In this document: one piece after another, positions 1 to 64,000 of the stretch
Layout: each line of letters opens with the position of its first letter
Position numbering within the stretch: the first letter of the stretch is position 1
Source of the DNA: a virus
Lineage: Duplodnaviria; Caudoviricetes
Length of the DNA: 64,000 bases
Strand: one strand, 5' to 3'
IMG/VR virus record: IMGVR_UViG_2912838376_000002
Location: 160,001-224,000 of that record
Program-made: the position numbers and the translations under genes
The notes under the pieces: generated by a model
Databases searched by the model: none
Told to the model about the DNA's origin: nothing
What the model saw: only the letters and a program-made list of their open reading frames with translations

Positions 1-127
1 TAGTTTTTTTTGATTTTGATATTTTTTTTGGGATTTTTGTAATGAACTAGACTCTAACTTTTTATCCCGAAATCCACTAGAATCCACTAAAATAGGTCAA
101 AAAAAAGAGACCGCTGATGCGGTGAGC

Positions 128-388
128 TTATTCCCACCCAATCAAAACAGGTCCTTTGAAATCTACCACTCCACTTAATAACTCTAAGTGTGGTGTTGTA
201 CATTGCGGACAAACACTAAAAATACCTTCATAGTCCGTATGCGATTGTGGCATACCCGCTACATTGGTGAACTCATCGATTAAAGCAAGTTCGGAACCAC
301 ACATAATGCAGCTAGAAGTAGCTTTCGTTCCTTCACCTTTTAAATGTTTTTTATAGTCCATAGGTATCAACATCAGTTCGTAACTCAT
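128..388 (-). CDS. Small Zn-ribbon protein
   Basis: CIMC and CPQC pairs; followed on the minus strand by a hairpin and T-run at about 100-125. Confidence 0.6.
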   Translation of the reverse strand: MSYELMLIPMDYKKHLKGEGTKATSSCIMCGSELALIDEFTNVAGMPQSHTDYEGIFSVCPQCTTPHLELLSGVVDFKGPVLIGWE

Positions 389-794
389 TCAACTTATCCT
401 CCCAACGATAAAGACCTGATACAGAATCCTTATTTGTTACTGGCTTTAGTTCTGCATAGATAGTTATCAATTCTTCCCCTTCTAGACATACGAGAAAATT
501 TTTCTTTTCAACGTAGTAACCTCTAACGGAGATATATTCTTCTTTAAGTTTGGATGCAAATCCATTTTTATGACAATACAATGCAAAATAATGCTGTAAA
601 CGATTTTTAAACTTTGGTGCATTCTCCAAGAACACTTTGTATTGTTCGTAGTTGCTGAATGATCCTTTACGTATCTTTATTGCATGTAATGTCGGATAAC
701 TAACAAGGTTGTTGATTATATCCTCAACCATACTAGTCTTAGAAATGGTTTGAAAGATTTCAGTTGAGTCGAGTTTATTAGTAAGTTGTTGCAC
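351..794 (-). CDS. Hypothetical protein
   Basis: 147-aa ORF, GTG start preceded by a GGGGAG RBS. Confidence 0.65.
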   Translation of the reverse strand: MQQLTNKLDSTEIFQTISKTSMVEDIINNLVSYPTLHAIKIRKGSFSNYEQYKVFLENAPKFKNRLQHYFALYCHKNGFASKLKEEYISVRGYYVEKKNFLVCLEGEELITIYAELKPVTNKDSVSGLYRWEDKLNELRTDVDTYGL

Positions 795-815
795 AGGATC
801 AACTCCCCTTTATGT

Positions 816-1295
816 TCAACTGGCTTCTTCATACTCGACTTGTGCTTCTGGTTTAGCGTACATCTTTAGTTGCTCTTGTTTTCTTACGTGTCGAGGAAGG
901 AACATCTTCGCGCCGTTTAGACCATACGCAATCCTGTTCCAATCTGTCAAGATGGTTGTTTTGAGCAACTTTGGATTTTGAAGAATAACATTGTATGCTT
1001 CACGTAATGTTAAATCATCAAGCTCAATCCCTTGTTCTGTAAGGAAATCAATAGTGCTTCCACGTTGAGTTAATAAATCATCTAACCCATCGTCTGTTAA
1101 CGCTAACAAAGCTTTGAACTCAGTAAAAGTAAAACGATCGCGTACAATGTGTTTAATTGTTGCTATCAAATCATACTTTGCTAATTTTTCTGCAACCTTT
1201 TCTCCTTCTGCGCTGTTGATTGTGTAAATAGTGATATTAAGGTTTTCCAAAAATACTTCCTCCTGATGTTTGCTTAATGTAGGTAACATAAGCAC
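816..1295 (-). CDS. Spx/ArsC-family protein lacking the CXXC motif
   Basis: LALTDDGLDDLLTQRG, NPKLLKTTIL and FLPRHVR align with Bacillus Spx (MTEDGTDEIISTRS, HPGLLRRPII, FLPRKVR). No cysteines. Confidence 0.75.
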   Translation of the reverse strand: MLMLPTLSKHQEEVFLENLNITIYTINSAEGEKVAEKLAKYDLIATIKHIVRDRFTFTEFKALLALTDDGLDDLLTQRGSTIDFLTEQGIELDDLTLREAYNVILQNPKLLKTTILTDWNRIAYGLNGAKMFLPRHVRKQEQLKMYAKPEAQVEYEEAS

Positions 1296-1371
1296 TTGAT
1301 TTGAAAAATGCTAGTAATTTTATCAAAAGCACCACCACCTTTCATAAGTATTTGCAAACATCAGGAAATGC

Positions 1372-1398
1372 AAAAAAAGTAGGGGCGTTAGCCCCTAC
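1372..1398 (-). terminator. Intrinsic terminator-like hairpin with conserved GTTA/TAAC loop
   Basis: GTAGGGGC-GTTA-GCCCCTAC preceded by an A-run on the plus strand. Confidence 0.7.
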
Positions 1399-1601
1399 CT
1401 GATTACGAAGAATCGTATCTCATTAAATTTTCCCACCTTTCAGATAAATGACATTATCGATATATTTCATTCATGTGACATATGAAAATATATCCTAATT
1501 TGTCGAATAAATAATACATTAACAATGTGAATATGCTTTTTTTGGCTAAAATGACATTTTTGTCATCAAAAAACCGAGGAAAATAATCACAAAAAAGGTT
1601 A

Positions 1602-1630
1602 TTGCAATCGCTTTTTATCCCTTGTATGAT
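1602..1630 (+). promoter_or_regulatory. SigA-type promoter for rep with a leader of about 300 nt
   Basis: TTGCAA-17 bp-TATGAT. Confidence 0.6.
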
Positions 1631-1713
1631 GAAATTAAGGAAAATCAACAGCATTAAATCAAATTTGTCAATACCCATTCGACAAATTTTACATAGATTA
1701 ACCTTAAAAACAC

Positions 1714-1835
1714 AAAAAAAAATAGGCCACGATGTTCGCGCATCGCAGCCTAGGACAAAAAACTAAAAAAACCAAGAACACATACAATTTCGTTTCGAGT
1801 CAAAATTGTAATGTAAAAAATAAAATTTCGATTTG
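1714..1835 (-). ncRNA. Putative antisense copy-control RNA overlapping the rep leader
   Basis: Minus-strand promoter TTGAAG-17-TACAAT with extended TG (1841-1869), and a hairpin plus T-run terminator at about 1714-1752. Confidence 0.55.
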
Positions 1836-1932
1836 TACTTATTGTATCATGAAAAACTATCATCTTCAATAGTACAAAATACGGTTCTTAACCTTTTTAG
1901 TCTTTTGTCCTTAGTAAACTATCAAACTACTA

Positions 1933-3030
1933 ATGGATCAGGAGGCTTTTTTCATGTCTAAAAAAAGAATCAACATAAAAGACGTAACAAACGAAGAGTT
2001 TTACAAATTACCTAAGGTGCTTATCTGGAAGAAACAATACCGCGAGAACTTAAGTAGCGGTGCTAAATTACTATACATGCTAGTAAGAGATCGATTCAAT
2101 TTATCTCTATACACAACGCAAATGTCAGTAGCTAATGGAAGTGAAGCTCCTGCTTTTGTAGATGACAAAGGAGACATCTACTGTATTTTAGATAATCAAG
2201 AAATTGAATTCTCATTAAACATATCAAACAAAACTGTTACTAAGTTCATGGACGAGCTTATAGCTGAAGAACTAGTATCGACAGAAGCAGTAGATGGTGG
2301 CGCTAACAGAATCTACTTGAATGAACCAGATTCTAGTGGAGCGTCGTTGGCGCATTTTCTAGGTGAAAAAGAATACTACAAACACGTTAAGATGCGTAAG
2401 AAAAAGAAGAAAGAACCATTAAAAACTCTAGAAGAGTGTATAGCTGCTGCTATGGATAAGTATGGTGTAAAAAAAGAGGGTAGTAAAAATTCCACCCCTG
2501 GGGACGGAGAAATTCCGGTACCTGGGGTAGGAGAAATTCCACCCCCTAGTGAAGGAGAAATTCCACCCCCAGGGGATGAAGATATTCCAGCCCTAGGGGA
2601 GGAAAAAATACACACTAGTAATCTTTATTCTAATTATCCTTACCCTAATGAGATTTATCCCAACGAGAAGGAACCCAACTTAAATAAGTCTTCTAAAGAA
2701 AATAGTGGAGATCCATTAGAAGACGAACAAGAAAACACTATCGTTTCTCGACGAACTAATTATGCCTTATTAGATTCTATTCTTGAACAAGTAGGAATAT
2801 GTCCAGATTTAAAAGCACTTAACGTTGTAAAGAAGACACTTGCAGAAGCTGAAATTGCATCATTCCACAAGGTAGATGTATTAAATGCCATAGGTAGACA
2901 TGCTATGAACGTTAAAAAGTATGAATCTCAAGGCGAAGTAATTGAATACGAACCTGCATTTTTCGCTAATAATCTAGTAGACCGTATTAGAGAAAATGCT
3001 GCTAAACGTCAAAAGAAAGTGATTAGCTAA
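1933..3030 (+). CDS. repA: RepA_N-family replication initiator (probable start ATG 1954)
   Basis: FYKLPKVL, LSSGAKLLYMLVRDRFNLS and DDKGDIYC are RepA_N N-terminal winged-helix signatures. AGGAGG RBS at about 1940. Confidence 0.85.
   Translation: MDQEAFFMSKKRINIKDVTNEEFYKLPKVLIWKKQYRENLSSGAKLLYMLVRDRFNLSLYTTQMSVANGSEAPAFVDDKGDIYCILDNQEIEFSLNISNKTVTKFMDELIAEELVSTEAVDGGANRIYLNEPDSSGASLAHFLGEKEYYKHVKMRKKKKKEPLKTLEECIAAAMDKYGVKKEGSKNSTPGDGEIPVPGVGEIPPPSEGEIPPPGDEDIPALGEEKIHTSNLYSNYPYPNEIYPNEKEPNLNKSSKENSGDPLEDEQENTIVSRRTNYALLDSILEQVGICPDLKALNVVKKTLAEAEIASFHKVDVLNAIGRHAMNVKKYESQGEVIEYEPAFFANNLVDRIRENAAKRQKKVIS
2486..2612 (+). repeat. Five imperfect ~24-bp repeats inside repA (putative origin iterons)
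   Basis: AAATTCC...CC(T/A)GGGG..GGAG units, translated as PGDGEIPV/PGVGEIPP/PSEGEIPP/PGDEDIPA. RepA_N replicons typically carry the origin inside rep. Confidence 0.7.
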
Positions 3031-3201
3031 CTGCACAAGGCTAGCTTGAAATAAAGCAGAAATTAGATTCCCCTAGAATAAATTAGAATGTAATAAAAAA
3101 TCATAAAATGTCGTGGAATTCTACTATATTTTGTTGGTAATGTGTGCTAAAATGAATCTCGAACACATATAATAATAGTTTTTCGAGAGGAGTTTCGATT
3201 T

Positions 3202-4143
3202 ATGACACAAAATTTAATTCTTGGAGTAGATGCAGGTCTAAACGCAGTTAAAATCGTTGGACCTAAAGGAGAAGGATCATTCCCTTCAATTACTATCCTT
3301 GAGCCACCAAAAATGATGAAATTCGGAAATGCATTAGGAATCCAAAACAGATTTGAGTTAACGATTAATGATGAAAGATATATTTTAGGAGACCATGCTA
3401 AGTTTATTGAAACATTCAATCCACTAGGCGTTGATAGCCATAGTAGCACTGGTTCTAAAAATGATGAAACTGCATTTATTCGCGCATTAGGTGGAATTTG
3501 CTTATACTTAGACAAATATGAGAAATTCGATGATGAAGATATTAATGTTTATCTAGCTTATGGAACACCACTAGTAAGCGCTTCTGAATCTGAAGAACTT
3601 GAAGAGATTGAGAAGAGATTTAAAAACAATGGTAACCCAATTGAAGTTGTATTCAATGACGTTCCTTTAAATATTCGCATTAAAGATATTATTGTATTGC
3701 CAGAAGGTGCTGCTGCATTCTTCTCAAATGAATTCACATCTCAAAATGTTTATGTTGTTGATGCTGGTTCACAAACTATCAATCTTGCAGCATTTGTTAA
3801 TGGTATTCTTGTACCAACAGCGGCAGATACTATACATAATGGCGTAGAATTCTACAAAAATATGTATGGTAATAGGACAGCTGAAATGATTGCGAAGAAA
3901 GTTAAAGGTTCAATCGAAGCTTTAAAATGGCCAAAAGGTTCAACACTTCATGTTTGTGGTGGGTATTCAGAACAATTAGCAGATGCATTCAATGAACTAA
4001 AAGACAACAACTACCAAATGGAAATCATGAAACCTGAGCTTGCATTATCAAGAAAGAGTAAGAGTCTAAAACCAATATACGCAAATGCGGCAGGACTATA
4101 CTTTATTGCTAAAGAAGCCTTCGCTCCTGCGGTAAAAGGGTGA
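3202..4143 (+). CDS. parM: ParM/StbA-like actin-family partition ATPase
   Basis: GVDAGLNAVK (phosphate 1), PEGAAA, VVDAGSQTIN (phosphate 2), CGG and ANAAG motifs. Confidence 0.85.
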   Translation: MTQNLILGVDAGLNAVKIVGPKGEGSFPSITILEPPKMMKFGNALGIQNRFELTINDERYILGDHAKFIETFNPLGVDSHSSTGSKNDETAFIRALGGICLYLDKYEKFDDEDINVYLAYGTPLVSASESEELEEIEKRFKNNGNPIEVVFNDVPLNIRIKDIIVLPEGAAAFFSNEFTSQNVYVVDAGSQTINLAAFVNGILVPTAADTIHNGVEFYKNMYGNRTAEMIAKKVKGSIEALKWPKGSTLHVCGGYSEQLADAFNELKDNNYQMEIMKPELALSRKSKSLKPIYANAAGLYFIAKEAFAPAVKG

Positions 4144-4148
4144 TTTAA

Positions 4149-4676
4149 TTGGCTAGAAACGAAGGTACTAATAAGCCTAAAAAGAAAAAGCCGGCTAACC
4201 AACAACACAAAACGGTTTACTTCAATACTCTTAATGTGAATGATGCTAAGCTATATGATTATGCTCAGAGTGTTGGTGTTCGAAATTTTAGTGGATGGAT
4301 TAAAAGTCTAATGTATCAAGAGATGGTTAGACGTAATGGTTTGCCACCTAATCCATATGAATATATTTCTGCGACAGTTGAACCTGAAGTACAACAAGTA
4401 CAAACTATTCCAGTTCCAGTTAAACCTGTGAAAGTAGACAAAGTTCAGAACAACACTGAAGAAGTGAAAGTTTACGTAGGTGGAGAACAGGTAGAGGTAC
4501 AAGAAGTAAAACGAAGCGTTGAAGAACCTGAAGAAGTAGAAGAAGAGATCATTGAAGAAAAAAATGATGAGGTTCTAGAAGACACTGAAGAACAAGAGGA
4601 ACAGAAAGAAGCTCCTCAAAATAGTGCTCGTTCAGCAGCAGCATCTGCTATGCTAGGCATGTACAAACGACAATAA
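4149..4676 (+). CDS. Putative ParR-like centromere-binding adaptor
   Basis: Directly follows parM. RHH-like N-terminus (TVYFN...LYDYA...NFSGWIKSLM), acidic linker and C-terminal helix. Confidence 0.6.
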   Translation: MARNEGTNKPKKKKPANQQHKTVYFNTLNVNDAKLYDYAQSVGVRNFSGWIKSLMYQEMVRRNGLPPNPYEYISATVEPEVQQVQTIPVPVKPVKVDKVQNNTEEVKVYVGGEQVEVQEVKRSVEEPEEVEEEIIEEKNDEVLEDTEEQEEQKEAPQNSARSAAASAMLGMYKRQ

Positions 4677-4681
4677 TCAAA

Positions 4682-4713
4682 AGAAGTCTGGGAGAAATCC
4701 CAGGCTCTTTTTT
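4682..4713 (+). terminator. Terminator of the par operon
   Basis: GTCTGGGA-GAAA-TCCCAGGC followed by a T-run. Confidence 0.7.
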
Positions 4714-4818
4714 TGTTACAAAACACTAGATTTCACTAGAAAACAGTGTATTCTAGGTTAATAAATTGTATCTTTTTGAAAGTAAAAAGGGAGGGGCGTA
4801 AAAAATACACCCCCTATA

Positions 4819-5286
4819 TCAACGCTCAAATTTAAGAGCTACATCCATAACAGATCGTTCCTCTGGAGTCATCTTCATTAGTCCACGCATTGCTAATTCT
4901 GGATTTGAACCATATAATTCATAAACCAACCTTTGGATTTTTGTGAAGTTGTTAATTGTATTTAACTTCATCTTACATTGGACAACCATAACGTATCTGG
5001 ATTCTTTATTTGTGACAACTTTATTACCTATTGTTAGTTCAGTATTCAAGCCATTTTCAAAAGAAGCTAATTGTTCGAATCCTAACAATCCGTTCTCAGC
5101 AAGAGCGTACATATCAACTTTGAAATTTTTCCCTGTACCAACTACTTCTTTTTCAATAAATCTTGAAATATCTTTAGTCATCGCTGTTATTTCTAATCCG
5201 TCTCTTAAAGACTCCATGAAGATTGCCACTTCGTTAGTTCCAGCCTGCATTTTTGTGTTTGTGTTTGTTTTTGTATTCATTTTCAT
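4819..5286 (-). CDS. Hypothetical protein
   Basis: 155-aa ORF with GAGGAGG RBS. Confidence 0.7.
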   Translation of the reverse strand: MKMNTKTNTNTKMQAGTNEVAIFMESLRDGLEITAMTKDISRFIEKEVVGTGKNFKVDMYALAENGLLGFEQLASFENGLNTELTIGNKVVTNKESRYVMVVQCKMKLNTINNFTKIQRLVYELYGSNPELAMRGLMKMTPEERSVMDVALKFER

Positions 5287-5594
5287 TATTTTATTTCCTC
5301 CTCGTGTTGGGTGTATCTCATCATGGTGGGTAAAGATCTGTATGTTGTGAGTACGACATTATCAATATATCTAACTAAAAACTAATAAAAAAACGTGGAT
5401 TATAATGTAATCCAGTGTAAAAAAACAAAAAACAATAGAATCTACTAGTTTGATTGGATGATCAATATAATGATCCCGACTGGCTTGTTACCAGTTATAT
5501 ATATTGCTTTATATTACATATTCAATTGTAAGTGTACGAGTTTCATTACTACGTATAATAATAGATATATTATTAGTATTATTTTTTTATATTA

Positions 5595-5903
5595 TTAGCC
5601 AATAAGTGCAAACAGTTCATTGCTTAAAGAAGTTAGTTTATTATATTCACCAATTACAGCATCTTCAATTATTCTTCTAGCTTCCGCATTAACAGGATTA
5701 GCTAAATCTTTGAATCTACCATCTCCCATTTTTTTAGAAGGCATTGCAACCATTAGCTTACCACTTCTGTTTTCTACAATCCTGATATCATTCAGAGCTA
5801 ACATACCATTTACTACAATATTACAAATCGCTTTCATGCCATTACCATCTTTAATTTTCATTTTTACATCTGTAACAATTAATCCATATTCCATTATTAA
5901 CAT
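5595..5903 (-). CDS. spoVG: SpoVG-family nucleic-acid-binding protein
   Basis: VTDVKM...MKAICNI...NDIRIVE...LMVAMPSKK...FKDLANPVN closely matches SpoVG. Confidence 0.9.
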   Translation of the reverse strand: MLIMEYGLIVTDVKMKIKDGNGMKAICNIVVNGMLALNDIRIVENRSGKLMVAMPSKKMGDGRFKDLANPVNAEARRIIEDAVIGEYNKLTSLSNELFALIG

Positions 5904-6074
5904 CTCCTTTTAAATTATCTCTCTGTATATTAAAAGTCTCAAGTTTGTGTATTTCATCCACATTTTGTCCTTTTTCTATGTTTATGCCCTAATTTTTATG
6001 TATGAGTGATAACAAAAAAAGACCACCTTTCCCCTAGGTGATCTTCTCCTTTACTGCATCAACTCCATCGTTTA

Positions 6075-6776
6075 TTATAATTGCTTTTTTATTGAATCAG
6101 ATAATACTTGTACTTTGATATCTTGTGCTAATTCTGATGCTTGTGTAGCAGCTTGTTCTACTAATTGCTCTGTTTTTTCTACTGAAGTTGCTTCAACACC
6201 AGCATTTACGCCACTACGTAGTTCTTCAATAATCTGACCTAATGGTCGAGGCGTTGCTTCAGTTGGTTGAGGAATATCAACTACACCTTCAGACGCAGCA
6301 GGTACAACCACAGCAATGTTATTTTTATCAGCAATTTGTTTTGCAATTTGTTCAGTAAGATTTACTGGTGTTTCTATTGCAACTGTTTTTACTCCATCGA
6401 TTTGGTTCTTTATATTTTCAGCTAAAGATGGAGCAGGGGAGGCGATTACCACTACCGGTGCTTCTTCATCACTGTTTTCTTGATTAGCTCGTTGAATTTG
6501 AGAAGCAATGCTTGTGGATAAGACTGTAGCTTCTGCTGCTAGTTCAGAAGTAAGTTCATCACGAACATCGCGCCCTTCATATTCTTCTTGTTCTTCTTCA
6601 TCATGATCTTCGAATTCATCATCATGTTCTTCATCACATATTTCTTCAATACGTCCATTGATTAATGCGAAGATATCATCGAACTTATCTTCAATATAGT
6701 TAGCGATATCGTTTTTGATATCACCAATCTTTTCTTTTAATTCCTCTAATTGCTCTTTTTCAGTTAGTTCTACCAT
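6075..6776 (-). CDS. Highly acidic hypothetical protein
   Basis: 233-aa ORF with D/E-rich N-terminal half; GAGG RBS. Confidence 0.7.
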   Translation of the reverse strand: MVELTEKEQLEELKEKIGDIKNDIANYIEDKFDDIFALINGRIEEICDEEHDDEFEDHDEEEQEEYEGRDVRDELTSELAAEATVLSTSIASQIQRANQENSDEEAPVVVIASPAPSLAENIKNQIDGVKTVAIETPVNLTEQIAKQIADKNNIAVVVPAASEGVVDIPQPTEATPRPLGQIIEELRSGVNAGVEATSVEKTEQLVEQAATQASELAQDIKVQVLSDSIKKQL

Positions 6777-7066
6777 TAATAATCCCTCCGGAAGTGTAAT
6801 TTTAGCTTTTCAAACATAACGGTTTGAGTGCAAAAGTCAATACAAGTTGACTAATAAGTACTCTATGAAAAAAATAATATTGTTTTACAAGAAACTTAGA
6901 TTCGACATATAACAGAACAGATGTCTCCTCCCCAGAACAATAAGTCTAGGACACATTCCTAAGATAATTTAAGAATTGTCGTAACATGGTGACAGGTTTA
7001 GTTTTCTGCAAACGCAATTACTATTTAAATAAAACGATAGCAATAGAAATTGAGTTCATAGAAAAC

Positions 7067-7093
7067 AAAAAAGGTAGGGGCGATAGCCCCTAC
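7067..7093 (-). terminator. Terminator-like hairpin, loop variant GATA
   Basis: GTAGGGGC-GATA-GCCCCTAC preceded by an A-run; stem identical to that at 1379-1398. Confidence 0.7.
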
Positions 7094-7102
7094 ATGAGTT
7101 AA

Positions 7103-7900
7103 TTATTTTTGATTCTGATTGCCTTTGTTTCCTTGGTTACCATGATTACCATTGTTGCCATGATTTCCTTGATTCCCTTTGCTAGAACCTTCTTCAACAT
7201 TAGGGATAGTAGTATCTACTTTAGAAACATCAGCAGGTTTTTGTTTGTCTAAGTGCTTAGCTGTTTCTACTGCTGCAGGTACAATTTTATCATACTCAGC
7301 ATTTGCTTTGTCTAGTTCAGATTGTAATTTAGCTTTTTCACCTTTTAATACTTCTTTATCTGCATTTGCAGTCTTAAGAAGAGTAGTAGTTGTATCTAAT
7401 TCAGCAATTTTGTTATTTAATGCGTCGATCTTTTCAGCAAGTGCTTGTTTAGTTGTTTGAAGTTCACCTTTTGTATTAGCAAGTTCAGCTTCATTAGAGT
7501 TCAATTCAGCATTAACTGCTTCTAAATCTTTAGTTAGTTTTGCAACTTGTCCTTCAATTGCAGCTTTTTGTTCTTCTAAGTTTTTAATGTCTGCATTTCT
7601 TTCAGAGATTACATCGTTTGCATGATTAATTTTGTCTGATGCAGCAAACTTAAGACCTTCAATTTTATCAAGTAAGTAATTTTCGTTACTTTCATACGTA
7701 TCAACTTTTTCAACAAGTGATGATAGGGCAGGTAATACATATTTAGATACACCAGTTCCTTTGTAATAACCAAGTGAGCTTGCAACTGCTCCGATTGCTC
7801 CTACAGATAATGCTCCAACCATTGTGAATGCTACGATTTTCTTTTTCATAATAAAATTCCTCCAATAATATAAGTTTAGTTTTGTAATGTAAAAAACCAC
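7103..7900 (-). CDS. Exported or membrane-anchored coiled-coil protein (probable start 7849, MKKKIV)
   Basis: Signal-peptide-like N-terminus, long heptad region and GN(Q/H) repeat tail. Confidence 0.7.
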   Translation of the reverse strand: MVFYITKLNLYYWRNFIMKKKIVAFTMVGALSVGAIGAVASSLGYYKGTGVSKYVLPALSSLVEKVDTYESNENYLLDKIEGLKFAASDKINHANDVISERNADIKNLEEQKAAIEGQVAKLTKDLEAVNAELNSNEAELANTKGELQTTKQALAEKIDALNNKIAELDTTTTLLKTANADKEVLKGEKAKLQSELDKANAEYDKIVPAAVETAKHLDKQKPADVSKVDTTIPNVEEGSSKGNQGNHGNNGNHGNQGNKGNQNQK

Positions 7901-7960
7901 GAACCTATTTGGCCGTGGTTTAATATATTCATTAGAATATTAGTTTTCAATAGATAAAAA

Positions 7961-8068
7961 TTAGCAATAAGCCCCAGATCTTACTTTCTTTTTCTTAGAA
8001 GGTAGTCCATCCGTTTTTCTAGGCTTATTTTTATTTGTTGGTTCACCTACACGCTTTTTCTTTTTCAT
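7961..8068 (-). CDS. Small very basic peptide (35 aa), not in the ORF track
   Basis: MKKKKRVGEPTNKNKPRKTDGLPSKKKKVRSGAYC with AGGGGG RBS. Confidence 0.4.
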   Translation of the reverse strand: MKKKKRVGEPTNKNKPRKTDGLPSKKKKVRSGAYC

Positions 8069-8127
8069 ATGTATCCCCCTAGTTTTCTTTACTAAGAGTA
8101 TATGAGAATGTGTCCCAGGATATGTTC

Positions 8128-8349
8128 CTAATGTAAAGAAACCAATCGCATATTGCTAGAATACTTACGAATGAATTCGTCTAGCTCGCCCAGACTTTTG
8201 AAAACTTCATTGTATTCAAAGCCATTGTCGATATTTTCAAGTTTAATATGAAGAAAGTCATTTGTTACTTTGTAGACCAACTTTCCAAGGATACCAGTGT
8301 CAACTACAACTAAGTCTCCAAGTGCAACATGTTCACTATGGATCACCAC
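8128..8349 (-). CDS. Hypothetical protein
   Basis: 73-aa ORF with GAGGTG RBS. Confidence 0.6.
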   Translation of the reverse strand: MVIHSEHVALGDLVVVDTGILGKLVYKVTNDFLHIKLENIDNGFEYNEVFKSLGELDEFIRKYSSNMRLVSLH

Positions 8350-8658
8350 AGCTCACCTCGATTCTATGTAGAGTTTGATTAATAGATTTGTTAGCCAATA
8401 TAAACACCCCCAAACATTTGATAATTCTTTAATAAATTAAACAACCCCAACCAATATGGAAGGGGAGGAGGTATGAGAATCTAATATTATTCGTTAGATT
8501 CCCCTAGAATATAATCTTTCTAGGTTAATATGTTACTTTATAGTTCATTCCCCTAGAATGTAAGTTTTATTGTTGGATGTGTCGTCTCCCCGCATGGGTA
8601 GGTGTAGTCAACCGTATATATGGTTGAGAAAGAGTTACGACACATGGTTAATAATATA

Positions 8659-10245
8659 TTAAAATGGTAAATTGTCATCATCTATAGGAGTAGGAGCCCC
8701 TACGTTATAAAACTCAACTGGTTCCGGTTTAGCTAATTTTAAGAAAGAAGGAATGTCTTCTTCATTACAATAGTCTGGAAGCGGGTTTTGGTGTGATTGA
8801 TAACCAGCTTTAAGTTTTCTGATAAACTTTTTATTAAGATAACGATACTTGTCTTGGTCACTAGTAAGCGTAAATAGATTGCGTAGTTCCAATTCAAACT
8901 TTCGCTTATCACGTAATTCTTGTTCTTTGGACTTAGTTTCTTCATATTCTACATACGTCATGATTAATTCGTAAGGAGAGTACACACATTTCTTTAGCAC
9001 TTCAAGATATTCTAAGCCATGTTCATCTAAGAAAGCAGGGAAGTTATTACCCATATTCAGATGCTTATAAAACTTACCGAAGAATCCATGTGGAAACGTC
9101 GTTGCAAACATCACATCATAAAGAGAATTGTTAGTAATGAATTTGTAAATAGGTCGGAATAAGTCAGAGTAAGGGAAACTCATTTTGAATTCTCCGAAGT
9201 ACGATACATTGTCATTAACAAATAGATTGTGACGATACATCTTCTCATTAGCTAAGATGTTGTGTAGTTCATGAGATACGAATTCTTTTCGAGATACATT
9301 TCCGTCAGCAGCTTCTGTATATGCCTCAAGATAAACAAGAACCATGTTGTACAGATAGCTTCTAAGAGCGAAGTCATATTTAAATTTCTCAACAGTAGTT
9401 ACATACTCTATTAGTTCTTCAGGGGTATTACCTTTTTGTTTGAATACCCATGTTAATATATTGAAGGAAGTATACTGAATTGAAAAACCATAGCGTTTCT
9501 TGAAGTAGAATAAACGAACCAATGTACTCTTAGGTGTAATTGGACAAACTACAGACAATCGTTTTTTCTTAATGTCTTCAATAGCAAACTTCGCCGCATA
9601 AACCTCTGTACCTCCAAAATTAAAGAAGTGTCTGATTGAGATATCAAAGTCCATAATTCGTTCAATATCACGACATAGTATTAATTCAATTCTAGTCATT
9701 TTATCGATACCTACTTCAAAGATATATGGAACAGAAATGAAGTCATATGTATAGTTTCTTTCAAACTTCTTAATATTGAAAGTAGGGGAGTAGAATGGAC
9801 TACCACTAGCTATTTTTAATTCTTCTCGTATTTCTTCAATAAATGCTTCAACATCTAATCCTCTGAAAGCAGATACAGGAACTTCCATGAACACATCAAT
9901 ATCTTTAGACTTATATTTGTTTTCAGTCACAACATAAGATACTTCATTATTTAATTCTGGTTGATTCTTCATATATGAATCTGAAAGAAAACCACCAGCA
10001 ATGGAATGTTTCATTTTATGTTCTACTTCAATACGTTCGTTACGTAATAGAAACTGATTTAAACGTTTTTTAAAATAAACTACAAATTCATTTGTTTTAG
10101 CTAAAGTAGATTTTTCAGACCAGTTAATTTCAACCTGCTCTAAATCGTATTTCTCAACTAATGGATCAACAATTGTTTCAACGGTGTTTTCAATTGTGTT
10201 TGGTGTTATTAATCCAAATGGTAATGCTTCAATTACTGTGCTCAT
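8659..10245 (-). CDS. Divergent class II (CCA/poly(A) polymerase-head-like) nucleotidyltransferase with an SSB-like tail
   Basis: IAGGFLSD...KDIDVF (GG..D...DxD) and FDISI (RDFTIN-like) motifs; ends DDDNLPF. Confidence 0.6.
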   Translation of the reverse strand: MSTVIEALPFGLITPNTIENTVETIVDPLVEKYDLEQVEINWSEKSTLAKTNEFVVYFKKRLNQFLLRNERIEVEHKMKHSIAGGFLSDSYMKNQPELNNEVSYVVTENKYKSKDIDVFMEVPVSAFRGLDVEAFIEEIREELKIASGSPFYSPTFNIKKFERNYTYDFISVPYIFEVGIDKMTRIELILCRDIERIMDFDISIRHFFNFGGTEVYAAKFAIEDIKKKRLSVVCPITPKSTLVRLFYFKKRYGFSIQYTSFNILTWVFKQKGNTPEELIEYVTTVEKFKYDFALRSYLYNMVLVYLEAYTEAADGNVSRKEFVSHELHNILANEKMYRHNLFVNDNVSYFGEFKMSFPYSDLFRPIYKFITNNSLYDVMFATTFPHGFFGKFYKHLNMGNNFPAFLDEHGLEYLEVLKKCVYSPYELIMTYVEYEETKSKEQELRDKRKFELELRNLFTLTSDQDKYRYLNKKFIRKLKAGYQSHQNPLPDYCNEEDIPSFLKLAKPEPVEFYNVGAPTPIDDDNLPF

Positions 10246-10278
10246 ATTTATCTCTCCTTAGTAAATAGAATAAAAATC

Positions 10279-10304
10279 AAAAAAGGGGAGGGCGTTAGCC
10301 CTCC
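10279..10304 (-). terminator. Terminator-like hairpin with GTTA/TAAC loop
   Basis: GGAGGGC-GTTA-GCCCTCC preceded by an A-run. Confidence 0.7.
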
Positions 10305-10309
10305 TTGAG

Positions 10310-10603
10310 TTATAAATCATAATTACATTCATATCCAACCGTGTATCGATCAACTAATACCATCACTAAACGGGTCTTTTGTTTAATACTTAGTGTTTTG
10401 GTTCTAGCTACTGTAATCAATATATCTCGTGCTAAGCACTCATGTTTATCTGATTCATCAACTGGATTATCCTTAAAAGATTGGATAACATCATCAATAA
10501 CCTTTTGGTCTGGAACATTTACAGTATATTTAGTAACTGCTTCTTGTATGGAGAACATTTCTCGCATAGCTGCTTCATAGCAATCATCTGCTAAATCACC
10601 CAT
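10310..10603 (-). CDS. Hypothetical protein
   Basis: 97-aa ORF with AGGAGG RBS. Confidence 0.7.
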   Translation of the reverse strand: MGDLADDCYEAAMREMFSIQEAVTKYTVNVPDQKVIDDVIQSFKDNPVDESDKHECLARDILITVARTKTLSIKQKTRLVMVLVDRYTVGYECNYDL

Positions 10604-10720
10604 AGGTTATTAACCTCCTAAGTTAACCATCGCACGATCTACTACATCAGTGCGAATTAATTTCTCTTCTATAAGTAGTTTCATATTGTTTTCAATAAGT
10701 GCTCTCACATAAATTCCCCT

Positions 10721-11089
10721 TTATAAATTCAAGATAGCCGTTCGTCCATTCCTACCCATGTCTAGTTTTTCATCACATGGAGTACATAAGCTGTAAGTCA
10801 TGTTCCAAGGCATAAGCGATAAATCCTTACCACAACATTCACAAGATAGACATTGCTCAAATTTAGCCCACCGCTTTTCTTTCTTAATAGCTTCCTTGTT
10901 ACCAATAGGCACTAAACTATTTCTCGGAGCAGAACCTAGTATTGAAAATATGTCGTTCTGATCCCAAGGAATAGTTTTACTTAAGCGACTAGATAATATA
11001 GAAAGTGTCTTTTCTTGTAAGAACCAAGGCTTTCTTTGAGCAGGTTTATTAAAATCCTGATTAGCTGTTAAATCTATGTTTGCTTTCAA
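10721..11089 (-). CDS. Hypothetical protein with CxxC pairs
   Basis: CECC and CTPC; overlaps the upstream stop codon. Confidence 0.6.
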   Translation of the reverse strand: MKANIDLTANQDFNKPAQRKPWFLQEKTLSILSSRLSKTIPWDQNDIFSILGSAPRNSLVPIGNKEAIKKEKRWAKFEQCLSCECCGKDLSLMPWNMTYSLCTPCDEKLDMGRNGRTAILNL

Positions 11090-11814
11090 TGTTTTTTAGA
11101 GAAGAACGTAGATATCTTCTTGAAGAAACCGGGTTTTTGTTTGTTACCCATCATAAAGCGGTTTTCATGTTCTTCCAACAGAGAAAGTTGTTCTTTTAAT
11201 TCATTAATATCTTCAGGGGTTTTAATCGTCATAGAAATATTTTTACCCTTAGAAGCTTGTACTTTGTTAACCATCTTATCTAGCGTAAGGTCACAATATT
11301 CATCTTCCCAATCGCCGATGAAATAGAAGCGGTCAATAACCGTTCTACTTTTTTCATCTTGAAATGTTCCGAAGAGGATAGGGTCCTTATCGCGGCGTTC
11401 CTTCGTTACTTGTTTTTCAACTTTACCTGTATAATCCGTGAACACAACATAGAACTGATCGAACTTATCTTTAATAGTTTCTAGAACAGCAACAACATCA
11501 TCAGGTATTTCTCGTTCGTAACTTTCAAGATCCTGAATCTTAACTGTATCTTTAGAAATGTTCTCGATAAATTCTTCGATGTCATCACGGTAAACAAATG
11601 TATCGATACCAGCCTGCACAATGCTACGTTCTTTTTCAATTGTTTCTAAATGAAAGATTAATTTCTTAATAGCTTTAGTTTGGCCAGTGATTTTGTACTT
11701 ATTCAAAAGGGTAAGACAGTTATCATAGATGTTTACGAGTTCTTGATCATCTATCGTATTCTTTTTACCTTTTATAATTTCAAAGTATTCGCTTGGCGTT
11801 AGTTCTTGATTCAT
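11086..11814 (-). CDS. Hypothetical phage protein
   Basis: 242-aa ORF translationally coupled (ATGA overlap) to the CCA-type gene. Confidence 0.75.
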   Translation of the reverse strand: MNQELTPSEYFEIIKGKKNTIDDQELVNIYDNCLTLLNKYKITGQTKAIKKLIFHLETIEKERSIVQAGIDTFVYRDDIEEFIENISKDTVKIQDLESYEREIPDDVVAVLETIKDKFDQFYVVFTDYTGKVEKQVTKERRDKDPILFGTFQDEKSRTVIDRFYFIGDWEDEYCDLTLDKMVNKVQASKGKNISMTIKTPEDINELKEQLSLLEEHENRFMMGNKQKPGFFKKISTFFSKKH

Positions 11815-13343
11815 ACCATTTTCCCCACATAGTTAGACATTTGCTCACGAGCATTCTTCATAATGACTGTGCGCTGTGCACGTTTATCTTTATGAATCAT
11901 TAAACCTAACTTTTCACCTTTGTATGTTTTCTTTAGTTCTTCAATATCAAGAAGGCAGGCGATATCCTTTGCATTCTCTACATACATATCCATGATACGC
12001 TTATGTTTGATAGCGATAATTAAATCAACAGTCAGTTTCTTAGCTGATTCATAACTACCGGTAATGAACAATAACTTTCTAATCAGTTCATCAAAGTTGA
12101 GTGTACCTTCAGTGTTAAATACGCGTAACATATAAGATACAACTTTTAGAACAGCAGGTAATAGCTCCGGGTTACGGATTCGACCAACTGTATCAGCAAT
12201 ACATACGGTAATGTAATCTTGAGCCCAACCGACACTCGGAAGAAGACCTGGTTTTCTTATGTAATCACTACCACTGTATTCAAATTTACCTTCCATAAAA
12301 TCAACAGCTTTACCATTCTTCATTGCAGTGAATGCGTCGTGGAAAACCATGTGGTTAGCTACATTGAATAAGATAGCCTTCTTATAAGATTTTAAATTAA
12401 AGCGGTCAAGAAATTGTTCTGCAATTGGAACACCTTCTGCTTCATGTGCAATATAAGTAGGAGTACCTTTAACAGGGTGAATACCTTTTGTTACATATTT
12501 ACCAACATCATGAAGTAAGGCAGAGAACATAACTACTAGTTCACTATTAACAGGTAATTCATCTGCAAGATAACGAGCAGAATCAATAACTTGCATAGTA
12601 TGTTCAAATACATTTCCTTCTGGGTGGTACATTAAGTTCTGTTCAAGTTCTGATAAGCAATCAATCTCAGGGAAATGAACATCTAATACATTTGCAGATT
12701 TTAATGCATGGAAGAAGCGGGAAGGGGTACGAGCCATGAATGCTTTCTTCGTTTCTTCTAATACACGTTCAATAGGTAGTGATAACAACTCTGTTTTAAG
12801 TTGATTCATCATCGTCGATGTTTTGTATTCAATAAAGAAACCATATTCTGCAGCAAATCTTGCCGCGCGATACACTCGAAGCGGATCTTCGCAAAAAGCT
12901 TCAGTAGTTGCACGGATTGTTTCAGTTCTTAAGTCAAGTTCACCATAGAACGGATCAATTAATTTATTTGTTTCTAGGTCGATAGCCATTGAATTAATAG
13001 TAATATCTCGGCGGGCTAAATCATCCTCAATAGTGATATCTGGTGATGCATAGATAACAAAACCATTATGACCTTCAGATACTTTTCGTTCTTTTCTAGC
13101 TAATGCTACTTCACAAAGTTCTCCATCAATATCCATACGATAAACAGGGAAGTCTTTACCTTGTAACATAGCAGTAGGGAAGAGACCCTCGAATCCTTCT
13201 TGTGATATACCAGTCACACAATAATCTTTATCTTTTGGTTCTATGTCTAATAGTAAGTCACGAACAGCTCCACCTACTAAATAAACCTTTGCATTGCATG
13301 TTTTTAATGTTTCTACGATTTTAGTTAATTCCACAAAGTTCAC
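11811..13343 (-). CDS. cca: CCA-adding-type tRNA nucleotidyltransferase with HD phosphohydrolase domain
   Basis: VYLVGGAVRD..DKD, EDDLARRDITINSMA, EDPLRVYRAARFAA, HPEGNVFEH and LLHDVGK motifs. Confidence 0.88.
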   Translation of the reverse strand: MNFVELTKIVETLKTCNAKVYLVGGAVRDLLLDIEPKDKDYCVTGISQEGFEGLFPTAMLQGKDFPVYRMDIDGELCEVALARKERKVSEGHNGFVIYASPDITIEDDLARRDITINSMAIDLETNKLIDPFYGELDLRTETIRATTEAFCEDPLRVYRAARFAAEYGFFIEYKTSTMMNQLKTELLSLPIERVLEETKKAFMARTPSRFFHALKSANVLDVHFPEIDCLSELEQNLMYHPEGNVFEHTMQVIDSARYLADELPVNSELVVMFSALLHDVGKYVTKGIHPVKGTPTYIAHEAEGVPIAEQFLDRFNLKSYKKAILFNVANHMVFHDAFTAMKNGKAVDFMEGKFEYSGSDYIRKPGLLPSVGWAQDYITVCIADTVGRIRNPELLPAVLKVVSYMLRVFNTEGTLNFDELIRKLLFITGSYESAKKLTVDLIIAIKHKRIMDMYVENAKDIACLLDIEELKKTYKGEKLGLMIHKDKRAQRTVIMKNAREQMSNYVGKMV

Positions 13344-13542
13344 CTTCTAGCATTTTCTTGTTGTTACTAATCCAAATTAATGTTTTGTCTCTGAACTCTG
13401 TATTGTTCGGTCCCCAGTGTTCAGCTAATAATAAGATAGAAGCAGGGAGGAGGCGGATAACTCGCTTCATTAAATCCTGCTCCGGTGTACGTCCAGTTAC
13501 ACTAATAAGACAATCGTGAATAGTGTTATTTATACCTGACAT
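13321..13542 (-). CDS. Hypothetical protein
   Basis: 73-aa ORF with AAGGAGAGAT RBS. Confidence 0.65.
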   Translation of the reverse strand: MSGINNTIHDCLISVTGRTPEQDLMKRVIRLLPASILLLAEHWGPNNTEFRDKTLIWISNNKKMLEGELCGIN

Positions 13543-13562
13543 GTTATCTCTCCTTTAATAAT

Positions 13563-13886
13563 TTATGTATACAGCTCAAGCAACCCTTGAAGTTCTCCAA
13601 TTAAATACTGAGTTTCTTCTTTAGTTAATGAGCAGCCATTTAGAATAGACTTACGTTGACCATTCGCATCGTAACCGTCATTTCGAATATTTAACTCAAT
13701 CTTATCCTTACGCTTACGCAAGATAACATTGTGTCTTTTAGCGGTAAACTTATTAGGAGTACCGGGCGAATACGTAACATCTGTATCTTTTCTAAGAATA
13801 ACAACATCCTTTATATCTACGCACATAATAACAACTCCTTTTATTTCTTCCAACCAGTGGTCCAGCTGCAACCACATTTTATACAA
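13563..13886 (-). CDS. Hypothetical protein (probable start 13826, MCVDIK)
   Basis: AGGAG RBS before the internal Met. Confidence 0.6.
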   Translation of the reverse strand: MYKMWLQLDHWLEEIKGVVIMCVDIKDVVILRKDTDVTYSPGTPNKFTAKRHNVILRKRKDKIELNIRNDGYDANGQRKSILNGCSLTKEETQYLIGELQGLLELYT

Positions 13887-14053
13887 CTATATTCATATTT
13901 TCTTTCTACTTTGACTAAAAAGAATCCACGCGTTCTAGTTGAATAACTTCCTAAACACGGGGAACCGCATTCTGGACAAGAGGAATCCTTACGGCGCTGT
14001 TCTTCTTCAATCTTCGCTTGTGCAGATGTTTTAGTTATGATTTTTTCTGACAT
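13841..14053 (-). CDS. Zn-ribbon protein
   Basis: CPEC and CIKC..W motifs. Confidence 0.65.
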   Translation of the reverse strand: MSEKIITKTSAQAKIEEEQRRKDSSCPECGSPCLGSYSTRTRGFFLVKVERKYEYSCIKCGCSWTTGWKK

Positions 14054-14058
14054 ATGAA

Positions 14059-14274
14059 TTATTTCTCCTTATAATGCTTCGAGTATTCTCCATGTGTATC
14101 ATATCCACACCTTGTACAATACCCAGCTTGTTCTATATCATAACTCCAATAACCAGTAGCAACTGTGTAAGTATCCCAATCATGGCCTTTATGTTTACAT
14201 ATAAGACGTTTAATAAACTTAATCATATTTGAGCAATCTTCAGTGCCTTTTGCAGTCCACCATTTTGACACCAT
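14059..14274 (-). CDS. Small phage protein with LIC..KGH.W and C.RCG motif (probable start 14226)
   Basis: RLICKHKGHDW...CTRCG pattern resembles small prophage proteins of the DUF1660 type. Confidence 0.55.
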   Translation of the reverse strand: MVSKWWTAKGTEDCSNMIKFIKRLICKHKGHDWDTYTVATGYWSYDIEQAGYCTRCGYDTHGEYSKHYKEK

Positions 14275-14678
14275 AGAGTTAAGTTTTCTTCTAATACTTC
14301 GCTAACCTTATCGCAAAGCAGGAGAATCTCTTCCGGATCATAAGCATCTTGTTTAACATCGTTACGAATAGATTTAACTAATTCCTCAATCTCCCCAAAT
14401 GACATAGGGCGTCGTTCTACAACTTCTACAGAATCAATCTTAGATATCCGTAATTTATTTAATCGGGACTTAAACTCTTGACCATTTAAAGCAGTGAACT
14501 TAAGTACCTTTTCAGAGTAGCCAAATACCATATCCTCATCTACACAATTCTTAATTTGTTCAAATGGAACTTTAAAGACCATTCGTTTGCTGTTGTATGT
14601 CCATAGGCTAATAGTGAGGATAACTTGTTTGGTCTTATTTAATTCCGTTAACAGTTGCTTGTAGTTTCTGAATTTCAT
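14223..14678 (-). CDS. Hypothetical protein
   Basis: 151-aa ORF with AAGGAGAGAT RBS. Confidence 0.7.
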   Translation of the reverse strand: MKFRNYKQLLTELNKTKQVILTISLWTYNSKRMVFKVPFEQIKNCVDEDMVFGYSEKVLKFTALNGQEFKSRLNKLRISKIDSVEVVERRPMSFGEIEELVKSIRNDVKQDAYDPEEILLLCDKVSEVLEENLTLWCQNGGLQKALKIAQI

Positions 14679-14699
14679 ATTCTATCTCTCCTTAATAGA

Positions 14700-14915
14700 T
14701 TAAGGTCTTTTACCTTCATCTAACATTCTCTTTAGTTCCCGTACCTGACTTAAAGGAACCCTTGTGCAGTAAATGTAGAAGGGCACCGGTTCCTCATTTG
14801 ATTTCTTACAACTTTCGCAATACCAATTCTCATACACGTATTGATAATCGTTAATTGTTTTCAAGGTATCACTCCTTATTAAAAGCGAAATGAATAGCTT
14901 CATCTTTATCGTCAA
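14700..14915 (-). CDS. Hypothetical protein (start uncertain)
   Basis: Fills a gap in the operon; CESC motif. Confidence 0.5.
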   Translation of the reverse strand: MTIKMKLFISLLIRSDTLKTINDYQYVYENWYCESCKKSNEEPVPFYIYCTRVPLSQVRELKRMLDEGKRP

Positions 14916-15375
14916 AGACAGTTAGCTTTTCGTATGATTGAGTGTAGCCACAATTACCTTCTGAAACAAAACGCTTCGCTTCAGCTTCAGTTTTGACTGC
15001 AACTCCGAATGGTGTATCCGTCGAGCGCATAGTTCCGTCACCATCAGATAGTAATACATATACTTCTTTTTCTTCATCTGCACTTAGTAGGTCAGATATT
15101 AAAATAGGTTCAGACTTCCAAGTAACAAACTTGTACTCTCCTAATTCAACAGCTCTACATCTACGTTGTTCTTCCATTGATATAGGAGTCTTAGTTTCAA
15201 TCCAATAATCATACCCACCTCTAGTTTTACCGTGAGGGATATAGTTCGTTTCTTTATCTCGATGTGGTTTATTAACAAATACATTTACCGAGCCGATTTC
15301 ATTACGAACTAAATATGTAAAACCTTTTAAGAATAGGTATCGTAGTTCAATTTCTTCTGCGTATGTTAACACCAT
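14869..15375 (-). CDS. Hypothetical protein
   Basis: 168-aa ORF with GAGGA RBS. Confidence 0.7.
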   Translation of the reverse strand: MVLTYAEEIELRYLFLKGFTYLVRNEIGSVNVFVNKPHRDKETNYIPHGKTRGGYDYWIETKTPISMEEQRRCRAVELGEYKFVTWKSEPILISDLLSADEEKEVYVLLSDGDGTMRSTDTPFGVAVKTEAEAKRFVSEGNCGYTQSYEKLTVFDDKDEAIHFAFNKE

Positions 15376-15386
15376 GACTTTTCCTC

Positions 15387-15707
15387 CTATGACTTTAACT
15401 GAACGTAGTTTAAGTGTGTGTTAATAACTTTGTAGTCAACGTACTTAATAGATTCTTGTCCGTCATAATCGCTTATCGTCCAAGGTCTAGAAGTATCAGC
15501 TTCTGCGATCTTGATATAAGCCCAAGGCTCTGTACCTTCAAGAACACCATGTTTAGCATTCTCTTCGACAAACTTTACATATTCCGCATTAACGCGGCCG
15601 GCAATATTCCACAAAGGTATACCTACTTTATCTATAAGCCTTTGAAAATCTCTCTTAGGCTTAAACGAACCAAAACTAGGTTGAATGATTACCTTAACGA
15701 TAGTCAC
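15387..15707 (-). CDS. Hypothetical protein
   Basis: 106-aa ORF with AGGAG RBS. Confidence 0.65.
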   Translation of the reverse strand: MTIVKVIIQPSFGSFKPKRDFQRLIDKVGIPLWNIAGRVNAEYVKFVEENAKHGVLEGTEPWAYIKIAEADTSRPWTISDYDGQESIKYVDYKVINTHLNYVQLKS

Positions 15708-15722
15708 TACGCAACAACTCCT

Positions 15723-16127
15723 TTATACTTTTCCTTTGAGTAGTTCTAAGATGTCTTCTATATCTTTCTTCTCAACATAAGTAGCTTTTGCTCTATCACA
15801 TATAAACCGAACCTGTTGTAACGTCTCAACACATTTAGCTAATTGTTTAATACCTGCAGTTTCATTACTTTGTAACTTATCAAGAATAGTATGATAGTCA
15901 CCATGTTTCTCTATATAGTAATTACAAGGACCAACAGTTAAGGCACCAACAGGATCTTTCTTCTTCCATTGTTCACTAGCTACTTGCATGACATAACCAA
16001 ACTGGTGTTGATTCTTAGATACAAACTTTTGAACATCATCCATAAACTGCTCCTCCTTATTCGCAAACCTGCTCAAATTTTGTAATAACTTCATACTCCC
16101 AGTGGTACACACCTTGAGCATCTTCAT
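15723..16127 (-). CDS. Hypothetical protein (true start probably downstream, MDDVQK)
   Basis: AGGAGG RBS before the internal Met at about 16043. Confidence 0.6.
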   Translation of the reverse strand: MKMLKVCTTGSMKLLQNLSRFANKEEQFMDDVQKFVSKNQHQFGYVMQVASEQWKKKDPVGALTVGPCNYYIEKHGDYHTILDKLQSNETAGIKQLAKCVETLQQVRFICDRAKATYVEKKDIEDILELLKGKV

Positions 16128-16362
16128 TCACATTTACCGAATCCTTCTCAATTTCCTTAACGGTAAATATATCCCCAATCATAAAATCACTAGCAAAGTG
16201 TTTTTCAGTAATCACTATCTTTTCTCCGACAATAGCTTTCCGTTTAACACTTGAAACTACCTTCGTTTTCGATTGCTTCGGAAGCTGAGTAGTATTGTTG
16301 TATTTAGGTGTGTGATACCAATTGTTAGGCATTATAAAACTCCTCCTTATGTTGTGATACAC
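16057..16362 (-). CDS. Hypothetical protein (probable start 16332, MPNNWY)
   Basis: AGGAGGAG RBS. Confidence 0.6.
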   Translation of the reverse strand: MYHNIRRSFIMPNNWYHTPKYNNTTQLPKQSKTKVVSSVKRKAIVGEKIVITEKHFASDFMIGDIFTVKEIEKDSVNVNEDAQGVYHWEYEVITKFEQVCE

Positions 16363-16578
16363 TTAATCCTTAACAACAACTTCATAGTATCCATCGACAA
16401 GTGAAGAGTGAGGGATATGGTCAATAAAGTTATCACTTTCATATAAGACTTTGAAACATGGTCGGGGCGGATATCCTTCGGGTGTGAACATAATAAACCC
16501 TACAACCTTCGCTTCTTCTTTAGAGTGACGGAAGTTGTATGAATGTAATGACTTCAAATAAATAGGTTGTTCTTGCAT
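16363..16578 (-). CDS. Hypothetical protein
   Basis: 71-aa ORF with AGGAGG RBS. Confidence 0.65.
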   Translation of the reverse strand: MQEQPIYLKSLHSYNFRHSKEEAKVVGFIMFTPEGYPPRPCFKVLYESDNFIDHIPHSSLVDGYYEVVVKD

Positions 16579-16579
16579 A

Positions 16580-16756
16580 TTACTTCCTCCTAAACATCAT
16601 GACTTGTCTTCCGCATGAATCAGTGAATGTATGATGTAAGACACGACCTTCTAACTCTTTAACATCTACATGTTCACCTGTATAAACATTAATAAAGACT
16701 TGTACCATAGCAGCTACTTTCTCATGCTGTGCAGAACCTATATAAACTTCCAACAT
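16580..16756 (-). CDS. Small hypothetical protein (58 aa), not in the ORF track
   Basis: MLEVYIGSAQHEK... with AAGGAGAGAT RBS. Confidence 0.6.
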   Translation of the reverse strand: MLEVYIGSAQHEKVAAMVQVFINVYTGEHVDVKELEGRVLHHTFTDSCGRQVMMFRRK

Positions 16757-16768
16757 AGTAATCTCTCC

Positions 16769-16918
16769 TTATGGTTTAACTTTGCCTTCGATTTGTAGTT
16801 TCATTACTAAGTGAGATGCTAAACGTTGTTCATTTTCAGTGAGTCTAGCACCAGTTAGTTTCTTATATATAACTTTTAGTTCATTACTAGTGAAATTCAT
16901 ATTACGTGTAAGATTCAT
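16769..16918 (-). CDS. Small hypothetical protein (49 aa), not in the ORF track
   Basis: MNLTRNMNFTSNELK... with AGGAG RBS. Confidence 0.5.
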   Translation of the reverse strand: MNLTRNMNFTSNELKVIYKKLTGARLTENEQRLASHLVMKLQIEGKVKP

Positions 16919-17045
16919 ATTCTTGTACACTCCTAAACTTTTTTATGAAATCGACCGAAAAACACCGAAATGATATATATTATATAGTGGGCGGGAAAAT
17001 TCCCCGGAAACAAATCTACTGCTTCTTCTCTCTATATATAACCCA

Positions 17046-17356
17046 CTATATAGACTCATATATACATACCTATATAGACATAACACTATGACATAACGAC
17101 TATATAGAACTACACATCTACTACTATATAGAGACCTAATACTAATAGATAGATTGCTACTATATATAGATGCCATCGATTTGGTTCCATTCAATAACCT
17201 CCAAACCCTTGATACGACTGTGTTTGTACTTTTCTATATATGACAAACACTTAGACTATTACCCTATGATTATGTGTATCTACTATATAGGCATTCTCTT
17301 TATCTACTGCTATATAGACAGAGACACACACCACTATATAGACGTCTACTATATAG
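17046..17356. repeat. Array of the palindrome CTATATAG in a non-coding segment
   Basis: Exact copies at 17046, 17070, 17100, 17124, 17283, 17310, 17334 and 17349; variant CTATATATAG at 17160. Confidence 0.85.
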
Positions 17357-17481
17357 GGAGAATCACATACTTTATGTTTATGTACAGGTAGGAGAGGGGA
17401 TAGACCACCACTAAAACCTATGGCATTCAGAAGGCTTAGAAGGGGCGGAGACCCGCTTCACCCCCATCGAGAGGTGGTGTT

Positions 17482-17754
17482 TCAGCCTATTTTGAAAAAG
17501 CCCCCTGTAGGGAATTTATACGTAGTTTGTTTGTCTACTATATAGGTAACGAAGGCATTGACTGCGCCGACTGCTAGTTGCCATTCTTCGACCATCTTTT
17601 TTGCACGACGGTATGCGACGTCTTTCGGATTGTTGACCCAGTTGATGACACGTCGTTCTTTGCGAGTGACGGTACCGTCTATATCTATATAGATGACTTC
17701 ATACTTGGTGAAGGCCCAAGTGCGTTCGTAAATGTTGACGATAAATGTTGGCAT
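17482..17754 (-). CDS. Hypothetical protein
   Basis: 90-aa ORF with AAGGAGAGATT RBS. Confidence 0.7.
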   Translation of the reverse strand: MPTFIVNIYERTWAFTKYEVIYIDIDGTVTRKERRVINWVNNPKDVAYRRAKKMVEEWQLAVGAVNAFVTYIVDKQTTYKFPTGGFFKIG

Positions 17755-17782
17755 AATAGTAATCTCTCCTTAGTGAATAAAA

Positions 17783-18082
17783 TTAGATACATGCAGGGAT
17801 CAGTTTGTCTGCATAGAAAACGGGTGTCGGTAGTTCTTCCTTCGACAACCAAGCGAGTGAGTTTCCTGTTTCGATTAATTCTTCCGGTACGAATAGTTCT
17901 AGGTATGGACTGTTTAAGTTGACGACTGCATCCATTTCGATGTCACCTTCGATGACGAAAGCTAAGTATTTCTTTGTATAGTGATTTAGTCCGACTACAA
18001 CGACATCGTTCATGTTTGATGTCATTGCATAAGCTGCTGAGTGAGCAGGGGTAAACCCTGGATTAAGCGGTGGATTCTTCAT
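17783..18082 (-). CDS. Hypothetical protein
   Basis: 99-aa ORF with AGGAGG RBS. Confidence 0.7.
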   Translation of the reverse strand: MKNPPLNPGFTPAHSAAYAMTSNMNDVVVVGLNHYTKKYLAFVIEGDIEMDAVVNLNSPYLELFVPEELIETGNSLAWLSKEELPTPVFYADKLIPACI

Positions 18083-18135
18083 GTGTATTTCCTCCTATAT
18101 AGTAAGTATCAGAGTCTGGGGCTAACGCCCCAACG

Positions 18136-18348
18136 CTACTTATATAGCTCATGACTATATAGAGCGGGATCCATGTAACCAAGGCGTTCGAGTTTTTCAT
18201 AGGATGCCGCAGCTTCAGCATGTGAAGAGTAGCGATGAGATATGTGTTTGAATGTCATCCAAGTATCAGAGTGATAGAACTGTAGTCCTATATAGTAGGA
18301 GCTGTCATCTACTTTGATAATGGATAGTCTCGTTGAAAAGTGTTTCAC
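18136..18348 (-). CDS. Hypothetical protein
   Basis: 70-aa ORF with GAGGA RBS. Confidence 0.55.
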   Translation of the reverse strand: MKHFSTRLSIIKVDDSSYYIGLQFYHSDTWMTFKHISHRYSSHAEAAASYEKLERLGYMDPALYSHELYK

Positions 18349-18460
18349 GTAATCCTCTTTCCGCGTTTGTTATTGTTCCGGTTTAAATAGACGACTAAAC
18401 CTAACCATCTCGTTAGGCAATGTCTAGACTTGTAATACAGTCGTGGATGTGATATAGGAC

Positions 18461-18535
18461 ATGGACGTCGTTAGTTCTACATTTGACTAAGGGGAGATAG
18501 TCAAAATCAAAATGGACGTCGGTAGTCCTATATTT
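18461..18535. repeat. Two 24-bp direct repeats flanking a hairpin
   Basis: ATGGACGTCGTTAGTTCTACATTT and ATGGACGTCGGTAGTCCTATATTT (21/24 identical) around TTTGACTA-AGGGGAGA-TAGTCAAA. Confidence 0.75.
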
Positions 18536-18562
18536 AAAAAAGGGGAGGGGAGTGATCCCCTC

Positions 18563-19075
18563 TTATAGTTGTGGTGCAGGTTGTACCACTGTTTGTTGTG
18601 GTTGTTGCATAGCCATCATAAATTGAGTCATCTGTTGCATCATTTGCTCCATGTTCTTCTCAAGAGCTTCAATACGAGAGTTGTCCTCTAAAGGAATCTC
18701 TACAGTAGTTGGTTGAGGTGGAACTAAAAAAGACGACACCTGTTGAGGAGTCATCCCTTGTTGTGGTTGCATAGGATTCTGTACCATTGGTTGCATACCA
18801 GGCATAGGCATGAACATGTTCGGTGCAGGTTCCGAAACAAACATATCTTTAATCTTAGAAACAATAGAACCACTGTTTCCTTGATAATGACGTTTCACTA
18901 AGTTCGCCATTTGACGTTGTTGTTCAGCTTGCAGGATACCATTAACATGTGCCATCTGAGCTTGTTGCATTAACTGGTTATAGTCGATACCTTTCTCTGC
19001 ACATAGTAATTGAGTCATCATATTGTTAGCTGCACCCTGTACGTCTGATTGAAATTGTCCATATAAGTTATTCAT
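18563..19075 (-). CDS. Q/M/P-rich low-complexity protein
   Basis: Amino-acid composition; short C-terminal coiled coil. Confidence 0.75.
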   Translation of the reverse strand: MNNLYGQFQSDVQGAANNMMTQLLCAEKGIDYNQLMQQAQMAHVNGILQAEQQRQMANLVKRHYQGNSGSIVSKIKDMFVSEPAPNMFMPMPGMQPMVQNPMQPQQGMTPQQVSSFLVPPQPTTVEIPLEDNSRIEALEKNMEQMMQQMTQFMMAMQQPQQTVVQPAPQL

Positions 19076-19127
19076 GATTAAATCTCCCCGTTCTAGTTAT
19101 TGTTAATACACAAAATGGGAGTAGGCG

Positions 19128-19643
19128 TTAGCCTACCCAAACAAAATCCTCGGTATCATTGCTGATTTGAGAAACCTTACCTTCATTGATATAGTCATTC
19201 AGGTTATCTACTTCAATTAAAATGTGTTCAATCTCATCCACTGTACGGAAAGACAACGCACCTTGATTGGCATTGTTCTTTAATACTTGGATAGCATATT
19301 CTGCTTTCTCACGATAAGATGTCCCGACTGGGGCAAAAGCATATATAGATTGACCATTGAAAATAATATCAGTCGGCTGTACAGGTTTACCTACGTGGTT
19401 ATACAACTTGACCGTAACGTTATCAACTGCAAGTTCACCTATGTTGAACGTCTTAATCTTTAAGTCATCAGCATATAGAATACCTTCTACTTGATTAACT
19501 CGTTCAAACTTAGATTCAACTTCTTTCTTTGTTGTACGAACAGTAGTATCACAAGCAGATTTAGCACCTATGATACAAATACGAATAAATAAAGCCAATG
19601 TTAATAACATCCCAACAAATAAAACCCAACCGTTACCTTCCAT
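19128..19643 (-). CDS. N-terminally membrane-anchored hypothetical protein
   Basis: Hydrophobic residues 6-26. Its TAA stop lies in the loop of the conserved hairpin at 19121-19136. Confidence 0.7.
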   Translation of the reverse strand: MEGNGWVLFVGMLLTLALFIRICIIGAKSACDTTVRTTKKEVESKFERVNQVEGILYADDLKIKTFNIGELAVDNVTVKLYNHVGKPVQPTDIIFNGQSIYAFAPVGTSYREKAEYAIQVLKNNANQGALSFRTVDEIEHILIEVDNLNDYINEGKVSQISNDTEDFVWVG

Positions 19644-19655
19644 GACGATCTCTCC

Positions 19656-20027
19656 TTAAATTGCAATAGTGTATGTGCCATAAGGATTGGTAGGTTGATC
19701 AGAATCTATAACAGAAACAATACTGATTATGATGTCACCTCCAACTCCTCTTAATGAACCAATGACAGAGATACATAGCTCTTTGTCAATTACGATAAAT
19801 CTCTCATCGTTATGTAAATCTAATATTTCATCAAACGCATTCTGAATCATCATTACGACTGCACTTTCAAATACAACACGGTGCTTACTGCGTTTAATAG
19901 AATGATAGGAATACTCAATCACTGTCGGTATGCCATCAATAGTGATGCAAATATCTTTATTGTTATCAATCTTACTTTCGAACTTTGTATAACCTTCGAA
20001 TAAGGTACTCATGAAATTTGACCTCAT
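19656..20027 (-). CDS. Hypothetical protein, possible RelE/BrnT-like fold
   Basis: YSYHSIKRSKHR resembles the H...R...R helix of DUF4258/BrnT-like proteins, followed by a beta meander. Confidence 0.4.
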   Translation of the reverse strand: MRSNFMSTLFEGYTKFESKIDNNKDICITIDGIPTVIEYSYHSIKRSKHRVVFESAVVMMIQNAFDEILDLHNDERFIVIDKELCISVIGSLRGVGGDIIISIVSVIDSDQPTNPYGTYTIAI

Positions 20028-20063
20028 CTTCCTATTTAATTGTGATAAAAAAAGAAGCAGGGA

Positions 20064-20438
20064 TTAAACCTGCTTCGTTAATGATTCAATATACTTTAAT
20101 ATCTGTGCTTTCAACTCATACTTGAGCTGAACATTCTCGTAGTATTGTACGTTACCCTGTGTTTCAAATGGAGTCTGTCCAGGTGTGACCAGATAAATTG
20201 TCCCTGGATTATTCTTTGATTCTGCAATAGTGACACGAATAGAGCCACTTACTAAATACAGAATGCAATTGCAGACAATACCGTGTGCTCTTTGTAAGTC
20301 GTTTGCAGGATACACCTTAATGTCGTTTAAACCTAATTCTTTGTTGTGTGTTCTTACTGGTACGTTTACTGTGCGGTACCAAACTGATTGTTGGATTTCT
20401 AACATGTTAAAATCTCTCCTTAAAATATATTTAGACAC
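20064..20438 (-). CDS. Paralog of the 21162-21866 core domain, SpoVG/PC4-like ssDNA/RNA-binding candidate (probable start 20405)
   Basis: Shares WYR..N..LG...I...PA...Q..HGI..N..L...GSI and Y.E...L....KAQIL with the 234-aa protein. Confidence 0.55.
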   Translation of the reverse strand: MSKYILRRDFNMLEIQQSVWYRTVNVPVRTHNKELGLNDIKVYPANDLQRAHGIVCNCILYLVSGSIRVTIAESKNNPGTIYLVTPGQTPFETQGNVQYYENVQLKYELKAQILKYIESLTKQV

Positions 20439-20568
20439 AAAAAAGGAAGAGGACGTTAGCCTCTTCGACGTTTACGTTGAGCTATGATATTGTCCGCTAC
20501 AGTTAATCGAATGCAAAGAAGTCTATCCTCTTTTGACATTGCTAACCATTCTCTAGTGTTAATCTTCA

Positions 20569-20859
20569 TTATGATAACTTCCTTTCGTCTACAGGCAAGA
20601 ACCCTATCACTGTAGAGTTCTGCCTGCCGTATTTGGCTATATATTCAAATGTGTGTTCCCGATTGTTGATTGTGCATGTTCCGACTAGTGTATACTCATT
20701 AGGAAGATTGAACTCCTCGATGTTCTTGAACACGACTTTTTCACTGCCACCATCTACGCGTAATACACGTAAGGGCATACTCTTTATATTTTTTTCTTTC
20801 TTTATTTGAAGACCATTCCATACATTGGACATCATGATGCCTTCAAAGCCTTTTTGCAT
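20569..20859 (-). CDS. Hypothetical protein
   Basis: 96-aa ORF coupled to the upstream gene (TAATG). Confidence 0.6.
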   Translation of the reverse strand: MQKGFEGIMMSNVWNGLQIKKEKNIKSMPLRVLRVDGGSEKVVFKNIEEFNLPNEYTLVGTCTINNREHTFEYIAKYGRQNSTVIGFLPVDERKLS

Positions 20860-21092
20860 TAAGCAACACCTCTGACCGCTTTATCTACTTCTGCATAATC
20901 AACCTCCATAAGACCAGCAATCATACGTGATGCTAGAAGACTTGCAGATTTAAGTACCTTCGTTACGCCATTACAGAAATAAGTGATTTCGATAATACCT
21001 TCCTCAATCTTTCTGGCTACTACAGCAACTAAACCTTTTGTTTCTTCTTTTGCAAGGTAAATAGAATTTTCGTTCGTTGAGATTTCTAACAT
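20859..21092 (-). CDS. Hypothetical protein
   Basis: 77-aa ORF with AGGTGAG RBS. Confidence 0.65.
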   Translation of the reverse strand: MLEISTNENSIYLAKEETKGLVAVVARKIEEGIIEITYFCNGVTKVLKSASLLASRMIAGLMEVDYAEVDKAVRGVA

Positions 21093-21161
21093 GATGGATT
21101 CTCACCTTTCGGATTTAAGTTTTTGTGTAAATAAAAAAGAGAAAAGGGGATGCCTTCTCTC

Positions 21162-21866
21162 TTAGATTGGTAACTCATCTTCTTTAATTTGTGGTTCAAC
21201 TTTATCTCCTGTTTCAACTGGTTGCTCTTCTTGAGCAGGCTGTACAGGTTGTTGTTGCTCCATATTTTGAGGTGCAGGTGGCGTATAAGCAGGAGCTTGT
21301 TGACCAAACTGCGGGAACTGCATTGGTTGCTGTTGCATAGGCATTTGCTGTTGCGGTTGCATACCAAATTGTTGTTGAGGTTGTTGCATTCCGAATTGTT
21401 GCTGTGGCATTTGTTGTTGCATAGGAACTTGTCCTGTCAACATCGCTTCAGCAAAACGAAGAATTTGAGCTTTAACTTGTGGAGTTAAGTTAATGTGCTC
21501 CCAATAGTTCTTCTGTCCTGATTGTGCATCTACTCCATTTTCAGTTGAGATAGTCTGTACGAATGGTGCTTGTGTACGAGGACTCATACGAACTTGGAAT
21601 GAAATACTACCAATAACAGAACGCAATAAACCATTGAACAAGATACCATGTGGCACTTGGTTAGCAGATGCAGGTTTTAATGAGATATTCTCAATACCTA
21701 ACTGCATATTGCTTGGTGCATTCGTTACACCATACAGATAACTACTATTTTGACGATACCAGAACGGGTCAGACTGTTTCTGTTGCTGTTGACCAAATTG
21801 TGGTTGTTGTCCATATTGCGGTTGTGCAAATTGTTGAGTTGTCATAATAAAATCTCTCCATTTCAT
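21162..21866 (-). CDS. Putative single-stranded nucleic-acid-binding protein with Q-rich linkers and acidic LPI tail (probable start 21845)
   Basis: Beta-rich core plus terminal helix, long Q/P/M linker and C-terminus EDELPI resembling the SSB tail DDLPF. Confidence 0.55.
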   Translation of the reverse strand: MKWRDFIMTTQQFAQPQYGQQPQFGQQQQKQSDPFWYRQNSSYLYGVTNAPSNMQLGIENISLKPASANQVPHGILFNGLLRSVIGSISFQVRMSPRTQAPFVQTISTENGVDAQSGQKNYWEHINLTPQVKAQILRFAEAMLTGQVPMQQQMPQQQFGMQQPQQQFGMQPQQQMPMQQQPMQFPQFGQQAPAYTPPAPQNMEQQQPVQPAQEEQPVETGDKVEPQIKEDELPI

Positions 21867-21884
21867 AATTAAAATTTTTAAATC

Positions 21885-22250
21885 AAAAAAGGTAGGGGAG
21901 TTAGCCCCTTAAGTAGTGCACTTAAACTTTTACCTACTCTATATTTAATTAGAGGAATTATTACCTCAAGAAAGGTAAAGGAGTTATCCTTTTGGGTACA
22001 GAACCAAACGCCCAGTTCTATATCCGAACTATTCTTTACATCACTTTCGGATAGGGCGTTAGCCCCTATCCATTACGAGGGCACGTCCAGTTAAAGATTT
22101 CCGCTCTACATTTCATAGGCGGAAGTATAGGCGTTAGCCTGAACGTTAGTGAGGGTGCGTTAGCACCTATACGGTTGACCAATGCGTTAGCAGTGGGCAA
22201 CAGCCCCGGCCGAAGGCCCGGGTAAATCCCGTCCTTATATCTACGTTCTT
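21885..22250 (-). ncRNA. Structured intergenic element with seven GTTA/UAAC-loop hairpins
   Basis: GC-rich non-coding segment between the helicase and SSB-like genes. Loops at 21900, 21983, 22058, 22133, 22145, 22159 and 22186 sit on stems of different sequence. Confidence 0.6.
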
Positions 22251-22303
22251 TATATAAACGCACATATAAAAACAGGAGCAGGGAAGAACCCCACTCCTAT
22301 AAA

Positions 22304-23701
22304 TCATCTTACAATTACTAAGTTTTCTACTGCTCGTGTAACTACAGTGTATAACCATCTGTTAGCATTCTTATATCCATCAACTCCACGATTAAATACT
22401 CCACTTTCATTAATTACATATACAGTCTTCCATTGTGAACCTTGAGATGAATGTCCAGTAATAACATATCCAAATTGAACTTCTACACCTATTGGAATCT
22501 CACGTTTTCCTTGAACTCTAAGCTCCTTGTTCTTCTTACGAATCTCAGAAGCTGTCTTTCTTTCAAACAATACATCCTCGTTTACTTCAATGTAACGATG
22601 CCCATCGAATGCTTCAGGAGTAAACTTGAACTTGATATTTCCATTGTTTAGTTTCTTAATTTCAGATACTGTGCCACGCATACCGTTAGTTACTTGAATT
22701 TCACCATTGTTACCACCATCAATATTCTCTTTGATTACAACAGTTTCACCATCCATAAGAACTGGTTCATTGAAGCCAAGGTGTGAACGAATAGCTTGGT
22801 TTAGACTTTGACGAGTCTTATTCATACCAGCAATCACAACACCACCATTAGCAACTACCTTTGCATATTGGGCAACAGATACTCTACTGCGGTTAACAAC
22901 AAATACTTTCCCACCAATGTTCTGATCTCTGTTAGGGAAGATGTAGGGTGTTCCATTTTCTGTAGCCTGACGAATAGCCATTGATAAAGCAACAATTGGA
23001 TTATCTGCAGCTTGGCGTAATACTTCAGTAAGGATTGCATCTGGATTAACAAAGAAGTACTCTTCATCTTTAACAGGAGGTAACTGACCAGGATCTCCAA
23101 CGATTAATACTTTGCATCCAGCTTTCTTAGCCATAGGAAGAATTTCCTCTGCCATACGTCTACCTGTCATAGAGAACTCATCACCAATGATTAGTCTTAC
23201 ACCGTATAAGTTTTCTGCAGAAGGAACAAAGCGAGTACGTCCATCTTTCATTAACTCAGGTACAAAGAATAGGCGATGTAGAGTAGAACAAGAATATCCA
23301 GGTGTCTTTTCTTTTAATACAAGTGAAGCAGTACCAGTTGGTGCACACATACGAACTTGGTCCGCTCTAATTCCAAGCTCCTCTAATATAAAATCAACAA
23401 CAGTAGATTTACCTACACCAGCGAATCCTGCTAATTCAAACTTTCCATAACCATGAGTAGTAGAGTACCATCTCTTAATCTTGCTAACTACCGATTGTTG
23501 ACTAGGTGTTAATACAATATCTCTTTTCTTCTTGCGTTTATTTGGTTGAACCGGTTCAGTAGTTTGATCTACATTGAATACAGGTTTAGGGCTATCTATA
23601 ATATCTTCTGCTACAGTTACAGCATCAACGGGATTAGTAACTGGCTTTTCCTTCTTTGTGTTTAAGTGTTTAATTAATTGGTTTGTTGTCATAATAGTCA
23701 T
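22304..23701 (-). CDS. SF1B (Dda/RecD-like) helicase
   Basis: GFAGVGKS, APTG, STLHR, DEFSM, GDPGQLPPV, LRQ, ITGHSSQGSQW and LYTVVTRA motifs. Confidence 0.9.
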   Translation of the reverse strand: MTIMTTNQLIKHLNTKKEKPVTNPVDAVTVAEDIIDSPKPVFNVDQTTEPVQPNKRKKKRDIVLTPSQQSVVSKIKRWYSTTHGYGKFELAGFAGVGKSTVVDFILEELGIRADQVRMCAPTGTASLVLKEKTPGYSCSTLHRLFFVPELMKDGRTRFVPSAENLYGVRLIIGDEFSMTGRRMAEEILPMAKKAGCKVLIVGDPGQLPPVKDEEYFFVNPDAILTEVLRQAADNPIVALSMAIRQATENGTPYIFPNRDQNIGGKVFVVNRSRVSVAQYAKVVANGGVVIAGMNKTRQSLNQAIRSHLGFNEPVLMDGETVVIKENIDGGNNGEIQVTNGMRGTVSEIKKLNNGNIKFKFTPEAFDGHRYIEVNEDVLFERKTASEIRKKNKELRVQGKREIPIGVEVQFGYVITGHSSQGSQWKTVYVINESGVFNRGVDGYKNANRWLYTVVTRAVENLVIVR

Positions 23702-23798
23702 ATCGAAATCTCTCCTTATAATTGGCTTTTTAGTTTTAAGTCTTTAATTTTTATCTGTCTATATAAAAGAAAAAGAGCAGGGAAGAATCCCCGCTCTG

Positions 23799-24695
23799 TT
23801 AAATCGGTAGAACGATGTCACCTAAGTCTAGAGTTGCAGCTTCTGGTTGTGTAGGTGGTTCTGGGTATTTAATTTCTGGAATAAGAATTGACTCATCAAA
23901 CATTGATGGTGCTGATACAATAGATTGAACTGGTCGAGCTTGTTTCACTTCTTCAACTACCTCTAAAATCTCCGCGTATAATCCAGTAAAAGTAGAGTTA
24001 GGAACATTCTTCTTTAAATGAGTTAATACACGAACAGTGTGACCCATATACTTTTCTAATTCAGCACGAATTGTTTTGTTCTCTCTATTGTCAGCAAGAG
24101 AACCGATAAATTGACCATCTTTATAAACAAGATAAGATGTTGTCATTGTTTCTTCATTTACCTCAACTTTTACATCCATAACACCTTCATCAACAGCTGC
24201 TTCTTTCATGTTCATGATTCCACACTCTTGTGCAATGTGAGACGCCTTTAAATCACAAGAAGATGCGAATGGACATCCTTTACATGGCTTATCAATACGA
24301 ACATATAAGTCATACTGTTTGTTACCAAGTACATATTCTTGTGGTGCAGGATCTTCTACGATATCTTCCACTACTGGTTGTGGAGGAATGAATGGTGCTG
24401 GCGTTTCATTTGTATGTTGTACAGCTTCCGCCGCTTGTTTCATTAAAGTTGGCATCATAGCATCTATTTGTTGTTGTACTAATGTATTAACATCTACAGA
24501 CTGTTCTTGTTGAACAGGTGTAGTATTTGATTGTTGCATCCAAGTTAAGCCTTGTTGTAAAGCTTGTGTTTGTTGATTAAGAGCCTGTGCTTGTTGGCTT
24601 AATGTGTTCATATACATTGCAAAGATTTCGTTGTTATTCATATTCATTTCTCTCCCTTTATCTGATAAAATAAAAGGGTAGCGGATTAACTCCAC
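23799..24695 (-). CDS. Q-rich protein with Cys cluster and possible HIRAN-like domain (probable start about 24647)
   Basis: N-terminal Q-rich helix, CKGCPFASSC...C cluster, VYKDGQFIGSL (HIRAN-like V....IG), tail GDIVLPI. Confidence 0.5.
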   Translation of the reverse strand: MELIRYPFILSDKGREMNMNNNEIFAMYMNTLSQQAQALNQQTQALQQGLTWMQQSNTTPVQQEQSVDVNTLVQQQIDAMMPTLMKQAAEAVQHTNETPAPFIPPQPVVEDIVEDPAPQEYVLGNKQYDLYVRIDKPCKGCPFASSCDLKASHIAQECGIMNMKEAAVDEGVMDVKVEVNEETMTTSYLVYKDGQFIGSLADNRENKTIRAELEKYMGHTVRVLTHLKKNVPNSTFTGLYAEILEVVEEVKQARPVQSIVSAPSMFDESILIPEIKYPEPPTQPEAATLDLGDIVLPI

Positions 24696-24718
24696 TACCC
24701 AAATGATTGTTTTAATTA

Positions 24719-27700
24719 TTAGAAGCGAACGATTGCAGTCGTTCCTTCTTCGCCAAATGCGATTTCTGTAACAGGGATTTCGTAGATACCAGCCATGCTG
24801 AAGTTTGTTGGAGCAAACCCCATGTATGCTGCATCTTCACGAGTAACTGTCATAGCGTCAGTAACTTGTGCATCTTTGTTTAAGAAGTACATTACAAGGC
24901 GAACAGAGTCTTGCTGTTGTTCTGGTTTAATCGCAACTCGCACGTTACGGTTAACAGAAACAGTTTTATTCGCTACTTTTGCAACCGGGTTCATAACACG
25001 AACTTTCACTTGGTTAGAAACTGCAGTTGGAGCTGCAACTTTCTCAACTAAGCTAGATTGTAAAAGAGTGAATGTAATATCTTGTGGAACGAAATAAGTC
25101 TCAGAAACTCGGCCAGAGATTAAAGAGTTCATTTCTTCCGCAAATACTTCGAATGGTAAAGCAATGAATCCGTTAGATGCTACGAAACGATATTCGCGGC
25201 CATCTTTACGGTAAGCAGCTTTACCATTTGTTTTTGCTTCATTAACTAATAGGTATAGAGCACCAACTAATTGACGAACATCTAAACCTAATTCTTTTGC
25301 AGTTGCATACATTTCTTTACGAAGTTCTGCTTTGTATAGGTCACGAGCCATTTTGTATTGAGATAATGTAGCATCGTAGTTAGCACGGATCTTAGCAGTC
25401 TTCTTCGCTTTAGTTAGAGATTGCATGTTTTTCTTACGGAATACACCAGCTTCTTTAAGCTCAGCTTCAGCTTGCATCATGAAGTCTTTCTCAGCAGCCG
25501 CGCGAACATTCTCTTTTTGAGTGTAAGCATTGTATAGGTTAGCAACATAGTACTTCACTGCATCAATTGATTGTGGAGCAACTTCCATGTGTGTAGCAAT
25601 ACGAGTACGAATCTCATTCTTAGCAGTATTGCTGTGACCTGTTTGGAACTTCTCACATAATGCTACGATAGCTTCTTCTGCATAGTTGAATACAAACTCA
25701 TAAGCGCTATCATTGTTAACTACACCAAACTCATCTTTCTGAGAAGCTAACCATTGTGGCTTCTTAACTTCGAAACCAGTGATTACAGCTTGACCAGACA
25801 TTTTATCTTGACGTACAATTGGGCTGAAGATGTGAGCGTAAATACCTTTTTCTTCAGCAAGTAATGCAAACTTAGCCTCATTTGTTAATTCTAATTCAGC
25901 TTCCTCAAAGAAACGACCTTCGAAGTTAGCGAATAGTTTGTTGATAAGAGGCATAGATAGGTAAGCACCACCGTGTTTAGGACGGTCAATTTCCCAACGA
26001 CCAGCAGTACATAAAGCAAGTAAGTCAGCTTCAACTTCCGCACGTTGAGCAGCATTTAATACTGAACGAGAAAGAAGGTCAGTTAAGATCATTGCACGGT
26101 TAGCAATTACACCGATTAAGCTTGCTTCAATTGTATCAACAGTGATTTGTTGAGATAGACCAGCAACTACTTCTAAGAAATCGTGACGGCGAGCAGTACC
26201 ATTCTCACCTTTTAATTCTTCTGGATTGAAGATTACATTGTTACCTTGAACGATAAATCCATTTACTTCTTTAGCTTCTGGTTTAGTTTCTTTAGCTTTA
26301 GCAGCTGCAGTTACATAAGTAGGACAACCTGTACCGAATTCAACAGCAACACCATTCTCGTATTTAACATAAGCATCAACGAATGGAAGTACAGCTTGAT
26401 TACCGTATAATTCAACTTCTTTACGGATACGAGCATTAACCATTAACTCATCAAAGATAATGATTGAAGTATCACCATCATGGTCAGCACCAGCTTGTTG
26501 TGCAACAACCCAAGAGAAAGCATCGAAGAACGTAATACCTTGCCATAAACCTTGTTCAACGAACTCAGCATACTCTGGAGATTGAACAGCAGTTACAACT
26601 GGAATCTCATGAGTAACTGTAACAGGGAAACGAACAGATAATGCTTTACCAGTTTCTAAGAAGAACTTGTCATCTTTCTTAGATGGAGCAACTACTTCAT
26701 AAGCACCTAATACAGCATCTTCTTTAGTTGCAGTGTAACGACCATCTTTCGCAGCATTGTAGATAGCGAATACATCTGTGAACATATAACGAGTACGAGC
26801 TTGAGTAGTGAATAGTTTAGAATCTAATAATTTGTTAAGCTTCTTAACTCCTAAACCAACAATCTCATCTTTAATGTATTGCTCATCAAGAATGTCACCA
26901 AACTCTTGAGCAAGACGTACATAATCAACCGCCGCAAATTCTGTTTCTGCTTCTTCTTCAGCAGCATTAAGCATTGTTAAGATATCAGAAGTCATTTTCT
27001 CTTCGATAGAATTCTTCACGAAATCAACGCTGTTTGTAACACCTTGTTTTAATTCTTCAACAGATAATCCCATTTGTTGTGTAGCTTGAGATGCAACCCA
27101 GATACCGTCGTTACCATCTTTACGTTGTCCAACTACGAATAATTGGAATCCGTTTTCTTGGATGTCAGCTAAGATATCTTCTGATTTCACCATACCATCA
27201 GTTAAGATGATATCAGCATTGAATAATTCACAGATTGGGTTGAACTCGAATGAAGCACCTTTAACTGCGTTAGAGATACGTAATTGGAATGCATCAAAGC
27301 TATTGATTACTCCTGCAGAACGTAAACCTTCAGTAACGCGTCGGTTGTGCCATCCTTGTCCATCTGTAAGGTTACGGAATAGAAGATCTTTAACAGCATC
27401 TTTGTTATCCCAGTTATTGAACTTCTCAACACCTACAAATGCATTGTCTTTATTTAATACGTTTAACATGAAGTCTTGATCCATTGCGATTTGAGCAGTG
27501 AAATCATCAACTAAAGCGATTGTGATTTTCTCACCATCGTTATTTGTTACTACGATGTAAGCTGGTTTAATTTCACCAATTACATTACGAGTTCCAGCAG
27601 GGAAGAACTCAACTGTGTGGTTGTGGCTGAATGTGCTTAGTAAACCTTTATCAGCTTTAAGACCATTAGAACCTGCTAACATGAAACGTTTGTAAGACTT

Positions 27701-28906
27701 AGCAACATCCATTACATTGTATCCAGTTGCTTCACCATTTAATTTGTGCTTTTTACCATAAGCGCGCTCATCTTGACCAGTTCCTAAGAAGTAAGTAATT
27801 ACATCTTCTAGAGTTTTGAAACCAACAGCACCATTAGAACGAGCTTGAGACATTGATTTAGCATATGTTTTGTAAGAGAATGTTTCTTCTTCAGATACAA
27901 CAGAACCAATTTCTAATTGACCATCTTCACGGTGTAATACAGATACCTCAGAGAATACCGCTTTTAATACCGCGCCGTTTACTTCTTCACCAAATGGTAG
28001 AGAAGCAGATCCGTCAAATGTACACATTTCATCAAGAACAACTGCTTTTTGTGGTTCTTCAATACGTAGAGTCATACCATCTTTGCTGTACTCTTTAACA
28101 ACATTGATTGTTTGAGTCTTTTTACCTTTAGCCATTGCGAAACGGTAAGCCGCTAAGCTACCAGACATCTTTTGGAATAGAGAGTTAACATTAGTTAGGT
28201 TGCTTACATTAGTATCCTTAGCAATGTAGAAGCGAACACCATCACGTAGAACTACTTTCTTGTTGTCGTCTTTTCCTACTTGAACCATTACATTCTCCAT
28301 TAATTCTTCTACATCGAAGTCTACTAATTTACCTAGTACTTCACCACTAGATACTACATAGATATCACCCATGTTTAATGCTGCCATTAATACAGTCTCA
28401 CGAGTCTTTTTGCCATGTACTTTAGCCTTAGCAGTAAGACGGCCTTTTAAGTTTAACTTCTCTAATGCTTTGAACTCTGCTGATTCCATGAACTTAGGGA
28501 ATAGGCCAGGCATAACTACCATTAAGTAATCGATTACTTGCTTACCAGTAGCAGAAGAGAACTGGATAGATACTTCAGTACCATCTTCTTTAGTTACTAC
28601 GAATTTGTTACGACGAGCATCTACAGTTAATGCAGTTGCATCAGTACCAATGAATTGTGAGAATAATGGAGCCTTTACACCCATACCGAATAATGCTTTA
28701 GCGATTTGTCCTGAAGCGTTTTGTACTACCTGTAAGTTACCTGCTGTGAATACTACTGTTTTGTTTGTCATTTTAATCTCTCCTTTAGTTGTGTTGTTTA
28801 CAGTTGTGTTAGTGTTGTTAGTCATAGTTGTGTTCTCTCCTTTGATTGTGTTAGTTCCTTGAGTTGTTGTAGCTGTAGTAGTGTTAGTCATGATAATTCC
28901 TTTCAT
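24719..28906 (-). CDS. Single-chain two-barrel polymerase of the eukaryotic RdRP (QDE-1/RDR)/YonO family
   Basis: Ordered motifs SMSQAR, KSYKRFMLAGS, LTDGQG, AFQLRISNAVKG, VRFP, AGADHDGD (DxDGD at 26471-26485), LIGVIAN and IDRPKHG. Confidence 0.88.
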   Translation of the reverse strand: MKGIIMTNTTTATTTQGTNTIKGENTTMTNNTNTTVNNTTKGEIKMTNKTVVFTAGNLQVVQNASGQIAKALFGMGVKAPLFSQFIGTDATALTVDARRNKFVVTKEDGTEVSIQFSSATGKQVIDYLMVVMPGLFPKFMESAEFKALEKLNLKGRLTAKAKVHGKKTRETVLMAALNMGDIYVVSSGEVLGKLVDFDVEELMENVMVQVGKDDNKKVVLRDGVRFYIAKDTNVSNLTNVNSLFQKMSGSLAAYRFAMAKGKKTQTINVVKEYSKDGMTLRIEEPQKAVVLDEMCTFDGSASLPFGEEVNGAVLKAVFSEVSVLHREDGQLEIGSVVSEEETFSYKTYAKSMSQARSNGAVGFKTLEDVITYFLGTGQDERAYGKKHKLNGEATGYNVMDVAKSYKRFMLAGSNGLKADKGLLSTFSHNHTVEFFPAGTRNVIGEIKPAYIVVTNNDGEKITIALVDDFTAQIAMDQDFMLNVLNKDNAFVGVEKFNNWDNKDAVKDLLFRNLTDGQGWHNRRVTEGLRSAGVINSFDAFQLRISNAVKGASFEFNPICELFNADIILTDGMVKSEDILADIQENGFQLFVVGQRKDGNDGIWVASQATQQMGLSVEELKQGVTNSVDFVKNSIEEKMTSDILTMLNAAEEEAETEFAAVDYVRLAQEFGDILDEQYIKDEIVGLGVKKLNKLLDSKLFTTQARTRYMFTDVFAIYNAAKDGRYTATKEDAVLGAYEVVAPSKKDDKFFLETGKALSVRFPVTVTHEIPVVTAVQSPEYAEFVEQGLWQGITFFDAFSWVVAQQAGADHDGDTSIIIFDELMVNARIRKEVELYGNQAVLPFVDAYVKYENGVAVEFGTGCPTYVTAAAKAKETKPEAKEVNGFIVQGNNVIFNPEELKGENGTARRHDFLEVVAGLSQQITVDTIEASLIGVIANRAMILTDLLSRSVLNAAQRAEVEADLLALCTAGRWEIDRPKHGGAYLSMPLINKLFANFEGRFFEEAELELTNEAKFALLAEEKGIYAHIFSPIVRQDKMSGQAVITGFEVKKPQWLASQKDEFGVVNNDSAYEFVFNYAEEAIVALCEKFQTGHSNTAKNEIRTRIATHMEVAPQSIDAVKYYVANLYNAYTQKENVRAAAEKDFMMQAEAELKEAGVFRKKNMQSLTKAKKTAKIRANYDATLSQYKMARDLYKAELRKEMYATAKELGLDVRQLVGALYLLVNEAKTNGKAAYRKDGREYRFVASNGFIALPFEVFAEEMNSLISGRVSETYFVPQDITFTLLQSSLVEKVAAPTAVSNQVKVRVMNPVAKVANKTVSVNRNVRVAIKPEQQQDSVRLVMYFLNKDAQVTDAMTVTREDAAYMGFAPTNFSMAGIYEIPVTEIAFGEEGTTAIVRF

Positions 28907-29052
28907 ATGCTCTCATTTAATTGGTCAGGAGCTAGACCTATATTTGTGGGTCGGTAGTAGGGGGTGGGCATCGAAAGTCCACCAAGTACAACCCATATAT
29001 ACCACCTTGCGCCTCAAAAAATTTAAAAAAATCCAGCCTATATAGGGCAACA

Positions 29053-29298
29053 AGTCAGGAAGAAAGAAGGCGGTTATCCGTAGGGCACAGCCCAACAGCG
29101 GACGACTACCTTCTTTTTATTTGTGCCTACAGTCAGGAATGAGCGAGCCGGTGATGAAGCCAATAGTATTTGATTGAGAAAATGTGACAAATTGGTTAGG
29201 TTATGGCTGAAGTCAGGAAAGGAGGGTGAGGACATGGAAGGACTTATGTATGAACGATTTGAACAAGACCTACTTGATCATTGGGTGAAAAGTCAGGA
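29053..29298 (+). repeat. Phased AGTCAGGA repeats
   Basis: Copies at 29053, 29131, 29211 and 29291 (78/80/80 bp apart); further copy at 29911 and variants at 28923 and 29498. Confidence 0.75.
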
Positions 29299-29491
29299 GT
29301 CAGCAAGGGTGGGACTAAAGACCACTGTTGTATGTCTTCAAATGAACAATGGGTTTGAAGTAGTTGGACAATCAGCATGTGTGAATCCAGATGAGTACGA
29401 CTATGAACTTGGTGTCTATTACGCTACTAAAGACGCGCTTAAAAGAATCGCTGACATTGTAGCTTACCTTGAACATGAAGGTACATTTTAG
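29234..29491 (+). CDS. Gp49/Sf6 gp66-family protein (possible nucleotide-sponge anti-defence protein)
   Basis: TTVVCLQMNNGFEVVGQSACVNPDEYDYELG is the family signature. RBS precedes ATG 29234. Confidence 0.75.
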   Translation: MEGLMYERFEQDLLDHWVKSQESARVGLKTTVVCLQMNNGFEVVGQSACVNPDEYDYELGVYYATKDALKRIADIVAYLEHEGTF

Positions 29492-29623
29492 GCATTAAGT
29501 CAGAAGAGAAGAGCGTGGAAAGTAATCAGTGCTCTTACATGTTTTAATCTTTTCAAAATGAACCGCACTTAAAAACCTCGATATAACATCCACTCAAATA
29601 AAACACATACAGGAGGAATCACA

Positions 29624-29896
29624 ATGGATTTCGGACAAGCATTGATCTCATTAAAAGAAGGAAAGAAAGTAGCACGTAATGGTTGGAATGGTAAAGGAAT
29701 GTGGATTGTACTAATGCCTTCATTATTCCTAGAAGCAGGTGTAGTAAATGGACGTACATCTAAACATTTAGGACAAGGTGTAGATTTAGATTCACAACCT
29801 TATATCGCAATGTTCACTGCTGAAAAGAAATGGCAACCAGGTTGGTTAGCAAGTCAAGCAGACCTATTAGCAGAAGACTGGGAAGAAGTAGCTTAA
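29624..29896 (+). CDS. DUF2829 / Thoeris anti-defence 2 (Tad2)-like protein
   Basis: MDFGQAL..LKEGKKVARNGWNGKGMW and WLASQADLLAEDW. Confidence 0.85.
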   Translation: MDFGQALISLKEGKKVARNGWNGKGMWIVLMPSLFLEAGVVNGRTSKHLGQGVDLDSQPYIAMFTAEKKWQPGWLASQADLLAEDWEEVA

Positions 29897-29936
29897 CAAT
29901 AAAGAGAACCAGTCAGGAGAAAAGGAGGGCGGTAAA

Positions 29937-30641
29937 ATGTCTGTAGAAAAACGTATGGAAGAGTTACGTCAAATAGAAGTAGAAACACCTGAACAGTTAA
30001 AGGTAAGAGCTACAAATGAATTAGTGTTACCTTCTACTTGGAAAGTGTCTAATGAGACAAGAGGAATGATCAATCAGTCTATGGAGATATACAATACAAA
30101 ACATGGACTATATGCTTCTGTTCCTATGCTATGCCAAGGTGAGAGTTGCCCTTATGCAAGTGTTTGTCCGTTACTTGATGGAGGAATGGACCCAAGTGGT
30201 TCTCGTTGTCCTCTTGAGATTGGACTTATTATGAAACGTGTAGATGAATACCAAAAGGAATTCCATGTTGCTGATGATGACGTAGTTGATATGAGTTTGA
30301 TTAAGGACTTAGTAGATTACGATGTTCAGTTATTCAGAGCAGAGAACCGAATTGCCATGCAAGGTGACTTCATCGAAGACGTAGTTGTTAGTGTAACGGA
30401 TAACGGTCAGGAGATAACAGCCCCTCAAATATCTAAGGCAGCTGAGTATAAAGAGAAGATTATGACGAAGAAACATAAGGTTCTTCAATTGATGCACTCT
30501 ACTCGTTCTGATAAAGCAGGAGATAAGTTAACTCTTACATTGGACCCAAGTTCTTATGCATCTCAGTTAATGTCTCAAATTGCATCCACTATGGAGCCTG
30601 GACAGATATTTGATGCAGAGTTCGACGAGGTTGGAGAATAG
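29937..30641 (+). CDS. Putative terminase small subunit
   Basis: KHGLYA motif, Cys cluster, helical oligomerisation-type C-half; lies upstream of TerL. Confidence 0.55.
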   Translation: MSVEKRMEELRQIEVETPEQLKVRATNELVLPSTWKVSNETRGMINQSMEIYNTKHGLYASVPMLCQGESCPYASVCPLLDGGMDPSGSRCPLEIGLIMKRVDEYQKEFHVADDDVVDMSLIKDLVDYDVQLFRAENRIAMQGDFIEDVVVSVTDNGQEITAPQISKAAEYKEKIMTKKHKVLQLMHSTRSDKAGDKLTLTLDPSSYASQLMSQIASTMEPGQIFDAEFDEVGE

Positions 30642-30792
30642 TTTTCAGCCTTGGCAAAAAAACTTTTAGAATTGTATTAATCGTGCTGGGGGCGATTTTT
30701 CCCCAGTGCGAGGAATCAATTGTCGAAGACGTTTGATAACGCTCTGGATAGCGGCGCTTAGTCGAATCATTTTTATCATACACGGAAAGTAG

Positions 30793-31377
30793 GTGGTATC
30801 TATGACTGCTAAAGAGCATGTAATTGACACTTTTGCTACCTCTAAGTTTCTACAAAAGAATAGGTCAAAGATTGCAATGGGTGCTGTTGGTTTTGGAATA
30901 GCTAAATCTATTGTCGATGGAGAAGAAGATGATTTGCTTACTTCTGCAGGTAAAGGAATCAAGACAGGGGCTGTAGTTGGTGGTCTAGCTTATGGTGCAG
31001 AACACTTAATGAAAACTCAAACTGTACAAGACCTAGTAAAAGGTGAGATTTCTGATGTAGGAAAAGAAGCTATTAAGAAAGTGAGCAAGGGAAGTAAGAT
31101 GCTTTTTTCAGGTAATAAGCTTGGTACTGCTATGAAAATGGGTATGTACGCTGTTGGTGCTGCTACTGTTTTAGATGCAGGACAACGCATGGGTGAAAAC
31201 CGTGAAGCAGAAAAGATTAAGAAAGAGCAAGAATATCGTCTTAAACAAAAAATGAAGAAACAGAAGGATAAGAATAAGAAGTATTCATATGGAAACATAA
31301 ATCAAGGAGAAGTCGTATTTGACCTATTTGAAGCAAGAACAGGTCATCACAAAATGGGCAACGCTAAATTCAATTAA
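30793..31377 (+). CDS. G/A-rich basic protein, probably virion or membrane associated
   Basis: GxxxG hydrophobic segments and basic C-terminus. Confidence 0.6.
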   Translation: MVSMTAKEHVIDTFATSKFLQKNRSKIAMGAVGFGIAKSIVDGEEDDLLTSAGKGIKTGAVVGGLAYGAEHLMKTQTVQDLVKGEISDVGKEAIKKVSKGSKMLFSGNKLGTAMKMGMYAVGAATVLDAGQRMGENREAEKIKKEQEYRLKQKMKKQKDKNKKYSYGNINQGEVVFDLFEARTGHHKMGNAKFN

Positions 31378-31390
31378 GGCGGTGTAGTTT

Positions 31391-32227
31391 ATGGCAAGAT
31401 GGCATAAAAGCGCAGAAAGAGTAATGAATGCAGTTAGTAGGAAGATTAATAATAGTCCTGAACTGCTAGAGCGTATGACATCACCAGTTAAAGGTGTTAC
31501 TAGAACAATAGAAGGTCCTATTGCGCGAACTCCTAATTTTGTTCCTTCTAGCTCAACAAACTTGATGGACAACATGATCTCTAAGGCTACTGCGCCTAGA
31601 GATAAGATTCGTGCAACAAGGGCACAAGCAAGAGCAGGACAAGGTTCTAAAAATAAAGGAAGTCTTAGAGATGCAAGCCCAGAACAAATTAGAACTAGGA
31701 AAGAAGCAGCAAGAAGAAGTAAGTCAGCAAGAGAGACAAGAAAAAGAGTAGCAGGTTCACAAGAAGCTCTAAATGGTGCTACTCCAAATGATAAATTTCT
31801 TGGCCGTATAGGTGCTACTGCAAAAACCTTATTCGGTTCAGGTATGGAGAATCTCAGAGCAGAAGGTAATTTAAGAAAAGCAGGTATAGGTGCTTTCCAA
31901 TCATCAGTTGCTTCAGCAGCTGTAAGTGGTGGTATTGGTTATTTACAAGGAGATGATCCTTGGGAAGCAGCTAAAACTGGTGCAATACGAGGTGCTTTTG
32001 CAGGTGCAGGATACCAAGGTCTAAAGGCTGCTACACACGCCAATAAAGGCTCTATAAAGGGAAATCTTAAACACATAGGTTCTACTACTAAACAAGTTTA
32101 CCAAGCTTATACGCCAGCAGGAAACGCTGCTATGAGGCAGAATGGCGTGTCCAACCAATTAAAACGTGTACTAGAAGCAAATCAGATGACCCAAAGAACA
32201 AATAACATATTCGGATTTAATAAGTAG
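31391..32227 (+). CDS. R/G/A-rich basic protein
   Basis: Arg-rich N-half and glycine-zipper-like C-half. Confidence 0.65.
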   Translation: MARWHKSAERVMNAVSRKINNSPELLERMTSPVKGVTRTIEGPIARTPNFVPSSSTNLMDNMISKATAPRDKIRATRAQARAGQGSKNKGSLRDASPEQIRTRKEAARRSKSARETRKRVAGSQEALNGATPNDKFLGRIGATAKTLFGSGMENLRAEGNLRKAGIGAFQSSVASAAVSGGIGYLQGDDPWEAAKTGAIRGAFAGAGYQGLKAATHANKGSIKGNLKHIGSTTKQVYQAYTPAGNAAMRQNGVSNQLKRVLEANQMTQRTNNIFGFNK

Positions 32228-32237
32228 GAGGTAGACA

Positions 32238-32684
32238 ATGGCTATTTTAAATTCAGTCAAAAACCTTGCTAAGATAGGCGTTCAGAATACAAAAATCGGC
32301 ACAAAGATGGCTGCCAGTAGTGTTAAAAACAGCCCGAAAACAATTGCCAGTGGAGTTAAGAACGCGCCGAAGAATATTGTTAAGAGCACCTTTGTGGATA
32401 CAAAGGACAAAGAAAAGAAGTTAAGTAATTTCTACACCGGTAAAAAATTAAATCCAAAACATGTTATGGCTGTCGGTGGAGGTTATCTTGCTATTAATCA
32501 AGCTAAGTTAGGTTTTGAGCACAAGACAGTAGAACCTCTTAGACTAGCAACTATGAATAACTATCAGGAGATTGGTGCGCCGGACATCATGATGTATGAC
32601 GGCGTAGGACAAGAGCGTGCTCCTAAGAACCTAAACGCAGATGGTAGCATTGTATTTGGTCTTCACAATAATAGAAGGGGGTAA
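32238..32684 (+). CDS. Basic hypothetical protein
   Basis: AGGAGG RBS; internal repeat ASSVKNSPK/ASGVKNAPK. Confidence 0.65.
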   Translation: MAILNSVKNLAKIGVQNTKIGTKMAASSVKNSPKTIASGVKNAPKNIVKSTFVDTKDKEKKLSNFYTGKKLNPKHVMAVGGGYLAINQAKLGFEHKTVEPLRLATMNNYQEIGAPDIMMYDGVGQERAPKNLNADGSIVFGLHNNRRG

Positions 32685-32689
32685 TTTAG

Positions 32690-33136
32690 ATGTCACTAAA
32701 AGCAGTTTCTAGTGTATTAAAGTCAGTGGGATCTAGGGGTGGTAAGAAACTTGCTACAGCTGGTGGTCTTGCATTCGGAGCCGATACTGCAATGAACTTA
32801 TATGGTGGCGATGACTTAGGTACATCTGTATTAAAAGCTGGTGTTACGGGTGCTTTAGCTGCTTCAAACCCTCTATTATTCGGGGGAATAACTGTTGCAA
32901 GCATGGCACAAGAGGGCTATTGGGGCATACAGCAATTTAATCACCAAAAGAAACAATGGTGGAATGCACAGTATGCAACAAATAACGTAGTTGGTGGTAA
33001 CTATGTGGATACACAAAGAGCCCAAACTATGAGACAGGCAGCTGTACAAGCCATTCAAGGAAGTAAGATGAACGCAAGGAGTGCGCTTGGCGGAGAAGCT
33101 AAGATATTAAACCCTTACGCATCTAGAAGATATTAA
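32690..33136 (+). CDS. G/A-rich hydrophobic protein
   Basis: Glycine-rich hydrophobic hairpin. Confidence 0.65.
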   Translation: MSLKAVSSVLKSVGSRGGKKLATAGGLAFGADTAMNLYGGDDLGTSVLKAGVTGALAASNPLLFGGITVASMAQEGYWGIQQFNHQKKQWWNAQYATNNVVGGNYVDTQRAQTMRQAAVQAIQGSKMNARSALGGEAKILNPYASRRY

Positions 33137-33151
33137 AAGGAGAATAGAAGT

Positions 33152-36046
33152 ATGAGCAAATTTACTAAGTATGACCAGGAGATGCTCGAAATTATTCGTG
33201 ACCCTGTTAAGTGGACAGAGCATCACTTAGGGGAAAAACCACGTTGGTATCAAGAGCAAATCCTTCGACATCCGCATCATCGTAAAGTTTTACGTTGTGG
33301 TCGTCGTATCGGTAAATGTATAGAAGAAAATCAACGAATCATCAACCCGAATACGGGAGAATACCAATCGGTAGGAGAGCTTTACAATGCTCAAGTTAAT
33401 GGTAGCGCTACACCGCTGCTAACACTAAATGAATCCTATCAGTTAGAAAATAGTGAAGCATTCTTTATTGAAGATAATGGTGTAAAAGATACATTCGCTG
33501 TTGTAACAAAGCATGGAGCACGAGTTGTTCTTACAGGAAACCATCCAGTATTAACAGTAGACGGATGGAAAGAAGTAGATGCACTTCGCATCGGTGAAAG
33601 TATTGCTACGCCTAAATTCTTACCTGTATACGGAACAAAACAAGTCGATAAAAACAAGCTCCGTATCCTTGCGTACATGCTCGCTGCGGGCCGTTTTAAC
33701 AAGGATAGTATTAGCTTCCAGGCACGTTATGAAGGCGTCAGAGAGACGTTACAGGAGTCCTGTGAGGCACTTGGTATTAGAACATATCGTGAGCGTCATA
33801 AGAAGGCGACAATCTACTTAATGAACTTTAGTAACTTCGAGTTTTACAGAGAAATAGAAGCGAAAAAGATTCCTTCATTTATCTACGAGTTAGATAGAGA
33901 ACACTTAGCATTCTTCTTAGGAAGTCTGTATTCTGCAGGTGGTTGGTTCTTTGCTGGCCGTATCTGTGAAATCGGATATGCTACGAAACATCGTCAATTC
34001 GCATTAGACTTAAAACACTTACTTCTACGTTTTGGTATCCAAGCGAATTTACTTCAAAAAGAAATGAACGATTCTGTTTATTACCACCTTATGATTTACC
34101 ACCGTTCCTCAATTTTATTATTCCTCGAACATTTAGCTACACCAGAGCGCAATTATGAAGAAATTCAACAACGCGCACTTGAAATGAACTCTTCTGAACC
34201 AACACTCCCTAAAGAAGTATGGAAATACATTGAAGAAGAACGAATTGCTAAAGGAATCAAGAAAGCTGAAGTAGTAGGAAAGGGTAACCGCCGCTACCGT
34301 ACAGAAAAAGGTATCTCTTTAAGTAACGCTCGTGTATATGCAGAGAACTTACAGTCTGCAATGTTACATGACTTAATTAACTCTCATGTATTATGGGAGG
34401 AAGTAGTGGAGATCATTCCTTTAGGTAAGAGACAAACTTATGATGTTTTCGTTCCAGAGACTCATAACTTAGTAGTTGAAGATATCCTTGTACATAACAC
34501 ATGGACAATGTGTGCTCATATGTTGTGGGTAGCATTCACATGTAACGGTGGAACAAGAATGGCAAAAGGAGCAGCTTGTGTTGTTGCGACCCCTTATGAT
34601 AACCAAGCACGATTAATCTTCGACCAATTAAAAACCTTCATTGATAATAACCCCGTATTACAAGAATCAATTTCTTCTATTACTAAAAACCCATATGTAA
34701 TTCAATTCAAAAACAAATCCGTTATTCGACTATTTACAGCCGGTACTCGTTCTGGTTCAGAGGGTGGATCTCTTCGTGGACAACGTGCCGATTGGTTGTA
34801 TATGGACGAGGTTGACTACATGGGCGATAAAGATTTCGAATCTATTTTTGCCATCGTCAACGAAGCTCCTGACCGTATTGGATGTATGATTGCATCAACT
34901 CCAACAGGTCGAAGAGGGATGTTCTACAAAACATGTACTCAAATGAAATTGAATCAGGAAGTGGAAATGGATGAAAACAACCGCTTCAATATGAAAACAT
35001 ACAACCGTAAGGAATCTGAAGGTTGGGCGGAGTTCTACTTCCCGACAATGGTTAACCCTGAGTGGGGACCTAAGATGGAACGTGAGTTACGAAAACTATT
35101 CTCAGAAGCTGCTTATGAGCATGAGGTACTTGCAGAGTTTGGTACAGAGATGGTTGGGGTGTTCAACAAGGATTACGTTGACGAAGCTTCAAGCATTGGT
35201 TACAACTACACTACATCACCTACTCATAATGGTCCTATTGCAATAGGTATTGACTGGGATAAAGCAGGAGCAGCTACTCAAATTGTTGTTACTCAATACA
35301 ATCCATTTGAGGTTCGTCGTCCAAGACCAGAACTTGGAGAAACAGAGCCATCATTTGGACGATTCCAAGTTATTAACCGTATTGAAATCCCTAAAGGGGA
35401 ATTTACATACGATATTGCAGTTAAGAAGATTATTGAGCTAGATAGTGTTTATAATCCATTTGGTATCTATGCTGATGCCGGAGCTGGGGAATACCAAATC
35501 GAATTACTACGTAAAACACTAGGCGATAAAGTTAAACGTGTTCACTTAGGTAGTTCTCAAATGGTAAGAGACCCACACAGTAGAGAATTTGAGAAGAAAC
35601 CATTAAAAGCATTTATCGTTGACCAAACGAAATTAATGTTAGAACGTGGACAACTTCGAATTCCTCATCGTGAAAAAGATGAAACATTAGCAAGACAAAT
35701 GACAAACTATCAAGTAACTCGTTACAGTCCAAAAACTGGTGAACCTACTTTCACAGATGTAGATGAGCATGCTTTAGATGGATTGATGTTTGGATTACTA
35801 GGATTCATTAATGAAAAACCGGAATTAGCTGCAACTGTTATCAATAAGCCCAATGCTAAAACAATAGCGAAGGTGAAGAAAACATTTACTGATCCGTTTA
35901 AACAACAGGAACGTGCAACTAGTTCTAGTGATTCAGAGCTAAGACAGAAATCAAAAACAACAAAAGTAAGACAAAGAGCTACCCAAGGTTTTGGTTGGGG
36001 TAGACGTGGCACTAACATGAATATGCCTTCCCGCGGAGGGTGGTAA
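33152..36046 (+). CDS. terL: Terminase large subunit with intein
   Basis: Q motif WYQ, Walker A GRRIGK|T split by the intein, LRG...YMDE Walker B, ASTP coupling motif, RNase H-like GIDWD...DEHALD nuclease. Confidence 0.92.
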   Translation: MSKFTKYDQEMLEIIRDPVKWTEHHLGEKPRWYQEQILRHPHHRKVLRCGRRIGKCIEENQRIINPNTGEYQSVGELYNAQVNGSATPLLTLNESYQLENSEAFFIEDNGVKDTFAVVTKHGARVVLTGNHPVLTVDGWKEVDALRIGESIATPKFLPVYGTKQVDKNKLRILAYMLAAGRFNKDSISFQARYEGVRETLQESCEALGIRTYRERHKKATIYLMNFSNFEFYREIEAKKIPSFIYELDREHLAFFLGSLYSAGGWFFAGRICEIGYATKHRQFALDLKHLLLRFGIQANLLQKEMNDSVYYHLMIYHRSSILLFLEHLATPERNYEEIQQRALEMNSSEPTLPKEVWKYIEEERIAKGIKKAEVVGKGNRRYRTEKGISLSNARVYAENLQSAMLHDLINSHVLWEEVVEIIPLGKRQTYDVFVPETHNLVVEDILVHNTWTMCAHMLWVAFTCNGGTRMAKGAACVVATPYDNQARLIFDQLKTFIDNNPVLQESISSITKNPYVIQFKNKSVIRLFTAGTRSGSEGGSLRGQRADWLYMDEVDYMGDKDFESIFAIVNEAPDRIGCMIASTPTGRRGMFYKTCTQMKLNQEVEMDENNRFNMKTYNRKESEGWAEFYFPTMVNPEWGPKMERELRKLFSEAAYEHEVLAEFGTEMVGVFNKDYVDEASSIGYNYTTSPTHNGPIAIGIDWDKAGAATQIVVTQYNPFEVRRPRPELGETEPSFGRFQVINRIEIPKGEFTYDIAVKKIIELDSVYNPFGIYADAGAGEYQIELLRKTLGDKVKRVHLGSSQMVRDPHSREFEKKPLKAFIVDQTKLMLERGQLRIPHREKDETLARQMTNYQVTRYSPKTGEPTFTDVDEHALDGLMFGLLGFINEKPELAATVINKPNAKTIAKVKKTFTDPFKQQERATSSSDSELRQKSKTTKVRQRATQGFGWGRRGTNMNMPSRGGW
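33317..34498 (+). mobile_element. 394-aa intein with degenerate LAGLIDADG domain
   Basis: Starts CIEENQ, block B TGNHPV, ends YDVFVPETHNLVVEDILVHN followed by Thr; inserted in the Walker A motif. Confidence 0.92.
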
Positions 36047-36048
36047 TA

Positions 36049-36088
36049 AAGGGCGACAGGTATCCGCAATGGGCCTGTCGTCTTTTTT
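36049..36088 (+). terminator. Intrinsic terminator after terL
   Basis: GGCGACAGG...CCTGTCGTC plus T-run. Confidence 0.7.
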
Positions 36089-36108
36089 AATAAAAGGAGG
36101 ATAACAAC

Positions 36109-37464
36109 ATGGATGAAGTTTTAGGAAAGAAAGTTGAAATAGATACCGAATTAGAACGTTCCGTTATAGAGTACAGACCACGAGTAAAGTACGAACCGAA
36201 TAAACCGTTCACTGTACATTTGCAAACAGAAGAAGTTATAGGAGAAGACCCGGAAGGACTTGAAGAAGATGGTTCTTTTGTTCCTGAAGAAAAACCTGCT
36301 AAACAGTACGATAAGTTTGTCGATACATTAGAGCAGATTAAAGAACTTATTGATTCTGTTGAGAAGAAGATAAAAGACATGCAGATTCCTATTTCGCAAG
36401 AGGACTTAGAAAAAATCTATCAATCACAACCATCATTCGACCTAAGCATAGCTAACAATGGTTTTATTGATTTTGATACATACAAGAAGACATTTGAAGA
36501 TCCAGAAGCTCCTGCAAACTCACTTATCCAAGACATTGTTCATTCATATGCAGAAGATGTAGAAGGTAATTTGGATCTTGAATTTTATGAAGACCTAAAG
36601 GAATTACAATCGACGGTAGAAGAAGGATACTTCCTATTTAAAGAAACTGTTTTAAAGAATTACCTTGATGGTGACATTCCTGCTGAACCAGAACGAAATA
36701 AGGACTTCACTGAACAAATCGAAGAAGCGGTTAAGAAACAAAAAGAATGGTTTAGACAAGTAACAAAACTATATAAAAACAATGAAGGTACATACTATGA
36801 ATCTCTTAGAACAGAATATGGTTCTCCTGAATTCTTCAAAGCAAGTGATGAGTATATAAAAGCAAAACGTCCTTATGATATCGCAATCCGTGAGGGGAAA
36901 ACAGTTAATGAAATGATTTCTCTTGTAGATGGTCTTCTTATAGGTTCGGAAGATTGTTCCGACTCTATTAAATCCGGATTAGTTTTAGGTAGCGAGATTG
37001 ACCGCGAAGAGGTTATGAATTTATTAGAAAATCAAGCTTCTACTAAAGAACAACTTACCGATTTACTCAAATTAACGCAGTTATCCTTGAAGCTACAACT
37101 TAACCAACAAATTGAAGATAAAAAACAATATCGAGATGTGTTAAAAAATATCAACAATCTTTCTCGTAAAAAGCGCTCACATGACGAATTACTTATGGCG
37201 TTCGAACTTCGAAATAAGATGTATCTAAATATGTATGATTCATTGCAACATTTAGAATCTCCAAGTAAGGCACCTGGGGTGGAATCATTCCTGAATCAGA
37301 TGGCTGGAGGATTAAGTCTTGTACAAGGGCAGTATGATTCATTCCTGCAAGATGTGTATGCAATGTATATGTCCGAATACGAAGTAAGAAGAGAGAAAAT
37401 CGATAAAACGTTAAACAAGGAAAATGCAAGAGCCGGTTATTCTTTGGTATTAGAGTATCTATAA
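36109..37464 (+). CDS. Acidic helical hypothetical protein in the head module
   Basis: 451-aa ORF between terL and portal; AGGAGG RBS. Confidence 0.75.
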   Translation: MDEVLGKKVEIDTELERSVIEYRPRVKYEPNKPFTVHLQTEEVIGEDPEGLEEDGSFVPEEKPAKQYDKFVDTLEQIKELIDSVEKKIKDMQIPISQEDLEKIYQSQPSFDLSIANNGFIDFDTYKKTFEDPEAPANSLIQDIVHSYAEDVEGNLDLEFYEDLKELQSTVEEGYFLFKETVLKNYLDGDIPAEPERNKDFTEQIEEAVKKQKEWFRQVTKLYKNNEGTYYESLRTEYGSPEFFKASDEYIKAKRPYDIAIREGKTVNEMISLVDGLLIGSEDCSDSIKSGLVLGSEIDREEVMNLLENQASTKEQLTDLLKLTQLSLKLQLNQQIEDKKQYRDVLKNINNLSRKKRSHDELLMAFELRNKMYLNMYDSLQHLESPSKAPGVESFLNQMAGGLSLVQGQYDSFLQDVYAMYMSEYEVRREKIDKTLNKENARAGYSLVLEYL

Positions 37465-37479
37465 GAGAGGTGTACTAAA

Positions 37480-39585
37480 TTGAATATGATAGAACGAATT
37501 CGTAAAGGGGTTCGATTAAGAACTATTAATGAAGCACCTTCCGCAACTAAACGTGACCCGAAGAAAATTGCAGTTAAACGTTTAGGACAAGCCATCAAAA
37601 CTGCAGGTGGGGGAGGAGACTTCGAGAATTCACCAGTTGATTTAGCGGAAATTGGCCGTGCGTATTATACGGACAGTTATATTCGCAGAGCTGTAGACAA
37701 ACATGCAGCCTTAATGTTTAAGAATGGCTGGGAGATTTCGGGTAAAAACGATCAAGCAGTTGAGTATGTATGGACTCGATTAAAACTAATGTCAGAAGCA
37801 ACAGGTCAAAGTATAGATTCATTCTTACAAGAGATCTCTGATAACCTAATTCTTTACGGCAATGCCTACGTAGTAAAAGCTCGTGCAAAGACGGGTGGAT
37901 TACCATCTGGCGTTACAGCTGTAGGATATACAGGTAAACAACCAATTGCAGGATATTTCCCATTAGCTGCTCCAAATATCACAGTAAGTCGTGATGAAAA
38001 TGGTAAGATTCTAGCTTATGAAGAAACTGCAGGTAGTGGTGGTGGAGAAGGTGTCCAGTACAAACCGGAAGACATGATTCACTTCACTTATCGAAAACCA
38101 AGTGGTCGTGCATACGGTGTACCATTCATTTTCAATGCTTTAGATGATGTTAAGTTACTTCGCCAAATTGAAGAGAACGTAGCAAGATTAATTTACCGCA
38201 ACCTATTCCCTCTATATTTATACAAAGTCGGTATCGATAAACCGGGCTTTGAAGCAACAGATGAAGAAATCGAGACACTTCGAGAAGAAATCCGTAACAT
38301 TCCTGTAGATGGAGCTTTAGTTGTTCCAGAGCGTCACAATATTGAAGTAGTTGGTTCACAAGGACAAGCTATTGATGCAAATGGATACTTAAAGTATTTC
38401 CGTCAACGTGTATTCTCCGGATTAGGAGTAAGTGACACGATCATGGGTATTTCGGATACCGCTAATAAATCCACATCTGATAACCAATCCTCAGATTTAA
38501 ATGACTCCGTGAAAGACTTCCAAAAAACATTCGCTGATATTGCTAAGTTCTCAATTATCAATGAGCTTCTTTTTGAAGGTGGGTTTGATCCTATTTTAAA
38601 TCCAGATGATGAAGTGGACTTTGTATTCCACGAGATTGAGTTCGATGCAAAAATCAAACGCGAAAATCATGTCGTTCAATTGTTCATGCAAAACACAATT
38701 ACGTTTGAAGAAATGCGTCAGTTACTTGGTAAAGACATAACAGTAGATGAATCTCGTCTTTATGGAAATATGTTTAGCGCAGCAACTAGTGCTTCTGCAG
38801 ATAGTGAAGGTGCTGCTAATCAGGGTAACAACAAAGACCAACCAGAAAATCAACATGGTAAGCAGACAAGCCCAGGTAAGCCCAAAACATCTGAGACAAG
38901 AAACAAGAGTGTTTCAGTTTCAGAAAACACAAAATTGACCGAGGCTGCTCAACTGGTTAACTTGTCTGAGTCATTACAAGTTGGTTCATTCACTGAAAAG
39001 ATGGAGAAATACTGGTCTGATGCAATGGAAGATGTCCAAGATAGAGTTTCTAATCAACAGGACACTGAAACCATAAATGCATTTACTACTGGTCTTATTA
39101 CTCGACTATTCCACGAAAAGGCTCGTCCATTTGTAGAGCGTTCATTCCTATACGGATTCCAAGAAGGATTAAACCAAATGGGAAATCAGTTAACGAAATT
39201 ACAGCCGGGCGATGTAGAGATCGCGGTAGAGAAACATAGCCAATCATTTAAGAAGTTAACACAGGATATTACAACTTCTGTATCAGCTTGTTATGAGAAA
39301 GACACTCCAGTCGCTCATGTCAACCACGCATTCACGGCTAACCGTTACCGAATAGGATTTATCGCGAAACGAATTGCTTATGAAGCTTATAACTATGGGG
39401 TTGCACTAGCAGCGGAGAGAGCCAAGAAAGACATGGTTTATGTTAAACATAAACCTAATTGTTGCAAGACATGCTTATCCGCTCCTGCTGAAATCCCCTT
39501 AACTGATGGTTGGAGAACACAAATACCACCTCATCATACCAACTGCGAATGCACAATCGTAATTACAAACAAGGAGGTCATCTAA
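37480..39585 (+). CDS. Portal protein with C-terminal MuF/gp7-like domain
   Basis: LILYGNAY, MIHF...YGVP and ITFEEMRQLLG portal motifs; C-terminal C..C...PPHHTNCEC typical of MuF. Confidence 0.85.
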   Translation: MNMIERIRKGVRLRTINEAPSATKRDPKKIAVKRLGQAIKTAGGGGDFENSPVDLAEIGRAYYTDSYIRRAVDKHAALMFKNGWEISGKNDQAVEYVWTRLKLMSEATGQSIDSFLQEISDNLILYGNAYVVKARAKTGGLPSGVTAVGYTGKQPIAGYFPLAAPNITVSRDENGKILAYEETAGSGGGEGVQYKPEDMIHFTYRKPSGRAYGVPFIFNALDDVKLLRQIEENVARLIYRNLFPLYLYKVGIDKPGFEATDEEIETLREEIRNIPVDGALVVPERHNIEVVGSQGQAIDANGYLKYFRQRVFSGLGVSDTIMGISDTANKSTSDNQSSDLNDSVKDFQKTFADIAKFSIINELLFEGGFDPILNPDDEVDFVFHEIEFDAKIKRENHVVQLFMQNTITFEEMRQLLGKDITVDESRLYGNMFSAATSASADSEGAANQGNNKDQPENQHGKQTSPGKPKTSETRNKSVSVSENTKLTEAAQLVNLSESLQVGSFTEKMEKYWSDAMEDVQDRVSNQQDTETINAFTTGLITRLFHEKARPFVERSFLYGFQEGLNQMGNQLTKLQPGDVEIAVEKHSQSFKKLTQDITTSVSACYEKDTPVAHVNHAFTANRYRIGFIAKRIAYEAYNYGVALAAERAKKDMVYVKHKPNCCKTCLSAPAEIPLTDGWRTQIPPHHTNCECTIVITNKEVI

Positions 39586-39586
39586 G

Positions 39587-40996
39587 ATGAACATTTTAAA
39601 ATGGAAGGGCCTTGATATAGACCCTAAGGAAATTCATGAATCTGTAACTACGAAAGCTCAAATCTCTCAAATTGATACAACATTCAATGAATCTACTAGC
39701 GAAAGTGGAATTACTGTTCTTTATCCAAAGATTGAAGCAATCCATGAAGGACGAACTCGTAACTTTAACCGCTATACTGCAGAAAAACTAAAAGGAAACC
39801 ATGAATTAAAAAGTGGTGTTTATAGTTGGACGCAACCTTTCCCCAAACCGGTTATCCACAATCACGACGTTAATACAGAAGCTACTGGTCGTGTTTACTC
39901 CGCTTCATTCACTGAATACACTTCAGCTGGTCGCCCCGGCATTATCGTAACTCCTAAAATCACTCAAGAAAAAGCAATCAAAGATATCTTAGAAGGTCGT
40001 TTACTAACTGTATCTATCGGTGCAACTACAAATGCTGCAGTATGTACAGTTTGTGGAACAGACATCATCAACGAAGGTTGGTGTGGTCATATGCGTGGAG
40101 AACAGTATGACGGCAATGTATGTGAATGGGTTGCTGGTGACTTATTCTTCGACGAATTAAGTTGGGTAAACGTACCTGCTGATTCTGATGCAATGATTAC
40201 AACGAATGGATTAACTAACAACACAATGTCTACTGGTGAAGGTGTTACAGATACAGGTGGAGGAATCATCGTAACAGGGACAGTTGAGGGCGCCAAGATC
40301 GATACTTCGACTTCAACGTTGACTCCTGATTCTGGAGTGGTTAAAAGTGTAAGTGAATCAAATGAAAAGGAGGAAAACATAGTGACGCAAGAGGACAAAA
40401 ATGTTGTAACAGAGCCAGTGGTAGAAGAAGCTGCTCCAGTTACAGAAGAGAAAGATGAAGCTACTCAAGAAGCAACTACAGAAGAAACTGTTGTAGAAGA
40501 GACAGTAGAAGAAGCAACTCAAGAAGTTACAGAAGAAGAAACTCCAGCTACGACTGTTGAAGAAACGCCAGTAGTTGAAGAGCCAGTTGTAACAGAACAA
40601 GAAGAAACTCAATCTGCTGAACTTACTCAAGTTCAAGAAGAGTTAGCTGAAGCTAAAAATACGATTGAAGAACTGACAAGTGCAAATGAGAAACTTGCAA
40701 AAGATCTTCATGAATCTACTGTTGGTTTCCTAGTTGATCTACGCGTGGCAGTAGGTAAAGAATCTAGCCGCGAAGAAGCAACTGCAAAATTTGCTGCTCG
40801 TTCTATCGAGTCCTTACGTGATTCTATCTCTGACATTCTAGCAGAAAAACCATCTATTCAGACGAGTCGTACTGTTGAACGTGTAGAGAAACCAGTTGGA
40901 AAAGTTGTTACTGAAAGTAAAACGTTGGCAACTGAATCAGTAAAGGTTACAAGTAATGAAGAAGCAATTATTCGTCTATTAACTGGACGCAGATAA
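39587..40996 (+). CDS. Prohead protease fused to scaffold
   Basis: HNHD, VSIG and ELSWVNVPAD motifs with a CTVCG..CGH insert; E/T-rich linker and C-terminal coiled coil. Confidence 0.8.
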   Translation: MNILKWKGLDIDPKEIHESVTTKAQISQIDTTFNESTSESGITVLYPKIEAIHEGRTRNFNRYTAEKLKGNHELKSGVYSWTQPFPKPVIHNHDVNTEATGRVYSASFTEYTSAGRPGIIVTPKITQEKAIKDILEGRLLTVSIGATTNAAVCTVCGTDIINEGWCGHMRGEQYDGNVCEWVAGDLFFDELSWVNVPADSDAMITTNGLTNNTMSTGEGVTDTGGGIIVTGTVEGAKIDTSTSTLTPDSGVVKSVSESNEKEENIVTQEDKNVVTEPVVEEAAPVTEEKDEATQEATTEETVVEETVEEATQEVTEEETPATTVEETPVVEEPVVTEQEETQSAELTQVQEELAEAKNTIEELTSANEKLAKDLHESTVGFLVDLRVAVGKESSREEATAKFAARSIESLRDSISDILAEKPSIQTSRTVERVEKPVGKVVTESKTLATESVKVTSNEEAIIRLLTGRR

Positions 40997-41027
40997 AACC
41001 CCCAAATAACAAGGAGGCACATTCAAA

Positions 41028-42284
41028 ATGGCACAATTCCCAAATGTGAATGGTTCTTACAAATTCAAAGGTAAGACACATACTAACTTAGTAATCTCTG
41101 AAGGTATGGCTCCGGCGGAAGATTTAATTATCTCTCGTACTAACGGTGCAGAAACTTTCATCTATGAGTACGGCCCAGAGGGTAACCAAACGGTGGTACT
41201 TGCAAAAGGTAAAATCGTTGAACTAGTTGGCGCTGAGTATGATCCTGAGACAGGTCATCAAAAAACAGCTGTTAAACAAGCAACAGATGCAGCTGAAAAA
41301 ATCGCTGGTGTAAACTTACACAACGTTTATTCTCGTCGTCGTGATGGTATGGTTTCTACTTTAACAAAACCAACTGTTATCACTCGTAACTATGTTGAGG
41401 TTCCTTTATTCGAAACTGATGGTACTGCTGATTTAGCTGCTGCTCAAGTACTTGCAAAAGCAATGAAATTCGGTGCTGCTGTTTCTGAAAAGAAACAAGA
41501 CGCTACAAAATTAATGCCTGGTGACCGCGTTGTTTCTGACAAAGACGGTAACTTCCGTAAATACGTTAAAGGCACAGATGCTCCAGAAGCTATCGTTGGA
41601 CAAGTTTGGGCGAAAGAAACTGAACTTCCACCAGCTGGATTCCTTCAATACTACTCAGAATTAGTTAACCCTGAAATGGAAGCATTCTTAAAACAAATGT
41701 CTCACGCTCCATCTCCAGGTGCTCCTGGTACAGGCGTAGGCGCATTCCCTTATGGAACTTCTTACACTGAAAAAGGTTGGAAGCCTGAATTCGAAAAAAT
41801 GTTAGGTGCTAAAGGCTTAACTGGAATTCCATTCTTAACTGACGGATTCTTCCGCGCTCAAGAAACTCGTAACTTCGCTGTTGCTACTGGTACTGCTGGT
41901 GCAATGACAATGAACGATAACGTTGAAGCTGTTCGTGGTGCAGAAGGTACTACTTTCGTTGCTACAGATAACAAGGTAGTAGTTGGTGCAGGAGTTAAAA
42001 ACGCTGCTGTATTCATCAAATTAAAACAAAAAATCGATACTACTAAACTAGCTGACGTAGCTGCTCAAATCGATGGTAAAGCAGTAAATGCTAACGACAT
42101 GCATGTTGATGTTACTCACAACACTGTTGTTATCTACTTACCAATCAACGAAACTGATGCAGCTGTAGAACACACTGGTTTAACTTTAACAGTACCAATG
42201 GTAGTTGATCCAATCGCTGGAATTCCTACTGCTTGGGACCACAAAGGTTCTGTTGGTGCAGTACGTATTTTACTTCAAAAATAA
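41028..42284 (+). CDS. Putative capsid decoration/structural protein
   Basis: Lies between protease and major capsid; highly-expressed codon bias. Confidence 0.6.
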   Translation: MAQFPNVNGSYKFKGKTHTNLVISEGMAPAEDLIISRTNGAETFIYEYGPEGNQTVVLAKGKIVELVGAEYDPETGHQKTAVKQATDAAEKIAGVNLHNVYSRRRDGMVSTLTKPTVITRNYVEVPLFETDGTADLAAAQVLAKAMKFGAAVSEKKQDATKLMPGDRVVSDKDGNFRKYVKGTDAPEAIVGQVWAKETELPPAGFLQYYSELVNPEMEAFLKQMSHAPSPGAPGTGVGAFPYGTSYTEKGWKPEFEKMLGAKGLTGIPFLTDGFFRAQETRNFAVATGTAGAMTMNDNVEAVRGAEGTTFVATDNKVVVGAGVKNAAVFIKLKQKIDTTKLADVAAQIDGKAVNANDMHVDVTHNTVVIYLPINETDAAVEHTGLTLTVPMVVDPIAGIPTAWDHKGSVGAVRILLQK

Positions 42285-42484
42285 TCATCTTCGAAATACC
42301 CCTCACTTATTCTTCTAAACATGTAATCTCCTAAACAAATAACCTAATAGTTTAAACTTTACGGTCCTGAGATCAACAGCTTAAAAGATAAGTAGACACA
42401 ATTCCCATTTAAGGTGGGGGCTGGAAAGTCTATAATCCCCCACTTTAAATTTTACCCACAAACACTCAGGAGGATACATATATC

Positions 42485-43591
42485 ATGGAAAACACTCAAA
42501 ATATTGAACTTCATGAGAAGTACACAAAAATGATGGCATATGCAGGAAAAGTACCTGCTAAGCAACGCGTACAAGTAAGTGAAGCATTAACATCGGCTGA
42601 TGCAAACATTTTAATCCCGAAAGTAATCTCTACAGTAGTATTAGAAGCTGCTGAACCTTTAACATTAGTTTCTAACCTATTCCAAAAGGTTACATTAAAT
42701 GAAGGACGTTCAATGGAATTCATCCACTTCGGAGCAATTCGCGCATTCGAAATTGGAGAAGGACAAGAATATCCAAACCAAGCACTAGACTTAGCTCAAG
42801 GCGGAATTGGTTCTGTAGATGTTAAAGTTAAGAAATACGGTTTAAAAATCGCTATTACTGACGAAATGATTTCAGACTCACAATGGGATGTAATCGGATT
42901 ACACCTTCGCGCTGCTGGTCGTGCAATGGCTGCTAAGAAAGAAGAAATTTGCTTCAACGAGTTTAAGAAAACTGGTCACGTAGTATACGATGCTGATTTA
43001 TTCCCAGCTGGTACTGACGGACACCCTACAGGTCGTGGATTCGATGGCGAACTTAACGGTACATTATCTGCTGAAGATATCATCGACATGGCTGTATCAA
43101 TCATGAGCGCAGGCTACACTCCTACAACAATCATCATGCACCCTCTTTGCTGGTCTCTATTTGCTAAGAACGCTGCTCTAGAAGGCACAAGCGTTGCTGC
43201 ATTTGGACAAGGCACTTCAAACTTTGACCCTCGTACATTCAACACTTCAAACGCTTTAGGCTTAGAAGTAGTATTCTCTCCATTCGTTCCTTTCGATCAA
43301 GCTAACAAGAAATTCGATTTCTTCCTAGTAGACAAAAACAACGTTGGTGTAATGCTAGTTAAAGACGAGATCTCTACAGAGCAATTCGATGATCCAACTC
43401 GTGACATCCAATCTCTAAAATTACGTGAGCGTTATGGCGTAGGCGTACTAAACGGCGGAAAAGCAATCGCTGTTGCTAAAAACATCAAGTTCGCTAAAAC
43501 TTACCCAGCTCCAACTCGTAGCTTTGCTGATATGCCTTTACCATCTGATATGACAGATGCTACAAAACGTAAAGCACATGACGTTATCTAA
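42485..43591 (+). CDS. Major capsid protein (HK97 fold)
   Basis: LIPKVI, IGEGQEYP, KKYGLKIAITDEMISDS, IIMHP and RERYG motifs; strong codon bias. Confidence 0.88.
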   Translation: MENTQNIELHEKYTKMMAYAGKVPAKQRVQVSEALTSADANILIPKVISTVVLEAAEPLTLVSNLFQKVTLNEGRSMEFIHFGAIRAFEIGEGQEYPNQALDLAQGGIGSVDVKVKKYGLKIAITDEMISDSQWDVIGLHLRAAGRAMAAKKEEICFNEFKKTGHVVYDADLFPAGTDGHPTGRGFDGELNGTLSAEDIIDMAVSIMSAGYTPTTIIMHPLCWSLFAKNAALEGTSVAAFGQGTSNFDPRTFNTSNALGLEVVFSPFVPFDQANKKFDFFLVDKNNVGVMLVKDEISTEQFDDPTRDIQSLKLRERYGVGVLNGGKAIAVAKNIKFAKTYPAPTRSFADMPLPSDMTDATKRKAHDVI

Positions 43592-43614
43592 TTAAATAAC
43601 AATTATGTTCCTAC

Positions 43615-43647
43615 GGAGCTCCTACAGTTGATGTAGGGGCTTCTTTT
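43615..43647 (+). terminator. Terminator after major capsid gene
   Basis: GAGCTCCTACA...TGTAGGGGCTT plus T-run. Confidence 0.7.
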
Positions 43648-43689
43648 ATAGGATAAACCAAAACACAGAACCGAAAGGATGACTTATTC

Positions 43690-44034
43690 ATGACAGAATT
43701 AAAAGTATTTGTATCTCCGCATTTTTCAGAAGAGGAATTTGAAGACACAGTTAGTGGTCTTACATTTAAAAAAGGTCGCTCAATCAATGTTCACTCAATT
43801 GATATTGCAGAAAACAAACTATCTGGTATCCAATCTGCTTTACGTAAGAACATCTTACTTCCTTATGATAAACAAACTCTTGAATTTGTTAATGGTAAAA
43901 ACATTGCTAAGGACGAAGAAGTAGTTAAACCAGAAGTAGTTGAACCGGCAGAGAAAGAAGAAGTTGTTGTTGAAGCAGCTGAAGTTAAGCCAGTTAAGAA
44001 GACTCGTAAAAGTACTAAAAAAGAAACTGAATAA
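43690..44034 (+). CDS. Hypothetical head-associated protein
   Basis: 114-aa ORF after the capsid gene with E/K-rich tail. Confidence 0.65.
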   Translation: MTELKVFVSPHFSEEEFEDTVSGLTFKKGRSINVHSIDIAENKLSGIQSALRKNILLPYDKQTLEFVNGKNIAKDEEVVKPEVVEPAEKEEVVVEAAEVKPVKKTRKSTKKETE

Positions 44035-44048
44035 GCGAGGTGAGGTAG

Positions 44049-45662
44049 ATGCCTTCTAATGCATATCTAGTATTGGGTGTTAATCCGGTATCAAATGAAT
44101 CAAATGTAGAGCTATCTACTACAATATCAATCACGTTCGCTAAACATATCAATCTTGATACGTTAAACAATAATACGATTCGCCTAAGAAAAGTAAATGG
44201 TGATTTCGTAGAGTACACTGGGCGATATAACAACGTGAACAAAGTGTACGAAATTACTCCTAACGCTCCACTTGAACCTAATACACAGTATCAAACAATG
44301 GTAATGGGTGGGGCAAGTGGTGTTGTTTCAATCGATAACAATTACCTTCCTAGTACAAAGACATATGAGTTTGTAACTGTTCAGAAGAAGGGGATTACCG
44401 CTTTAGAGAACTTAGTATTAGCACAAGATTATTACTTTGTTTCCGCTAAGTGGGACTTACCTAATGGATTAGTGGATGGGGAAGAGATTTACTTTAATGT
44501 TCGACTATCTACATCTAACAATCCTGAAGCTTATGATTTGTGGCCAAAGAACCCACTAGAGGGTAAAACAACAAGTCTTAGCTTCACTATCCCTTATCGT
44601 TTAGAAACAGAGAAGAATTATTATGTACATGTTCAAGGTGTTACAGGTAATAAGGAAACAGCTTGGTTAACAAGTCAGATTTATATCGAGAAAAGAGGAG
44701 AACAACCCGTAACTCCACCAGTTGTAGAACCACCAACTACAGGTGAAGGTGGAGGAAGCGGTGGGGGAGGGACAATAGTTGGTCAGTTATCTATTGTCGA
44801 TCATTTCCCTCAAACAGGAGAGTTACAAAAACCTTCGGAAGTAGTTGTTGTGTTTACAGATACTATTGCTAGTAGCTTATTCGGTGAAGACCAACCCGAA
44901 ACAAACCCTTTATTCTACGTTGTAGAAGCTCCATACAAACAACAGCTTTCTTTAATTGATATGAGAGGTGCATATAGCCCTAATAAGGCTATAAAGGGTC
45001 GTATAAGCCTAGATGAAGAGAATGCTAATGTATTAGTCTTTACACCTGCAGAAGGCCCTACAGTCTTTAGACAGGGCAAGGAATATACAGTAGTAGTTTC
45101 TAAGAATCTAAAGGGCGAAAACACTTTACCTACTGGAATGACTTATACATTTAGTTTTGTAGGTACCCCAGAACATCTACATGGTGACATCACTCAAATC
45201 AGAGAAGTGTTGAAACAATTTGGATTAAATCCATCAACTCGATTCCTTCAATCACTAATGAGAAAGTACAGTCAGTTTGCATGTGATATATGGTTTGAAT
45301 CACCAGCATTTGATGAAGAACTTCATAAAGATGGTGACGCGCCTTATTACATTAATGAATATGTAAACACGCAAGTAACTATCGACTCATTACTAAGTGG
45401 AGGAAGTGCTGTTTCTTCAAGTGGTGATGAGAGCATTAAGTTAGGTGACTTGTCTGTAACGAAGAAAGCAGGAAGCTCAAGCTCAAACAATGTGTCTTCT
45501 ATGATTAGAAAATTACAAGGAGCATTAAAGCCTTGGGAAGATCTTATTCATGGCCATCACAATAGAGGATATGCAAAACCAGGTAATGCAGTAAAAGGTG
45601 AATCAGTATCACCATATCCTGATTTCGTAACAAGAACTACACTAAAAGACTTCGATAAGTAG
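44049..45662 (+). CDS. Ig-like/FN3 virion protein with head-tail adaptor-like C-terminus
   Basis: Ig-like domains (ISITF...PLEPNTQY; VVVF...GKEYTV) and SIKLGDLSV adaptor motif. Confidence 0.6.
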   Translation: MPSNAYLVLGVNPVSNESNVELSTTISITFAKHINLDTLNNNTIRLRKVNGDFVEYTGRYNNVNKVYEITPNAPLEPNTQYQTMVMGGASGVVSIDNNYLPSTKTYEFVTVQKKGITALENLVLAQDYYFVSAKWDLPNGLVDGEEIYFNVRLSTSNNPEAYDLWPKNPLEGKTTSLSFTIPYRLETEKNYYVHVQGVTGNKETAWLTSQIYIEKRGEQPVTPPVVEPPTTGEGGGSGGGGTIVGQLSIVDHFPQTGELQKPSEVVVVFTDTIASSLFGEDQPETNPLFYVVEAPYKQQLSLIDMRGAYSPNKAIKGRISLDEENANVLVFTPAEGPTVFRQGKEYTVVVSKNLKGENTLPTGMTYTFSFVGTPEHLHGDITQIREVLKQFGLNPSTRFLQSLMRKYSQFACDIWFESPAFDEELHKDGDAPYYINEYVNTQVTIDSLLSGGSAVSSSGDESIKLGDLSVTKKAGSSSSNNVSSMIRKLQGALKPWEDLIHGHHNRGYAKPGNAVKGESVSPYPDFVTRTTLKDFDK

Positions 45663-45673
45663 GTGAATAGATA

Positions 45674-46213
45674 ATGAGAGTAAGTTTCGACCTATCTAAT
45701 GAATTCAAAAAAATCTTGGAAGAGTACGGTCATGACGTACTAGTTCTTAGACAAGATAAGAAGCTTTTATGTTCTTGTTATAACGAAGTAACCCAAGAGG
45801 CAGATCGTAATTGTCCGATTTGTCTCGGACTGGGTTATTCTTTCATTGCTGAAAGGCATACAACAAGAGCCGAAACGATTGCTTTAGAACCACAGTTGGC
45901 AGGACTCTTAAAGGAAAATCCTATTGGAGATGTATTAACAGGAGGTAGAAAGTATTACTTCCAACCAAACATGATAGCTAACGAAAAAGACTTGATTGTA
46001 GAAGTGGATTGGGATAATTTCGGACGACCTTCTTATAAAGATGAAGGTATATGGAAAATCACAAACGTAGACCACACTCAGGATCTTGGAGAAGGAAAAA
46101 CAATTTACAAGGTCTACTATGCTACTGTACAACCTGTAAGAAGTAAAATACGTGGCATTCGCATTTCAGAAATAAACGGCGTTAAACAATACAATATTTT
46201 ATTGGAGGGGTAA
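45674..46213 (+). CDS. Putative neck/head-closure protein
   Basis: CSC...CPICLGLG insert; position in the module. Confidence 0.5.
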   Translation: MRVSFDLSNEFKKILEEYGHDVLVLRQDKKLLCSCYNEVTQEADRNCPICLGLGYSFIAERHTTRAETIALEPQLAGLLKENPIGDVLTGGRKYYFQPNMIANEKDLIVEVDWDNFGRPSYKDEGIWKITNVDHTQDLGEGKTIYKVYYATVQPVRSKIRGIRISEINGVKQYNILLEG

Positions 46214-46215
46214 GA

Positions 46216-47712
46216 ATGTATAAATACAATCAACTTATCTTCCCTTCTCACATGGAAAAGAATACTCGCTTTCTAGTGTTAGCGGGTTTTTCTTTTAATG
46301 GGCCAGTAGGGACACCTTTTATTATACGAGAGAATACAGACCCATCTTATATTCTTGGTGATTGTCGTCTAACGGAAAACGTAAGAATGGCAAGAAAGTA
46401 TGGGATTACACCACTAATCCTACGATTAAATGGAACACATGGGGAATGTGTAGTTAATCATGATGAATTAAACACTCCGGCACTTCGATTTAAAACATTA
46501 GAAGCAACGGATGAATCAAACAATATCAGTATTCACTTATTCCCAACTCATATGGTGGTTAAAGGTATAAATAATAGTTACTCTTATTTATTTGCTGATT
46601 ATAAAGGCTTAGATGAATTAGCTTTTGCAATCAAACAAGATCTCTATTTTAAGGCAGGGGAAGTGGACGTAGAAGTCGTTAATCAGGTTCCTGTAGCAGG
46701 ATTATGTTTGGCAGAAAGACACGTTCGATTTACAGGCGCGGACGATGGATTCCATTATGTAAGTAATCATGATGATTCAGACTCAGACGATAAGCTCCAA
46801 ATGCAGTTACAACTATTAAGAGATAGTTTAATTGATGAAGATGGAAGCGAATTGTACTTTACAGGCGAACTAAGTAGCTTTCAAATAGATACACTTCTAT
46901 TCACAGACATTCCTTACGAAAAAGCATCTGCTGAACTAACCTCTATATTTGGAGAATTTGCTAAGACGAAAACAAGTGAACAATCTATTTTCTGTTCAGC
47001 TGTTTTATGCTCCGACTTGTTCTCAGAAAGTCGTTATGGAGTGACAGGTGAAGATACATATGAACCTCAGATACAAACACTTCTAGAAAAGGCTTCTATT
47101 AATAAGGAAGAAAGTCATCACTTAGAACATGTAGAAGTTGTAGTTGGTGTACAGGATTCAGAAAATCCTAAGTACTTATCTATGCCAGCCGCAGCAACTT
47201 ACGCTTGTATGCGATACAAACTACCTAATTTCCACAATTCAGCCACTAATAAGCAGCTACTGTATATAAATACGTTACAAAGTAGGGAACTCAAAAAGGT
47301 TGAAGTTGCTAAATTAACAAGTAGTGGTTATATATGTATCGTACCATCAATTAAAAAAGGATTTGTTCCTTTTTCCTCAAAAAATCTTTACCCTCAAAAC
47401 ACACTCTATTCAAAACCTCATTACCTTCGAAGTATAAGTTACGATGTTAACCGAATCGCTGGATTCTTCAATCAATACATTGGAGAGCCATTCAGCTTCG
47501 TATTGCTTCAATCCATCATCACACAAGTTGATGCCTTCATCGATAATCTTTCAGAAGATCATCCAATCTACAGAAATATAAAAATGGAAGTCTTAGATTA
47601 TGACCAAGTGAATCTTACTCTATCAATCTCATTTGAGTTGTATGGAGAAATTGAATCGGTTAAAACTTCCTTTACTTATGTTCCATCAAGTGAGGTGAAT
47701 GTTTCATGGTAG
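46216..47712 (+). CDS. Tail sheath-like paralog
   Basis: GPVGTPF, ATYA...SATNK and QYIGE match the 48373 sheath (THYA...PTNK, PFIGE). Confidence 0.6.
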   Translation: MYKYNQLIFPSHMEKNTRFLVLAGFSFNGPVGTPFIIRENTDPSYILGDCRLTENVRMARKYGITPLILRLNGTHGECVVNHDELNTPALRFKTLEATDESNNISIHLFPTHMVVKGINNSYSYLFADYKGLDELAFAIKQDLYFKAGEVDVEVVNQVPVAGLCLAERHVRFTGADDGFHYVSNHDDSDSDDKLQMQLQLLRDSLIDEDGSELYFTGELSSFQIDTLLFTDIPYEKASAELTSIFGEFAKTKTSEQSIFCSAVLCSDLFSESRYGVTGEDTYEPQIQTLLEKASINKEESHHLEHVEVVVGVQDSENPKYLSMPAAATYACMRYKLPNFHNSATNKQLLYINTLQSRELKKVEVAKLTSSGYICIVPSIKKGFVPFSSKNLYPQNTLYSKPHYLRSISYDVNRIAGFFNQYIGEPFSFVLLQSIITQVDAFIDNLSEDHPIYRNIKMEVLDYDQVNLTLSISFELYGEIESVKTSFTYVPSSEVNVSW

Positions 47713-48326
47713 TAGAAATCAATAAGCCGACTCAAGCAAATGGTTCTATGGACTATGAAGACATGACAAAGACAATCAAGTATTTATTAGATGCCGCATG
47801 GGGTCCTAAATGGGGAAGTTTTATTCCCGACGGACCAAATGTAACAGATGACAAGCATGTAGAATATCCAATCATCGTTCATTATCTTAGCGTAATGCAA
47901 CCGGGTTTAATCGGTAAAAACACCAGAGAAATTAAACCACGTCAACGTTACCTTGCTTTTAATGAGGATTCTAACGGAACTCTACCACCAGCAACTAAGA
48001 TTTATGGACAGGTATTTGATGCAGAGATTGTTTTTGAGATTTGGGAAGAAACCAATGCGCGAGTGGACAAGCTCACAAAAGAGTTTCGTCAGACACTTGC
48101 AACATACACGGGATTCCTTAAAGAGAAGGGGCTTAAAGAACTACAATTCGTAAGGATGGAAACAGACTTATCTAAAGCAAATATACGTGATGCGAGCAAG
48201 ACTCGTAGACTTGTTTATTTTGCTAAGTTTGAAGAATTAACAGAAGTCCCTGTAGATATCTTCCGTGTGATAGATGTCGTAGAGAAGAGACTCCAAGAAG
48301 CAACAAACACTCAACTGGGTGAATAG
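47706..48326 (+). CDS. Putative tail completion/terminator protein
   Basis: Position before the sheath gene; YPII and FEIW pattern. Confidence 0.45.
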   Translation: MVVEINKPTQANGSMDYEDMTKTIKYLLDAAWGPKWGSFIPDGPNVTDDKHVEYPIIVHYLSVMQPGLIGKNTREIKPRQRYLAFNEDSNGTLPPATKIYGQVFDAEIVFEIWEETNARVDKLTKEFRQTLATYTGFLKEKGLKELQFVRMETDLSKANIRDASKTRRLVYFAKFEELTEVPVDIFRVIDVVEKRLQEATNTQLGE

Positions 48327-48372
48327 CGCTCGGCGCTTTTCAAATACAACAAAATAAAGAGGGGGCAAACCT

Positions 48373-50088
48373 ATGCTTTACGAAAATCTTCCTGGTATTA
48401 ATGTCACGCTTAAAGATGGTGGCTTAATTATCCCAGAACGAGGCGGATCAGAGTCGATCCTAATCATCGCTCCATCTCTTGCGAAAGATGCTCCTGAAGA
48501 ACCAGTATTAATCCGTAGTTCATCTGAACTTGTGCAAGCTGGATTCGGTGATTTCTATGTAGCAGGAGAAATTAACCCGATTGCTGCAGAGTGGAAAGCT
48601 GCTACTGATGGCGGAGCTAGAATGGTATACCTAGTAGCTCTTAAAGAAATCAGCACAGAGCGCGCTACTGAACTTGAGCAATTTGCAATCGATGCTTATG
48701 TAGCTGCAGGACACACTTCAGAAGAAGCGCAAGCTAAGTTTAAAAACGTTTTAGTGGGTACTACAGAAGCAGTTCGTATCCGTCGTAAGTTTATCTATTT
48801 CTATGACTTACTAATGAGCGACTTACTTGATTTCACTGTAGATCACGTAGTTCTTAAAGGAGTTACGCTTGAGGACGAAGCAACTAACCTAGTTGGTGAT
48901 TTCTTCCCAGAAGTTCAAAACTCTGAAGACTTCCCTTACATCAGTGGAATGGTTACTTCTTCTTATGTAATGGAATCCAATTCTATTGTTTATCCAGTAG
49001 AAATTACAACTGGAACTAACGATAAGCTAGTAGTAAAAGTTGATGGAAAAGATGTAACGTTTACGCTTCCTGCAAAAACTTACAACGGCAGCACACTAAC
49101 TATTAGTGACTTAGTAAAAGACTTAAAAGCTGTTATCGATGCAGATCCAACTGGTATCAAAGCTAACGTAAGAGAAGACAGTGGTAAAATCGTTCTTTAC
49201 TTCGATGCTCCTGCTTCTGTACAAGCTGGTACAACAGCTACTGGTCTTCAATTAAGTAATCAAGTAGCAACATGGCAAAAAACTAGCTTTGGTGTAATCC
49301 ACCGCGGTTCATTCGCTCAAACAGTTGCTGATTATTGTTCTATGAAGACTTTAATGAAGTCAGCTGCTATCGGATATATCGGTGTTAAATCTCCAGTAGA
49401 TACGAAAGTTTCTACAATCCGCAAATATGTGGACGAGCTAGCTAAGCTTGACACAGAAATCTCTCCTTACCTTCAAGTAGTAGGGTCTGAAGTTGGAGTA
49501 ATCATGCCAACAACAAACTCAATGCACTATGTAAATGGTGCGACTCACTACGCTGCATTACTTTCAACTCTTCGAAAAGAAAGTGCTCCTACAAACAAAC
49601 CAATCAAAGGTGTTAAAGCTATCCGCTTTGACTACTCTCTTCGCCAACTTTCTAAACTGACTAGCAAGAAAATCGTTACATTCCGCTTGAAAGATTCAAC
49701 TCAACTAGTTGTTACAGATGGAATCACAACTGCTCCATCTATCTTTATGGCTGGAAAAGTACGCGAAAGTGACTTCGCTCGCTTATCTACTCTTCGCATT
49801 ACACAACTAGCAATCCAAGTTGTTCGTGAAGCAGTAGAACCATTCATTGGTGAAGCGAACGAAATGCCACAGTACAACGCAATGAACACTGCTATCAAGT
49901 CAGCATTAGAAAAAATCCGCGAAGCAGGCGCTATCCAAGGATACAAATTCTCAATAGGTAATCTTGGAGTTTACTTAGATGAAGCAACAGTTAATTTAGA
50001 AATCATCCCGGCATTTGAATTACGTCGTGTAGAAATTCAAGTTAACTTAGCTCCTCCTGAGTACATGCTGCAAAGCCTTGGCCAATAA
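48373..50088 (+). CDS. Tail sheath protein
   Basis: N-terminal LPGINV, PVLI.S, C-terminal RI...EPFIGEAN...IPAFELRRVEIQV. Confidence 0.82.
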   Translation: MLYENLPGINVTLKDGGLIIPERGGSESILIIAPSLAKDAPEEPVLIRSSSELVQAGFGDFYVAGEINPIAAEWKAATDGGARMVYLVALKEISTERATELEQFAIDAYVAAGHTSEEAQAKFKNVLVGTTEAVRIRRKFIYFYDLLMSDLLDFTVDHVVLKGVTLEDEATNLVGDFFPEVQNSEDFPYISGMVTSSYVMESNSIVYPVEITTGTNDKLVVKVDGKDVTFTLPAKTYNGSTLTISDLVKDLKAVIDADPTGIKANVREDSGKIVLYFDAPASVQAGTTATGLQLSNQVATWQKTSFGVIHRGSFAQTVADYCSMKTLMKSAAIGYIGVKSPVDTKVSTIRKYVDELAKLDTEISPYLQVVGSEVGVIMPTTNSMHYVNGATHYAALLSTLRKESAPTNKPIKGVKAIRFDYSLRQLSKLTSKKIVTFRLKDSTQLVVTDGITTAPSIFMAGKVRESDFARLSTLRITQLAIQVVREAVEPFIGEANEMPQYNAMNTAIKSALEKIREAGAIQGYKFSIGNLGVYLDEATVNLEIIPAFELRRVEIQVNLAPPEYMLQSLGQ

Positions 50089-50159
50089 GAACCATTGATA
50101 AGAAGAGGGGAATCAACGCCCCTCTCTTACATAAAAGAATAACAGGAGGTTACTAACCT

Positions 50160-50762
50160 ATGAGTACAACAGCTTCTCGCTATAGCAAAACATTCACTAC
50201 TTACGGTGGATCAGACATCGTATGTACATTTAATGGACAGGTAGTTGGTCAATTACAAGCTATTACTTACTCAGTTACTCGTGAAAAAGGTCCTGTGTAT
50301 GTAATGGGTGACCCAAACCCAAAATCTTTCTCTCGTGGTAAACGTGGTATCGCAGGAAGTTTAGTATTTACTATCTTCGACCGTGATGCACTGTTCAACC
50401 TTAAACAACAAGCTACTGTTCACCGTCATGGTTTAAACCAAACGGATGCACTTGCTAGTAGCACTACTCAAGTTTTAGATGTAGATGCAAACGCTGCAGC
50501 TTTAACTCAACGTAATGACCTTGTACAAGGATGGCAGACAAAACGTAAAGCCAACTTCATCGACGAAATCCCTCCATTTGATATCACTATCAACTTCCTT
50601 AACGAATATGGACAAGCTAGTAAAATGGAAATCTACGGTGTAGAGATTCTTAATGAAGGAATGGGCTTAAGTGTTGATGACAACACTACAGAAAAAGCTT
50701 GTACTTTCATCGCTCGTAACATCGTTGAGATGCGTCCACAAGATGATTGGGAAGTAGAATAA
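50160..50762 (+). CDS. Tail tube protein
   Basis: Follows the sheath gene; RGKRGIAGSLVF and PPFDITI motifs; strong codon bias. Confidence 0.75.
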   Translation: MSTTASRYSKTFTTYGGSDIVCTFNGQVVGQLQAITYSVTREKGPVYVMGDPNPKSFSRGKRGIAGSLVFTIFDRDALFNLKQQATVHRHGLNQTDALASSTTQVLDVDANAAALTQRNDLVQGWQTKRKANFIDEIPPFDITINFLNEYGQASKMEIYGVEILNEGMGLSVDDNTTEKACTFIARNIVEMRPQDDWEVE

Positions 50763-50771
50763 TAACAACTA

Positions 50772-50797
50772 AAGAGGTGCTTCGGCATCTCTTTTTT
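50772..50797 (+). terminator. Terminator after the tube gene
   Basis: AAGAGGTGC-TTCG-GCATCTCTT plus T-run. Confidence 0.75.
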
Positions 50798-51365
50798 GTA
50801 TTTGGTAGCAAAATTATTTTCGAGTGGTTATGTTCCGTTTATAGAAAATAGAAAGGCAGGTGTCTTCATGACAAGTAAATACCAGAAGACTTATACGAGC
50901 TTTGCAGGTACGGATATTGTTGCTGTTGTAACTCCCGAAGGCGGTAAGTCTGTAGTATTAGGTCAATTACAGACAATCTCTTATTCTGTATTTAGACCAA
51001 CAGCTCCAGTGTATGCCTTAGGACAGATTGCAGCTAAAGGTGTTGTGCGTGGGGCAAGAACGGTGGCAGGAAGTCTAATCTTCACTGTATTTGACCGTCA
51101 CGTTTTATATGAAATCATGAGAGAACATAATAACAATTCAGGTAATTGTCCTATTAATAAAAGTGATGAACTTCCACCATTCGATATAACGATTAACTTT
51201 ATGAATGAGTATGGACAGTCTTCAAGATTAGTAATCTATGGGGTATATCTTATCTCAGAAGGACAAACGATGTCGGTTGAAGACATGATTACGGAAAATA
51301 CAATGGAGTTCATTGCTTTAGATATAGACACAATGAAACCAGATGTTTTTGATGAAGGGTGGTAA
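50796..51365 (+). CDS. Tube paralog (tube initiator-like; probable start 50868)
   Basis: RGARTVAGSLIFTVFDR and DELPPFDITINFMNEYGQ nearly identical to the preceding tube protein. Confidence 0.7.
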   Translation: MYLVAKLFSSGYVPFIENRKAGVFMTSKYQKTYTSFAGTDIVAVVTPEGGKSVVLGQLQTISYSVFRPTAPVYALGQIAAKGVVRGARTVAGSLIFTVFDRHVLYEIMREHNNNSGNCPINKSDELPPFDITINFMNEYGQSSRLVIYGVYLISEGQTMSVEDMITENTMEFIALDIDTMKPDVFDEGW

Positions 51366-52087
51366 GAAGTATGAGTGATGGAGCTTACACACCGACAGGT
51401 CAATCTAAAAAGGGTTATGCAAATTATTACTCAGGAACAGATATTAGAATCTATTTCGGAGACAACTGGATAGATGAAATTGTAGAGATTGAATGGACAA
51501 TGCAAGAACAACTAGCACCAATCTACGGATTTGCTTCATATACATGGGATAAGGTAGCTAGGGGAAATCGTTTTGTTCAGGGTTCTTTTTCTATTAACTT
51601 CAAAGAAGCTGGTTATTTACAAACCGTACTTAATAGTTTAAGTTCTGAAATGACAGACGAACAAGAGTGGTTCAACCTAGCAGAATTTAACGGTGATGGT
51701 GGACAGAGTGCCCACAAAAACACGAAGGTTGAAGATCTGATAGATAATTTTCAGGCTTTAGCAGATGATTACGAAAATGCACTGTGGGGAACAAACTCTA
51801 ACTCTTCTAAGTTAATAGATAGTCGTAAAACTGATACATTCTTTTATAGCACAAATGAAAATGCAAAAAACAAGGCTTTAAAGGAACATGGTTTCAACAT
51901 TCTATTAACTTACGGGAATAATCCTTGTGCTGTTAGAGGAGCAGGAAGCTATAAGACCGCTCAAACAATCGTTGGGGTACAACTAACAGGTGTTTCACAA
52001 AGAGTTGATCCATCTGGAAACCCTATTTCTGAAGTATATACTTTCATTGCAAAAGATATCTCAGGAAATGTACAAAAAGCGTACTAG
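51359..52087 (+). CDS. Third tube-fold paralog
   Basis: YSGTDI, RGNRFVQGSFSINF and YTFIAK motifs shared with the tube proteins. Confidence 0.6.
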   Translation: MVRSMSDGAYTPTGQSKKGYANYYSGTDIRIYFGDNWIDEIVEIEWTMQEQLAPIYGFASYTWDKVARGNRFVQGSFSINFKEAGYLQTVLNSLSSEMTDEQEWFNLAEFNGDGGQSAHKNTKVEDLIDNFQALADDYENALWGTNSNSSKLIDSRKTDTFFYSTNENAKNKALKEHGFNILLTYGNNPCAVRGAGSYKTAQTIVGVQLTGVSQRVDPSGNPISEVYTFIAKDISGNVQKAY

Positions 52088-52142
52088 GTTAATTACAAGG
52101 TTTACATAATAAGATTATAGTAACCTTTAAATTTTTATATTT

Positions 52143-52610
52143 ATGAGAGAAAGAGGAGGAAACACAATGGCAAAACGTGTTGAAAAAGAAGAAGTTTTTA
52201 CAGAAGATACGCAAGAAGAAACTCCGGTTGTTAAAGTAGGAGACAAATTTGATGAAGATGATGTTTCAAAAGCGGAACAAGAAATCTTCCCAGGTGGTCC
52301 AACTTATAACGAACTAGAAAAATGGAAGTCTATGTATGCAGGAGAAGTATACTTGACTGAATTCGATGATGAAAACATTTTTGTATGGCGACCAATTAAG
52401 CGTAAAGAGTACAAAGATGTTGCTAAAATCCCAAATGCAGATAACTTCTATAAAGAGGAACGTATCTGTGAGAAAGCAGTTCTTTTCCCTGCTAACTACG
52501 GTTTCATGCAAATGACAAATGGTAAAGCTGGTATTCCGACACTATTACACGAATTAGTATTAGAGAAGTCAGGATTCGCAGCTAAAACAGGCGCAATGCG
52601 CTTAAGCTAA
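52143..52610 (+). CDS. Tail assembly chaperone (probable start 52167)
   Basis: FVWRPIKRKEY...ICEKAVL...AGIP...SGF; position after the tubes. Confidence 0.6.
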   Translation: MRERGGNTMAKRVEKEEVFTEDTQEETPVVKVGDKFDEDDVSKAEQEIFPGGPTYNELEKWKSMYAGEVYLTEFDDENIFVWRPIKRKEYKDVAKIPNADNFYKEERICEKAVLFPANYGFMQMTNGKAGIPTLLHELVLEKSGFAAKTGAMRLS

Positions 52611-52663
52611 AAGCTAAGGAGGCGTAATATCGCCTCCTATTTTTATTGTAGGGAGGAAACAAC

Positions 52664-53239
52664 ATGTTAATCGATCCTAATTTATTGAATGACAAGGTAG
52701 AAGAATTACCTATTGAATTTGAAACATATGAAGAAGTATACTTCAAAGAGCAATTGCGTGTTTGGCATGAGGAACACGGACATATCTTTATGCAAGAAAT
52801 AAGCGACGTACTATTTTTCTTCCGTGCATTAAGCAAAGAAGAACTAAAGATTGCACAGGAAGTATACAACGATGAATATGAACGAACGGAATACATTTGT
52901 AAAACTTGCGTTATCGAACCAATTATTGAAGATTACTCGTTAGATATTTTTGCAGGTGTACCAGAGGTTCTTTGTCGTTCTATTTTAGAAGAATCGGGAT
53001 ATACAAAGGCACAAAAAGTTAAGATCATGATAGCTAGATGGGAAAAACATATGGAGGATTCAGAAAACCAACTTCCATTAGTAATAAAAGAAGCATTTCA
53101 AGATATCCCATTAAGCGAAATAGAATCATGGCCAATGGCTAAAACAGCAGAGTATTATGTTAAAGCTAAATGGTTACTAGAAAATCTACGTGGATTACAA
53201 TTAGTGAATGAAGCAGATATGCAACAACAGCAACAGTAA
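52664..53239 (+). CDS. Second tail assembly chaperone paralog
   Basis: FFFRALSKEE...ICKTCVI...AGVP...SGY plus C-terminal extension. Confidence 0.6.
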   Translation: MLIDPNLLNDKVEELPIEFETYEEVYFKEQLRVWHEEHGHIFMQEISDVLFFFRALSKEELKIAQEVYNDEYERTEYICKTCVIEPIIEDYSLDIFAGVPEVLCRSILEESGYTKAQKVKIMIARWEKHMEDSENQLPLVIKEAFQDIPLSEIESWPMAKTAEYYVKAKWLLENLRGLQLVNEADMQQQQQ

Positions 53240-53253
53240 GGTGGTGAATAAGT

Positions 53254-56200
53254 ATGGCTGATAAACGCTATACGGGTGAAGAGAAAGAGAAGAGTCATCT
53301 GCTTAGTAATATAGCAAAAACAGGTTCCCTTATCGGTGGAGGAGTAATGGCTTACCGTAACCGAGCAATGATAGGTAAAGCTATGTCTGATTTATCTAGT
53401 AATGCAGCGGTCACTGGAAGTAGGGTATTAAGTAAGGATGGACATGCATACAGTGCTTTATCCGATGCTAAAGTATTTATGAAAGGAATATCAGACGCTC
53501 TTGGTGACAACCCATCTGTTATTAGAACATTACGTGGTGGGTTCGATAGTAATATACAGGAGAAAATGCATAAAAACTTCGAAGCTTCTGTCCGTAACAG
53601 TATCAAGAAGAGACAAATGCTTACGAATCGCCCAGGTCAAAATAATACAGAATTCGTTAGTCGTTACTATAAAGAATTCCACAAAAGAAACATGGGTGGT
53701 CTGAATAAGTTTGAATATGCTGCTACTCAATCATTCCGTCAAAATAAAATCCTTGAAAACCTACGAAAACAATCCTCTATTAAAAACAATGGTGGGGACA
53801 AGATTCTTAATGCTCTTACCCATTACCACAATCAAAATAAAGGTATTTTCAACAGTCCTGCTGATCACGTTGATGACTTCATAAAGCAACTTGAGGATGG
53901 GAAGTACGCTCATAAGGTTAAATTCCAAGATGATTCACAACGAAATGCATTTCAGAAACAAATGCTTCAGACTCTTGAACAGTATAAAGATACTAAAAAA
54001 GTATTTGAAGGGAATAAAGGCTCAATCCTATCTCAAGCGAAAGCGATGGAGACTGCTTCTGCTTATGGTTTCATTCAAGATGCACTCAAGCAAACTGATG
54101 TATTAAGTACTCAATTTAAGAAAAAAGGGTTTAATCATACTACGTTAAAAGATGCTGAGAAGTTTGACATAGCTACTAAACGTAAATATGGATTAATTGT
54201 TGATGATATTGATGAAAAAGGAAATGAAAAGTCTATTGATGTTACTAAGGAGTTAAGAAAATTCTTAGACAACAACAAGCATAATGACGATTTAAATGCA
54301 CTGTTAGGTAAAAAGGGAATATCTTTTAACTTTGAAGATATGATTCTTGATAAGAATTTATACACTCATGCAAAAACAGGTGAGATGATAGATAACCGAC
54401 ATTTAAAATCCGGTGCTGTTAGTGCAATAGATTCTTTCCAAGAAAGTGTTAAGGTTCCGTTCCTTAATATTAACCCGGTTGATTTAACACCTTGGCAAGC
54501 ATTCCGTTCTGGTCAAGCAAAAGAGGGGCTTCAAGTATTAGGTGCTGGACAGGTTCATGGTTTTGTAAGGAACTTAGGCGAGCAATCTTTTGATGGGGTA
54601 GCTAAAGCAACTCAAGAAGGAGCTATCCGAAACCCTCTAAAGAATAGTGATCATTTCTATACTGGTGGAAATGTTTTTCGTTATACAGAAACAGGTGGGC
54701 TAGATTTAGTTGATGAAGGCCTGTACTTAGCTCCATCACAATTTGGTGCATTCTCACGTATGCATAAAAACATGACTAACTACAGTGAGAAAGATGTAAT
54801 AGACGAACGCGGATGGGTTAAGAAACTATTCGATGTTGGATATCAGGAAAATGAAAGCCGAGCAGAAACATACAGAAAAGCATGGGATAAGCTTGCAGAT
54901 CCAATGTACGGACCAAATGCATTAAGAGGTTTAGTATATGATTTACATACCTCTAAAGAAAACCAGTCAGATATGATTCGTGATGTTTACAATGTAATGC
55001 GTGTTGGTATGGATAAGAGCGCAACAAGTCTTACTCGTGAAGCTACAGAAGTTCTTTCTCCTCACGTAAACAAGTTATTCGATCATATCAAAGTAAATGG
55101 AGAAGCCTTCGACTTTGCTAGATTAACTGATGACGACTATGTAAAAGATGCAGCTCTTGTATTTAATAAAGAACTTAAAAATCAATCATCTAACATAGGA
55201 ATGTACAAGTCTCATACTCGTTCTGTATACAATGAAGACTTGTCAGGTAGGGATGCTTTAAAACATTATGAGGATCCATCTGTTAAAGAATTAGGAAGAT
55301 GGACGCAGAAATACATCAATGACCCTGAAGGATTTAATTCCTCAAGGGAAGCAGCAGTCGATAAAAACCTACCATCTTTAATGGAATTTATGGTTCCTAC
55401 ATTTGGTGATGATGCAGCACTTATTCCTGCAACTGAAAAACTTCGACGTTCATTCCATCAATATGCTTTAAGGGCATTAGATAATGAAGCAGGAGACTTT
55501 GCTCCGGATGTCGTTAAAAATGGAGCAAGAAAAAGAAGTTCTCTTGCGTATTTAATCGATGCAAGAAACAAAGGTATTCTATCTGAATCAGATGTAAAGA
55601 ATGCGAAGGACTTAGAAACATTAACTGACATTTTAGGTTATGACAATATCCACAATATTGATGCAAGACCTCGTGAAGCGAAGACATTCCTTGAGGATGT
55701 AATGAACATCCATAAAGGCGATGTTGGTTATGACGATACTAAGCTAATGTTTGAAAGCGGCGGAGTTAGTCTAAATGGCTTTGGTCAAGACCTTCAAGAA
55801 GGTATTTTGCGTGCTCAACCTATTACAGGTAGGGCCCCAGAAGCAGGAAAACCTTCTCCTAACGGTGCAGACTTCATCATCATGCGTAAAAGTGGATTAG
55901 GTAAAGCTGGTAAGGAAATCGTATCAGAGTTAAACATAAACAACCTAAAAAATTATGGTCCAATTGATGATGGTTGGGATCTTGCGATTAATACAGAAAT
56001 GTATGCAAGAAACGCTTCCTCAACATTAGTTCAACAAGGTCTAGCAGTTTCAAAAGAGATGTTAGCAGGAAGACACATTAATGGAGATTCCTTAGAAAAT
56101 GTAACTACTTCAACTGCTATTATGTACGGATTAGCAGAGCGTCTAGATAACCAGTTAGGTAACTTCGGATTGAGTTTATCTCAGAAGAATCTAGGTTCTT

Positions 56201-59200
56201 TCCAAAGTATTATCGGCAATCAATACTTACGTCGTATTGTTCTTCCATACGCAGCATACCAACAAGCTGTTTACTTTGATGGATTAACAGGAGATACGGT
56301 TAGTGATACAGCTGCAGATGCATACGTTAATACTCATACAACTCTTCAAAGTATTAAAGAAGGACTTGGTATTAATAAGGCATTACGTCCTTGGGCAAAT
56401 GTATTTAAAAATGCAGGTGCTGACCAAGTAGGAGAATGGCTGGGAGTTAAGCAATTAGACTTCTTAACATTTGGCATGTTTAGTGATTTCCGTAGCGGTG
56501 AAGACACTAGAGAGTATTATGAATCTGGTGAAGATGCAATCCGTAAAAATAGATACTGGGGAATCGGTTCTCCTTCTCCTTGGGCTGGTGGAGGAATCGA
56601 CCACTTTGAAGCCAACTGGTATCGTAAATTAAAGTCTGATTACAAATTTACAGACACTATGTATGGTAGTGAAAGTGAATATTGGGCGAATAACTGGATG
56701 CCTACCTTAACTCATCCGTTTGCTCCTATTAAACACTTCTTAACAGACCCTTATCATTATGAAAATAAACATGAATTAGACAGACCATATGCAATCACTG
56801 GTGGTTTTAGTGAACTACAAAACATTCCTATCGTAGGTAATCTTATTGATGGTACAGTTGGACGAATCCTAAAACCTCGTAAAGAACACAAGGGGTTAGA
56901 AAAAGCGCATGAAGAATACATTTCTTCTATTAACCAATACATCCAAGATAAATACAGTCCAGTTAAGGATGGTTCTTATGTAGGTATTTCTGGAACAGGT
57001 GCAGTCACGCAGTACAATATGTATGCCGATCAAGGGACAGGCGATTACTTTGGAGGTTCAGCAGCTAACTATGGTGCTGATGCTGGTATTGTTAACTACG
57101 GTAATGGAATTACACCTGCTTACAAAACAAACGTTGCTGGTGGTGGAATAGGAGGCCCTGTAGGTGATATAGGAGGCTCAGGTGGAACCGCAGTAGGTGG
57201 AAGTCTTATTGGTAGGGGCATGAGTGGTGCTACAAGAGCTCAAAACATTCTAGCTGAACAAAACTATGCACTTGCTCAAATGGGTGATGGTGTAGAAGCT
57301 GGAACAGTTAACAGCTTAATGAAACTTAGAAACATGGGGATCCCTCAGGATCTTGACAGTATTGGTCAACTTGATAATTTAACAGGTTTGCTTAAAGACG
57401 GATTCTACAGTGCATCCGAGTTAGGTGGTATCTATGGTTTCTTAACAAAAACAGGAATTGGATATGAAGAGTCATGGCGTGGAACAACACTTGCTCCATC
57501 AACATTAATGACTTCTCCAAGTCGTGCTTTTTGGGATATGAACCTTGGTGGTGCCGGTGGTGCACTATCGGAGATTGGTCGTCGTTATGTTCCTCGTGAC
57601 CCTAACAAAGATTATTATTCTCCAATTCGAAATACAATGCCTGAATGGTTGCCAGGTATAGACTCATCAACAGATTTCTTACATGGTGATCCATATACGA
57701 AAATACAGAAGGGTGAAATAAGGCTTCCTGGTAAAGCATATGAAACTCTTTACAAACTTCATCCGGACGGAACTGGTTCTGGTGAATTTGCAAACTATGG
57801 TGTGTTTGACCGATTCCGTATCTTAGCAGATATCGATCCTGATAGTGAACAGTACAAAGTAGCTAAGCATCAAATCTCATTACTACGTCAATCTGGTGGT
57901 CTTACAGAAGATATGGCCAAAGAAGTTGAGGAGATTAAGCAACAGGTTCACGATAAACAGGACACATATCACTGGTACGATAAGAAGTTTTCAAATGCTG
58001 ATATCCAAGAGAAGAATGTAACAATCTCTAAAGTTATCGATGCAAATACGTTCATGGTTCGAGAGTTCGATGCTCCAATTAAATTAGCTGGTATCAAATT
58101 AACACAAAAAGATAACCAAGATGTAATTGATTGGATGGGACAGTATTTAAAAGTTGGTGCGAGAGTTAAGATTGGTATTGCCGATGATCCTGTTGCACGA
58201 ATGAATAATGATACATATGGCTCAATGGATGCTGTTGTGTACACGAACCAAAATGAAGAAGGTCGTTTCTGGTTTGAGACGAACAAAGGCCAGTCATTAA
58301 ATGCTCTTATCGCAAACAGAACTTGGAAGAATCCAGTTCAGATTAAAGATGATGGCAGCCCAACTTCTACAAGAGCTCTTTATTCAAATGACATGGTAAC
58401 TGTCGGTAAGTATACTGAAATGTTAACGCATGATATTCTCCCTAAAATACCTTTCGTCGGAATCTTAGCTGATAAGTTCTTACAGGTACGTACACCGATT
58501 GAAAGTTATAAGAGAGATCAAGTATATGGTTCAGACTGGAGACCTTGGACACAGCCATATGAAGGCTGGATTAAACCAATGGTAAATACGGTTGCTTCTC
58601 AAAACCCACTTATTGCAGGTGCAGAAATGGCAGCCATTGGTCACCTTTGGGGAAAGACAACAAAAGCTAAAGGTTTAGGACGTGTCGCTGGATTTGCTAT
58701 CGGTGCCGGACTTTCTACTCTTCGTGTACTAGATGAAGGAGCAGGAAGAATTCTTCCGGGCTTAGACAACGTTTGGATTCCACAAGAACGTGAAGACGAA
58801 CGAGAAATCAATCAGTACTTTGACCGTTTAAAATACGTTAAGTATCGTGGTCTTTACGAGAAAGCTAGCCAACTTGCTAAAAGTGAAGAGGGCGTAGATG
58901 TAGAAGAATTCTTTGATGCTGCAGCAGAAAAAGGGCGAAAAAACAAAGGCTTAAAACGTTACCTAACAGACAAGAAGAAAACATTGTCGTGGGCTAAAAA
59001 AATGGGTTATGGTGACACCGAAGCCGTTAAATCACAAATCCATGAACTCTCTGGCGAAATAGAAGATATTTCGTCTGCAAAAGAAGCCTATCAAGCAGGT
59101 AAGTACACATCTTTAGCTATTAAGTATCGACAAGAATATGAAGGTACTCTGTATAGTATGGGTGAAACTGGAGCCTCTGATAGAACATCGTTAATGAGAG

Positions 59201-59736
59201 CCTTAACACCAAAAGAGCGAGAATACATTCCACGATTCCTTGAGACGACTAGCAGTAAAGAGCGTCAAGAGATTCTAAAGTATGTTCCTGAGGACATTAA
59301 GAGAATCTTACAAGGTAGCTGGGGACTTAAAGTAGATAAGCAAGAAGACATTGAAGATTACTTTGATAGTCATTATCTGCCGAGTGAAAATTGGTCCGGA
59401 TGGAACGCAAGTACAAATCTTGATGATATAAAAATCAAGGTTATGAAAAAGCAAGGTGTAAATCCAACTACTTCTGGTTATTGGAGTAAAGACCAAGCTA
59501 GAGCGGAGAAGTCAGGAGAAAAAGCAATACCAATACACTCTTTAAGTAGTTTGATCGATACAGGTCGCTTGCGTGAGGTGTTATCAGGAATGGGATTATC
59601 AGATGTAGATGTCCAATTAACAACTTCTTATGGAGAGGGACCAGGTGGAATCAATACTTCCATCGACATCATGAAAGATATGCGAAATGAAATTTTAGAT
59701 GGTCTTAATGCAGGAGTACATTCCTCATTATTCTAG
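53254..59736 (+). CDS. Giant virion protein (tape-measure position) with degenerate thermonuclease-like OB domain
   Basis: 2160 aa after the chaperones; G-rich segments; VIDANTF...IKLAGI...DTYGS...SLN at about 58020-58310. Confidence 0.6.
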   Translation: MADKRYTGEEKEKSHLLSNIAKTGSLIGGGVMAYRNRAMIGKAMSDLSSNAAVTGSRVLSKDGHAYSALSDAKVFMKGISDALGDNPSVIRTLRGGFDSNIQEKMHKNFEASVRNSIKKRQMLTNRPGQNNTEFVSRYYKEFHKRNMGGLNKFEYAATQSFRQNKILENLRKQSSIKNNGGDKILNALTHYHNQNKGIFNSPADHVDDFIKQLEDGKYAHKVKFQDDSQRNAFQKQMLQTLEQYKDTKKVFEGNKGSILSQAKAMETASAYGFIQDALKQTDVLSTQFKKKGFNHTTLKDAEKFDIATKRKYGLIVDDIDEKGNEKSIDVTKELRKFLDNNKHNDDLNALLGKKGISFNFEDMILDKNLYTHAKTGEMIDNRHLKSGAVSAIDSFQESVKVPFLNINPVDLTPWQAFRSGQAKEGLQVLGAGQVHGFVRNLGEQSFDGVAKATQEGAIRNPLKNSDHFYTGGNVFRYTETGGLDLVDEGLYLAPSQFGAFSRMHKNMTNYSEKDVIDERGWVKKLFDVGYQENESRAETYRKAWDKLADPMYGPNALRGLVYDLHTSKENQSDMIRDVYNVMRVGMDKSATSLTREATEVLSPHVNKLFDHIKVNGEAFDFARLTDDDYVKDAALVFNKELKNQSSNIGMYKSHTRSVYNEDLSGRDALKHYEDPSVKELGRWTQKYINDPEGFNSSREAAVDKNLPSLMEFMVPTFGDDAALIPATEKLRRSFHQYALRALDNEAGDFAPDVVKNGARKRSSLAYLIDARNKGILSESDVKNAKDLETLTDILGYDNIHNIDARPREAKTFLEDVMNIHKGDVGYDDTKLMFESGGVSLNGFGQDLQEGILRAQPITGRAPEAGKPSPNGADFIIMRKSGLGKAGKEIVSELNINNLKNYGPIDDGWDLAINTEMYARNASSTLVQQGLAVSKEMLAGRHINGDSLENVTTSTAIMYGLAERLDNQLGNFGLSLSQKNLGSFQSIIGNQYLRRIVLPYAAYQQAVYFDGLTGDTVSDTAADAYVNTHTTLQSIKEGLGINKALRPWANVFKNAGADQVGEWLGVKQLDFLTFGMFSDFRSGEDTREYYESGEDAIRKNRYWGIGSPSPWAGGGIDHFEANWYRKLKSDYKFTDTMYGSESEYWANNWMPTLTHPFAPIKHFLTDPYHYENKHELDRPYAITGGFSELQNIPIVGNLIDGTVGRILKPRKEHKGLEKAHEEYISSINQYIQDKYSPVKDGSYVGISGTGAVTQYNMYADQGTGDYFGGSAANYGADAGIVNYGNGITPAYKTNVAGGGIGGPVGDIGGSGGTAVGGSLIGRGMSGATRAQNILAEQNYALAQMGDGVEAGTVNSLMKLRNMGIPQDLDSIGQLDNLTGLLKDGFYSASELGGIYGFLTKTGIGYEESWRGTTLAPSTLMTSPSRAFWDMNLGGAGGALSEIGRRYVPRDPNKDYYSPIRNTMPEWLPGIDSSTDFLHGDPYTKIQKGEIRLPGKAYETLYKLHPDGTGSGEFANYGVFDRFRILADIDPDSEQYKVAKHQISLLRQSGGLTEDMAKEVEEIKQQVHDKQDTYHWYDKKFSNADIQEKNVTISKVIDANTFMVREFDAPIKLAGIKLTQKDNQDVIDWMGQYLKVGARVKIGIADDPVARMNNDTYGSMDAVVYTNQNEEGRFWFETNKGQSLNALIANRTWKNPVQIKDDGSPTSTRALYSNDMVTVGKYTEMLTHDILPKIPFVGILADKFLQVRTPIESYKRDQVYGSDWRPWTQPYEGWIKPMVNTVASQNPLIAGAEMAAIGHLWGKTTKAKGLGRVAGFAIGAGLSTLRVLDEGAGRILPGLDNVWIPQEREDEREINQYFDRLKYVKYRGLYEKASQLAKSEEGVDVEEFFDAAAEKGRKNKGLKRYLTDKKKTLSWAKKMGYGDTEAVKSQIHELSGEIEDISSAKEAYQAGKYTSLAIKYRQEYEGTLYSMGETGASDRTSLMRALTPKEREYIPRFLETTSSKERQEILKYVPEDIKRILQGSWGLKVDKQEDIEDYFDSHYLPSENWSGWNASTNLDDIKIKVMKKQGVNPTTSGYWSKDQARAEKSGEKAIPIHSLSSLIDTGRLREVLSGMGLSDVDVQLTTSYGEGPGGINTSIDIMKDMRNEILDGLNAGVHSSLF

Positions 59737-59796
59737 AATACATTAAGCGGCGTTCAGTCTTTTTAGACGGGCGCCGTTATTTATTAGGAGGGTATT

Positions 59797-62700
59797 ATGG
59801 AAGGAATCGAAAGAGTACCTATAAAAAACAGGGCATTAACACCTGCTTATGAATCTGCTGATGGTTCAAGCAAGATCAAACTGGAGAACGCAGCAGAACG
59901 TACAGCTGCTGAATATAGACAAAGCGCAATAGCTCAAACATATAACGAATTAACAAAAGACAATCGTATTAGTTCATTAGGCATTTGGGAGTCAGCTCGT
60001 ACTCCAAATAGTTTTAATGTTAATGCTCAACAAGCATTGAATCCTTTTATGAATTTAAAAGGTAACGACAACGTATTGTTCTTTGATATAGAAGCAATCG
60101 GTACACCTGAACACATGAGAAGTAATAAAGGTCTAGATCTATTTGCTATGACTGAGTTATCTTTTGGTGGAACTAAGTTTAACGGGAAAGACTTTGTTAA
60201 AAATAAAGGTTCTATCGTATCGATGGCAGTTGCTCCAGGAAAAGATGAATATGCTCGATTAAAGCAACAAATCAATAGATTAAAACAAAATCCGATGATG
60301 GCAGTTTCACAGGATATGCACCGTACATTATTAGACTTAGCTAAGTACTCTGATGCAAATAAATTCAAGAGTGCTACAAGTAACGGTAAAGCTTATATGT
60401 CATTATTAGGGCATTCTCGTGTCCCTTCTGCAGGTACAGCTTTTACAAGAAATACAATAGACGAAATCGAGAGAGGTCTTAACAACCTTTACCACAAAGG
60501 AACAAAGGTTGAAGATGCACTATCTATTTTCCAGAATCATATCAAATCTACGAATTCAAAGTTAGGTGGATACAACATTCATCACTATGACTTACCAGCT
60601 ATTATTGGTGCTGCAGGAAATAAAAGTACAAAAGAATTCTTTAGAAGTGTGGCAAAGGATTCATTAGATTTTTATCACGGATATTCTGCTACTGCTAAAG
60701 ATCCTTATTCATTAACAGGTTCAAGTTTACGCCAAGAACATATCCACCAATCTTTATTAAGCAAGAAAAAGATTAAAGCTAATCAATCTTCTTATTTATA
60801 TCACTTAGCAAAAGACGATATCCAAGCGAATATTGAAATTGCAGGATTCACCCACAATAAAATCAAATCATTCATTCAAGAAGCGAAGAAATCTCCAGCT
60901 TACGCCCTTAACCCTTCTACATTAAAAACAGAAATCCTAAAAGCAGGACAAGACGTATTCTCTTATCAAAGTGGTTATTTTGACAAAGAGAAGCACAAGT
61001 ACAATCTTGTAGGAACGGTTGATGGAGATGGAAAGATGAGTCCTCGATGGGCAAACTTAAATACATCTCTTCCTTCAAATGAAAATTTTACAATTAAAGA
61101 ATTCTTACAAGACGTAGCACTACCAGGAACAAAGAAGAAAGGATTCGGTGCAAGACTTGATTCTAAAGATATAAAGGGTAAAAGCATCTTATTAATGTCT
61201 GAAACTCAAGAAGGACTAGCACAACAAATTCATGGTTCTTTCATGCCAATGGATGATGCAATTTCTAAAAGCCTGCGTGACTTAAAAGTAAAACATGACG
61301 CTTCCTTCCGTGAATATGAAAGAATGTTCGATAATAACGGATGGAAGAAGATGAATGAATACTACAACTATCTAGATAAAGCAGGTAGTGTAGGAGAAGG
61401 TTTTGACTGGAAATCACACGTTGTTAAAAATGGAGGAACAGAAGAACTAGCTATGAAGTTCCCTCATATGGTCGCACGACTAGAAGGGGAAAGAGATGTA
61501 TGGGGAACAGCTATGAGTACTCTAAAAGCTTCAGGATTAAGCGACGAACAGAAATCAATTGCTCTTCGACACATTAAAAACAAGTTAGATGAACAAGGTG
61601 ATAACAAAGCTCATGTAACTGCTAAAGGAAATAGATTTTTCGATTTTGCTTTCGGAGAAGAAGATAAAACAATTTTCAATGCAAAAGATACGAACTCAAT
61701 CAAAGGTTCTTTCCGTTCTTACATTAATGGAAGAAGAAGAGGAGATCGTATTGGAAATCCTGAGAAGTCATATAAGATGGCTCGTATTGATGAATTACAG
61801 GATATTATCATTAACAACTTCAAACTTTCACCAGAAGGTAAAGCTTCTAACGATGTGAAATATCTTATCGGTCAGATGAAGCAGGAAGTTATGTCGGGTA
61901 ATAAAATCGAAACAGCTCTTACTGAAATGTCTAATCTTGTTCGTGACAAGGTAGAAAATATGGGTACAGATAATTTCGTTCGTGAAGTAACTAATCAAAT
62001 GACGGACAACCGAACAACTGCAATCAAAGGACTAATGAAGAACCTACCAGATGTTATGCATGAAAGCATTGAGAACGCTCGTTCATACAAAAATGCTAAA
62101 GACATATTAAATGGTAATAGCCCACTAAAAGGATTTTTAAGAGAGCAGGATAGTCGCATCAAGAGATTATTTGAGAAGAACTTCGGCACACATGGAATGA
62201 ACGATGCAGACACAATTAGTAAAGCAAGTGGTATGGCTGCTAAGTATGAGGATCTTGTTGGTAAGATTTTATCGTCTTACAGCAACGACTTTAATACTCA
62301 AATTCGATTCATGGATGGCGGAAACCCATTGCTTATCTTAGCTGATAAAAAGAGCGGTATGGACTTAAGTGAAGTAAAGACATATGAAGAACTAGTTCGT
62401 AACCCTAGATTAGCGACTATTGAACTTCCATCCTTCGATAAAGACATGAAGGTGAAATACGGTGGAAACCGAAAAGCTTCTGTTATTCGCTCTGGTATTG
62501 GTGCAAAAGGAGCTTATCATAGTACATCAGTTACAGATGCTCTAAATATGATTCTTGATTATTCTAAGAAAGCAAAAGAGTTAGCTGAAATTGCTGAGGG
62601 TACTGGAAATAAGAATGCATTTGTTCAAATCAGACAAGGACTTCGTTATCGCGTTGGAAGACAAGTAGACCCTGTTCCTACTGATGCAAGTCGAAAGCTA

Positions 62701-64000
62701 CATTTCGATGATAAAGAAATGTTTGATATTAAATCAGCTATTAGTGGTGAGGTTCGTTCAAGTAAATGGGATATCACAGGCTATGCAGAAGCTTGGTATA
62801 AAGCAAATCAAAAAAGATTAGGTTTGAACACCTCTGCTGATGTTATTGCTCAAAATGCAAAAGAAAAAGGAATCACATTCTTTGAAGCAATGGGACAAAG
62901 AGCAAAAGGTTACGCTACTGCCGGAGGACTTCTTGATTTCGCAAATGGTACTTCTGGATTAAAAGGAAGTATGTTTGGTATCAATAACCGTTCTGCTTCA
63001 AAAGGTTTTGTTGGTACTGCAAATACAGATGCTCGTACTTATATGGCATTAGGTAATTATTATGCTGATTCAGTAGAGAACCCACATAAGACAATCAACT
63101 ACCGAAAAGTAGACCAAGAAGTTGCGTCAAGAGTATTACGTGGATCTGGTAAAGACCAATCGTTCCGTACAAAAAACAGCTTTATTTCATCTGCTGCATT
63201 TAAAGCACTTGATGATGCAAATGAAGTCCGCGGTATCACAATGCAAACAGGTTATATGACGGATGAAGAAATTGCATTAAAGCTAAAAGATGCTAACAAA
63301 ATCAGTGAATACAAAAATATGATTGATAAAGCACAAGCTAAAAATCAAATCTCTCCTGTTGAAGCAAGACAGATGAAGAAGTCTTTAGATATGGGTATGC
63401 TTTCTACAAGTGAAGGTTTAGCATTCATGGACCACAGACTAATGAAAGCTTTTGATGGAATGGATGAAGTTCGTATTAATATGAACGCTGAGAAAGTAAT
63501 GTTTAACAACTCCATTGAAACAGCCATTGAAAAAGAAGCAGAGAAACAAGGGCTTGGTAATGGTTTGTGGAAAGATAAAGGAATCACTTTTGACAAACCA
63601 CTAGAAGTTGATATTAATTCAATGTTTAATGAGAAAAATCATCTTACTCTTGGAAAATATGAAATTAACAATATCAAAAACGAGATTGTTGATGAAAAAC
63701 GTTTTAAGAAAGGTGATAAGGTATCTATCCTTGGATTCAACGCAGATGACATTGATAAGAGATCACTTGTATTAGGTAGACAACGTAAAACAGGACATGG
63801 TTTTAAAGCCGTAACTGAAGGTGGTTTCCGTGCTACTATGACTCCTATGCTTGGAGAAATTATGAGTGATTTATATGGCGTAGAAGGAGTAGAACAAGTA
63901 ATTTCTCATCTAGGAGAAAAGAAAGGTGCTATTGACCTACCTGCATTAATTCGTGGTTACGATACTCAGATTCGTCAACAATTCGGCGGTACAGTTGAAA
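59797..64000 (+). CDS. Giant protein (>1400 aa, truncated): N-terminal DEDDh exonuclease and RNAP beta-like barrel motifs
   Basis: ATG 59797 with AGGAGG RBS; the segments I translated are in one frame up to the window end. Motifs FFDIE, GYNIHHYD, HLAKDD, then EGLAFMDHRLMK and RKTGHGFKAVTEGGFRATM...VISHLG. Confidence 0.7.
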   Translation, partial: MEGIERVPIKNRALTPAYESADGSSKIKLENAAERTAAEYRQSAIAQTYNELTKDNRISSLGIWESARTPNSFNVNAQQALNPFMNLKGNDNVLFFDIEAIGTPEHMRSNKGLDLFAMTELSFGGTKFNGKDFVKNKGSIVSMAVAPGKDEYARLKQQINRLKQNPMMAVSQDMHRTLLDLAKYSDANKFKSATSNGKAYMSLLGHSRVPSAGTAFTRNTIDEIERGLNNLYHKGTKVEDALSIFQNHIKSTNSKLGGYNIHHYDLPAIIGAAGNKSTKEFFRSVAKDSLDFYHGYSATAKDPYSLTGSSLRQEHIHQSLLSKKKIKANQSSYLYHLAKDDIQANIEIAGFTHNKIKSFIQEAKKSPAYALNPSTLKTEILKAGQDVFSYQSGYFDKEKHKYNLVGTVDGDGKMSPRWANLNTSLPSNENFTIKEFLQDVALPGTKKKGFGARLDSKDIKGKSILLMSETQEGLAQQIHGSFMPMDDAISKSLRDLKVKHDASFREYERMFDNNGWKKMNEYYNYLDKAGSVGEGFDWKSHVVKNGGTEELAMKFPHMVARLEGERDVWGTAMSTLKASGLSDEQKSIALRHIKNKLDEQGDNKAHVTAKGNRFFDFAFGEEDKTIFNAKDTNSIKGSFRSYINGRRRGDRIGNPEKSYKMARIDELQDIIINNFKLSPEGKASNDVKYLIGQMKQEVMSGNKIETALTEMSNLVRDKVENMGTDNFVREVTNQMTDNRTTAIKGLMKNLPDVMHESIENARSYKNAKDILNGNSPLKGFLREQDSRIKRLFEKNFGTHGMNDADTISKASGMAAKYEDLVGKILSSYSNDFNTQIRFMDGGNPLLILADKKSGMDLSEVKTYEELVRNPRLATIELPSFDKDMKVKYGGNRKASVIRSGIGAKGAYHSTSVTDALNMILDYSKKAKELAEIAEGTGNKNAFVQIRQGLRYRVGRQVDPVPTDASRKLHFDDKEMFDIKSAISGEVRSSKWDITGYAEAWYKANQKRLGLNTSADVIAQNAKEKGITFFEAMGQRAKGYATAGGLLDFANGTSGLKGSMFGINNRSASKGFVGTANTDARTYMALGNYYADSVENPHKTINYRKVDQEVASRVLRGSGKDQSFRTKNSFISSAAFKALDDANEVRGITMQTGYMTDEEIALKLKDANKISEYKNMIDKAQAKNQISPVEARQMKKSLDMGMLSTSEGLAFMDHRLMKAFDGMDEVRINMNAEKVMFNNSIETAIEKEAEKQGLGNGLWKDKGITFDKPLEVDINSMFNEKNHLTLGKYEINNIKNEIVDEKRFKKGDKVSILGFNADDIDKRSLVLGRQRKTGHGFKAVTEGGFRATMTPMLGEIMSDLYGVEGVEQVISHLGEKKGAIDLPALIRGYDTQIRQQFGGTVE

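Follow-up and report, generated by a model that had tools for sequence, protein, structure and literature searches.

A recurrent UNAC-loop hairpin with intrinsic-terminator anatomy on one arm of a Bacillus jumbo phage-plasmid

In phage T4 and E. coli, intrinsic terminators are capped by the tetraloop cUUCGg. Sponge RNAs of the CsrB/RsmZ type display many copies of a short GGA motif in the hairpin loops of one small RNA. The virion RNA polymerase of phage N4, a T7-like enzyme, recognises template-strand hairpins upstream of early genes, with 3-nt loops and no U-run. REP elements begin with GTAG, and in REP/RAYT systems the copies occur in both orientations or as inverted pairs, together with a RAYT transposase. 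Tetraloops of the UNAC/UMAC type occur in ribosomal RNA and in boxB, and PMC12550061 describes a GNRA-like fold for UMAC loops. According to the same source, the boxB hairpin of phage phi21 has a CUAACC loop that adopts the UMAC fold and is bound by the N peptide.

The window analysed here, a stretch of 64,000 nucleotides, belongs to a pBtic235-like jumbo phage-plasmid of Bacillus (genome of 244,829 bp). RNA of its minus (coding) strand repeatedly reads GGC-UAAC-GCC followed by a U-run (UAUC at 7074), which is the anatomy of an intrinsic terminator. These hairpins share with terminators built on extra-stable tetraloops the GC stem, the special 4-nt loop, the C-G closing pair, the U-run and the many reuses within one phage genome. 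They differ in having a UNAC loop, without a Turner-2004 bonus, in their restriction to one arm and in two further, largely conserved GC pairs that adjoin the loop. The U-N-A-C consensus with a free second position is that of the rRNA UNAC/UMAC tetraloops, among which cUAACg is special in Turner-1999; here the loops cap terminators. A limited literature search found no description of UNAC loops as a genome-wide terminator cap.

The initial annotation placed hairpins at 1379, 7074, 10287, 19121, 20446 and 21894, an inverted copy at 18117 and six more inside 21977-22192. All are present on direct reading of the sequence, one of them (near 22143) being weak, with 2 bp; a terminator with a UCAC loop (hairpin 18545-18562) had been omitted from that list. 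On the minus strand, the terminator at 1372..1398 reads GUAGGGGC-UAAC-GCCCCUAC and then U7. Its hairpin, 1379-1398, is GTAGGGGC-GTTA-GCCCCTAC in plus-strand letters, and the orthologue in the related genome G003 retains UAAC on a different stem. The minus-strand terminator at 7068..7093 has the identical stem with a UAUC loop and then a U-run (hairpin 7074-7093, GATA on the plus strand), and its counterpart in G003 (position 191019) has a UAAC loop. At 10279..10304 (minus), GGAGGGC-UAAC-GCCCUCC is followed by U6, with the next RBS about 25 nt downstream; the plus strand of hairpin 10287-10304 reads GGAGGGC-GTTA-GCCCTCC.

The omitted terminator (18537..18562, minus) reads GAGGGGA-UCAC-UCCCCUC and then a U-run; its orthologues are C-UCAC-G in G003 and U-UAAC-A in pN497. 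At 19111..19138 (minus), GGGUAGGC-UAAC-GCCUACUC precedes a U-run (hairpin 19119-19138), and the loop is UUAC in the G003 orthologue. The terminator at 20438..20466 (minus) has one bulge, GAAGAGGC-UAAC-G(U)CCUCUUC, and then U6 (hairpin 20446-20466); in its G003 orthologue the loop is CUAACC(C). The minus-strand terminator at 21885..21909, AGGGG-CUAACU-CCCCU and then U6, forms the end of a structured RNA, and the RBS of ORF 21162-21866 follows about 20 nt further on. Since its hairpin (21894-21909) reads GGGGA-GTTA-GCCCC on the plus strand, the RNA has a CUAACU hexaloop; relatives close this hairpin with A-U or C-G and have UAAC or UGAC as the loop. Finally, the inverted copy (18115..18130, plus strand) reads GGGGC-TAAC-GCCCC, has no U-run on either strand and precedes the start of ORF 17783-18082 by 33 nt.

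Apart from this inverted copy and the hairpin at genome 154975, the sites are GC-rich stem-loops with an immediate U-run, downstream of stop codons and co-oriented with the gene. In 8 of the 16 tabulated sites the motif core lies 10-16 nt past the upstream stop codon. The U-tract reported earlier is visible as an A-run preceding the hairpins on the plus strand (a U-run after them on the minus strand) and is missing from the inverted copy. The genome 154975 hairpin and its G003 orthologue both have UAAC and no U-run, and the G003 orthologue of the genome 90749 hairpin likewise conserves UAAC without one. Closeness to the next gene did not hold as a trait of the class, with a start codon within 60 nt at 6 of 12 sites versus 11 of 31 other terminators.

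The motif is clearly enriched. The window has 31 occurrences of CGTTAG versus 19.0 +/- 4.1 in shuffles, and none of 100 shuffles reached 31. Among perfect tetraloop hairpins with stems of 5 bp or more, GTTA is the commonest loop both in the window (5/82) and genome-wide (15/353, with 7 for the runner-up). The whole genome contains GCTAACGC 19 times, versus 0 for the reversed control. Its top intergenic word is GGCUAACGCC, and among intergenic 9-mers GGCUAACGC and those overlapping it rank first, being present in 10-12 intergenic regions. The UAAC loop is found in 10 of the 25 minus-strand tetraloop terminators genome-wide (binomial P ~1e-16 against base composition). A separate terminator scan of window 17500-24800 returned 13 sites versus 4.0 +/- 1.8 in shuffles, 12 of them on the minus strand, UAAC and UCAC terminators among them.

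The initial annotation saw no such hairpin in the late arm, and indeed none of the 11 late-arm terminators carries one, a contrast that is weak alone (Fisher P 0.097 versus 12/43). UNAC terminators are also absent from 37-72 kb of the minus arm (0/13; P 0.003 when pooled with the late arm), giving a pooled contrast of 12/43 versus 0/24.

Five related Bacillaceae phage-plasmids of 220-245 kb, including 235-kb B. thuringiensis plasmids, retain the motif, which is present in Cytobacillus and B. velezensis plasmids and is absent from the more distant relatives compared. Across five genomes, 36 of 37 GGC-UNAC-GCC sites followed by T4 are on one strand, the coding one (reversed controls 0), and each genome has 9 to 14 sites, all located past a stop codon and followed by a U-run. 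At 12 orthologous sites of G000 and G003 the loop stays U-N-A-C (UAAC, UCAC, UUAC; one UAUC), with no swap to UUCG or GNRA, the stems have diverged by compensatory substitutions, and the flanking proteins are just 33-87% identical. Ordinary terminators retained their loop in 1 of 22 orthologous pairs. The second loop position is free (UAAC, UCAC, UUAC and UGAC at orthologous sites, UAUC at window 7074 being the exception), and the closing pair varies among sites between C-G, A-U and U-A. No enrichment was found among the 101 Bacilli genomes sampled, and the UNAC loop was absent among the sampled Bacilli terminators listed. The earlier proposal that the loop is conserved beyond the needs of a generic terminator is borne out by its retention at orthologous sites with stem covariation. 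In the related sister lineage G005 the same cap role is filled by UUCG, with cUUCGg on 12 of 59 intergenic terminators.

The module also recurs within a conserved folded RNA without ORFs, a candidate sRNA or leader (21910..22271, minus strand; MFE -132.5 kcal/mol, z -4.66). Its upstream boundary is the ordinary terminator of a helicase gene, with a UUCUU loop (22272..22300, minus). Hairpins with UAAC loops are located at 22179-22196, 22154-22167, 22129-22140, 22049-22071 and 21977-21992, the third lying inside a three-way element (22125-22172). Their stems are dissimilar and their spacing irregular. An invariant CGGGCCUUCGGCC hairpin is found near 22206-22222. The RNA is conserved in G002, G003, pBTHD789-2, pAD3 and pN497; across five genomes it contains 4-6 GCUAACGC hairpins plus UNAC variants, and five to seven UAAC/UNAC copies are packed into this one RNA. 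At gathering scores Rfam had no match anywhere in the window, the best sub-threshold score in this region being 26 bits against a threshold of 81. The multiple loop-displayed copies of one short motif resemble CsrB/RsmZ, with the differences that the motif is UAAC instead of GGA, that UAAC also caps terminators genome-wide, and that no partner protein is known here.

We favour, with roughly even confidence, the reading that these hairpins are intrinsic terminators or attenuators of the minus-strand early/middle arm, with a UNAC tetraloop cap selected for folding or stability. Their GC-rich stem, four-base loop and U-run would make them factor-independent terminators or attenuators on minus-arm RNA, and we infer that they terminate transcription in vivo. 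They would be placed just past stop codons and often within operons, so partial read-through into the next gene would be expected. The common apex GC-UAAC-GC would form a UNAC-type tetraloop with a GNRA-like fold, retained by selection as a stable, quick-folding cap, and the structured RNA at 21.9-22.3 kb may be built from the same module. Anatomy, enrichment, strand restriction and loop conservation with stem covariation are all directly visible in the genomes; the loop was probably kept for its intrinsic folding or stability, not for a partner. CUAACG is one of the 30 tetraloops that ViennaRNA's Turner-1999 file lists as special, and under Turner-2004 cUAACg has no bonus and ranks 159 of 256. 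The presence of all four N variants and of a variable closing pair fits a structural loop class. A folding cap is a simpler cause than the two proposed initially (a phage factor bound to the RNA loop, or a DNA mini-hairpin promoter), with cUAACg a special loop and G005 using cUUCGg likewise.

Some observations count against a pure cap. A purely thermodynamic one might tolerate swaps to UUCG or GNRA, and none was seen. A general folding advantage leaves the absence of UNAC from the late arm (0/11) and from 37-72 kb (0/13) unexplained. The conserved UAAC hairpins without a U-run imply that termination is not the sole role, and five to seven copies in one RNA look like a multi-site binding platform.

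A serious rival, possible in our view though on the unlikely side, keeps the same terminators and takes the UNAC loop and the GC pairs that close it as the site of a phage (possibly host) RNA-binding factor. This could be an N/boxB-like antiterminator or terminator-efficiency factor, an endoribonuclease or a 3'-end protector, and the RNA at 21.9-22.3 kb would be a decoy for it, a platform for its assembly or a leader through which the downstream gene regulates itself. Such a factor would suit a loop that is strict at the 12 orthologous sites despite changing stems and even closing pairs, its restriction to one arm, its conserved copies lacking a U-run, its repetition within one RNA in five genomes and its lack of enrichment in the 101 Bacilli genomes; yet every conservation pattern also fits structural constraints of the UNAC fold. 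The phi21 boxB, as described in PMC12550061, is a precedent for a phage RNA hairpin with UAAC in a GNRA-like loop bound by a termination-controlling phage protein, and one G003 orthologue has exactly the CUAACC loop. However, nut sites occur in small numbers downstream of early promoters and are neither terminators themselves nor followed by U-runs, whereas here each genome carries 9 to 14 sites with a U-run after the stop codon. Neither a boxA element nor an N-like protein was identified, and the host is Gram-positive. Moreover, a protein on a terminator loop would be expected to promote termination, not to relieve it.

No such factor was identified, and neighbouring proteins have no Pfam, PHROG or NCBIfam match. 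The gene directly after the structured RNA (21162..21866, minus) encodes a Q/P-rich N-terminus, a conserved domain (about 100 aa) whose predicted fold is SpoVG-like, a Q/P/M-rich linker and an acidic tail ending in EDELPI. SpoVG proteins bind nucleic acids. The predicted fold matches SpoVG with Z 8.0 (rmsd 3.5 A, 80/87 residues; next hit 5.0), about the level that, by the fold-search tool's own note, models without a true match reach. The product is, as a lead only, a candidate nucleic-acid-binding protein. Elsewhere in the window, 11086-11814 encodes a 242-aa 'transposase' (phrog_10081).

Very improbable, in our judgement, is a signal at the DNA level, with the plus-strand cGTTAg hairpin extruded as an N4-like promoter or the copies acting as REP-like or origin-type elements. 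The phage encodes a putative RNA polymerase of its own, a sigma factor was looked for and not found, and sigma-70-like promoters near the sites are unenriched (15 versus 22.7 in shuffles). The polymerase candidate (1395 aa; 24719..28906, minus) heads the minus arm and is of the YonO/RdRP-like two-barrel type. It scores 18.3 bits against PF05183 (E 4.4e-5), under the 23.8-bit cut-off; 3 of its 12 homologues match this family (best E 5.5e-12), and the DxDGD metal-binding motif, AGADHDGD, is invariant in all 12. These features mark it as a putative YonO/RdRP-like polymerase, and a profile search of the PDB gave no match. PF00940, the T7/N4-type polymerase domain, had no match in the genome, a search whose control was also silent in all 14 control genomes. 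The phage-specific transcription system suggested initially is partly supported, in that the phage has this putative enzyme, but nothing ties the hairpins to it.

Recurrent short GC hairpins in the early region of a phage with its own polymerase do resemble N4. In contrast to N4 promoters, though, the loops are 4 nt long (6 nt at 21894) instead of 3, all terminator-type copies lie directly past the stop codon of the upstream gene and carry a U-run on its sense strand, some copies have no closely following gene, and the polymerase is YonO/RdRP-like; the N4-like alternative of the initial annotation is not supported. Several copies start with GTAG, as REP elements do, and the cluster adjoins the helicase gene (Dda/RecD-like SF1, 22304..23701, minus), upstream of the structured RNA. 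Against this, 36 of 37 sites have one orientation, unlike REP/BIME arrays, orthologous positions are stable though stems diverged, unlike recent mobility, and the differing stems and irregular spacing of the cluster are unlike iterons.

Least credible of all is the absence of loop selection, with the copies being either a single terminator cassette duplicated recently or an excess arisen by chance: three copies do share the stem GUAGGGGC...GCCCCUAC (genome 141673, 161379 and 167074), but their flanks are unrelated, the remaining copies have other stems, the cross-genome comparison contradicts it (orthologous sites retain the motif, as do plasmids of Cytobacillus and B. velezensis), and chance is excluded by the window shuffles, the reversed control and the tetraloop binomial test.

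A UNAC tip is common to roughly one in four stop signals on a single arm of the phage-plasmid (12/43). Because it is shared among terminators, kept in relatives and recurrent (5-7x) in a nearby structured RNA, the shared UAAC tip seems to matter, whether for folding alone or as a docking site for a protein.

On the minus (coding) strand, the hairpins of the early/middle arm share one pattern: a G-rich arm, GC, UAAC, GC and a C-rich arm, then a U-run. Direct reading of the sequence found every hairpin named in the initial annotation at its place. The copy at 7074 (-) has a UAUC loop, and that at 21894-21909 (-) forms a CUAACU hexaloop through a C.U mismatch beside the loop. The inverted copy at 18115-18130 (+) has no U-run on either strand. 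Furthermore, a terminator with a UCAC loop had been overlooked at 18545-18562 (-). These UNAC hairpins (GC stems with UAAC, UCAC, UUAC or UGAC loops) are very probably intrinsic terminators or attenuators. Beyond the window, hairpins followed by a U-run are found at 72.6, 90.7, 107.9, 114.0, 121.7, 133.8 and 141.7 kb of the genome, and copies with a weak U-run or none at 126.5 and 155.0 kb.

In terms of abundance, CGTTAG has 31 copies in the window, where shuffles give 19.0 ± 4.1. GTTA is the most common loop among perfect tetraloop hairpins genome-wide (15 of 353; the runner-up loop reaches 7). The motif GCTAACGC occurs 19 times in the genome and its reversed word 0 times, and the most widespread intergenic 9-mers are GGCTAACGC and those overlapping it, in 10-12 intergenic regions. 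UAAC caps 10 of the 25 minus-strand tetraloop terminators (binomial P ~1e-16).

The window covers bases 160001-224000 of a single 244,829-bp virus record. Genes occupy the minus strand between about 37 and 189 kb; from 189 kb, past the end of the record and on to 37 kb, they occupy the plus strand. Within the window, the plus (late) arm encodes the large terminase, which has an intein, together with the portal, the major capsid protein and the tail sheath. The minus arm encodes a Dda/RecD-like helicase, a CCA-adding enzyme and numerous proteins without a family. The intein that splits the terminase gene, at 33152-36046 (+), carries a LAGLIDADG homing endonuclease domain (Pfam Intein_splicing, LAGLIDADG_3). 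A 242-aa protein at 11086-11814 (-), without Pfam or NCBIfam family, matches the "transposase" PHROG 10081 (E 3e-104), and its ORF overlaps the start of the CCA-adding enzyme/poly(A) polymerase-family gene with an HD domain (11811-13343, -). A RepA_N replication initiator (1933-3030, +) and an actin-like ALP_N partition protein (3202-4143, +) are encoded against the prevailing direction of the minus arm, a pair compatible with plasmid-prophage maintenance. No tRNA was found in the window, and NCBIfam gave nothing useful on 21 neighbouring proteins.

As for relatives, portal identity is 53% with Bacillus phages Edson and vB_BceM_WH1, 47% with KLEB27-3 and 42% with 0305phi8-36. Eight 235-kb Bacillus thuringiensis plasmids (e.g. 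pBTHD789-2) share 91.5% identity with window 17500-24700, B. velezensis plasmid pAD3 shares 68%, and Cytobacillus plasmid pN497-ZHONG shows partial similarity. The available text on pBtic235 describes a circular 235-kb jumbo prophage of B. thuringiensis israelensis, with public stranded RNA-seq of mitomycin-induced lysogens (PMC9700832). We infer that pBtic235 corresponds to these 235-kb plasmids. Among IMG/VR records, portal identity places G002 (96%) and G003 (78%) close, and G004 and G005 (both 50%) more distant. The portal had 0 matches in genome contigs, and window 18000-23000 had no megablast match in the phage collection.

Conservation of the loop was assessed by inspecting 16 sites of this genome against G003. 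At 12 of them a counterpart lies at the orthologous place: seven pairs share UAAC, one shares UCAC but closes it with A-U vs C-G, one is UAAC vs UUAC, one is UAUC vs UAAC, and two are hexaloop variants that retain UAAC. In the stretch of G003 inspected, two sites lack such a hairpin, and for two more the flanking orthologues were not found. The stems of every pair carry several compensating differences. For other terminators, automatic pairing gave identical loops in 1 of 22 pairs, a heuristic that may mis-pair; it was wrong at the tandem site 121685, corrected by eye, and this class may contain similar errors. The orthologous sites of pN497 add a UGAC loop and a U-A closing pair. These variants suggest that U1, A3 and C4 are constrained, with the second position free.

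The word GCTAACGC is enriched across six related records and nearly restricted to one strand. Its forward/reverse counts, with the reversed control, are 11/3 (0/0) in G002, 2/13 (1/2) in G003, 14/5 (0/1) in pBTHD789-2, 18/2 (0/0) in pAD3 and 14/0 (2/0) in pN497. When a U-run is required (GGC-U-N-AC-GCC, up to 9 nt, then TTTT), there are 9 distinct sites in this genome, 10 in G003, 7 in pBTHD789-2, 6 in pAD3 and 5 in pN497. Over these five genomes, 36 of 37 are on the early-arm coding strand, and controls gave 0.

G004 and G005 do not contain the GCTAACGC motif. Edson, KLEB27-3, 0305phi8-36, Moorella phage MTATph1 and G004 each have 2-5 GGC-NNNN-GCC + T-run hairpins, none with a UAAC loop. In G005, cUUCGg caps 12 of 59 intergenic terminators. 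Scans for GGGCTAACGCCC + T6 returned at least 118 viral-contig and at least 121 genome-contig matches, and these say nothing about prevalence, since by our own estimate chance alone would give about 120 in 596 Gb. In 101 Bacilli genomes, a class-level sample that does not represent the true host, GGCTAACGCC is mostly rarer than its reversed control, with at most 14 copies per 1-7.3 Mb genome; the phage carries 14 in its 0.245 Mb (a count from site contexts). TAAC was the loop in none of the approximately 150 GGGC-NNNN-GCCC + T5 matches listed from 201 Bacilli genomes (413 further matches fall outside these).

In terms of placement, the motif core lies 10-16 nt 3' of the upstream minus-strand stop codon in 8 of the 16 tabulated sites. 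UNAC-type loops (UNAC or UAUC) cap 12 of 43 sense-oriented intergenic terminators in the minus arm at 72-189 kb, 0 of 13 in the minus arm at 37-72 kb and 0 of 11 in the late arm. The initial annotation had noticed no such hairpin in the late arm; this absence is borne out by the 0 of 11, but against the late arm alone the difference does not reach significance (P 0.097); it does once both other regions are pooled (P 0.003). Short distance to the next gene start, also proposed, does not mark the class (within 60 nt in 6 of 12 UNAC vs 11 of 31 other terminators). The minus arm as a whole consists of operons with internal terminators, and an independent consensus scan of 17500-24800 found 13 terminator-like sites vs 4.0 ± 1.8 in shuffles, and no excess of sigma-70-like promoters (15 vs 22.7 in shuffles).

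A few individual sites add to this picture. In G003, near 148,860, a UAAC hairpin with U-run directly follows a tRNA-like 3' end (GGTTCAAGTCC... T-arm), which suggests that tRNA transcription units are also ended by the hairpin; the copy at genome 114017 is in the same tRNA-bearing region (114,000-116,000). GC[UAAC]GC hairpins just 3' of stop codons, conserved but without a proper U-run, occur at genome 154,975 and at G003 178,130 and 126,314, the last followed by a second, ordinary terminator. Termination as their sole role does not account for these. The long terminator by repA (1723-1752, -; G003 185133-185162), with a CGCGAA/CAGCGAA loop, is nearly conserved, unlike most non-UNAC terminators.

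A cluster of loops lies in an ORF-free stretch at 21910-22271 (-), bounded upstream by the helicase terminator (22272-22300) and downstream by the CUAACU terminator (21894-21909). The 21.9-22.3 kb stretch folds at -132.5 kcal/mol (z -4.66), with 0 of 100 shuffles as low. A run search listed 24 entries, and four RNA runs gave 0 reads or contigs on window 18000-23000, an outcome with no bearing on expression. In pBTHD789-2, pAD3 and pN497, too, the gap between helicase and next gene lacks an ORF (459, 621 and 955 nt, respectively); each gap has an invariant CGGGCCUUCGGCC hairpin, then 4-6 GC[UAAC]GC hairpins on differing stems. In the AAGGN[UNAC]N'CCUU hairpin the loop is kept and the closing pair is A-U in two sequences, U-A in two and C-G in one, a covariation that lends modest support over four effectively distinct sequences. 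Rfam gave nothing at gathering scores in the window, and its sub-threshold matches were chance-level. A DNA pattern scan and a helicase search of viral contigs each recovered only G002 and G003, the metagenome pattern scan 0, and G005 has no comparable CUUCGG cluster. Conserved in plasmid-prophages of both Bacillus and Cytobacillus, the element is a candidate for a new RNA family.

Directly after this RNA is ORF 21162-21866 (-). Contigs of ~220-247 kb carry its homologues in B. cereus, B. paranthracis, Gottfriedia, Cytobacillus, B. subtilis and Priestia. The N-terminus of the protein is Q/P-rich; then come a conserved domain (~100 aa), a linker rich in Q, P and M, and an acidic, SSB-like tail ending EDELPI. 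The tail and linker suggested an SSB, an identity we rejected: the predicted structure of the domain (pLDDT 72-94) best matches SpoVG (Z 8.0, rmsd 3.5 Å, 80 of 87 residues; next Z 5.0), with no OB-fold chain among the 50 matches listed. Foldseek gave no match at E <= 0.001. On this model, a nucleic-acid-binding product is a lead only. ORF 20064-20438 (-) is a paralogue of its N-terminal domain.

The first gene of the minus arm, 24719-28906 (-), encodes a 1395-aa putative YonO/RdRP-like single-chain RNA polymerase. Its PF05183 (RdRP) match is sub-threshold (18.3 bits), and 3 of 12 homologues match the family (best E 5.5e-12). The protein carries an AGADHDGD motif, which is invariant in all 12. 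Pfam hmmscan (even at E 1), PHROGs and tblastn against the phage collection gave no match, PDB matches were at chance level (best E 0.86 with the single protein, 1.2 with the profile), and the polymerase alignment found 0 in metagenomes. No sigma-70 region-2 was found across the genome. For 0305phi8-36, Hardies et al. proposed a polymerase of this kind (orf99), together with a promoter motif of 21 bp specific to the phage (PMC2147016). The characterised example is YonO of SPbeta; in the portion of that paper available, the beta flap is among the msRNAP domains discussed as later additions to a YonO-like core, and hairpin-dependent pausing and termination require it (PMC5467207).

Why the loop is conserved can be explained in several ways. 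A purely structural cap is the leading reading, at about even probability: cUAACg is among the 30 special tetraloops of the Turner-1999 tables (lists taken from saved energy-parameter files), the free second position matches the loop class, and the sister lineage uses UUCG likewise. UMAC loops adopt GNRA-like folds, according to the text available (PMC12550061). Conservation for a protein that reads the loop is possible, with appreciably less weight. In its favour, loops are never exchanged for another stable class, UNAC sites are restricted to one arm, copies without a U-run are conserved, and a single RNA carries 5-7 copies; the same source text gives as precedent a CUAACC boxB loop bound by phi21 N (PMC12550061). 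DNA-level readings, including the N4-like promoter first suggested, are very improbable; no link between the hairpins and the 1395-aa polymerase was found. Duplication or chance is the weakest explanation of all; the proposed motif scan of genome and relatives was run, and the loop is enriched, kept in close relatives and carried on stems with compensating changes.

Our literature search found no description of either UNAC hairpins or the multi-loop RNA, though supplements may contain transcript maps; in the available text of the pBtic235 paper (PMC9700832), "terminator", "hairpin" and "RNA polymerase" each have 0 occurrences.

If the loop is no more than a folding cap, the phage lineage is a clear natural example of an unusual special tetraloop fixed for terminators (UNAC, not UUCG or GNRA). 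That would be of use to terminator prediction, and also to RNA energy models, as cUAACg receives no bonus in Turner-2004. More speculatively, and rather unlikely as a whole, the hairpins may be the cis-elements of a phage regulon. A phage nucleic-acid-binding protein would read the loop on ~10-14 early/middle-arm terminators, with the SpoVG-fold, acidic-tailed family encoded directly after the multi-loop RNA as candidate readers. The conserved RNA, with its 5-7 loops, would titrate the reader or act as its assembly platform, and the outcome would be a switch in read-through or RNA stability. Such a circuit would resemble N/boxB or Csr, here in a Gram-positive jumbo phage-plasmid with a YonO-type polymerase.

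Follow-up and report, generated by a model that had tools for sequence, protein, structure and literature searches.

The window, that is the whole stretch of 64,000 nucleotides that was analysed and to which the coordinates below refer, belongs to an element which shares 95.7% identity with the pBtic235-type plasmids of Bacillus thuringiensis (235 kb) and is a close relative of pBtic235. The latter resides in Bacillus thuringiensis israelensis, a strain used as a biopesticide, and is an inducible, genetically tractable jumbo phage-plasmid. A strand switch is located near position 29000. Terminase, portal, capsid and sheath genes open the plus-strand structural arm, which extends from 29174 to the end of the window and continues to about genome position 37000. 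The ORF of a 1395-aa polymerase (24719-28906, minus strand) diverges from this arm and is followed on the same strand by a neighbour ORF with a longest frame of 298 aa (23799-24695), the ORF of a 465-aa helicase (22304-23701), a hairpin-rich intergenic gap of 437 nt (21867-22303), and the ORF of a 234-aa protein (21162-21866). Moreover, a 124-aa tail-less paralogue of the 234-aa protein core is encoded nearby (20064-20438, minus strand). The first-pass annotation had described five consecutive co-oriented elements at this site, and all of them were recovered in place, on the minus strand at the strand switch. Elsewhere the genome encodes a primase (phrog_16345) adjoining a DnaB-like helicase, a DNA polymerase, a canonical SSB and a plasmid-type Rep/Par pair.

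A single-chain two-barrel RNA polymerase of the RdRP/YonO clade

The evidence strongly supports the assignment of the 1395-aa protein to the single-chain two-barrel RNA polymerases of the RdRP/YonO clade, which is a known type. The accessible text of PMC2919709 lists eight invariant residues for two-barrel RNA polymerases (an Asp; an Arg and a Lys; an Arg-x-Pro; a DxDxD), which in QDE-1 correspond to D709, R738, K743, R962, P964 and D1007/1009/1011. All eight are present in the polymerase family in a QDE-1-like order and spacing, and in our alignment D515, R543, K549, R759, P761, D808, D810 and D812 were invariant in 46/46 sequences. The DHDGD motif comprises residues 808-812 (26471-26485) and was likewise invariant across the alignment. 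The motif set of cellular RdRPs with an intact DxDGD, which had been proposed from the sequence, was thus found with its complete set of catalytic residues. The protein had also been described as considerably longer than YonO, which is correct since YonO comprises only 839 aa. Its N-terminus is of low complexity and T/N-rich.

Foldseek with the AF2 model of the polymerase (pLDDT 89.4, pTM 0.82) matched RDR2 (7w82, E 3e-16) and QDE-1 (5fsw, E 5e-16), and 16 RDR2/QDE-1 entries among the matches listed had a probability of 1.00 with E-values from 3e-16 to 2e-11. The crAss-like phi14:2 polymerase was matched at E 2e-5 and phage 'RdRP' models at 3e-19. The 1395-aa protein itself matched no Pfam family, including PF05183 (RdRP), and no PHROG. 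Among its distant relatives 20/34 matched PF05183 at E<=0.01 and 11/34 exceeded the gathering score of this family, to which the 1395-aa protein would belong by transitivity through these relatives. A profile of the polymerase family matched the 843-aa yonO frame of NC_001884 (E 4e-11; DxDGD stretch E 0.004) as well as gp99 of phage 0305phi8-36 (positions 119-1182, best E 1.4e-13). A tblastn search of the phage collection with the polymerase gave zero matches even at E<=10, which may reflect limited sensitivity and is no proof of absence, since the profile search found gp99 in the same collection. Nothing significant was obtained from the PDB, neither with the single sequence (best E 0.86) nor with a profile (best E 0.07; QDE-1 at E 0.29). 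Besides, a scan of genome contigs returned only two distant loci, which are duplicates of two viral loci.

Genes downstream of the polymerase

The true start of the 298-aa frame is probably located at 24641, giving a protein of 280 aa (23799-24641). The first 18 codons of the longer frame overlap an intrinsic-terminator-like hairpin with a T-run directly 3' of the polymerase stop codon (24676-24700, minus strand). The 280-aa protein starts with a Q-rich helical N-terminus and a conserved Cys cluster, followed by a HIRAN-like or OB-like beta-barrel (residues ~105-230; model domain pLDDT 83-91) and a disordered tail. This tail terminates in a conserved TLDLG(D/E)xxLPI, the tip of which is present in 9/10 rows of the family. 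The barrel aligned with 3k2y_A (lp_0118), which we take to be a HIRAN protein, at a VIA Z of 7.2 (rmsd 3.6, 98/103 residues aligned) and with the HIRAN domains of HLTF (4xzg) and Rad5 (6l8o) at a Z of 4.4 each, all scores lying in the range flagged by the tool as possibly a mere common arrangement. Foldseek placed the same HIRAN entries on top with probabilities of 0.75-0.94 but E-values of 0.02-0.15, and 0/10 family members matched Pfam HIRAN (PF08797) at E<=10. What remains of the proposed HIRAN-like protein is therefore a weak structural likeness in VIA and Foldseek that is not accompanied by a Pfam match.

For the 465-aa protein, the earlier call of an SF1 helicase agreed with matches to Pfam AAA_30 (PF13604, E 9.6e-21), UvrD_C_2 (PF13538, E 1.5e-10) and phrog_325 'Dda-like helicase' (E 8.3e-78, residues 49-464), and a Dda/RecD-like SF1B helicase is strongly supported. 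According to the accessible part of PMC7824862, jumbo phages commonly have helicases of the Dda type as helpers in recombination.

The 234-aa protein comprises a core of ~110 aa, a Q/P/M-rich linker and an acidic tip [DE][DE][DE]LP[IVLM]. Its homologues begin at its residue 8, and the acidic LP[IVLM] tip was present in 15/15 tailed homologues. Acidic-LP[FI] ends were found in only 4/259 ORFs, namely the canonical SSB, a 528-aa protein and the 280-aa and 234-aa proteins. The conserved LPI tip shared by the latter two suggests a common docking partner. Searches of Pfam and PHROG with the 234-aa core revealed no OB/SSB domain, and hhalign with the phage's own SSB gave a probability of 34% over 24 columns only. 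The designation as an SSB-like protein accordingly holds for the architecture of core, linker and acidic tip but not for a recognisable OB fold. In the ESM Atlas the core matched SpoVG-like rows with a TM of 0.62-0.70 by row and 0.31 by query, which is under the naming bar. The hhalign probability with SpoVG was 3.8%, and the Pfam SpoVG model (PF04026) matched only the true SpoVG gene at 5637-5876. A weak similarity of the 528-aa protein to PAZ (E 0.046, 14 bits versus a cut-off of 28.8) was taken as a chance match.

Hairpins, leader and promoters

The gap at 21867-22303 folded with an RNA z-score of -6.6, and 0/100 shuffles folded as well. Its mean column identity across 5 loci was 84% (nt), which makes it more conserved than the 280-aa protein with its 38-43% aa identity within the lineage, and double-sided changes were observed in 16/114 predicted pairs. 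The structured RNA that had been noticed beside the helicase gene is thus a conserved hairpin cluster; it contains one UUCG loop and five GCUAACGC (UAAC-loop) hairpins. One terminator-like hairpin with a T-run lies directly 3' of the helicase stop codon (22272-22300, minus strand), and another one closes the gap just before the ribosome-binding site of the 234-aa gene (21894-21909, minus strand). No sigma-70-like promoter was found inside the gap, and an Rfam search assigned it to no family (best mir-1277, 26 bits versus a gathering score of 81). The RNA-library depth over the gap was ordinary, which is no argument against a small RNA there. As a terminator-like hairpin is located behind every gene, the block is not one tight operon. 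UAAC hairpins with T-runs act as terminators at 9 further minus-strand sites genome-wide, and therefore the UAAC loops are not special to the gap. Most simply, the cluster may represent a structured, terminator-bounded leader or spacer that would have been assembled from the UAAC-loop hairpins which also serve as terminators along the whole minus arm.

The 5' leader of the polymerase gene was almost invariant between the window and the related locus L002. A structured RNA leader was rejected since the RNA fold z of only -1.5 was not significant, and DNA-level signals are therefore preferred. A sigma-A-like promoter match, TTGTCA-16-TACTAT, which was recognised by its consensus alone, precedes the start codon of the polymerase gene by ~250 nt (29163-29190, minus strand). 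On the plus arm a search for shared 9-mers in 20 intergenic gaps revealed no motif in more than 2 gaps and no repeated late-promoter motif.

RNA libraries of two studies contain a very abundant RNA from the 3' end of the polymerase gene (24.7-25.14 kb), as judged from RNA contigs, which give no strand, ends or levels. This region is strongly folded and showed no synonymous-site constraint in relatives. An antisense ORF of 100 aa (24795-25097) is not regarded as a gene, since it is closed in L002, L088 and L089, where the longest frames have 72-74 codons, and since its sequence is junk-like.

Discussion

In our judgement the locus is best read as a late-gene DNA-dependent RNA polymerase beside separate fork and recombination genes, and we consider this reading rather probable. 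The polymerase would be the phage-plasmid's own enzyme, distantly related to SPbeta YonO and 0305phi8-36 gp99 and of considerable length. In the accessible text of PMC5467207 YonO is described as a strictly DNA-dependent RNA polymerase by which the late genes of SPbeta are transcribed in a single operon. By analogy, we infer that the host RNA polymerase expresses the polymerase gene from the sigma-A-like promoter heading the minus arm, and that after induction the polymerase would transcribe the long divergent plus-strand structural arm in a DNA-dependent manner. The polymerase profile did not match the structural relatives WH1, KLEB27-3 and Moorella MTATph1, a search that may lack sensitivity; late transcription in this phage group thus appears not always to depend on such a polymerase. 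The downstream genes would not encode polymerase subunits but a lineage-specific DNA-maintenance set, which comprises the HIRAN-like protein, the Dda-like helicase, a nucleic-acid-binding protein whose linker and tip are of the SSB style, and its tail-less paralogue. The LPI tips of the 280-aa and 234-aa proteins reproduce the one on the canonical SSB of the phage. Both proteins could dock on the partners of SSB at forks or recombination intermediates.

The first-pass annotation had instead regarded the five elements as one self-contained machine for RNA synthesis. The polymerase would then produce RNA on single-stranded or unwound templates, with the helicase unwinding them and the SSB-like and HIRAN-like proteins holding single strands or 3' ends, and the hairpin cluster could serve as promoter or template. 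The virion RNA polymerase of N4 uses SSB-stabilised DNA hairpins in a comparable way. The order of polymerase, 280-aa protein, helicase, gap and 234-aa protein was kept in 4/4 related loci, and this adjacency is compatible with cooperation, with the loci all belonging to the same lineage (68-98% identical polymerase, whole arm syntenic), for which the diversity covered is small (5 loci in about 3 independent groups). The identical type of tip on both accessory proteins, a hairpin cluster that is better conserved than the 280-aa protein, and QDE-1-type folds as the best structural match also speak for a joint function. However, the proposal fails the test that had been set for it in the first-pass annotation, as the association is absent outside the lineage. 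Around 17 distant viral homologues, none of the 150 ORFs of at least 112 aa located up to 4.5 kb away contained an SF1-helicase domain, and the neighbours of 0305phi8-36 gp99 and SPbeta yonO differ, with no helicase beside either. Moreover, relatives of the 234-aa core are present in phages WH1 and KLEB27-3, in which the profiles of the polymerase, the helicase and the 280-aa protein all failed to find a match. Scans of viral contigs with the families of the 234-aa and 280-aa proteins returned only two contigs, both already known. The terminator-like hairpins between the genes and the recurrence of the UAAC hairpins along the minus strand argue against a single unit as well. Since DNA-handling genes do not accompany such polymerases elsewhere, and the genome encodes its own replication set at other sites, the proposed machine is not supported and we consider it unlikely. 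A related scheme has even less to recommend it, in which both LPI-tipped proteins and the helicase would cooperate with the polymerase in making RNA on ssDNA or hairpin DNA, the tips recruiting them to one hub, and the abundant RNA would be a regulatory RNA or product that controls the switch between lysogeny and lysis.

It is very improbable that the polymerase is a primer-maker or origin-activating transcriptase which, joined by the helicase and the SSB-like protein, acts on the hairpin cluster as a nearby origin. Genes for a helicase and for a protein of SSB architecture do adjoin the polymerase gene, the hairpin-rich region folds strongly, and the host RNA polymerase primes some phage and plasmid origins. 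Nevertheless, primase, DnaB-like helicase, Rep/Par, DNA polymerase and SSB are all encoded elsewhere, and neither iterons nor an AT-rich unwinding element were identified at the cluster. The closest solved folds are RNA-dependent enzymes, of which QDE-1 copies ssDNA too. A true RNA-dependent RNA polymerase that copies phage RNA, be it the abundant 3'-end RNA or the hairpin cluster, would fit the best fold matches, RDR2 and QDE-1, and the very abundance of the RNA in libraries of two studies, but is hardly credible given that YonO, the sole characterised phage member, is reported to strongly prefer DNA templates (PMC5467207, accessible text) and that the abundant RNA lacks synonymous-site constraint in relatives.

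As a late-gene DNA-dependent RNA polymerase, the enzyme with its ~550 extra residues and its high-confidence model would serve alongside YonO as a second experimental model in which to study how this class recognises promoters. To our knowledge, YonO is the only polymerase of its type that has been studied biochemically. Single-chain two-barrel polymerases of the YonO type are thought to be similar to the ancestor of all cellular RNA polymerases. The two proteins that copy the SSB tip offer an opportunity to test whether a phage exploits the interaction hub of the host SSB, and for lysogeny control the abundant RNA within the polymerase gene provides a concrete starting point. The terms 'RNA polymerase' and 'YonO' are absent from the accessible part of the pBtic235 transcriptome paper (PMC9700832), and therefore the polymerase may have been overlooked in that study.

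Among known systems, YonO of SPbeta belongs to the same clade by profile, has the same catalytic residue set and also originates from a Bacillus phage. Downstream of yonO there is a stem-loop, and behind it yonN, a gene for a small nucleic-acid-binding protein, which is similar to the arrangement of the polymerase gene described here. Both enzymes differ in size (1395 versus 839 aa). Furthermore, yonO precedes its own late operon in the same orientation, whereas the polymerase gene in our study diverges from the structural arm, and no helicase, HIRAN-like or SSB-tip gene adjoins yonO. The SPbeta yonN-yonK gap showed no sequence similarity to the non-coding regions of the window and contained none of the motifs. 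In the Bacillus thuringiensis jumbo phage 0305phi8-36, which has a related capsid (39.5% identity) and the same host group, gp99 is of similar size (1218 aa), is annotated as 'similar to Pfam05183' and is listed as YonO-like in the accessible part of PMC7824862. It differs in being undetectable by tblastn and in its neighbourhood, which consists of small proteins without assignment and a YpsA/SLOG protein and contains no helicase. The best solved-structure matches, QDE-1 and RDR2 (E about 1e-16, TM 0.43-0.47 by target, ~1000 aligned columns), have the same eight invariant residues but only 10-13% identity, and in contrast to these eukaryotic RdRPs the polymerase is found in a phage setting without Dicer or Argonaute context. 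The HIRAN domains of HLTF and Rad5 align weakly with the barrel of the 280-aa protein, whose family lacks a Pfam HIRAN match. Bacterial and phage SSBs combine an OB fold with a disordered linker and a DDDIPF-type tip; although no OB/SSB domain could be recognised in the core of the 234-aa protein, its Q/P-rich linker and acidic LP[IVLM] tip resemble those of the SSB encoded by the phage itself, whose last residues are DDALPF.

Composition of the block and its genomic setting

The five elements described by the first-pass annotation were all found: four ORFs and a 437-nt gap lie co-oriented on the minus strand, directly past the strand switch near 29000. The block's 7.7 kb share 95.7% DNA identity with eight 235.4-kb Bacillus thuringiensis plasmids, e.g. 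NC_018509, whose size and type are those of pBtic235 as treated in PMC9700832. The window spans positions 160001-224000 of a 244,829-bp virus record, and the source element is a myovirus-like phage-plasmid. It carries Rep (DnaD-like) and Par genes (1933-4143), and its plus arm encodes terminase, portal, capsid and sheath. Capsid relatives at 70% are found in the Bacillus phages WH1, Edson and KLEB27-3, more distant ones in Moorella MTATph1 (47%) and 0305phi8-36 (39.5%). Outside the window, a PHROG scan of 145 ORFs of at least 112 aa (six ORFs across locus borders were left out) revealed a full replication and recombination set including a DnaB-like helicase adjoining a primase, a large DNA polymerase, a canonical SSB, a UvsX-like recombinase, a Sak-like annealase, ligases and RNR. 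The minus strand at 11086-13343 carries a tRNA nucleotidyltransferase-like gene (phrog_2244) and, after it, a transposase-like gene (phrog_10081). Together with the RtcB and tRNA-His guanylyltransferase genes elsewhere in the genome, the former points to a large tRNA-repair set.

Fold and active site of the polymerase

The 1395-aa protein (24719-28906) itself matched no Pfam or PHROG family. A word-indexed search returned 27 homologues; 26 are full-length, share 44-99% identity and come mainly from Bacillus, Cytobacillus, Priestia and Gottfriedia contigs of 160-247 kb, and the 27th is distant (24% identity). An exhaustive search with residues 196-1395 yielded 54 representatives, 34 of which were scanned against Pfam: PF05183 (RdRP) was matched at E<=0.01 in 20 of the 34, and its gathering score was exceeded in 11. 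Invariant columns of a 46-sequence alignment include D515, R543, K549, R759, P761 and D808-x-D810-G-D812 (full-length numbering). These eight residues are the set that Ruprich-Robert and Thuriaux (PMC2919709) describe as invariant throughout the two-barrel RNAPs (QDE-1 D709, R738, K743, R962, P964 and D1007/1009/1011), with the same order and a spacing near-identical to QDE-1. The ordered RdRP motif set with an intact DxDGD noted at first reading is thus present.

An AlphaFold2 model of residues 196-1395 reached pLDDT 89.4 and pTM 0.82. Among the PDB matches listed by Foldseek, the top 16 are maize and Arabidopsis RDR2 and QDE-1 (E 3e-16 to 2e-11, probability 1.00), followed by the crAss-like phi14:2 virion polymerase (2e-5) and P74 gp62 (3e-5). 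In a BFVD structure search, phage proteins under the name RNA-dependent RNA polymerase (3e-19 and 5e-15) and a 1218-aa entry ranked at the top. The N-terminus (28750-28906) is of low complexity and rich in T and N. It is also length-variable, since 99%-identical homologues have 1472 aa vs 1395, and the polymerase of L002, another locus of the lineage, contains an extra block of ~77 residues past the first few codons.

Conservation of the gene neighbourhood

The block had been proposed to be a self-contained machine for RNA synthesis, with the neighbourhood of homologues as the criterion. Our survey does not support this proposal, as the order is kept within the lineage only and not beside distant homologues. 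In all four other lineage loci (L001, 98%; L002, 76%; L088, 72%; L089, 68%) the genes follow as polymerase, 280-aa protein, helicase, gap, 234-aa protein, 77-aa protein, 96-aa protein and 124-aa paralogue; this retained order is whole-arm synteny. Among 150 ORFs neighbouring 17 distant viral polymerase homologues (an 18th locus and four far-upstream ORFs were left out) none contained a helicase domain, and the neighbours of gp99 of 0305phi8-36 and of yonO of SPbeta are unrelated to the block's genes. Moreover, tail-less relatives of the 234-aa core occur in WH1 and KLEB27-3 (E 7e-18 and 5e-25), and neither phage matched the polymerase, helicase or 280-aa profiles. The WH1 arm corresponding to the minus arm lacks a polymerase gene at its head. 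Some 9 kb deeper into that arm, in the region 144024-150522 of the phage, three large genes without known function (822, 593 and 692 aa, the last with a PcfJ domain) lie upstream of gp145, the WH1 homologue of the 234-aa core.

Helicase and tip-bearing proteins

The 465-aa protein (22304-23701) is a Dda/RecD-like SF1B helicase, in keeping with the annotated SF1 helicase; its best phage relatives, including those of PBS1 and AR9, are ~32-34% identical. The preceding gene most likely starts at 24641, encoding 280 aa instead of the 298-aa frame, because the Atlas record starts at that codon and the polymerase's terminator hairpin overlaps the codons before it. Its family (seven database homologues and the L002 and L088 members) shares a Cys cluster and ends in TLDLG(D/E)xxLPI. 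The AF2 model is confident only at residues ~145-230 (block means 83-91), where it shows a beta-beta-beta-alpha-beta-beta order. VIA-align ranked 3k2y_A first (Z 7.2, rmsd 3.6, 98 residues aligned), with the Rad5 and HLTF HIRAN domains both at Z 4.4. Foldseek again gave 3k2y and HLTF HIRAN as best rows, but at E 0.02-0.15, and Pfam HIRAN matched none of the ten members. The proposed HIRAN-like fold is therefore reasonable but unproven, weakly supported by structure and not by sequence.

In the 234-aa protein (21162-21866) a core of ~110 residues is followed by a Q/P/M-rich linker and by a tip [DE][DE][DE]LP[IVLM], which is kept in 15/15 tailed homologues. An acidic-LP[FI] C-terminal tip occurs in only 4 of the genome's 259 ORFs, namely the canonical SSB (…DDALPF), a 528-aa protein at 8659-10245 on the minus strand (…DDDNLPF), the 234-aa protein (…EDELPI) and the 280-aa protein (…DIVLPI). 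The label SSB-like thus fits the architecture of linker and acidic tip, but the core has no SSB or SpoVG domain recognisable by sequence; a SpoVG-like structural lead in the Atlas is sub-threshold. A tail-less paralogue of the core is located at 20064-20438. The same minus arm also carries a genuine SpoVG-family gene at 5637-5876 (PF04026, E 5.8e-23). The 528-aa protein has no family assignment, its PAZ match (E 0.046, 14 bits vs a cut-off of 28.8) being below threshold.

Hairpin-rich gap and an abundant RNA

The gap (21867-22303) folds far better than shuffles (z -6.6), in line with the structured RNA annotated there. It holds one UUCG hairpin and five GCUAACGC hairpins. Identity over five loci is 84%, and some predicted pairs have changed on both sides; these changes stem from only about three independent lineages. 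Neither an Rfam family nor a sigma-70-like promoter was matched within it. Terminator-like hairpins bound the gap, one directly before it and another at its end, just ahead of the next ribosome-binding site. Genome-wide, the GGGGC-UAAC-GCCCC hairpin has 12 minus-strand and 2 plus-strand sites, none of them on the plus strand of the structural arm. As expected for terminators, T-rich sequence (5 or more T within 9 bases) follows at 9/12 minus-strand sites. The minus arm's intrinsic terminators have a common design of G/C stem, UAAC tetraloop and T-run (e.g. 1391, 10298, 19131, 20453 and 21898).

RNA-library contigs (runs X1, X3 and X4 of study P1, run X10 of study P5) reach a summed depth of 20,000-205,000 over ~24.7-25.14 kb, where the polymerase gene has its final ~140 codons. 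Depth is 280-1,226 over the remainder of this gene and 0-290 over the genes downstream (35-290 in X1, X3 and X4; 0-5.5 in X10). Coverage of the ~24.7-25.14 kb stretch is split into hundreds of contigs 60-136 nt long. Either strand of the stretch folds strongly (z -4.6 and -6.6), and in a 300-nt scan no other part of the gene was as structured; the stretch displayed no synonymous-site constraint, conserved antisense ORF or Rfam match. The abundant RNA may represent a putative 3'-derived or antisense regulatory RNA.

Proposed mechanism and relation to known polymerases

Host RNAP would probably read the polymerase gene from a sigma-A-like consensus match at 29190-29163. By analogy with YonO, the polymerase would then most likely transcribe the long plus-strand structural arm. 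Gaps are few in this arm and no promoter motif recurs in them, which suits one or few start sites and an enzyme of high processivity. Between the arms, the divergent control region contains four AGTCAGGA boxes with 78-80-nt spacing (29053-29298, plus strand). The motif occurs seven times in the window, each time on the plus strand (the other three copies at 29911, 52567 and 59510), vs 2.1 copies expected on both strands; seven copies are reached in 1/100 shuffles. Between the window and L002, the flanking leader (28907-29100) hardly varies. The boxes are a candidate array of operators or late promoters. The HIRAN-like protein, the helicase and the protein with SSB architecture are best read as putative fork and recombination helpers using SSB-type tips.

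The enzyme class is already known, also in a jumbo B. thuringiensis phage. Our alignment profile matches the SPbeta yonO frame (E 4e-11) and 0305phi8-36 gp99 over profile positions 119-1182 (best E 1.4e-13); the gp99 gene record already carries 'similar to Pfam05183', and PMC7824862 lists gp99 as YonO-like. With 1395 aa vs 839 aa for yonO, the greater length pointed out initially is evident, and the protein is a longer, divergent member of the YonO-type class.

Follow-up and report, generated by a model that had tools for sequence, protein, structure and literature searches.

We found that positions 21885 to about 22300 of the window, the 64,000-nt stretch of DNA analysed here, form one conserved non-coding structured RNA module of ~400 nt. 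The module lies in the leftward early/replication operon of a 245-kb (244,829-bp) pBtic235-like Bacillus jumbo plasmid-prophage. It displays six to eight short hairpins in which the stems have diverged and the UAAC tetraloop has been retained. In five of five genomes, GC hairpins with this UAAC cap also form many of the terminators within that operon block. The region is very probably a structured element at the RNA level, and it may help set how far transcription runs. Our tentative proposal, held with somewhat less than even confidence, is that the boxB-like hairpins of the array are bound by a factor that controls how the leftward operon is terminated or read through, or how stable its RNA is.

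The element is read on the minus strand, which is the sense strand of the genes on both sides. Upstream is a Dda-like helicase gene (PHROG Dda-like; Pfam AAA_30/UvrD_C_2) and downstream is a gene for a 227-aa protein with an SSB-like tail (ATG at 21845-21843), both on the minus strand. The 227-aa protein gave a SpoVG fold match by VIA-align with a borderline Z of 8.1, and a Foldseek search of the PDB returned nothing for it at E <= 0.001. In the direction of transcription the element runs from ~22300 to 21885 as T1, H0, the hairpin array and T2 (Table 1); the initial annotation, which covered 21885..22250, missed its 5' side. A G+C-rich hairpin with an immediate U-tract, as in intrinsic terminators, is present at T1 (22300-22272) and T2 (21909-21894), and the five internal UAAC hairpins have no U-tract. 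T2 is directly upstream of the leader of the next gene, measures 5 bp and about -7.6 kcal/mol with a 3-nt spacer ahead of the U-tract, and is 90% identical to another terminator of the genome. The G+C content of the element (0.43) is higher than that of its surroundings (0.36) and above the genome mean. No ORF in the element is conserved across the six homologues, as the small ORFs are not kept, and no sigma-70-like promoter was found on its sense strand or after it. Rfam 15 gave no match in the whole window at the gathering threshold and only sub-threshold chance rows at E up to 10 in 21700-22450, so the Rfam search that the initial annotation had suggested assigned the element to no family. 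ARAGORN found no tRNA or tmRNA gene in the window, and the 18 tRNAs of the genome sit at 113-117 kb. In four of four RNA-library runs of one study the whole stretch is found within 18-21-kb contigs, from which ends, strand and level are not readable. The two protein accessions are absent from the supplements of PMC9700832, which give fold changes by annotated gene. A term search of portions of the pBtic235 papers PMC9700832, PMC8116677 and PMC8026635 returned nothing on the element.

Table 1. Parts of the element, listed from 5' to 3' on the minus strand (window positions).
Part	Position	Strand	Structure	Remarks
T1	22272..22300	minus	Intrinsic-terminator-like hairpin 3' of the helicase gene, 12 pairs, loop UUCUU (terminator scan)	Kept in 6/6 homologues; A5 helix 1, 92.5% paired; U-tract (~22271-22262) doubles as the H0 5' arm
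H0	22229..22275	minus	19-bp hairpin with invariant G-G mismatch	A5 helix 2: 19 pairs (5 of them with compensatory changes), 98.9% of cells paired
H1/H1b	22195..22222	minus	CCC-G-GGCC-UUC-GGCC-N-GGG overlapping a GGGC-NNNN-GCCC hairpin	A5 helices 3 and 4
U1	22174..22201	minus	UAAC hairpin UGC/GCA, lengthened by CCA/UGG and GUUG/CAAC	
U2	22154..22167	minus	GGUGC-UAAC-GCACC hairpin	
U3	22144..22151	minus	Weak AC-UAAC-GU hairpin	2 bp here, 7 bp in L013
U4	22129..22140	minus	AGGC-UAAC-GCCU hairpin	
Hairpin	22099..22124	minus	UUCCGCCUAU-GAAAU-GUAG(A)GCGGAA	MFE fold; variable region, sequence not conserved
Motif	22082..22092	minus	AACUGGACGUG	Conserved, apparently unpaired (alignments A1, A3)
U5	22049..22070	minus	GGAUAGGG(G)C-UAAC-GCCCUAUCC hairpin	A5 helix 11
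Hairpin	21997..22022	minus	UAUAGAACU-loop-GGUUCUGUA	MFE fold
U6	21977..21992	minus	AAAGGA-UAAC-UCCUUU hairpin	A5 helix 14
T2	21885..21909	minus	AGGGG-CUAACU-CCCCU hairpin, ACC spacer, U6 tract (terminator scan)	Weak terminator or attenuator
Leader	21846..21884	minus	Conserved AU-rich stretch (GAUUUAAAAAUUUU..) and RBS GGAGAG of the SpoVG-like/SSB-tailed gene	Alignment A3

Seven GTTA loops (TAAC on the minus strand) had been noted in 21885-22250, and all of them are present at those places. Five of the seven stems are solid, namely AAAGGA/TCCTTT (21992-21977), the bulged ATAGGGGC/GCCCTAT (22070-22049), AGGC/GCCT (22140-22129), GGTGC/GCACC (22167-22154) and CCAATGC/GCAGTGG with one mismatch (~22196-22179), whereas AC/GT (2 bp) and GGGG/CCCC are weaker. 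The GGGG/CCCC loop, at 21900, has 6 nt because the flanking C and U are unpaired in this genome, and it is part of terminator T2. The GGGC-AACA-GCCC and GGCC-GAA-GGCC hairpins exist, as do the loop spacing of 83/75/75 nt and the competing pairings of TATCCGAA and CCCTATCC with GGATA. The latter had been read as a switch; the 3' arm of U5 can indeed pair alternatively with 22028-22023, and A5 helix 12 (22051-22046 with 22028-22023) has three compensatory pairs and is 80% paired. H1 and H1b likewise vie for one GGG, and their GGCC/GGCC is invariant in 6/6 sequences. The AT(A/G)TAGA words reported for the repeat units are there, but they lie on the minus strand and in structural contexts that differ between units, on the 5' arm in two and on the 3' arm in another. 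Four units have a UAAC hairpin followed by UAC, and their mutual alignment is weak. TRF on 21870-22300 found no tandem repeat and no regular direct repeats with spacers as in a CRISPR array; only hairpin cores of 8-15 nt recur.

Chance does not account for the loops. CTAACG occurs five times in the 366 nt against 0.06 expected from the genome minus-strand rate, and GCTAACGC occurs four times in the element against 0.02 expected. Nowhere else in the genome are there three or more CTAACG within 366 nt. Stem-closed TAAC loops number six, compared with a mean of 0.23 and a maximum of 3 in 2000 mononucleotide shuffles, and the folding z-score is -5.6 on either strand.

Homologues gave six distinct sequences of about four lineages: the window, L001 (the same as L011; Bti), L005, L009 (the same as L010), L013 and L012. 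The gene order of helicase, element and 227-aa gene is found in 6/6 of them. In pBtic235 of B. thuringiensis israelensis, the element falls within the intergenic interval NC_018509 95,449-95,907. L012 and L013 have an additional ORF between the helicase gene and T1, and the element still immediately precedes the 227-aa gene. Phage records gave no match at the DNA or the protein level, a protein-pattern scan of species genomes gave no relative, and tblastn with distant family members gave no further plasmids. Additional members of the family, in Gottfriedia, Cytobacillus horneckiae, Bacillus subtilis and Priestia, are represented by proteins only. The pattern CGGGCCTTCGGCCNGNGCT was too unspecific for finding relatives, as it led only to unrelated G+C-rich genomes among genome contigs, and to the two known relatives and unrelated contigs only among viral contigs.

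The element measures about 400 to about 790 nt in the relatives, and the conservation of structure that the initial annotation had proposed to look for was found there by RNAalifold. The consensus of five sequences has 93 pairs with 93.1% of cells paired. In it 19 pairs are changed on both sides, against a mean of 11.0 +/- 2.1 in shuffled alignments (0/500 shuffles reach 19) and 0-5 in slid controls, a count to be read with the facts that the consensus structure was derived from the very alignment used for counting and that about four lineages contribute. Orthologous loops of six hairpins in six sequences are UAAC in 34/36 cases and UGAC in 2/36, while the stems differ. The stem of U1 is UUGC/GCAA, GUUGC/GCAAC or GUUGCC..GGCAAC depending on the lineage, and the homologues of U2 are CCUG-C-GC..GC-U-CAGG in L005 and GAGG-U-GC..GC-CCUC in L013. 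In U4 co-variation affects pairs three and four (G-C/U-A/C-G and A-U/G-C), and in U6 the loop-closing pair itself is A-U, U-A or, in L012, C-G. T2 is kept in 6/6 homologues, with UGAC in L012, which thus tolerates this loop. The spacing of the loops is conserved in L013 (74/74/81) and differs in L005 (61/73/79) and L012 (62/73). The unpaired motif AACUGGACGUG has counterparts in L012 (ACUGAACGUG, twice) and L013 (AACGGUCGG); it occurs once in the genome, and no trans targets complementary to it were found. There may also be a long-range helix across T2 between 21881-21873 and 22099-22091 (A5 helix 9, 86.7% paired, three pairs changed on both sides).

H0 is a candidate processing site of the RNase III type. 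It contains several invariant G-U pairs, which are possible on the sense strand only. In L012, a Cytobacillus plasmid, the exact H0 position at the 5' edge of the homologous element is occupied by a canonical type III hammerhead (Rfam RF00008; L012:1708-1766; 51.3 bits against the gathering score of 48.5) with the complete core of GUC, CUGAUGAG and CGAAAC, whereas the window has a plain 19-bp hairpin there. Covariance-model scans of the window, L005, L009 and L013 found no hammerhead. The presence of a hammerhead in place of H0 suggests 5' processing at the RNA level. Co-varying stems, sense-only G-U pairs, the hammerhead in a relative and terminators at both ends uphold the original idea of a non-coding element of many hairpins whose action is at the RNA level.

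The UAAC loop is not confined to the array. Of all tetraloop hairpins in the genome, C(UAAC)G is the most frequent, and among intergenic 7-mers, with the element excluded, words of the UAAC hairpin are the most enriched after those of tRNA genes and ribosome-binding sites. Terminator-like hairpins bearing CUAAC amount to 9/35 on the minus strand (8/34 without T2) and 0/21 on the plus (late) strand. GCTAACGC occurs 15 times on the sense strand and 4 times on the other in this genome, and GCTRACGC 13-18 against 2-5 times in four relatives, with 0-4 for reversed controls. The strand bias of UAAC hairpins is found in all five genomes, each with one cluster, which is the element. The dispersed copies are followed by a U-tract in the direction of transcription. 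They are all downstream of the array, which is not significant since only ~7 kb of the ~150-kb block lies upstream; three terminators upstream of the array carry other loops. Nearly every gene of the block ends in a terminator-like hairpin, and sigma-70-like sites are depleted (20 against 37.9 by chance). It is therefore plausible that expression in the block is controlled by read-through.

If the array does bind a factor, the following course of events can be envisaged. The primary transcript would pass T1 by read-through and then be cleaved at H0, which would be the work of a host double-strand RNase here and of the ribozyme in Cytobacillus. The resulting RNA, either set free or kept as a leader, would offer many boxB-like UAAC hairpins to one putative RNA-binding factor, encoded by the phage or the host. 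In cis, in the manner of a nut site, this factor would be loaded onto the polymerase during transcription; in trans, the RNA would titrate it as a sponge. The outcome would be a change in the amount of transcription past T2 and the downstream UAAC-capped terminators, or in the stability of those 3' ends, and the SSB-tailed gene would be the first to be affected. A scan for arginine-rich proteins listed 7 ORFs with at least 6 Arg per 18 aa, including a 45-aa minus-strand ORF at genome positions 96556-96693.

According to passages of one paper, UMAC loops adopt a GNRA-like fold and the boxB hexaloop CUAACC of phage phi21 is bound by the N (antiterminator) peptide (PMC12550061). The hairpins described here share with phi21 boxB a short phage-borne stem and UAAC in a GNRA-like (UMAC) loop, which is a resemblance alone; their loop differs in being a tetraloop with a Watson-Crick closing pair and in capping the terminators themselves, and the host is Gram-positive. 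As in lambdoid nut sites, the element belongs to an early operon and stands upstream of terminators, but an array holds six to eight hairpins instead of one per nut site. In phage lambda, a double-strand RNase site lies near the nutL leader. Literature searches on UAAC and UMAC/UNAC tetraloops yielded no paper on such phage arrays. Like CsrB/RsmZ, the element combines many short hairpins, one repeated loop on varied stems and a non-coding RNA ending in a terminator. However, its loops are UAAC in all seven hairpins and not GGA, there is no link to CsrA, its own promoter was not found, and terminator hairpins, instead of ribosome-binding sites, serve as its dispersed partner sites. Membership in the CsrB family, one sense of the 'CsrB-like' label given before, is thus not supported. 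Two of the functions suggested at that time could still apply, namely a sponge and a nut-like site for loading, the latter with phi21 boxB as a concrete precedent.

A factor may not be needed at all. In a passive cis arrangement for processing and stability, the hairpins would be nuclease-resistant caps with loops read by no factor. Cleavage at H0 or by the ribozyme would part the helicase mRNA from the mRNA that follows it, the hairpins would guard the new 5' end and T2 would attenuate. We regard this as doubtful, although several observations agree with it. Since no promoter was found in or after the element, expression of the downstream gene must depend on a read-through transcript in which the element is included, and the element stays with that gene despite the ORFs inserted upstream. 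T2 is weak, and a long-range helix may span it. Cleavage by the hammerhead would leave a 5'-OH, which slows decay by 5'-exonuclease in Bacillus. UAAC hairpin arrays also occur elsewhere between ordinary chromosomal genes. A triple GCTAACGC pattern run on genome and viral collections returned matches of which nearly all those listed are perfect fixed-period tandem repeats; varied-stem hairpin arrays in unrelated bacterial or viral DNA are few among the matches listed (L183, L217, L210 and L378). Given such arrays in unrelated DNA, the loop may be a generic stable cap. A single change breaks the GNRA-like fold, and therefore purifying selection for stability alone could fix UAAC without any protein. 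C(UAAC)G may have been on the older (Turner 1999) list of tetraloop bonuses. Against the passive reading, the default energy model of ViennaRNA grants UAAC no special stability (rank 159/256). Moreover, a conserved architecture of 350-800 nt with an invariant unpaired AACUGGACGUG is more than stabilisation would require, the loop is retained in spite of changes in its closing pair, and the restriction of the loop to one transcription block (8/34 against 0/21) is not predicted for a generic cap. The closest parallel would be the intercistronic C(UUCG)G hairpins of phage T4, which are linked to termination and mRNA stability. There, too, one favoured tetraloop hairpin is reused between phage genes, but here the loop is another one, and a conserved clustered array, an upstream processing site and the limitation to a single transcription block are added.

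It is less probable, and in our view unlikely, that the element is a stand-alone structured non-coding RNA unrelated to termination, with UAAC loops for tertiary contacts, such as a ROOL/GOLLD-like scaffold, a self-assembling RNA, or a regulator of plasmid maintenance or lysis-lysogeny. It is a discrete unit with terminators at both ends, putative 5' processing, higher G+C, a low folding z-score and co-variation, and it resembles ROOL and GOLLD in being ornate, phage-borne and hundreds of nucleotides long. In parts of PMC12306022, UAAC loops of rRNA and a ribozyme are described as held by a distant adenosine, that is, in tertiary contacts. The element is, however, smaller than ROOL and GOLLD and made of simple hairpins, and it matches neither these nor any other Rfam family in sequence or structure. 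No promoter of its own was found, which together with its close linkage to the downstream gene argues against independence, and the size range among relatives speaks against a single compact fold.

A DNA-level element, that is, a replication origin, a single-strand initiation site or protein sites at GCGTTAGC, is very improbable. The position between the helicase and SSB-like genes and the repeated, strand-oriented 8-mer GCGTTAGC would fit. However, the minimum of cumulative GC skew is at genome position 188,783, the divergent gene switch 6.5 kb off, the G+C of the element exceeds the genome mean, and a separate cluster of CTATATAG boxes 4 kb off resembles iterons or operators more. The co-variation of the stems involves G-U pairs, and these would be mismatched in DNA and on the opposite strand. 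In addition, the hammerhead takes the 5' part in one relative, and the dispersed copies have U-tracts in the transcription direction. Least probable of all are two further ideas of the initial annotation, a promoter array and an array of small RNAs, here of ~75-80 nt. In their favour, four units spaced 83/75/75 nt have in common a word resembling ATATAGA and a UAAC hairpin with UAC behind it. Against them, the sense strand has no sigma-70-like site, other oriented intergenic DNA has TATAGAG 0 and ATATAGA 6 times with neither enriched, the place of the word shifts between arms, unit spacing is not kept in L005 and L012, and the weakly similar units include no tandem repeat, tRNA-like unit or internal processing signal.

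Factor binding, the preferred reading, could be extended to the whole operon. It is conceivable, although on balance improbable, that pBtic235-like plasmid-prophages run their ~110-150-kb leftward operon by a Gram-positive counterpart of lambda N/nut, in which the promoter-proximal array, freed by a host RNase site or a hammerhead depending on the lineage, loads or buffers a phage factor, some ten to fourteen downstream terminators share its loop, and one RNA-protein code sets read-through gene by gene.

In conclusion, the element is a candidate for a new RNA family absent from Rfam, and it provides a natural case of related elements with either a ribozyme or a plain hairpin at one and the same putative processing position. 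Among the carriers of Bacillus cereus-group jumbo plasmid-prophages is the mosquito biopesticide strain in widest use, and hardly anything is known about how these prophages regulate their genes. If the UAAC loops are only stable caps, they would be a second case of a phage-wide favourite tetraloop beside the UUCG of T4. The element offers a conserved RNA of defined extent and a code that is simple and open to testing, with a single tetraloop in the array and on the terminators. Such a code could account for the expression of a long operon in which nearly every gene has a terminator behind it.

The intergenic segment between the helicase gene and the 227-aa gene of the 244,829-bp virus record (36% G+C), whose bases 160,001-224,000 form the window, very probably acts as a structured element at the RNA level. 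Since both flanking genes are on the minus strand, the element is to be read as the reverse complement, and the 'GTTA' loops of the plus strand correspond to UAAC in the sense RNA. The initial annotation described a non-coding element with seven identical loops at 21885..22250. All seven loops are present, as are their 83/75/75-nt spacing, the two extra hairpins and the competing GGATA pairings, and no ORF within the element is conserved among the homologues. The range holds for the seven-loop cluster, and the element itself is larger, starting with T1 at 22300. In RNA libraries from four runs of one study, the region is found inside 18-21-kb contigs.

Features of the element and its flanking genes, read along the minus strand (positions in the window)
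Feature	Position	Strand	Remarks
Helicase gene, 465 aa	22304-23701	-	Upstream of the element; PHROG Dda-like helicase, E 8e-78; Pfam AAA_30, AAA_19, UvrD_C_2
T1, 12-pair terminator-like hairpin	22300-22272	-	Just 3' of the helicase stop codon; from terminator scan
H0, 19-bp hairpin	22275-22229	-	5' arm is the U-tract of T1
GGCC-UUC-GGCC hairpin	after H0	-	Two competing extensions
U1-U4, four UAAC hairpins	after the GGCC hairpin	-	In close succession
Variable hairpin	between U4 and AACUGGACGUG	-	
AACUGGACGUG	between the variable hairpin and U5	-	Conserved unpaired motif
U5, UAAC hairpin	after AACUGGACGUG	-	Alternative pairing
One more hairpin	between U5 and U6	-	
U6, UAAC hairpin	before T2	-	
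T2, terminator-like hairpin	21909-21885	-	AGGGG-CUAACU-CCCCU, then ACC and six U
Leader GAUUUAAAAAUUUUAAUUAUGAAAU	21846-21884	-	AU-rich, apparently unstructured; between T2 and the ribosome-binding site; conserved in 6/6 relatives
227-aa gene	21162-21845	-	Downstream of the element; ribosome-binding site GGAGAG before the start

The clustering of the loops is far above chance. CTAACG occurs five times in 366 nt (0.06 expected), the sole such cluster in the genome, and six TAAC loops are closed by a stem, where 2000 shuffles gave 0.23 on average and never more than 3. The folding z-score of the element is -5.6.

At E <= 0.001, 32 relatives of the 227-aa protein were found, and several are encoded on contigs of 220-247 kb that carry the labels Bacillus, Cytobacillus, Gottfriedia or Priestia. 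The PLSDB search located the protein on pBtic235, the 235-kb B. thuringiensis israelensis plasmid described as a circular jumbo prophage (PMC9700832, PMC8026635), as well as on Cytobacillus oceanisediminis and B. velezensis plasmids. The comparison covered six distinct versions of the intergenic sequence, representing about four lineages: the window, L001=L011 (92% overall identity to the window), L005, L009=L010, L013 and L012, a Cytobacillus plasmid. T1, the GGCC hairpin, the UAAC hairpin series and T2 are present in 6/6 versions, directly upstream of the 227-aa gene. L012 and L013 have an extra small ORF between the helicase gene and T1; the element thus stays linked to the downstream gene. 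Inside the L012 element there is, in addition, a structured insert (~390 nt, L012 ~2000-2340) that has a terminator of its own and matched no Rfam family.

Because of this insert, L012 was left out of the RNAalifold alignment, which comprised five sequences. The consensus has 93 pairs, with 93.1% of cells paired. Covariation agrees with the structured element first proposed: 19 pairs are changed on both sides, compared with 11.0 +/- 2.1 in shuffled alignments (0/500 reach 19) and 0-5 when partners were slid by 1-3 columns, counts to be read with two cautions: the alignment also supplied the structure, and its sequences are few and related. The best helix is H0, in which the 19 pairs are 98.9% paired, five of them show compensatory changes and several are invariant G-U pairs. 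Since folding energy does not discriminate the strands (z -5.58 vs -5.54), it is these G-U pairs, which would become A-C mismatches on the opposite strand, that fix the strand. The U4 stem is AGGC/GCCU, GUGC/GCAC or GCGC/GCGC and the U6 closing pair is A-U, U-A or C-G in different lineages, with both loops unchanged. Over six orthologous hairpins in six sequences, the loop is UAAC in 34/36 and UGAC in 2/36, both in L012. Tentatively, a long-range helix (22099-22091 with 21881-21873) spans T2; it is AU-rich, imperfect and 86.7% paired. Both partners have changed in three of its pairs, one being U-A, G-C or A-U depending on the lineage.

No description of the element was found in Rfam or in the literature searched. 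TRF and ARAGORN gave no matches on it, so that neither a tandem repeat nor the suggested array of small RNAs is supported. The Rfam search gave no match in the window and a type III hammerhead in L012 only (L012:1708-1766; 51.3 bits, gathering score 48.5), with its core GUC, CUGAUGAG and CGAAAC in place. This hammerhead starts within the T1 U-tract, at the very position that H0 has in the five other versions. Self-cleavage here is sensible only within a transcript of the element's strand, and it implies that the RNA 3' of T1 is separated from the helicase message. Judging from its position and shape, H0 would serve the same release function via a host double-strand RNase.

The UAAC loop recurs as a signal throughout the genome. 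Among its tetraloop hairpins, C(UAAC)G is the most frequent, and CUAAC is found in 9/35 minus-strand terminator-like hairpins (8/34 without T2) and in 0/21 on the plus strand. With the element excluded, TAGGGGC, GGCTAAC and AACGCCC are the top enriched intergenic 7-mers after tRNA-gene and ribosome-binding-site words. GCTAACGC occurs 15 times on the sense strand of the genome and 4 times on the other, and GCTRACGC 13-18 and 2-5 times, respectively, in four related genomes (reversed control, 0-4). Each of these four has one GCTRACGC cluster, which is the element; the remaining copies are scattered, nearly all of them on the downstream side with respect to transcription. This placement carries no statistical weight, since only ~7 kb of the block precedes the array. 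One UAAC hairpin (genome 114,028) is inside a cluster of 18 tRNA genes at genome 113,384-116,597, outside the window; a tRNA nucleotidyltransferase is encoded at window 11811-13343 (-) (PHROG 2244, E 7e-87).

In the leftward block (window 17000-29600, -), nearly every gene is followed by a terminator-like hairpin, only 20-70 nt from the next ribosome-binding site, and sigma-70-like sites number 20 vs 37.9 in shuffles. Thus, expression would depend on read-through or on promoters unlike the scanned kind. T1 and the terminator after a 298-aa gene (23797-23774, -) are near-copies, GAG[U/C]GGGG-(A)UUCUU-CCCUGCUC, and T1-like terminators are a second recurring terminator module besides the UAAC type.

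The UAAC loop receives no bonus in the energy model (rank 159/256). UMAC loops are described as having a GNRA-like fold (PMC12550061), and a distant adenosine is described as stabilising the UAAC loops of SSU rRNA and of a lariat-capping ribozyme (PMC12306022). On this literature, the repeated loop and a known antiterminator-binding hairpin have a common core, as UAAC is also the core of the hexaloop CUAACC of phi21 boxB, the lambdoid hairpin bound by the N peptide. The likeness is in the loop core, and by membership the array is not a nut site. Nor is it the CsrB-type RNA proposed initially, as its loops lack GGA. The element possibly displays boxB-like UAAC loops, multivalently, to a factor that controls, within the leftward operon, termination, read-through or the stability of 3' ends. 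An arginine-rich scan for N-like candidates gave seven. A 45-aa ORF of the leftward block, outside the window (genome 96556-96693, -), has an arginine-rich start with 6 Arg and 9 Arg+Lys in 18 residues; it resembles the peptide type that binds lambdoid boxB-type hairpins and may be a chance ORF.

A passive leader for processing and stability is somewhat unlikely. UAAC hairpin arrays elsewhere favour it and count against a factor that reads the loops: the loop may be a stable cap in wide use, and purifying selection for a special fold could be enough to maintain it without any protein. Two collections (genome and viral contigs) were scanned for three closely spaced GCTAACGC words, and among the matches listed, a lower bound, most are perfect tandem repeats and a few are varied-stem UAAC hairpin arrays. 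Short C(UAAC)G arrays with varied stems and a repeated linker (L183, L217, L210, L378) are present in Paenibacillus and gut Firmicutes assemblies, where they separate ordinary genes, and in an unrelated viral contig. A stand-alone RNA whose function is unrelated to termination is improbable. DNA-level and promoter readings together are very improbable, given that the H0 G-U pairs would be mismatches in DNA and that the proposed promoter array has no sense-strand sigma-70-like sites and an ATATAGA word without enrichment elsewhere.

Cumulative GC skew does not support a replication origin at the element, as its minimum (genome 188,783) coincides with a divergent gene switch 6.5 kb off. Separately, palindromic CTATATAG boxes, in many cases in the form CTACTATATAGG, cluster densely on both strands at window ~17030-18300, at least a dozen of them. 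They lie in and around large intergenic gaps, are unrelated to the UAAC hairpins, and resemble plasmid-prophage iterons, operators or a partition site.

The AU-rich, apparently unstructured leader of the 227-aa gene is reminiscent of the operator by which translation of T4 gene 32 is repressed by its own product. Pfam and PHROG matched no family to the 227-aa protein. Its core (residues ~49-139) is confidently modelled, and the best structural match is SpoVG (2i9z_A; VIA-align Z 8.1, 80/87 residues aligned; next row 5.4), so the predicted SpoVG-like fold is borderline. A Q/P/M-rich disordered linker follows the core, and the acidic tip EDELPI/EDDLPI is conserved in 22 family members; linker and tip are presumably like bacterial SSB tails. 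A tail-less paralogue is encoded 700 nt further on (20064-20438, -; 31% identity, E 1e-12). The 227-aa protein is possibly an RNA-binding protein or a phage SSB of non-OB-fold type.

In conclusion, pBtic235-like plasmid-prophages share this element as a conserved structured RNA module, and the 227-aa protein is an obvious candidate partner of its UAAC array because a nucleic-acid-binding protein would be encoded directly after it.
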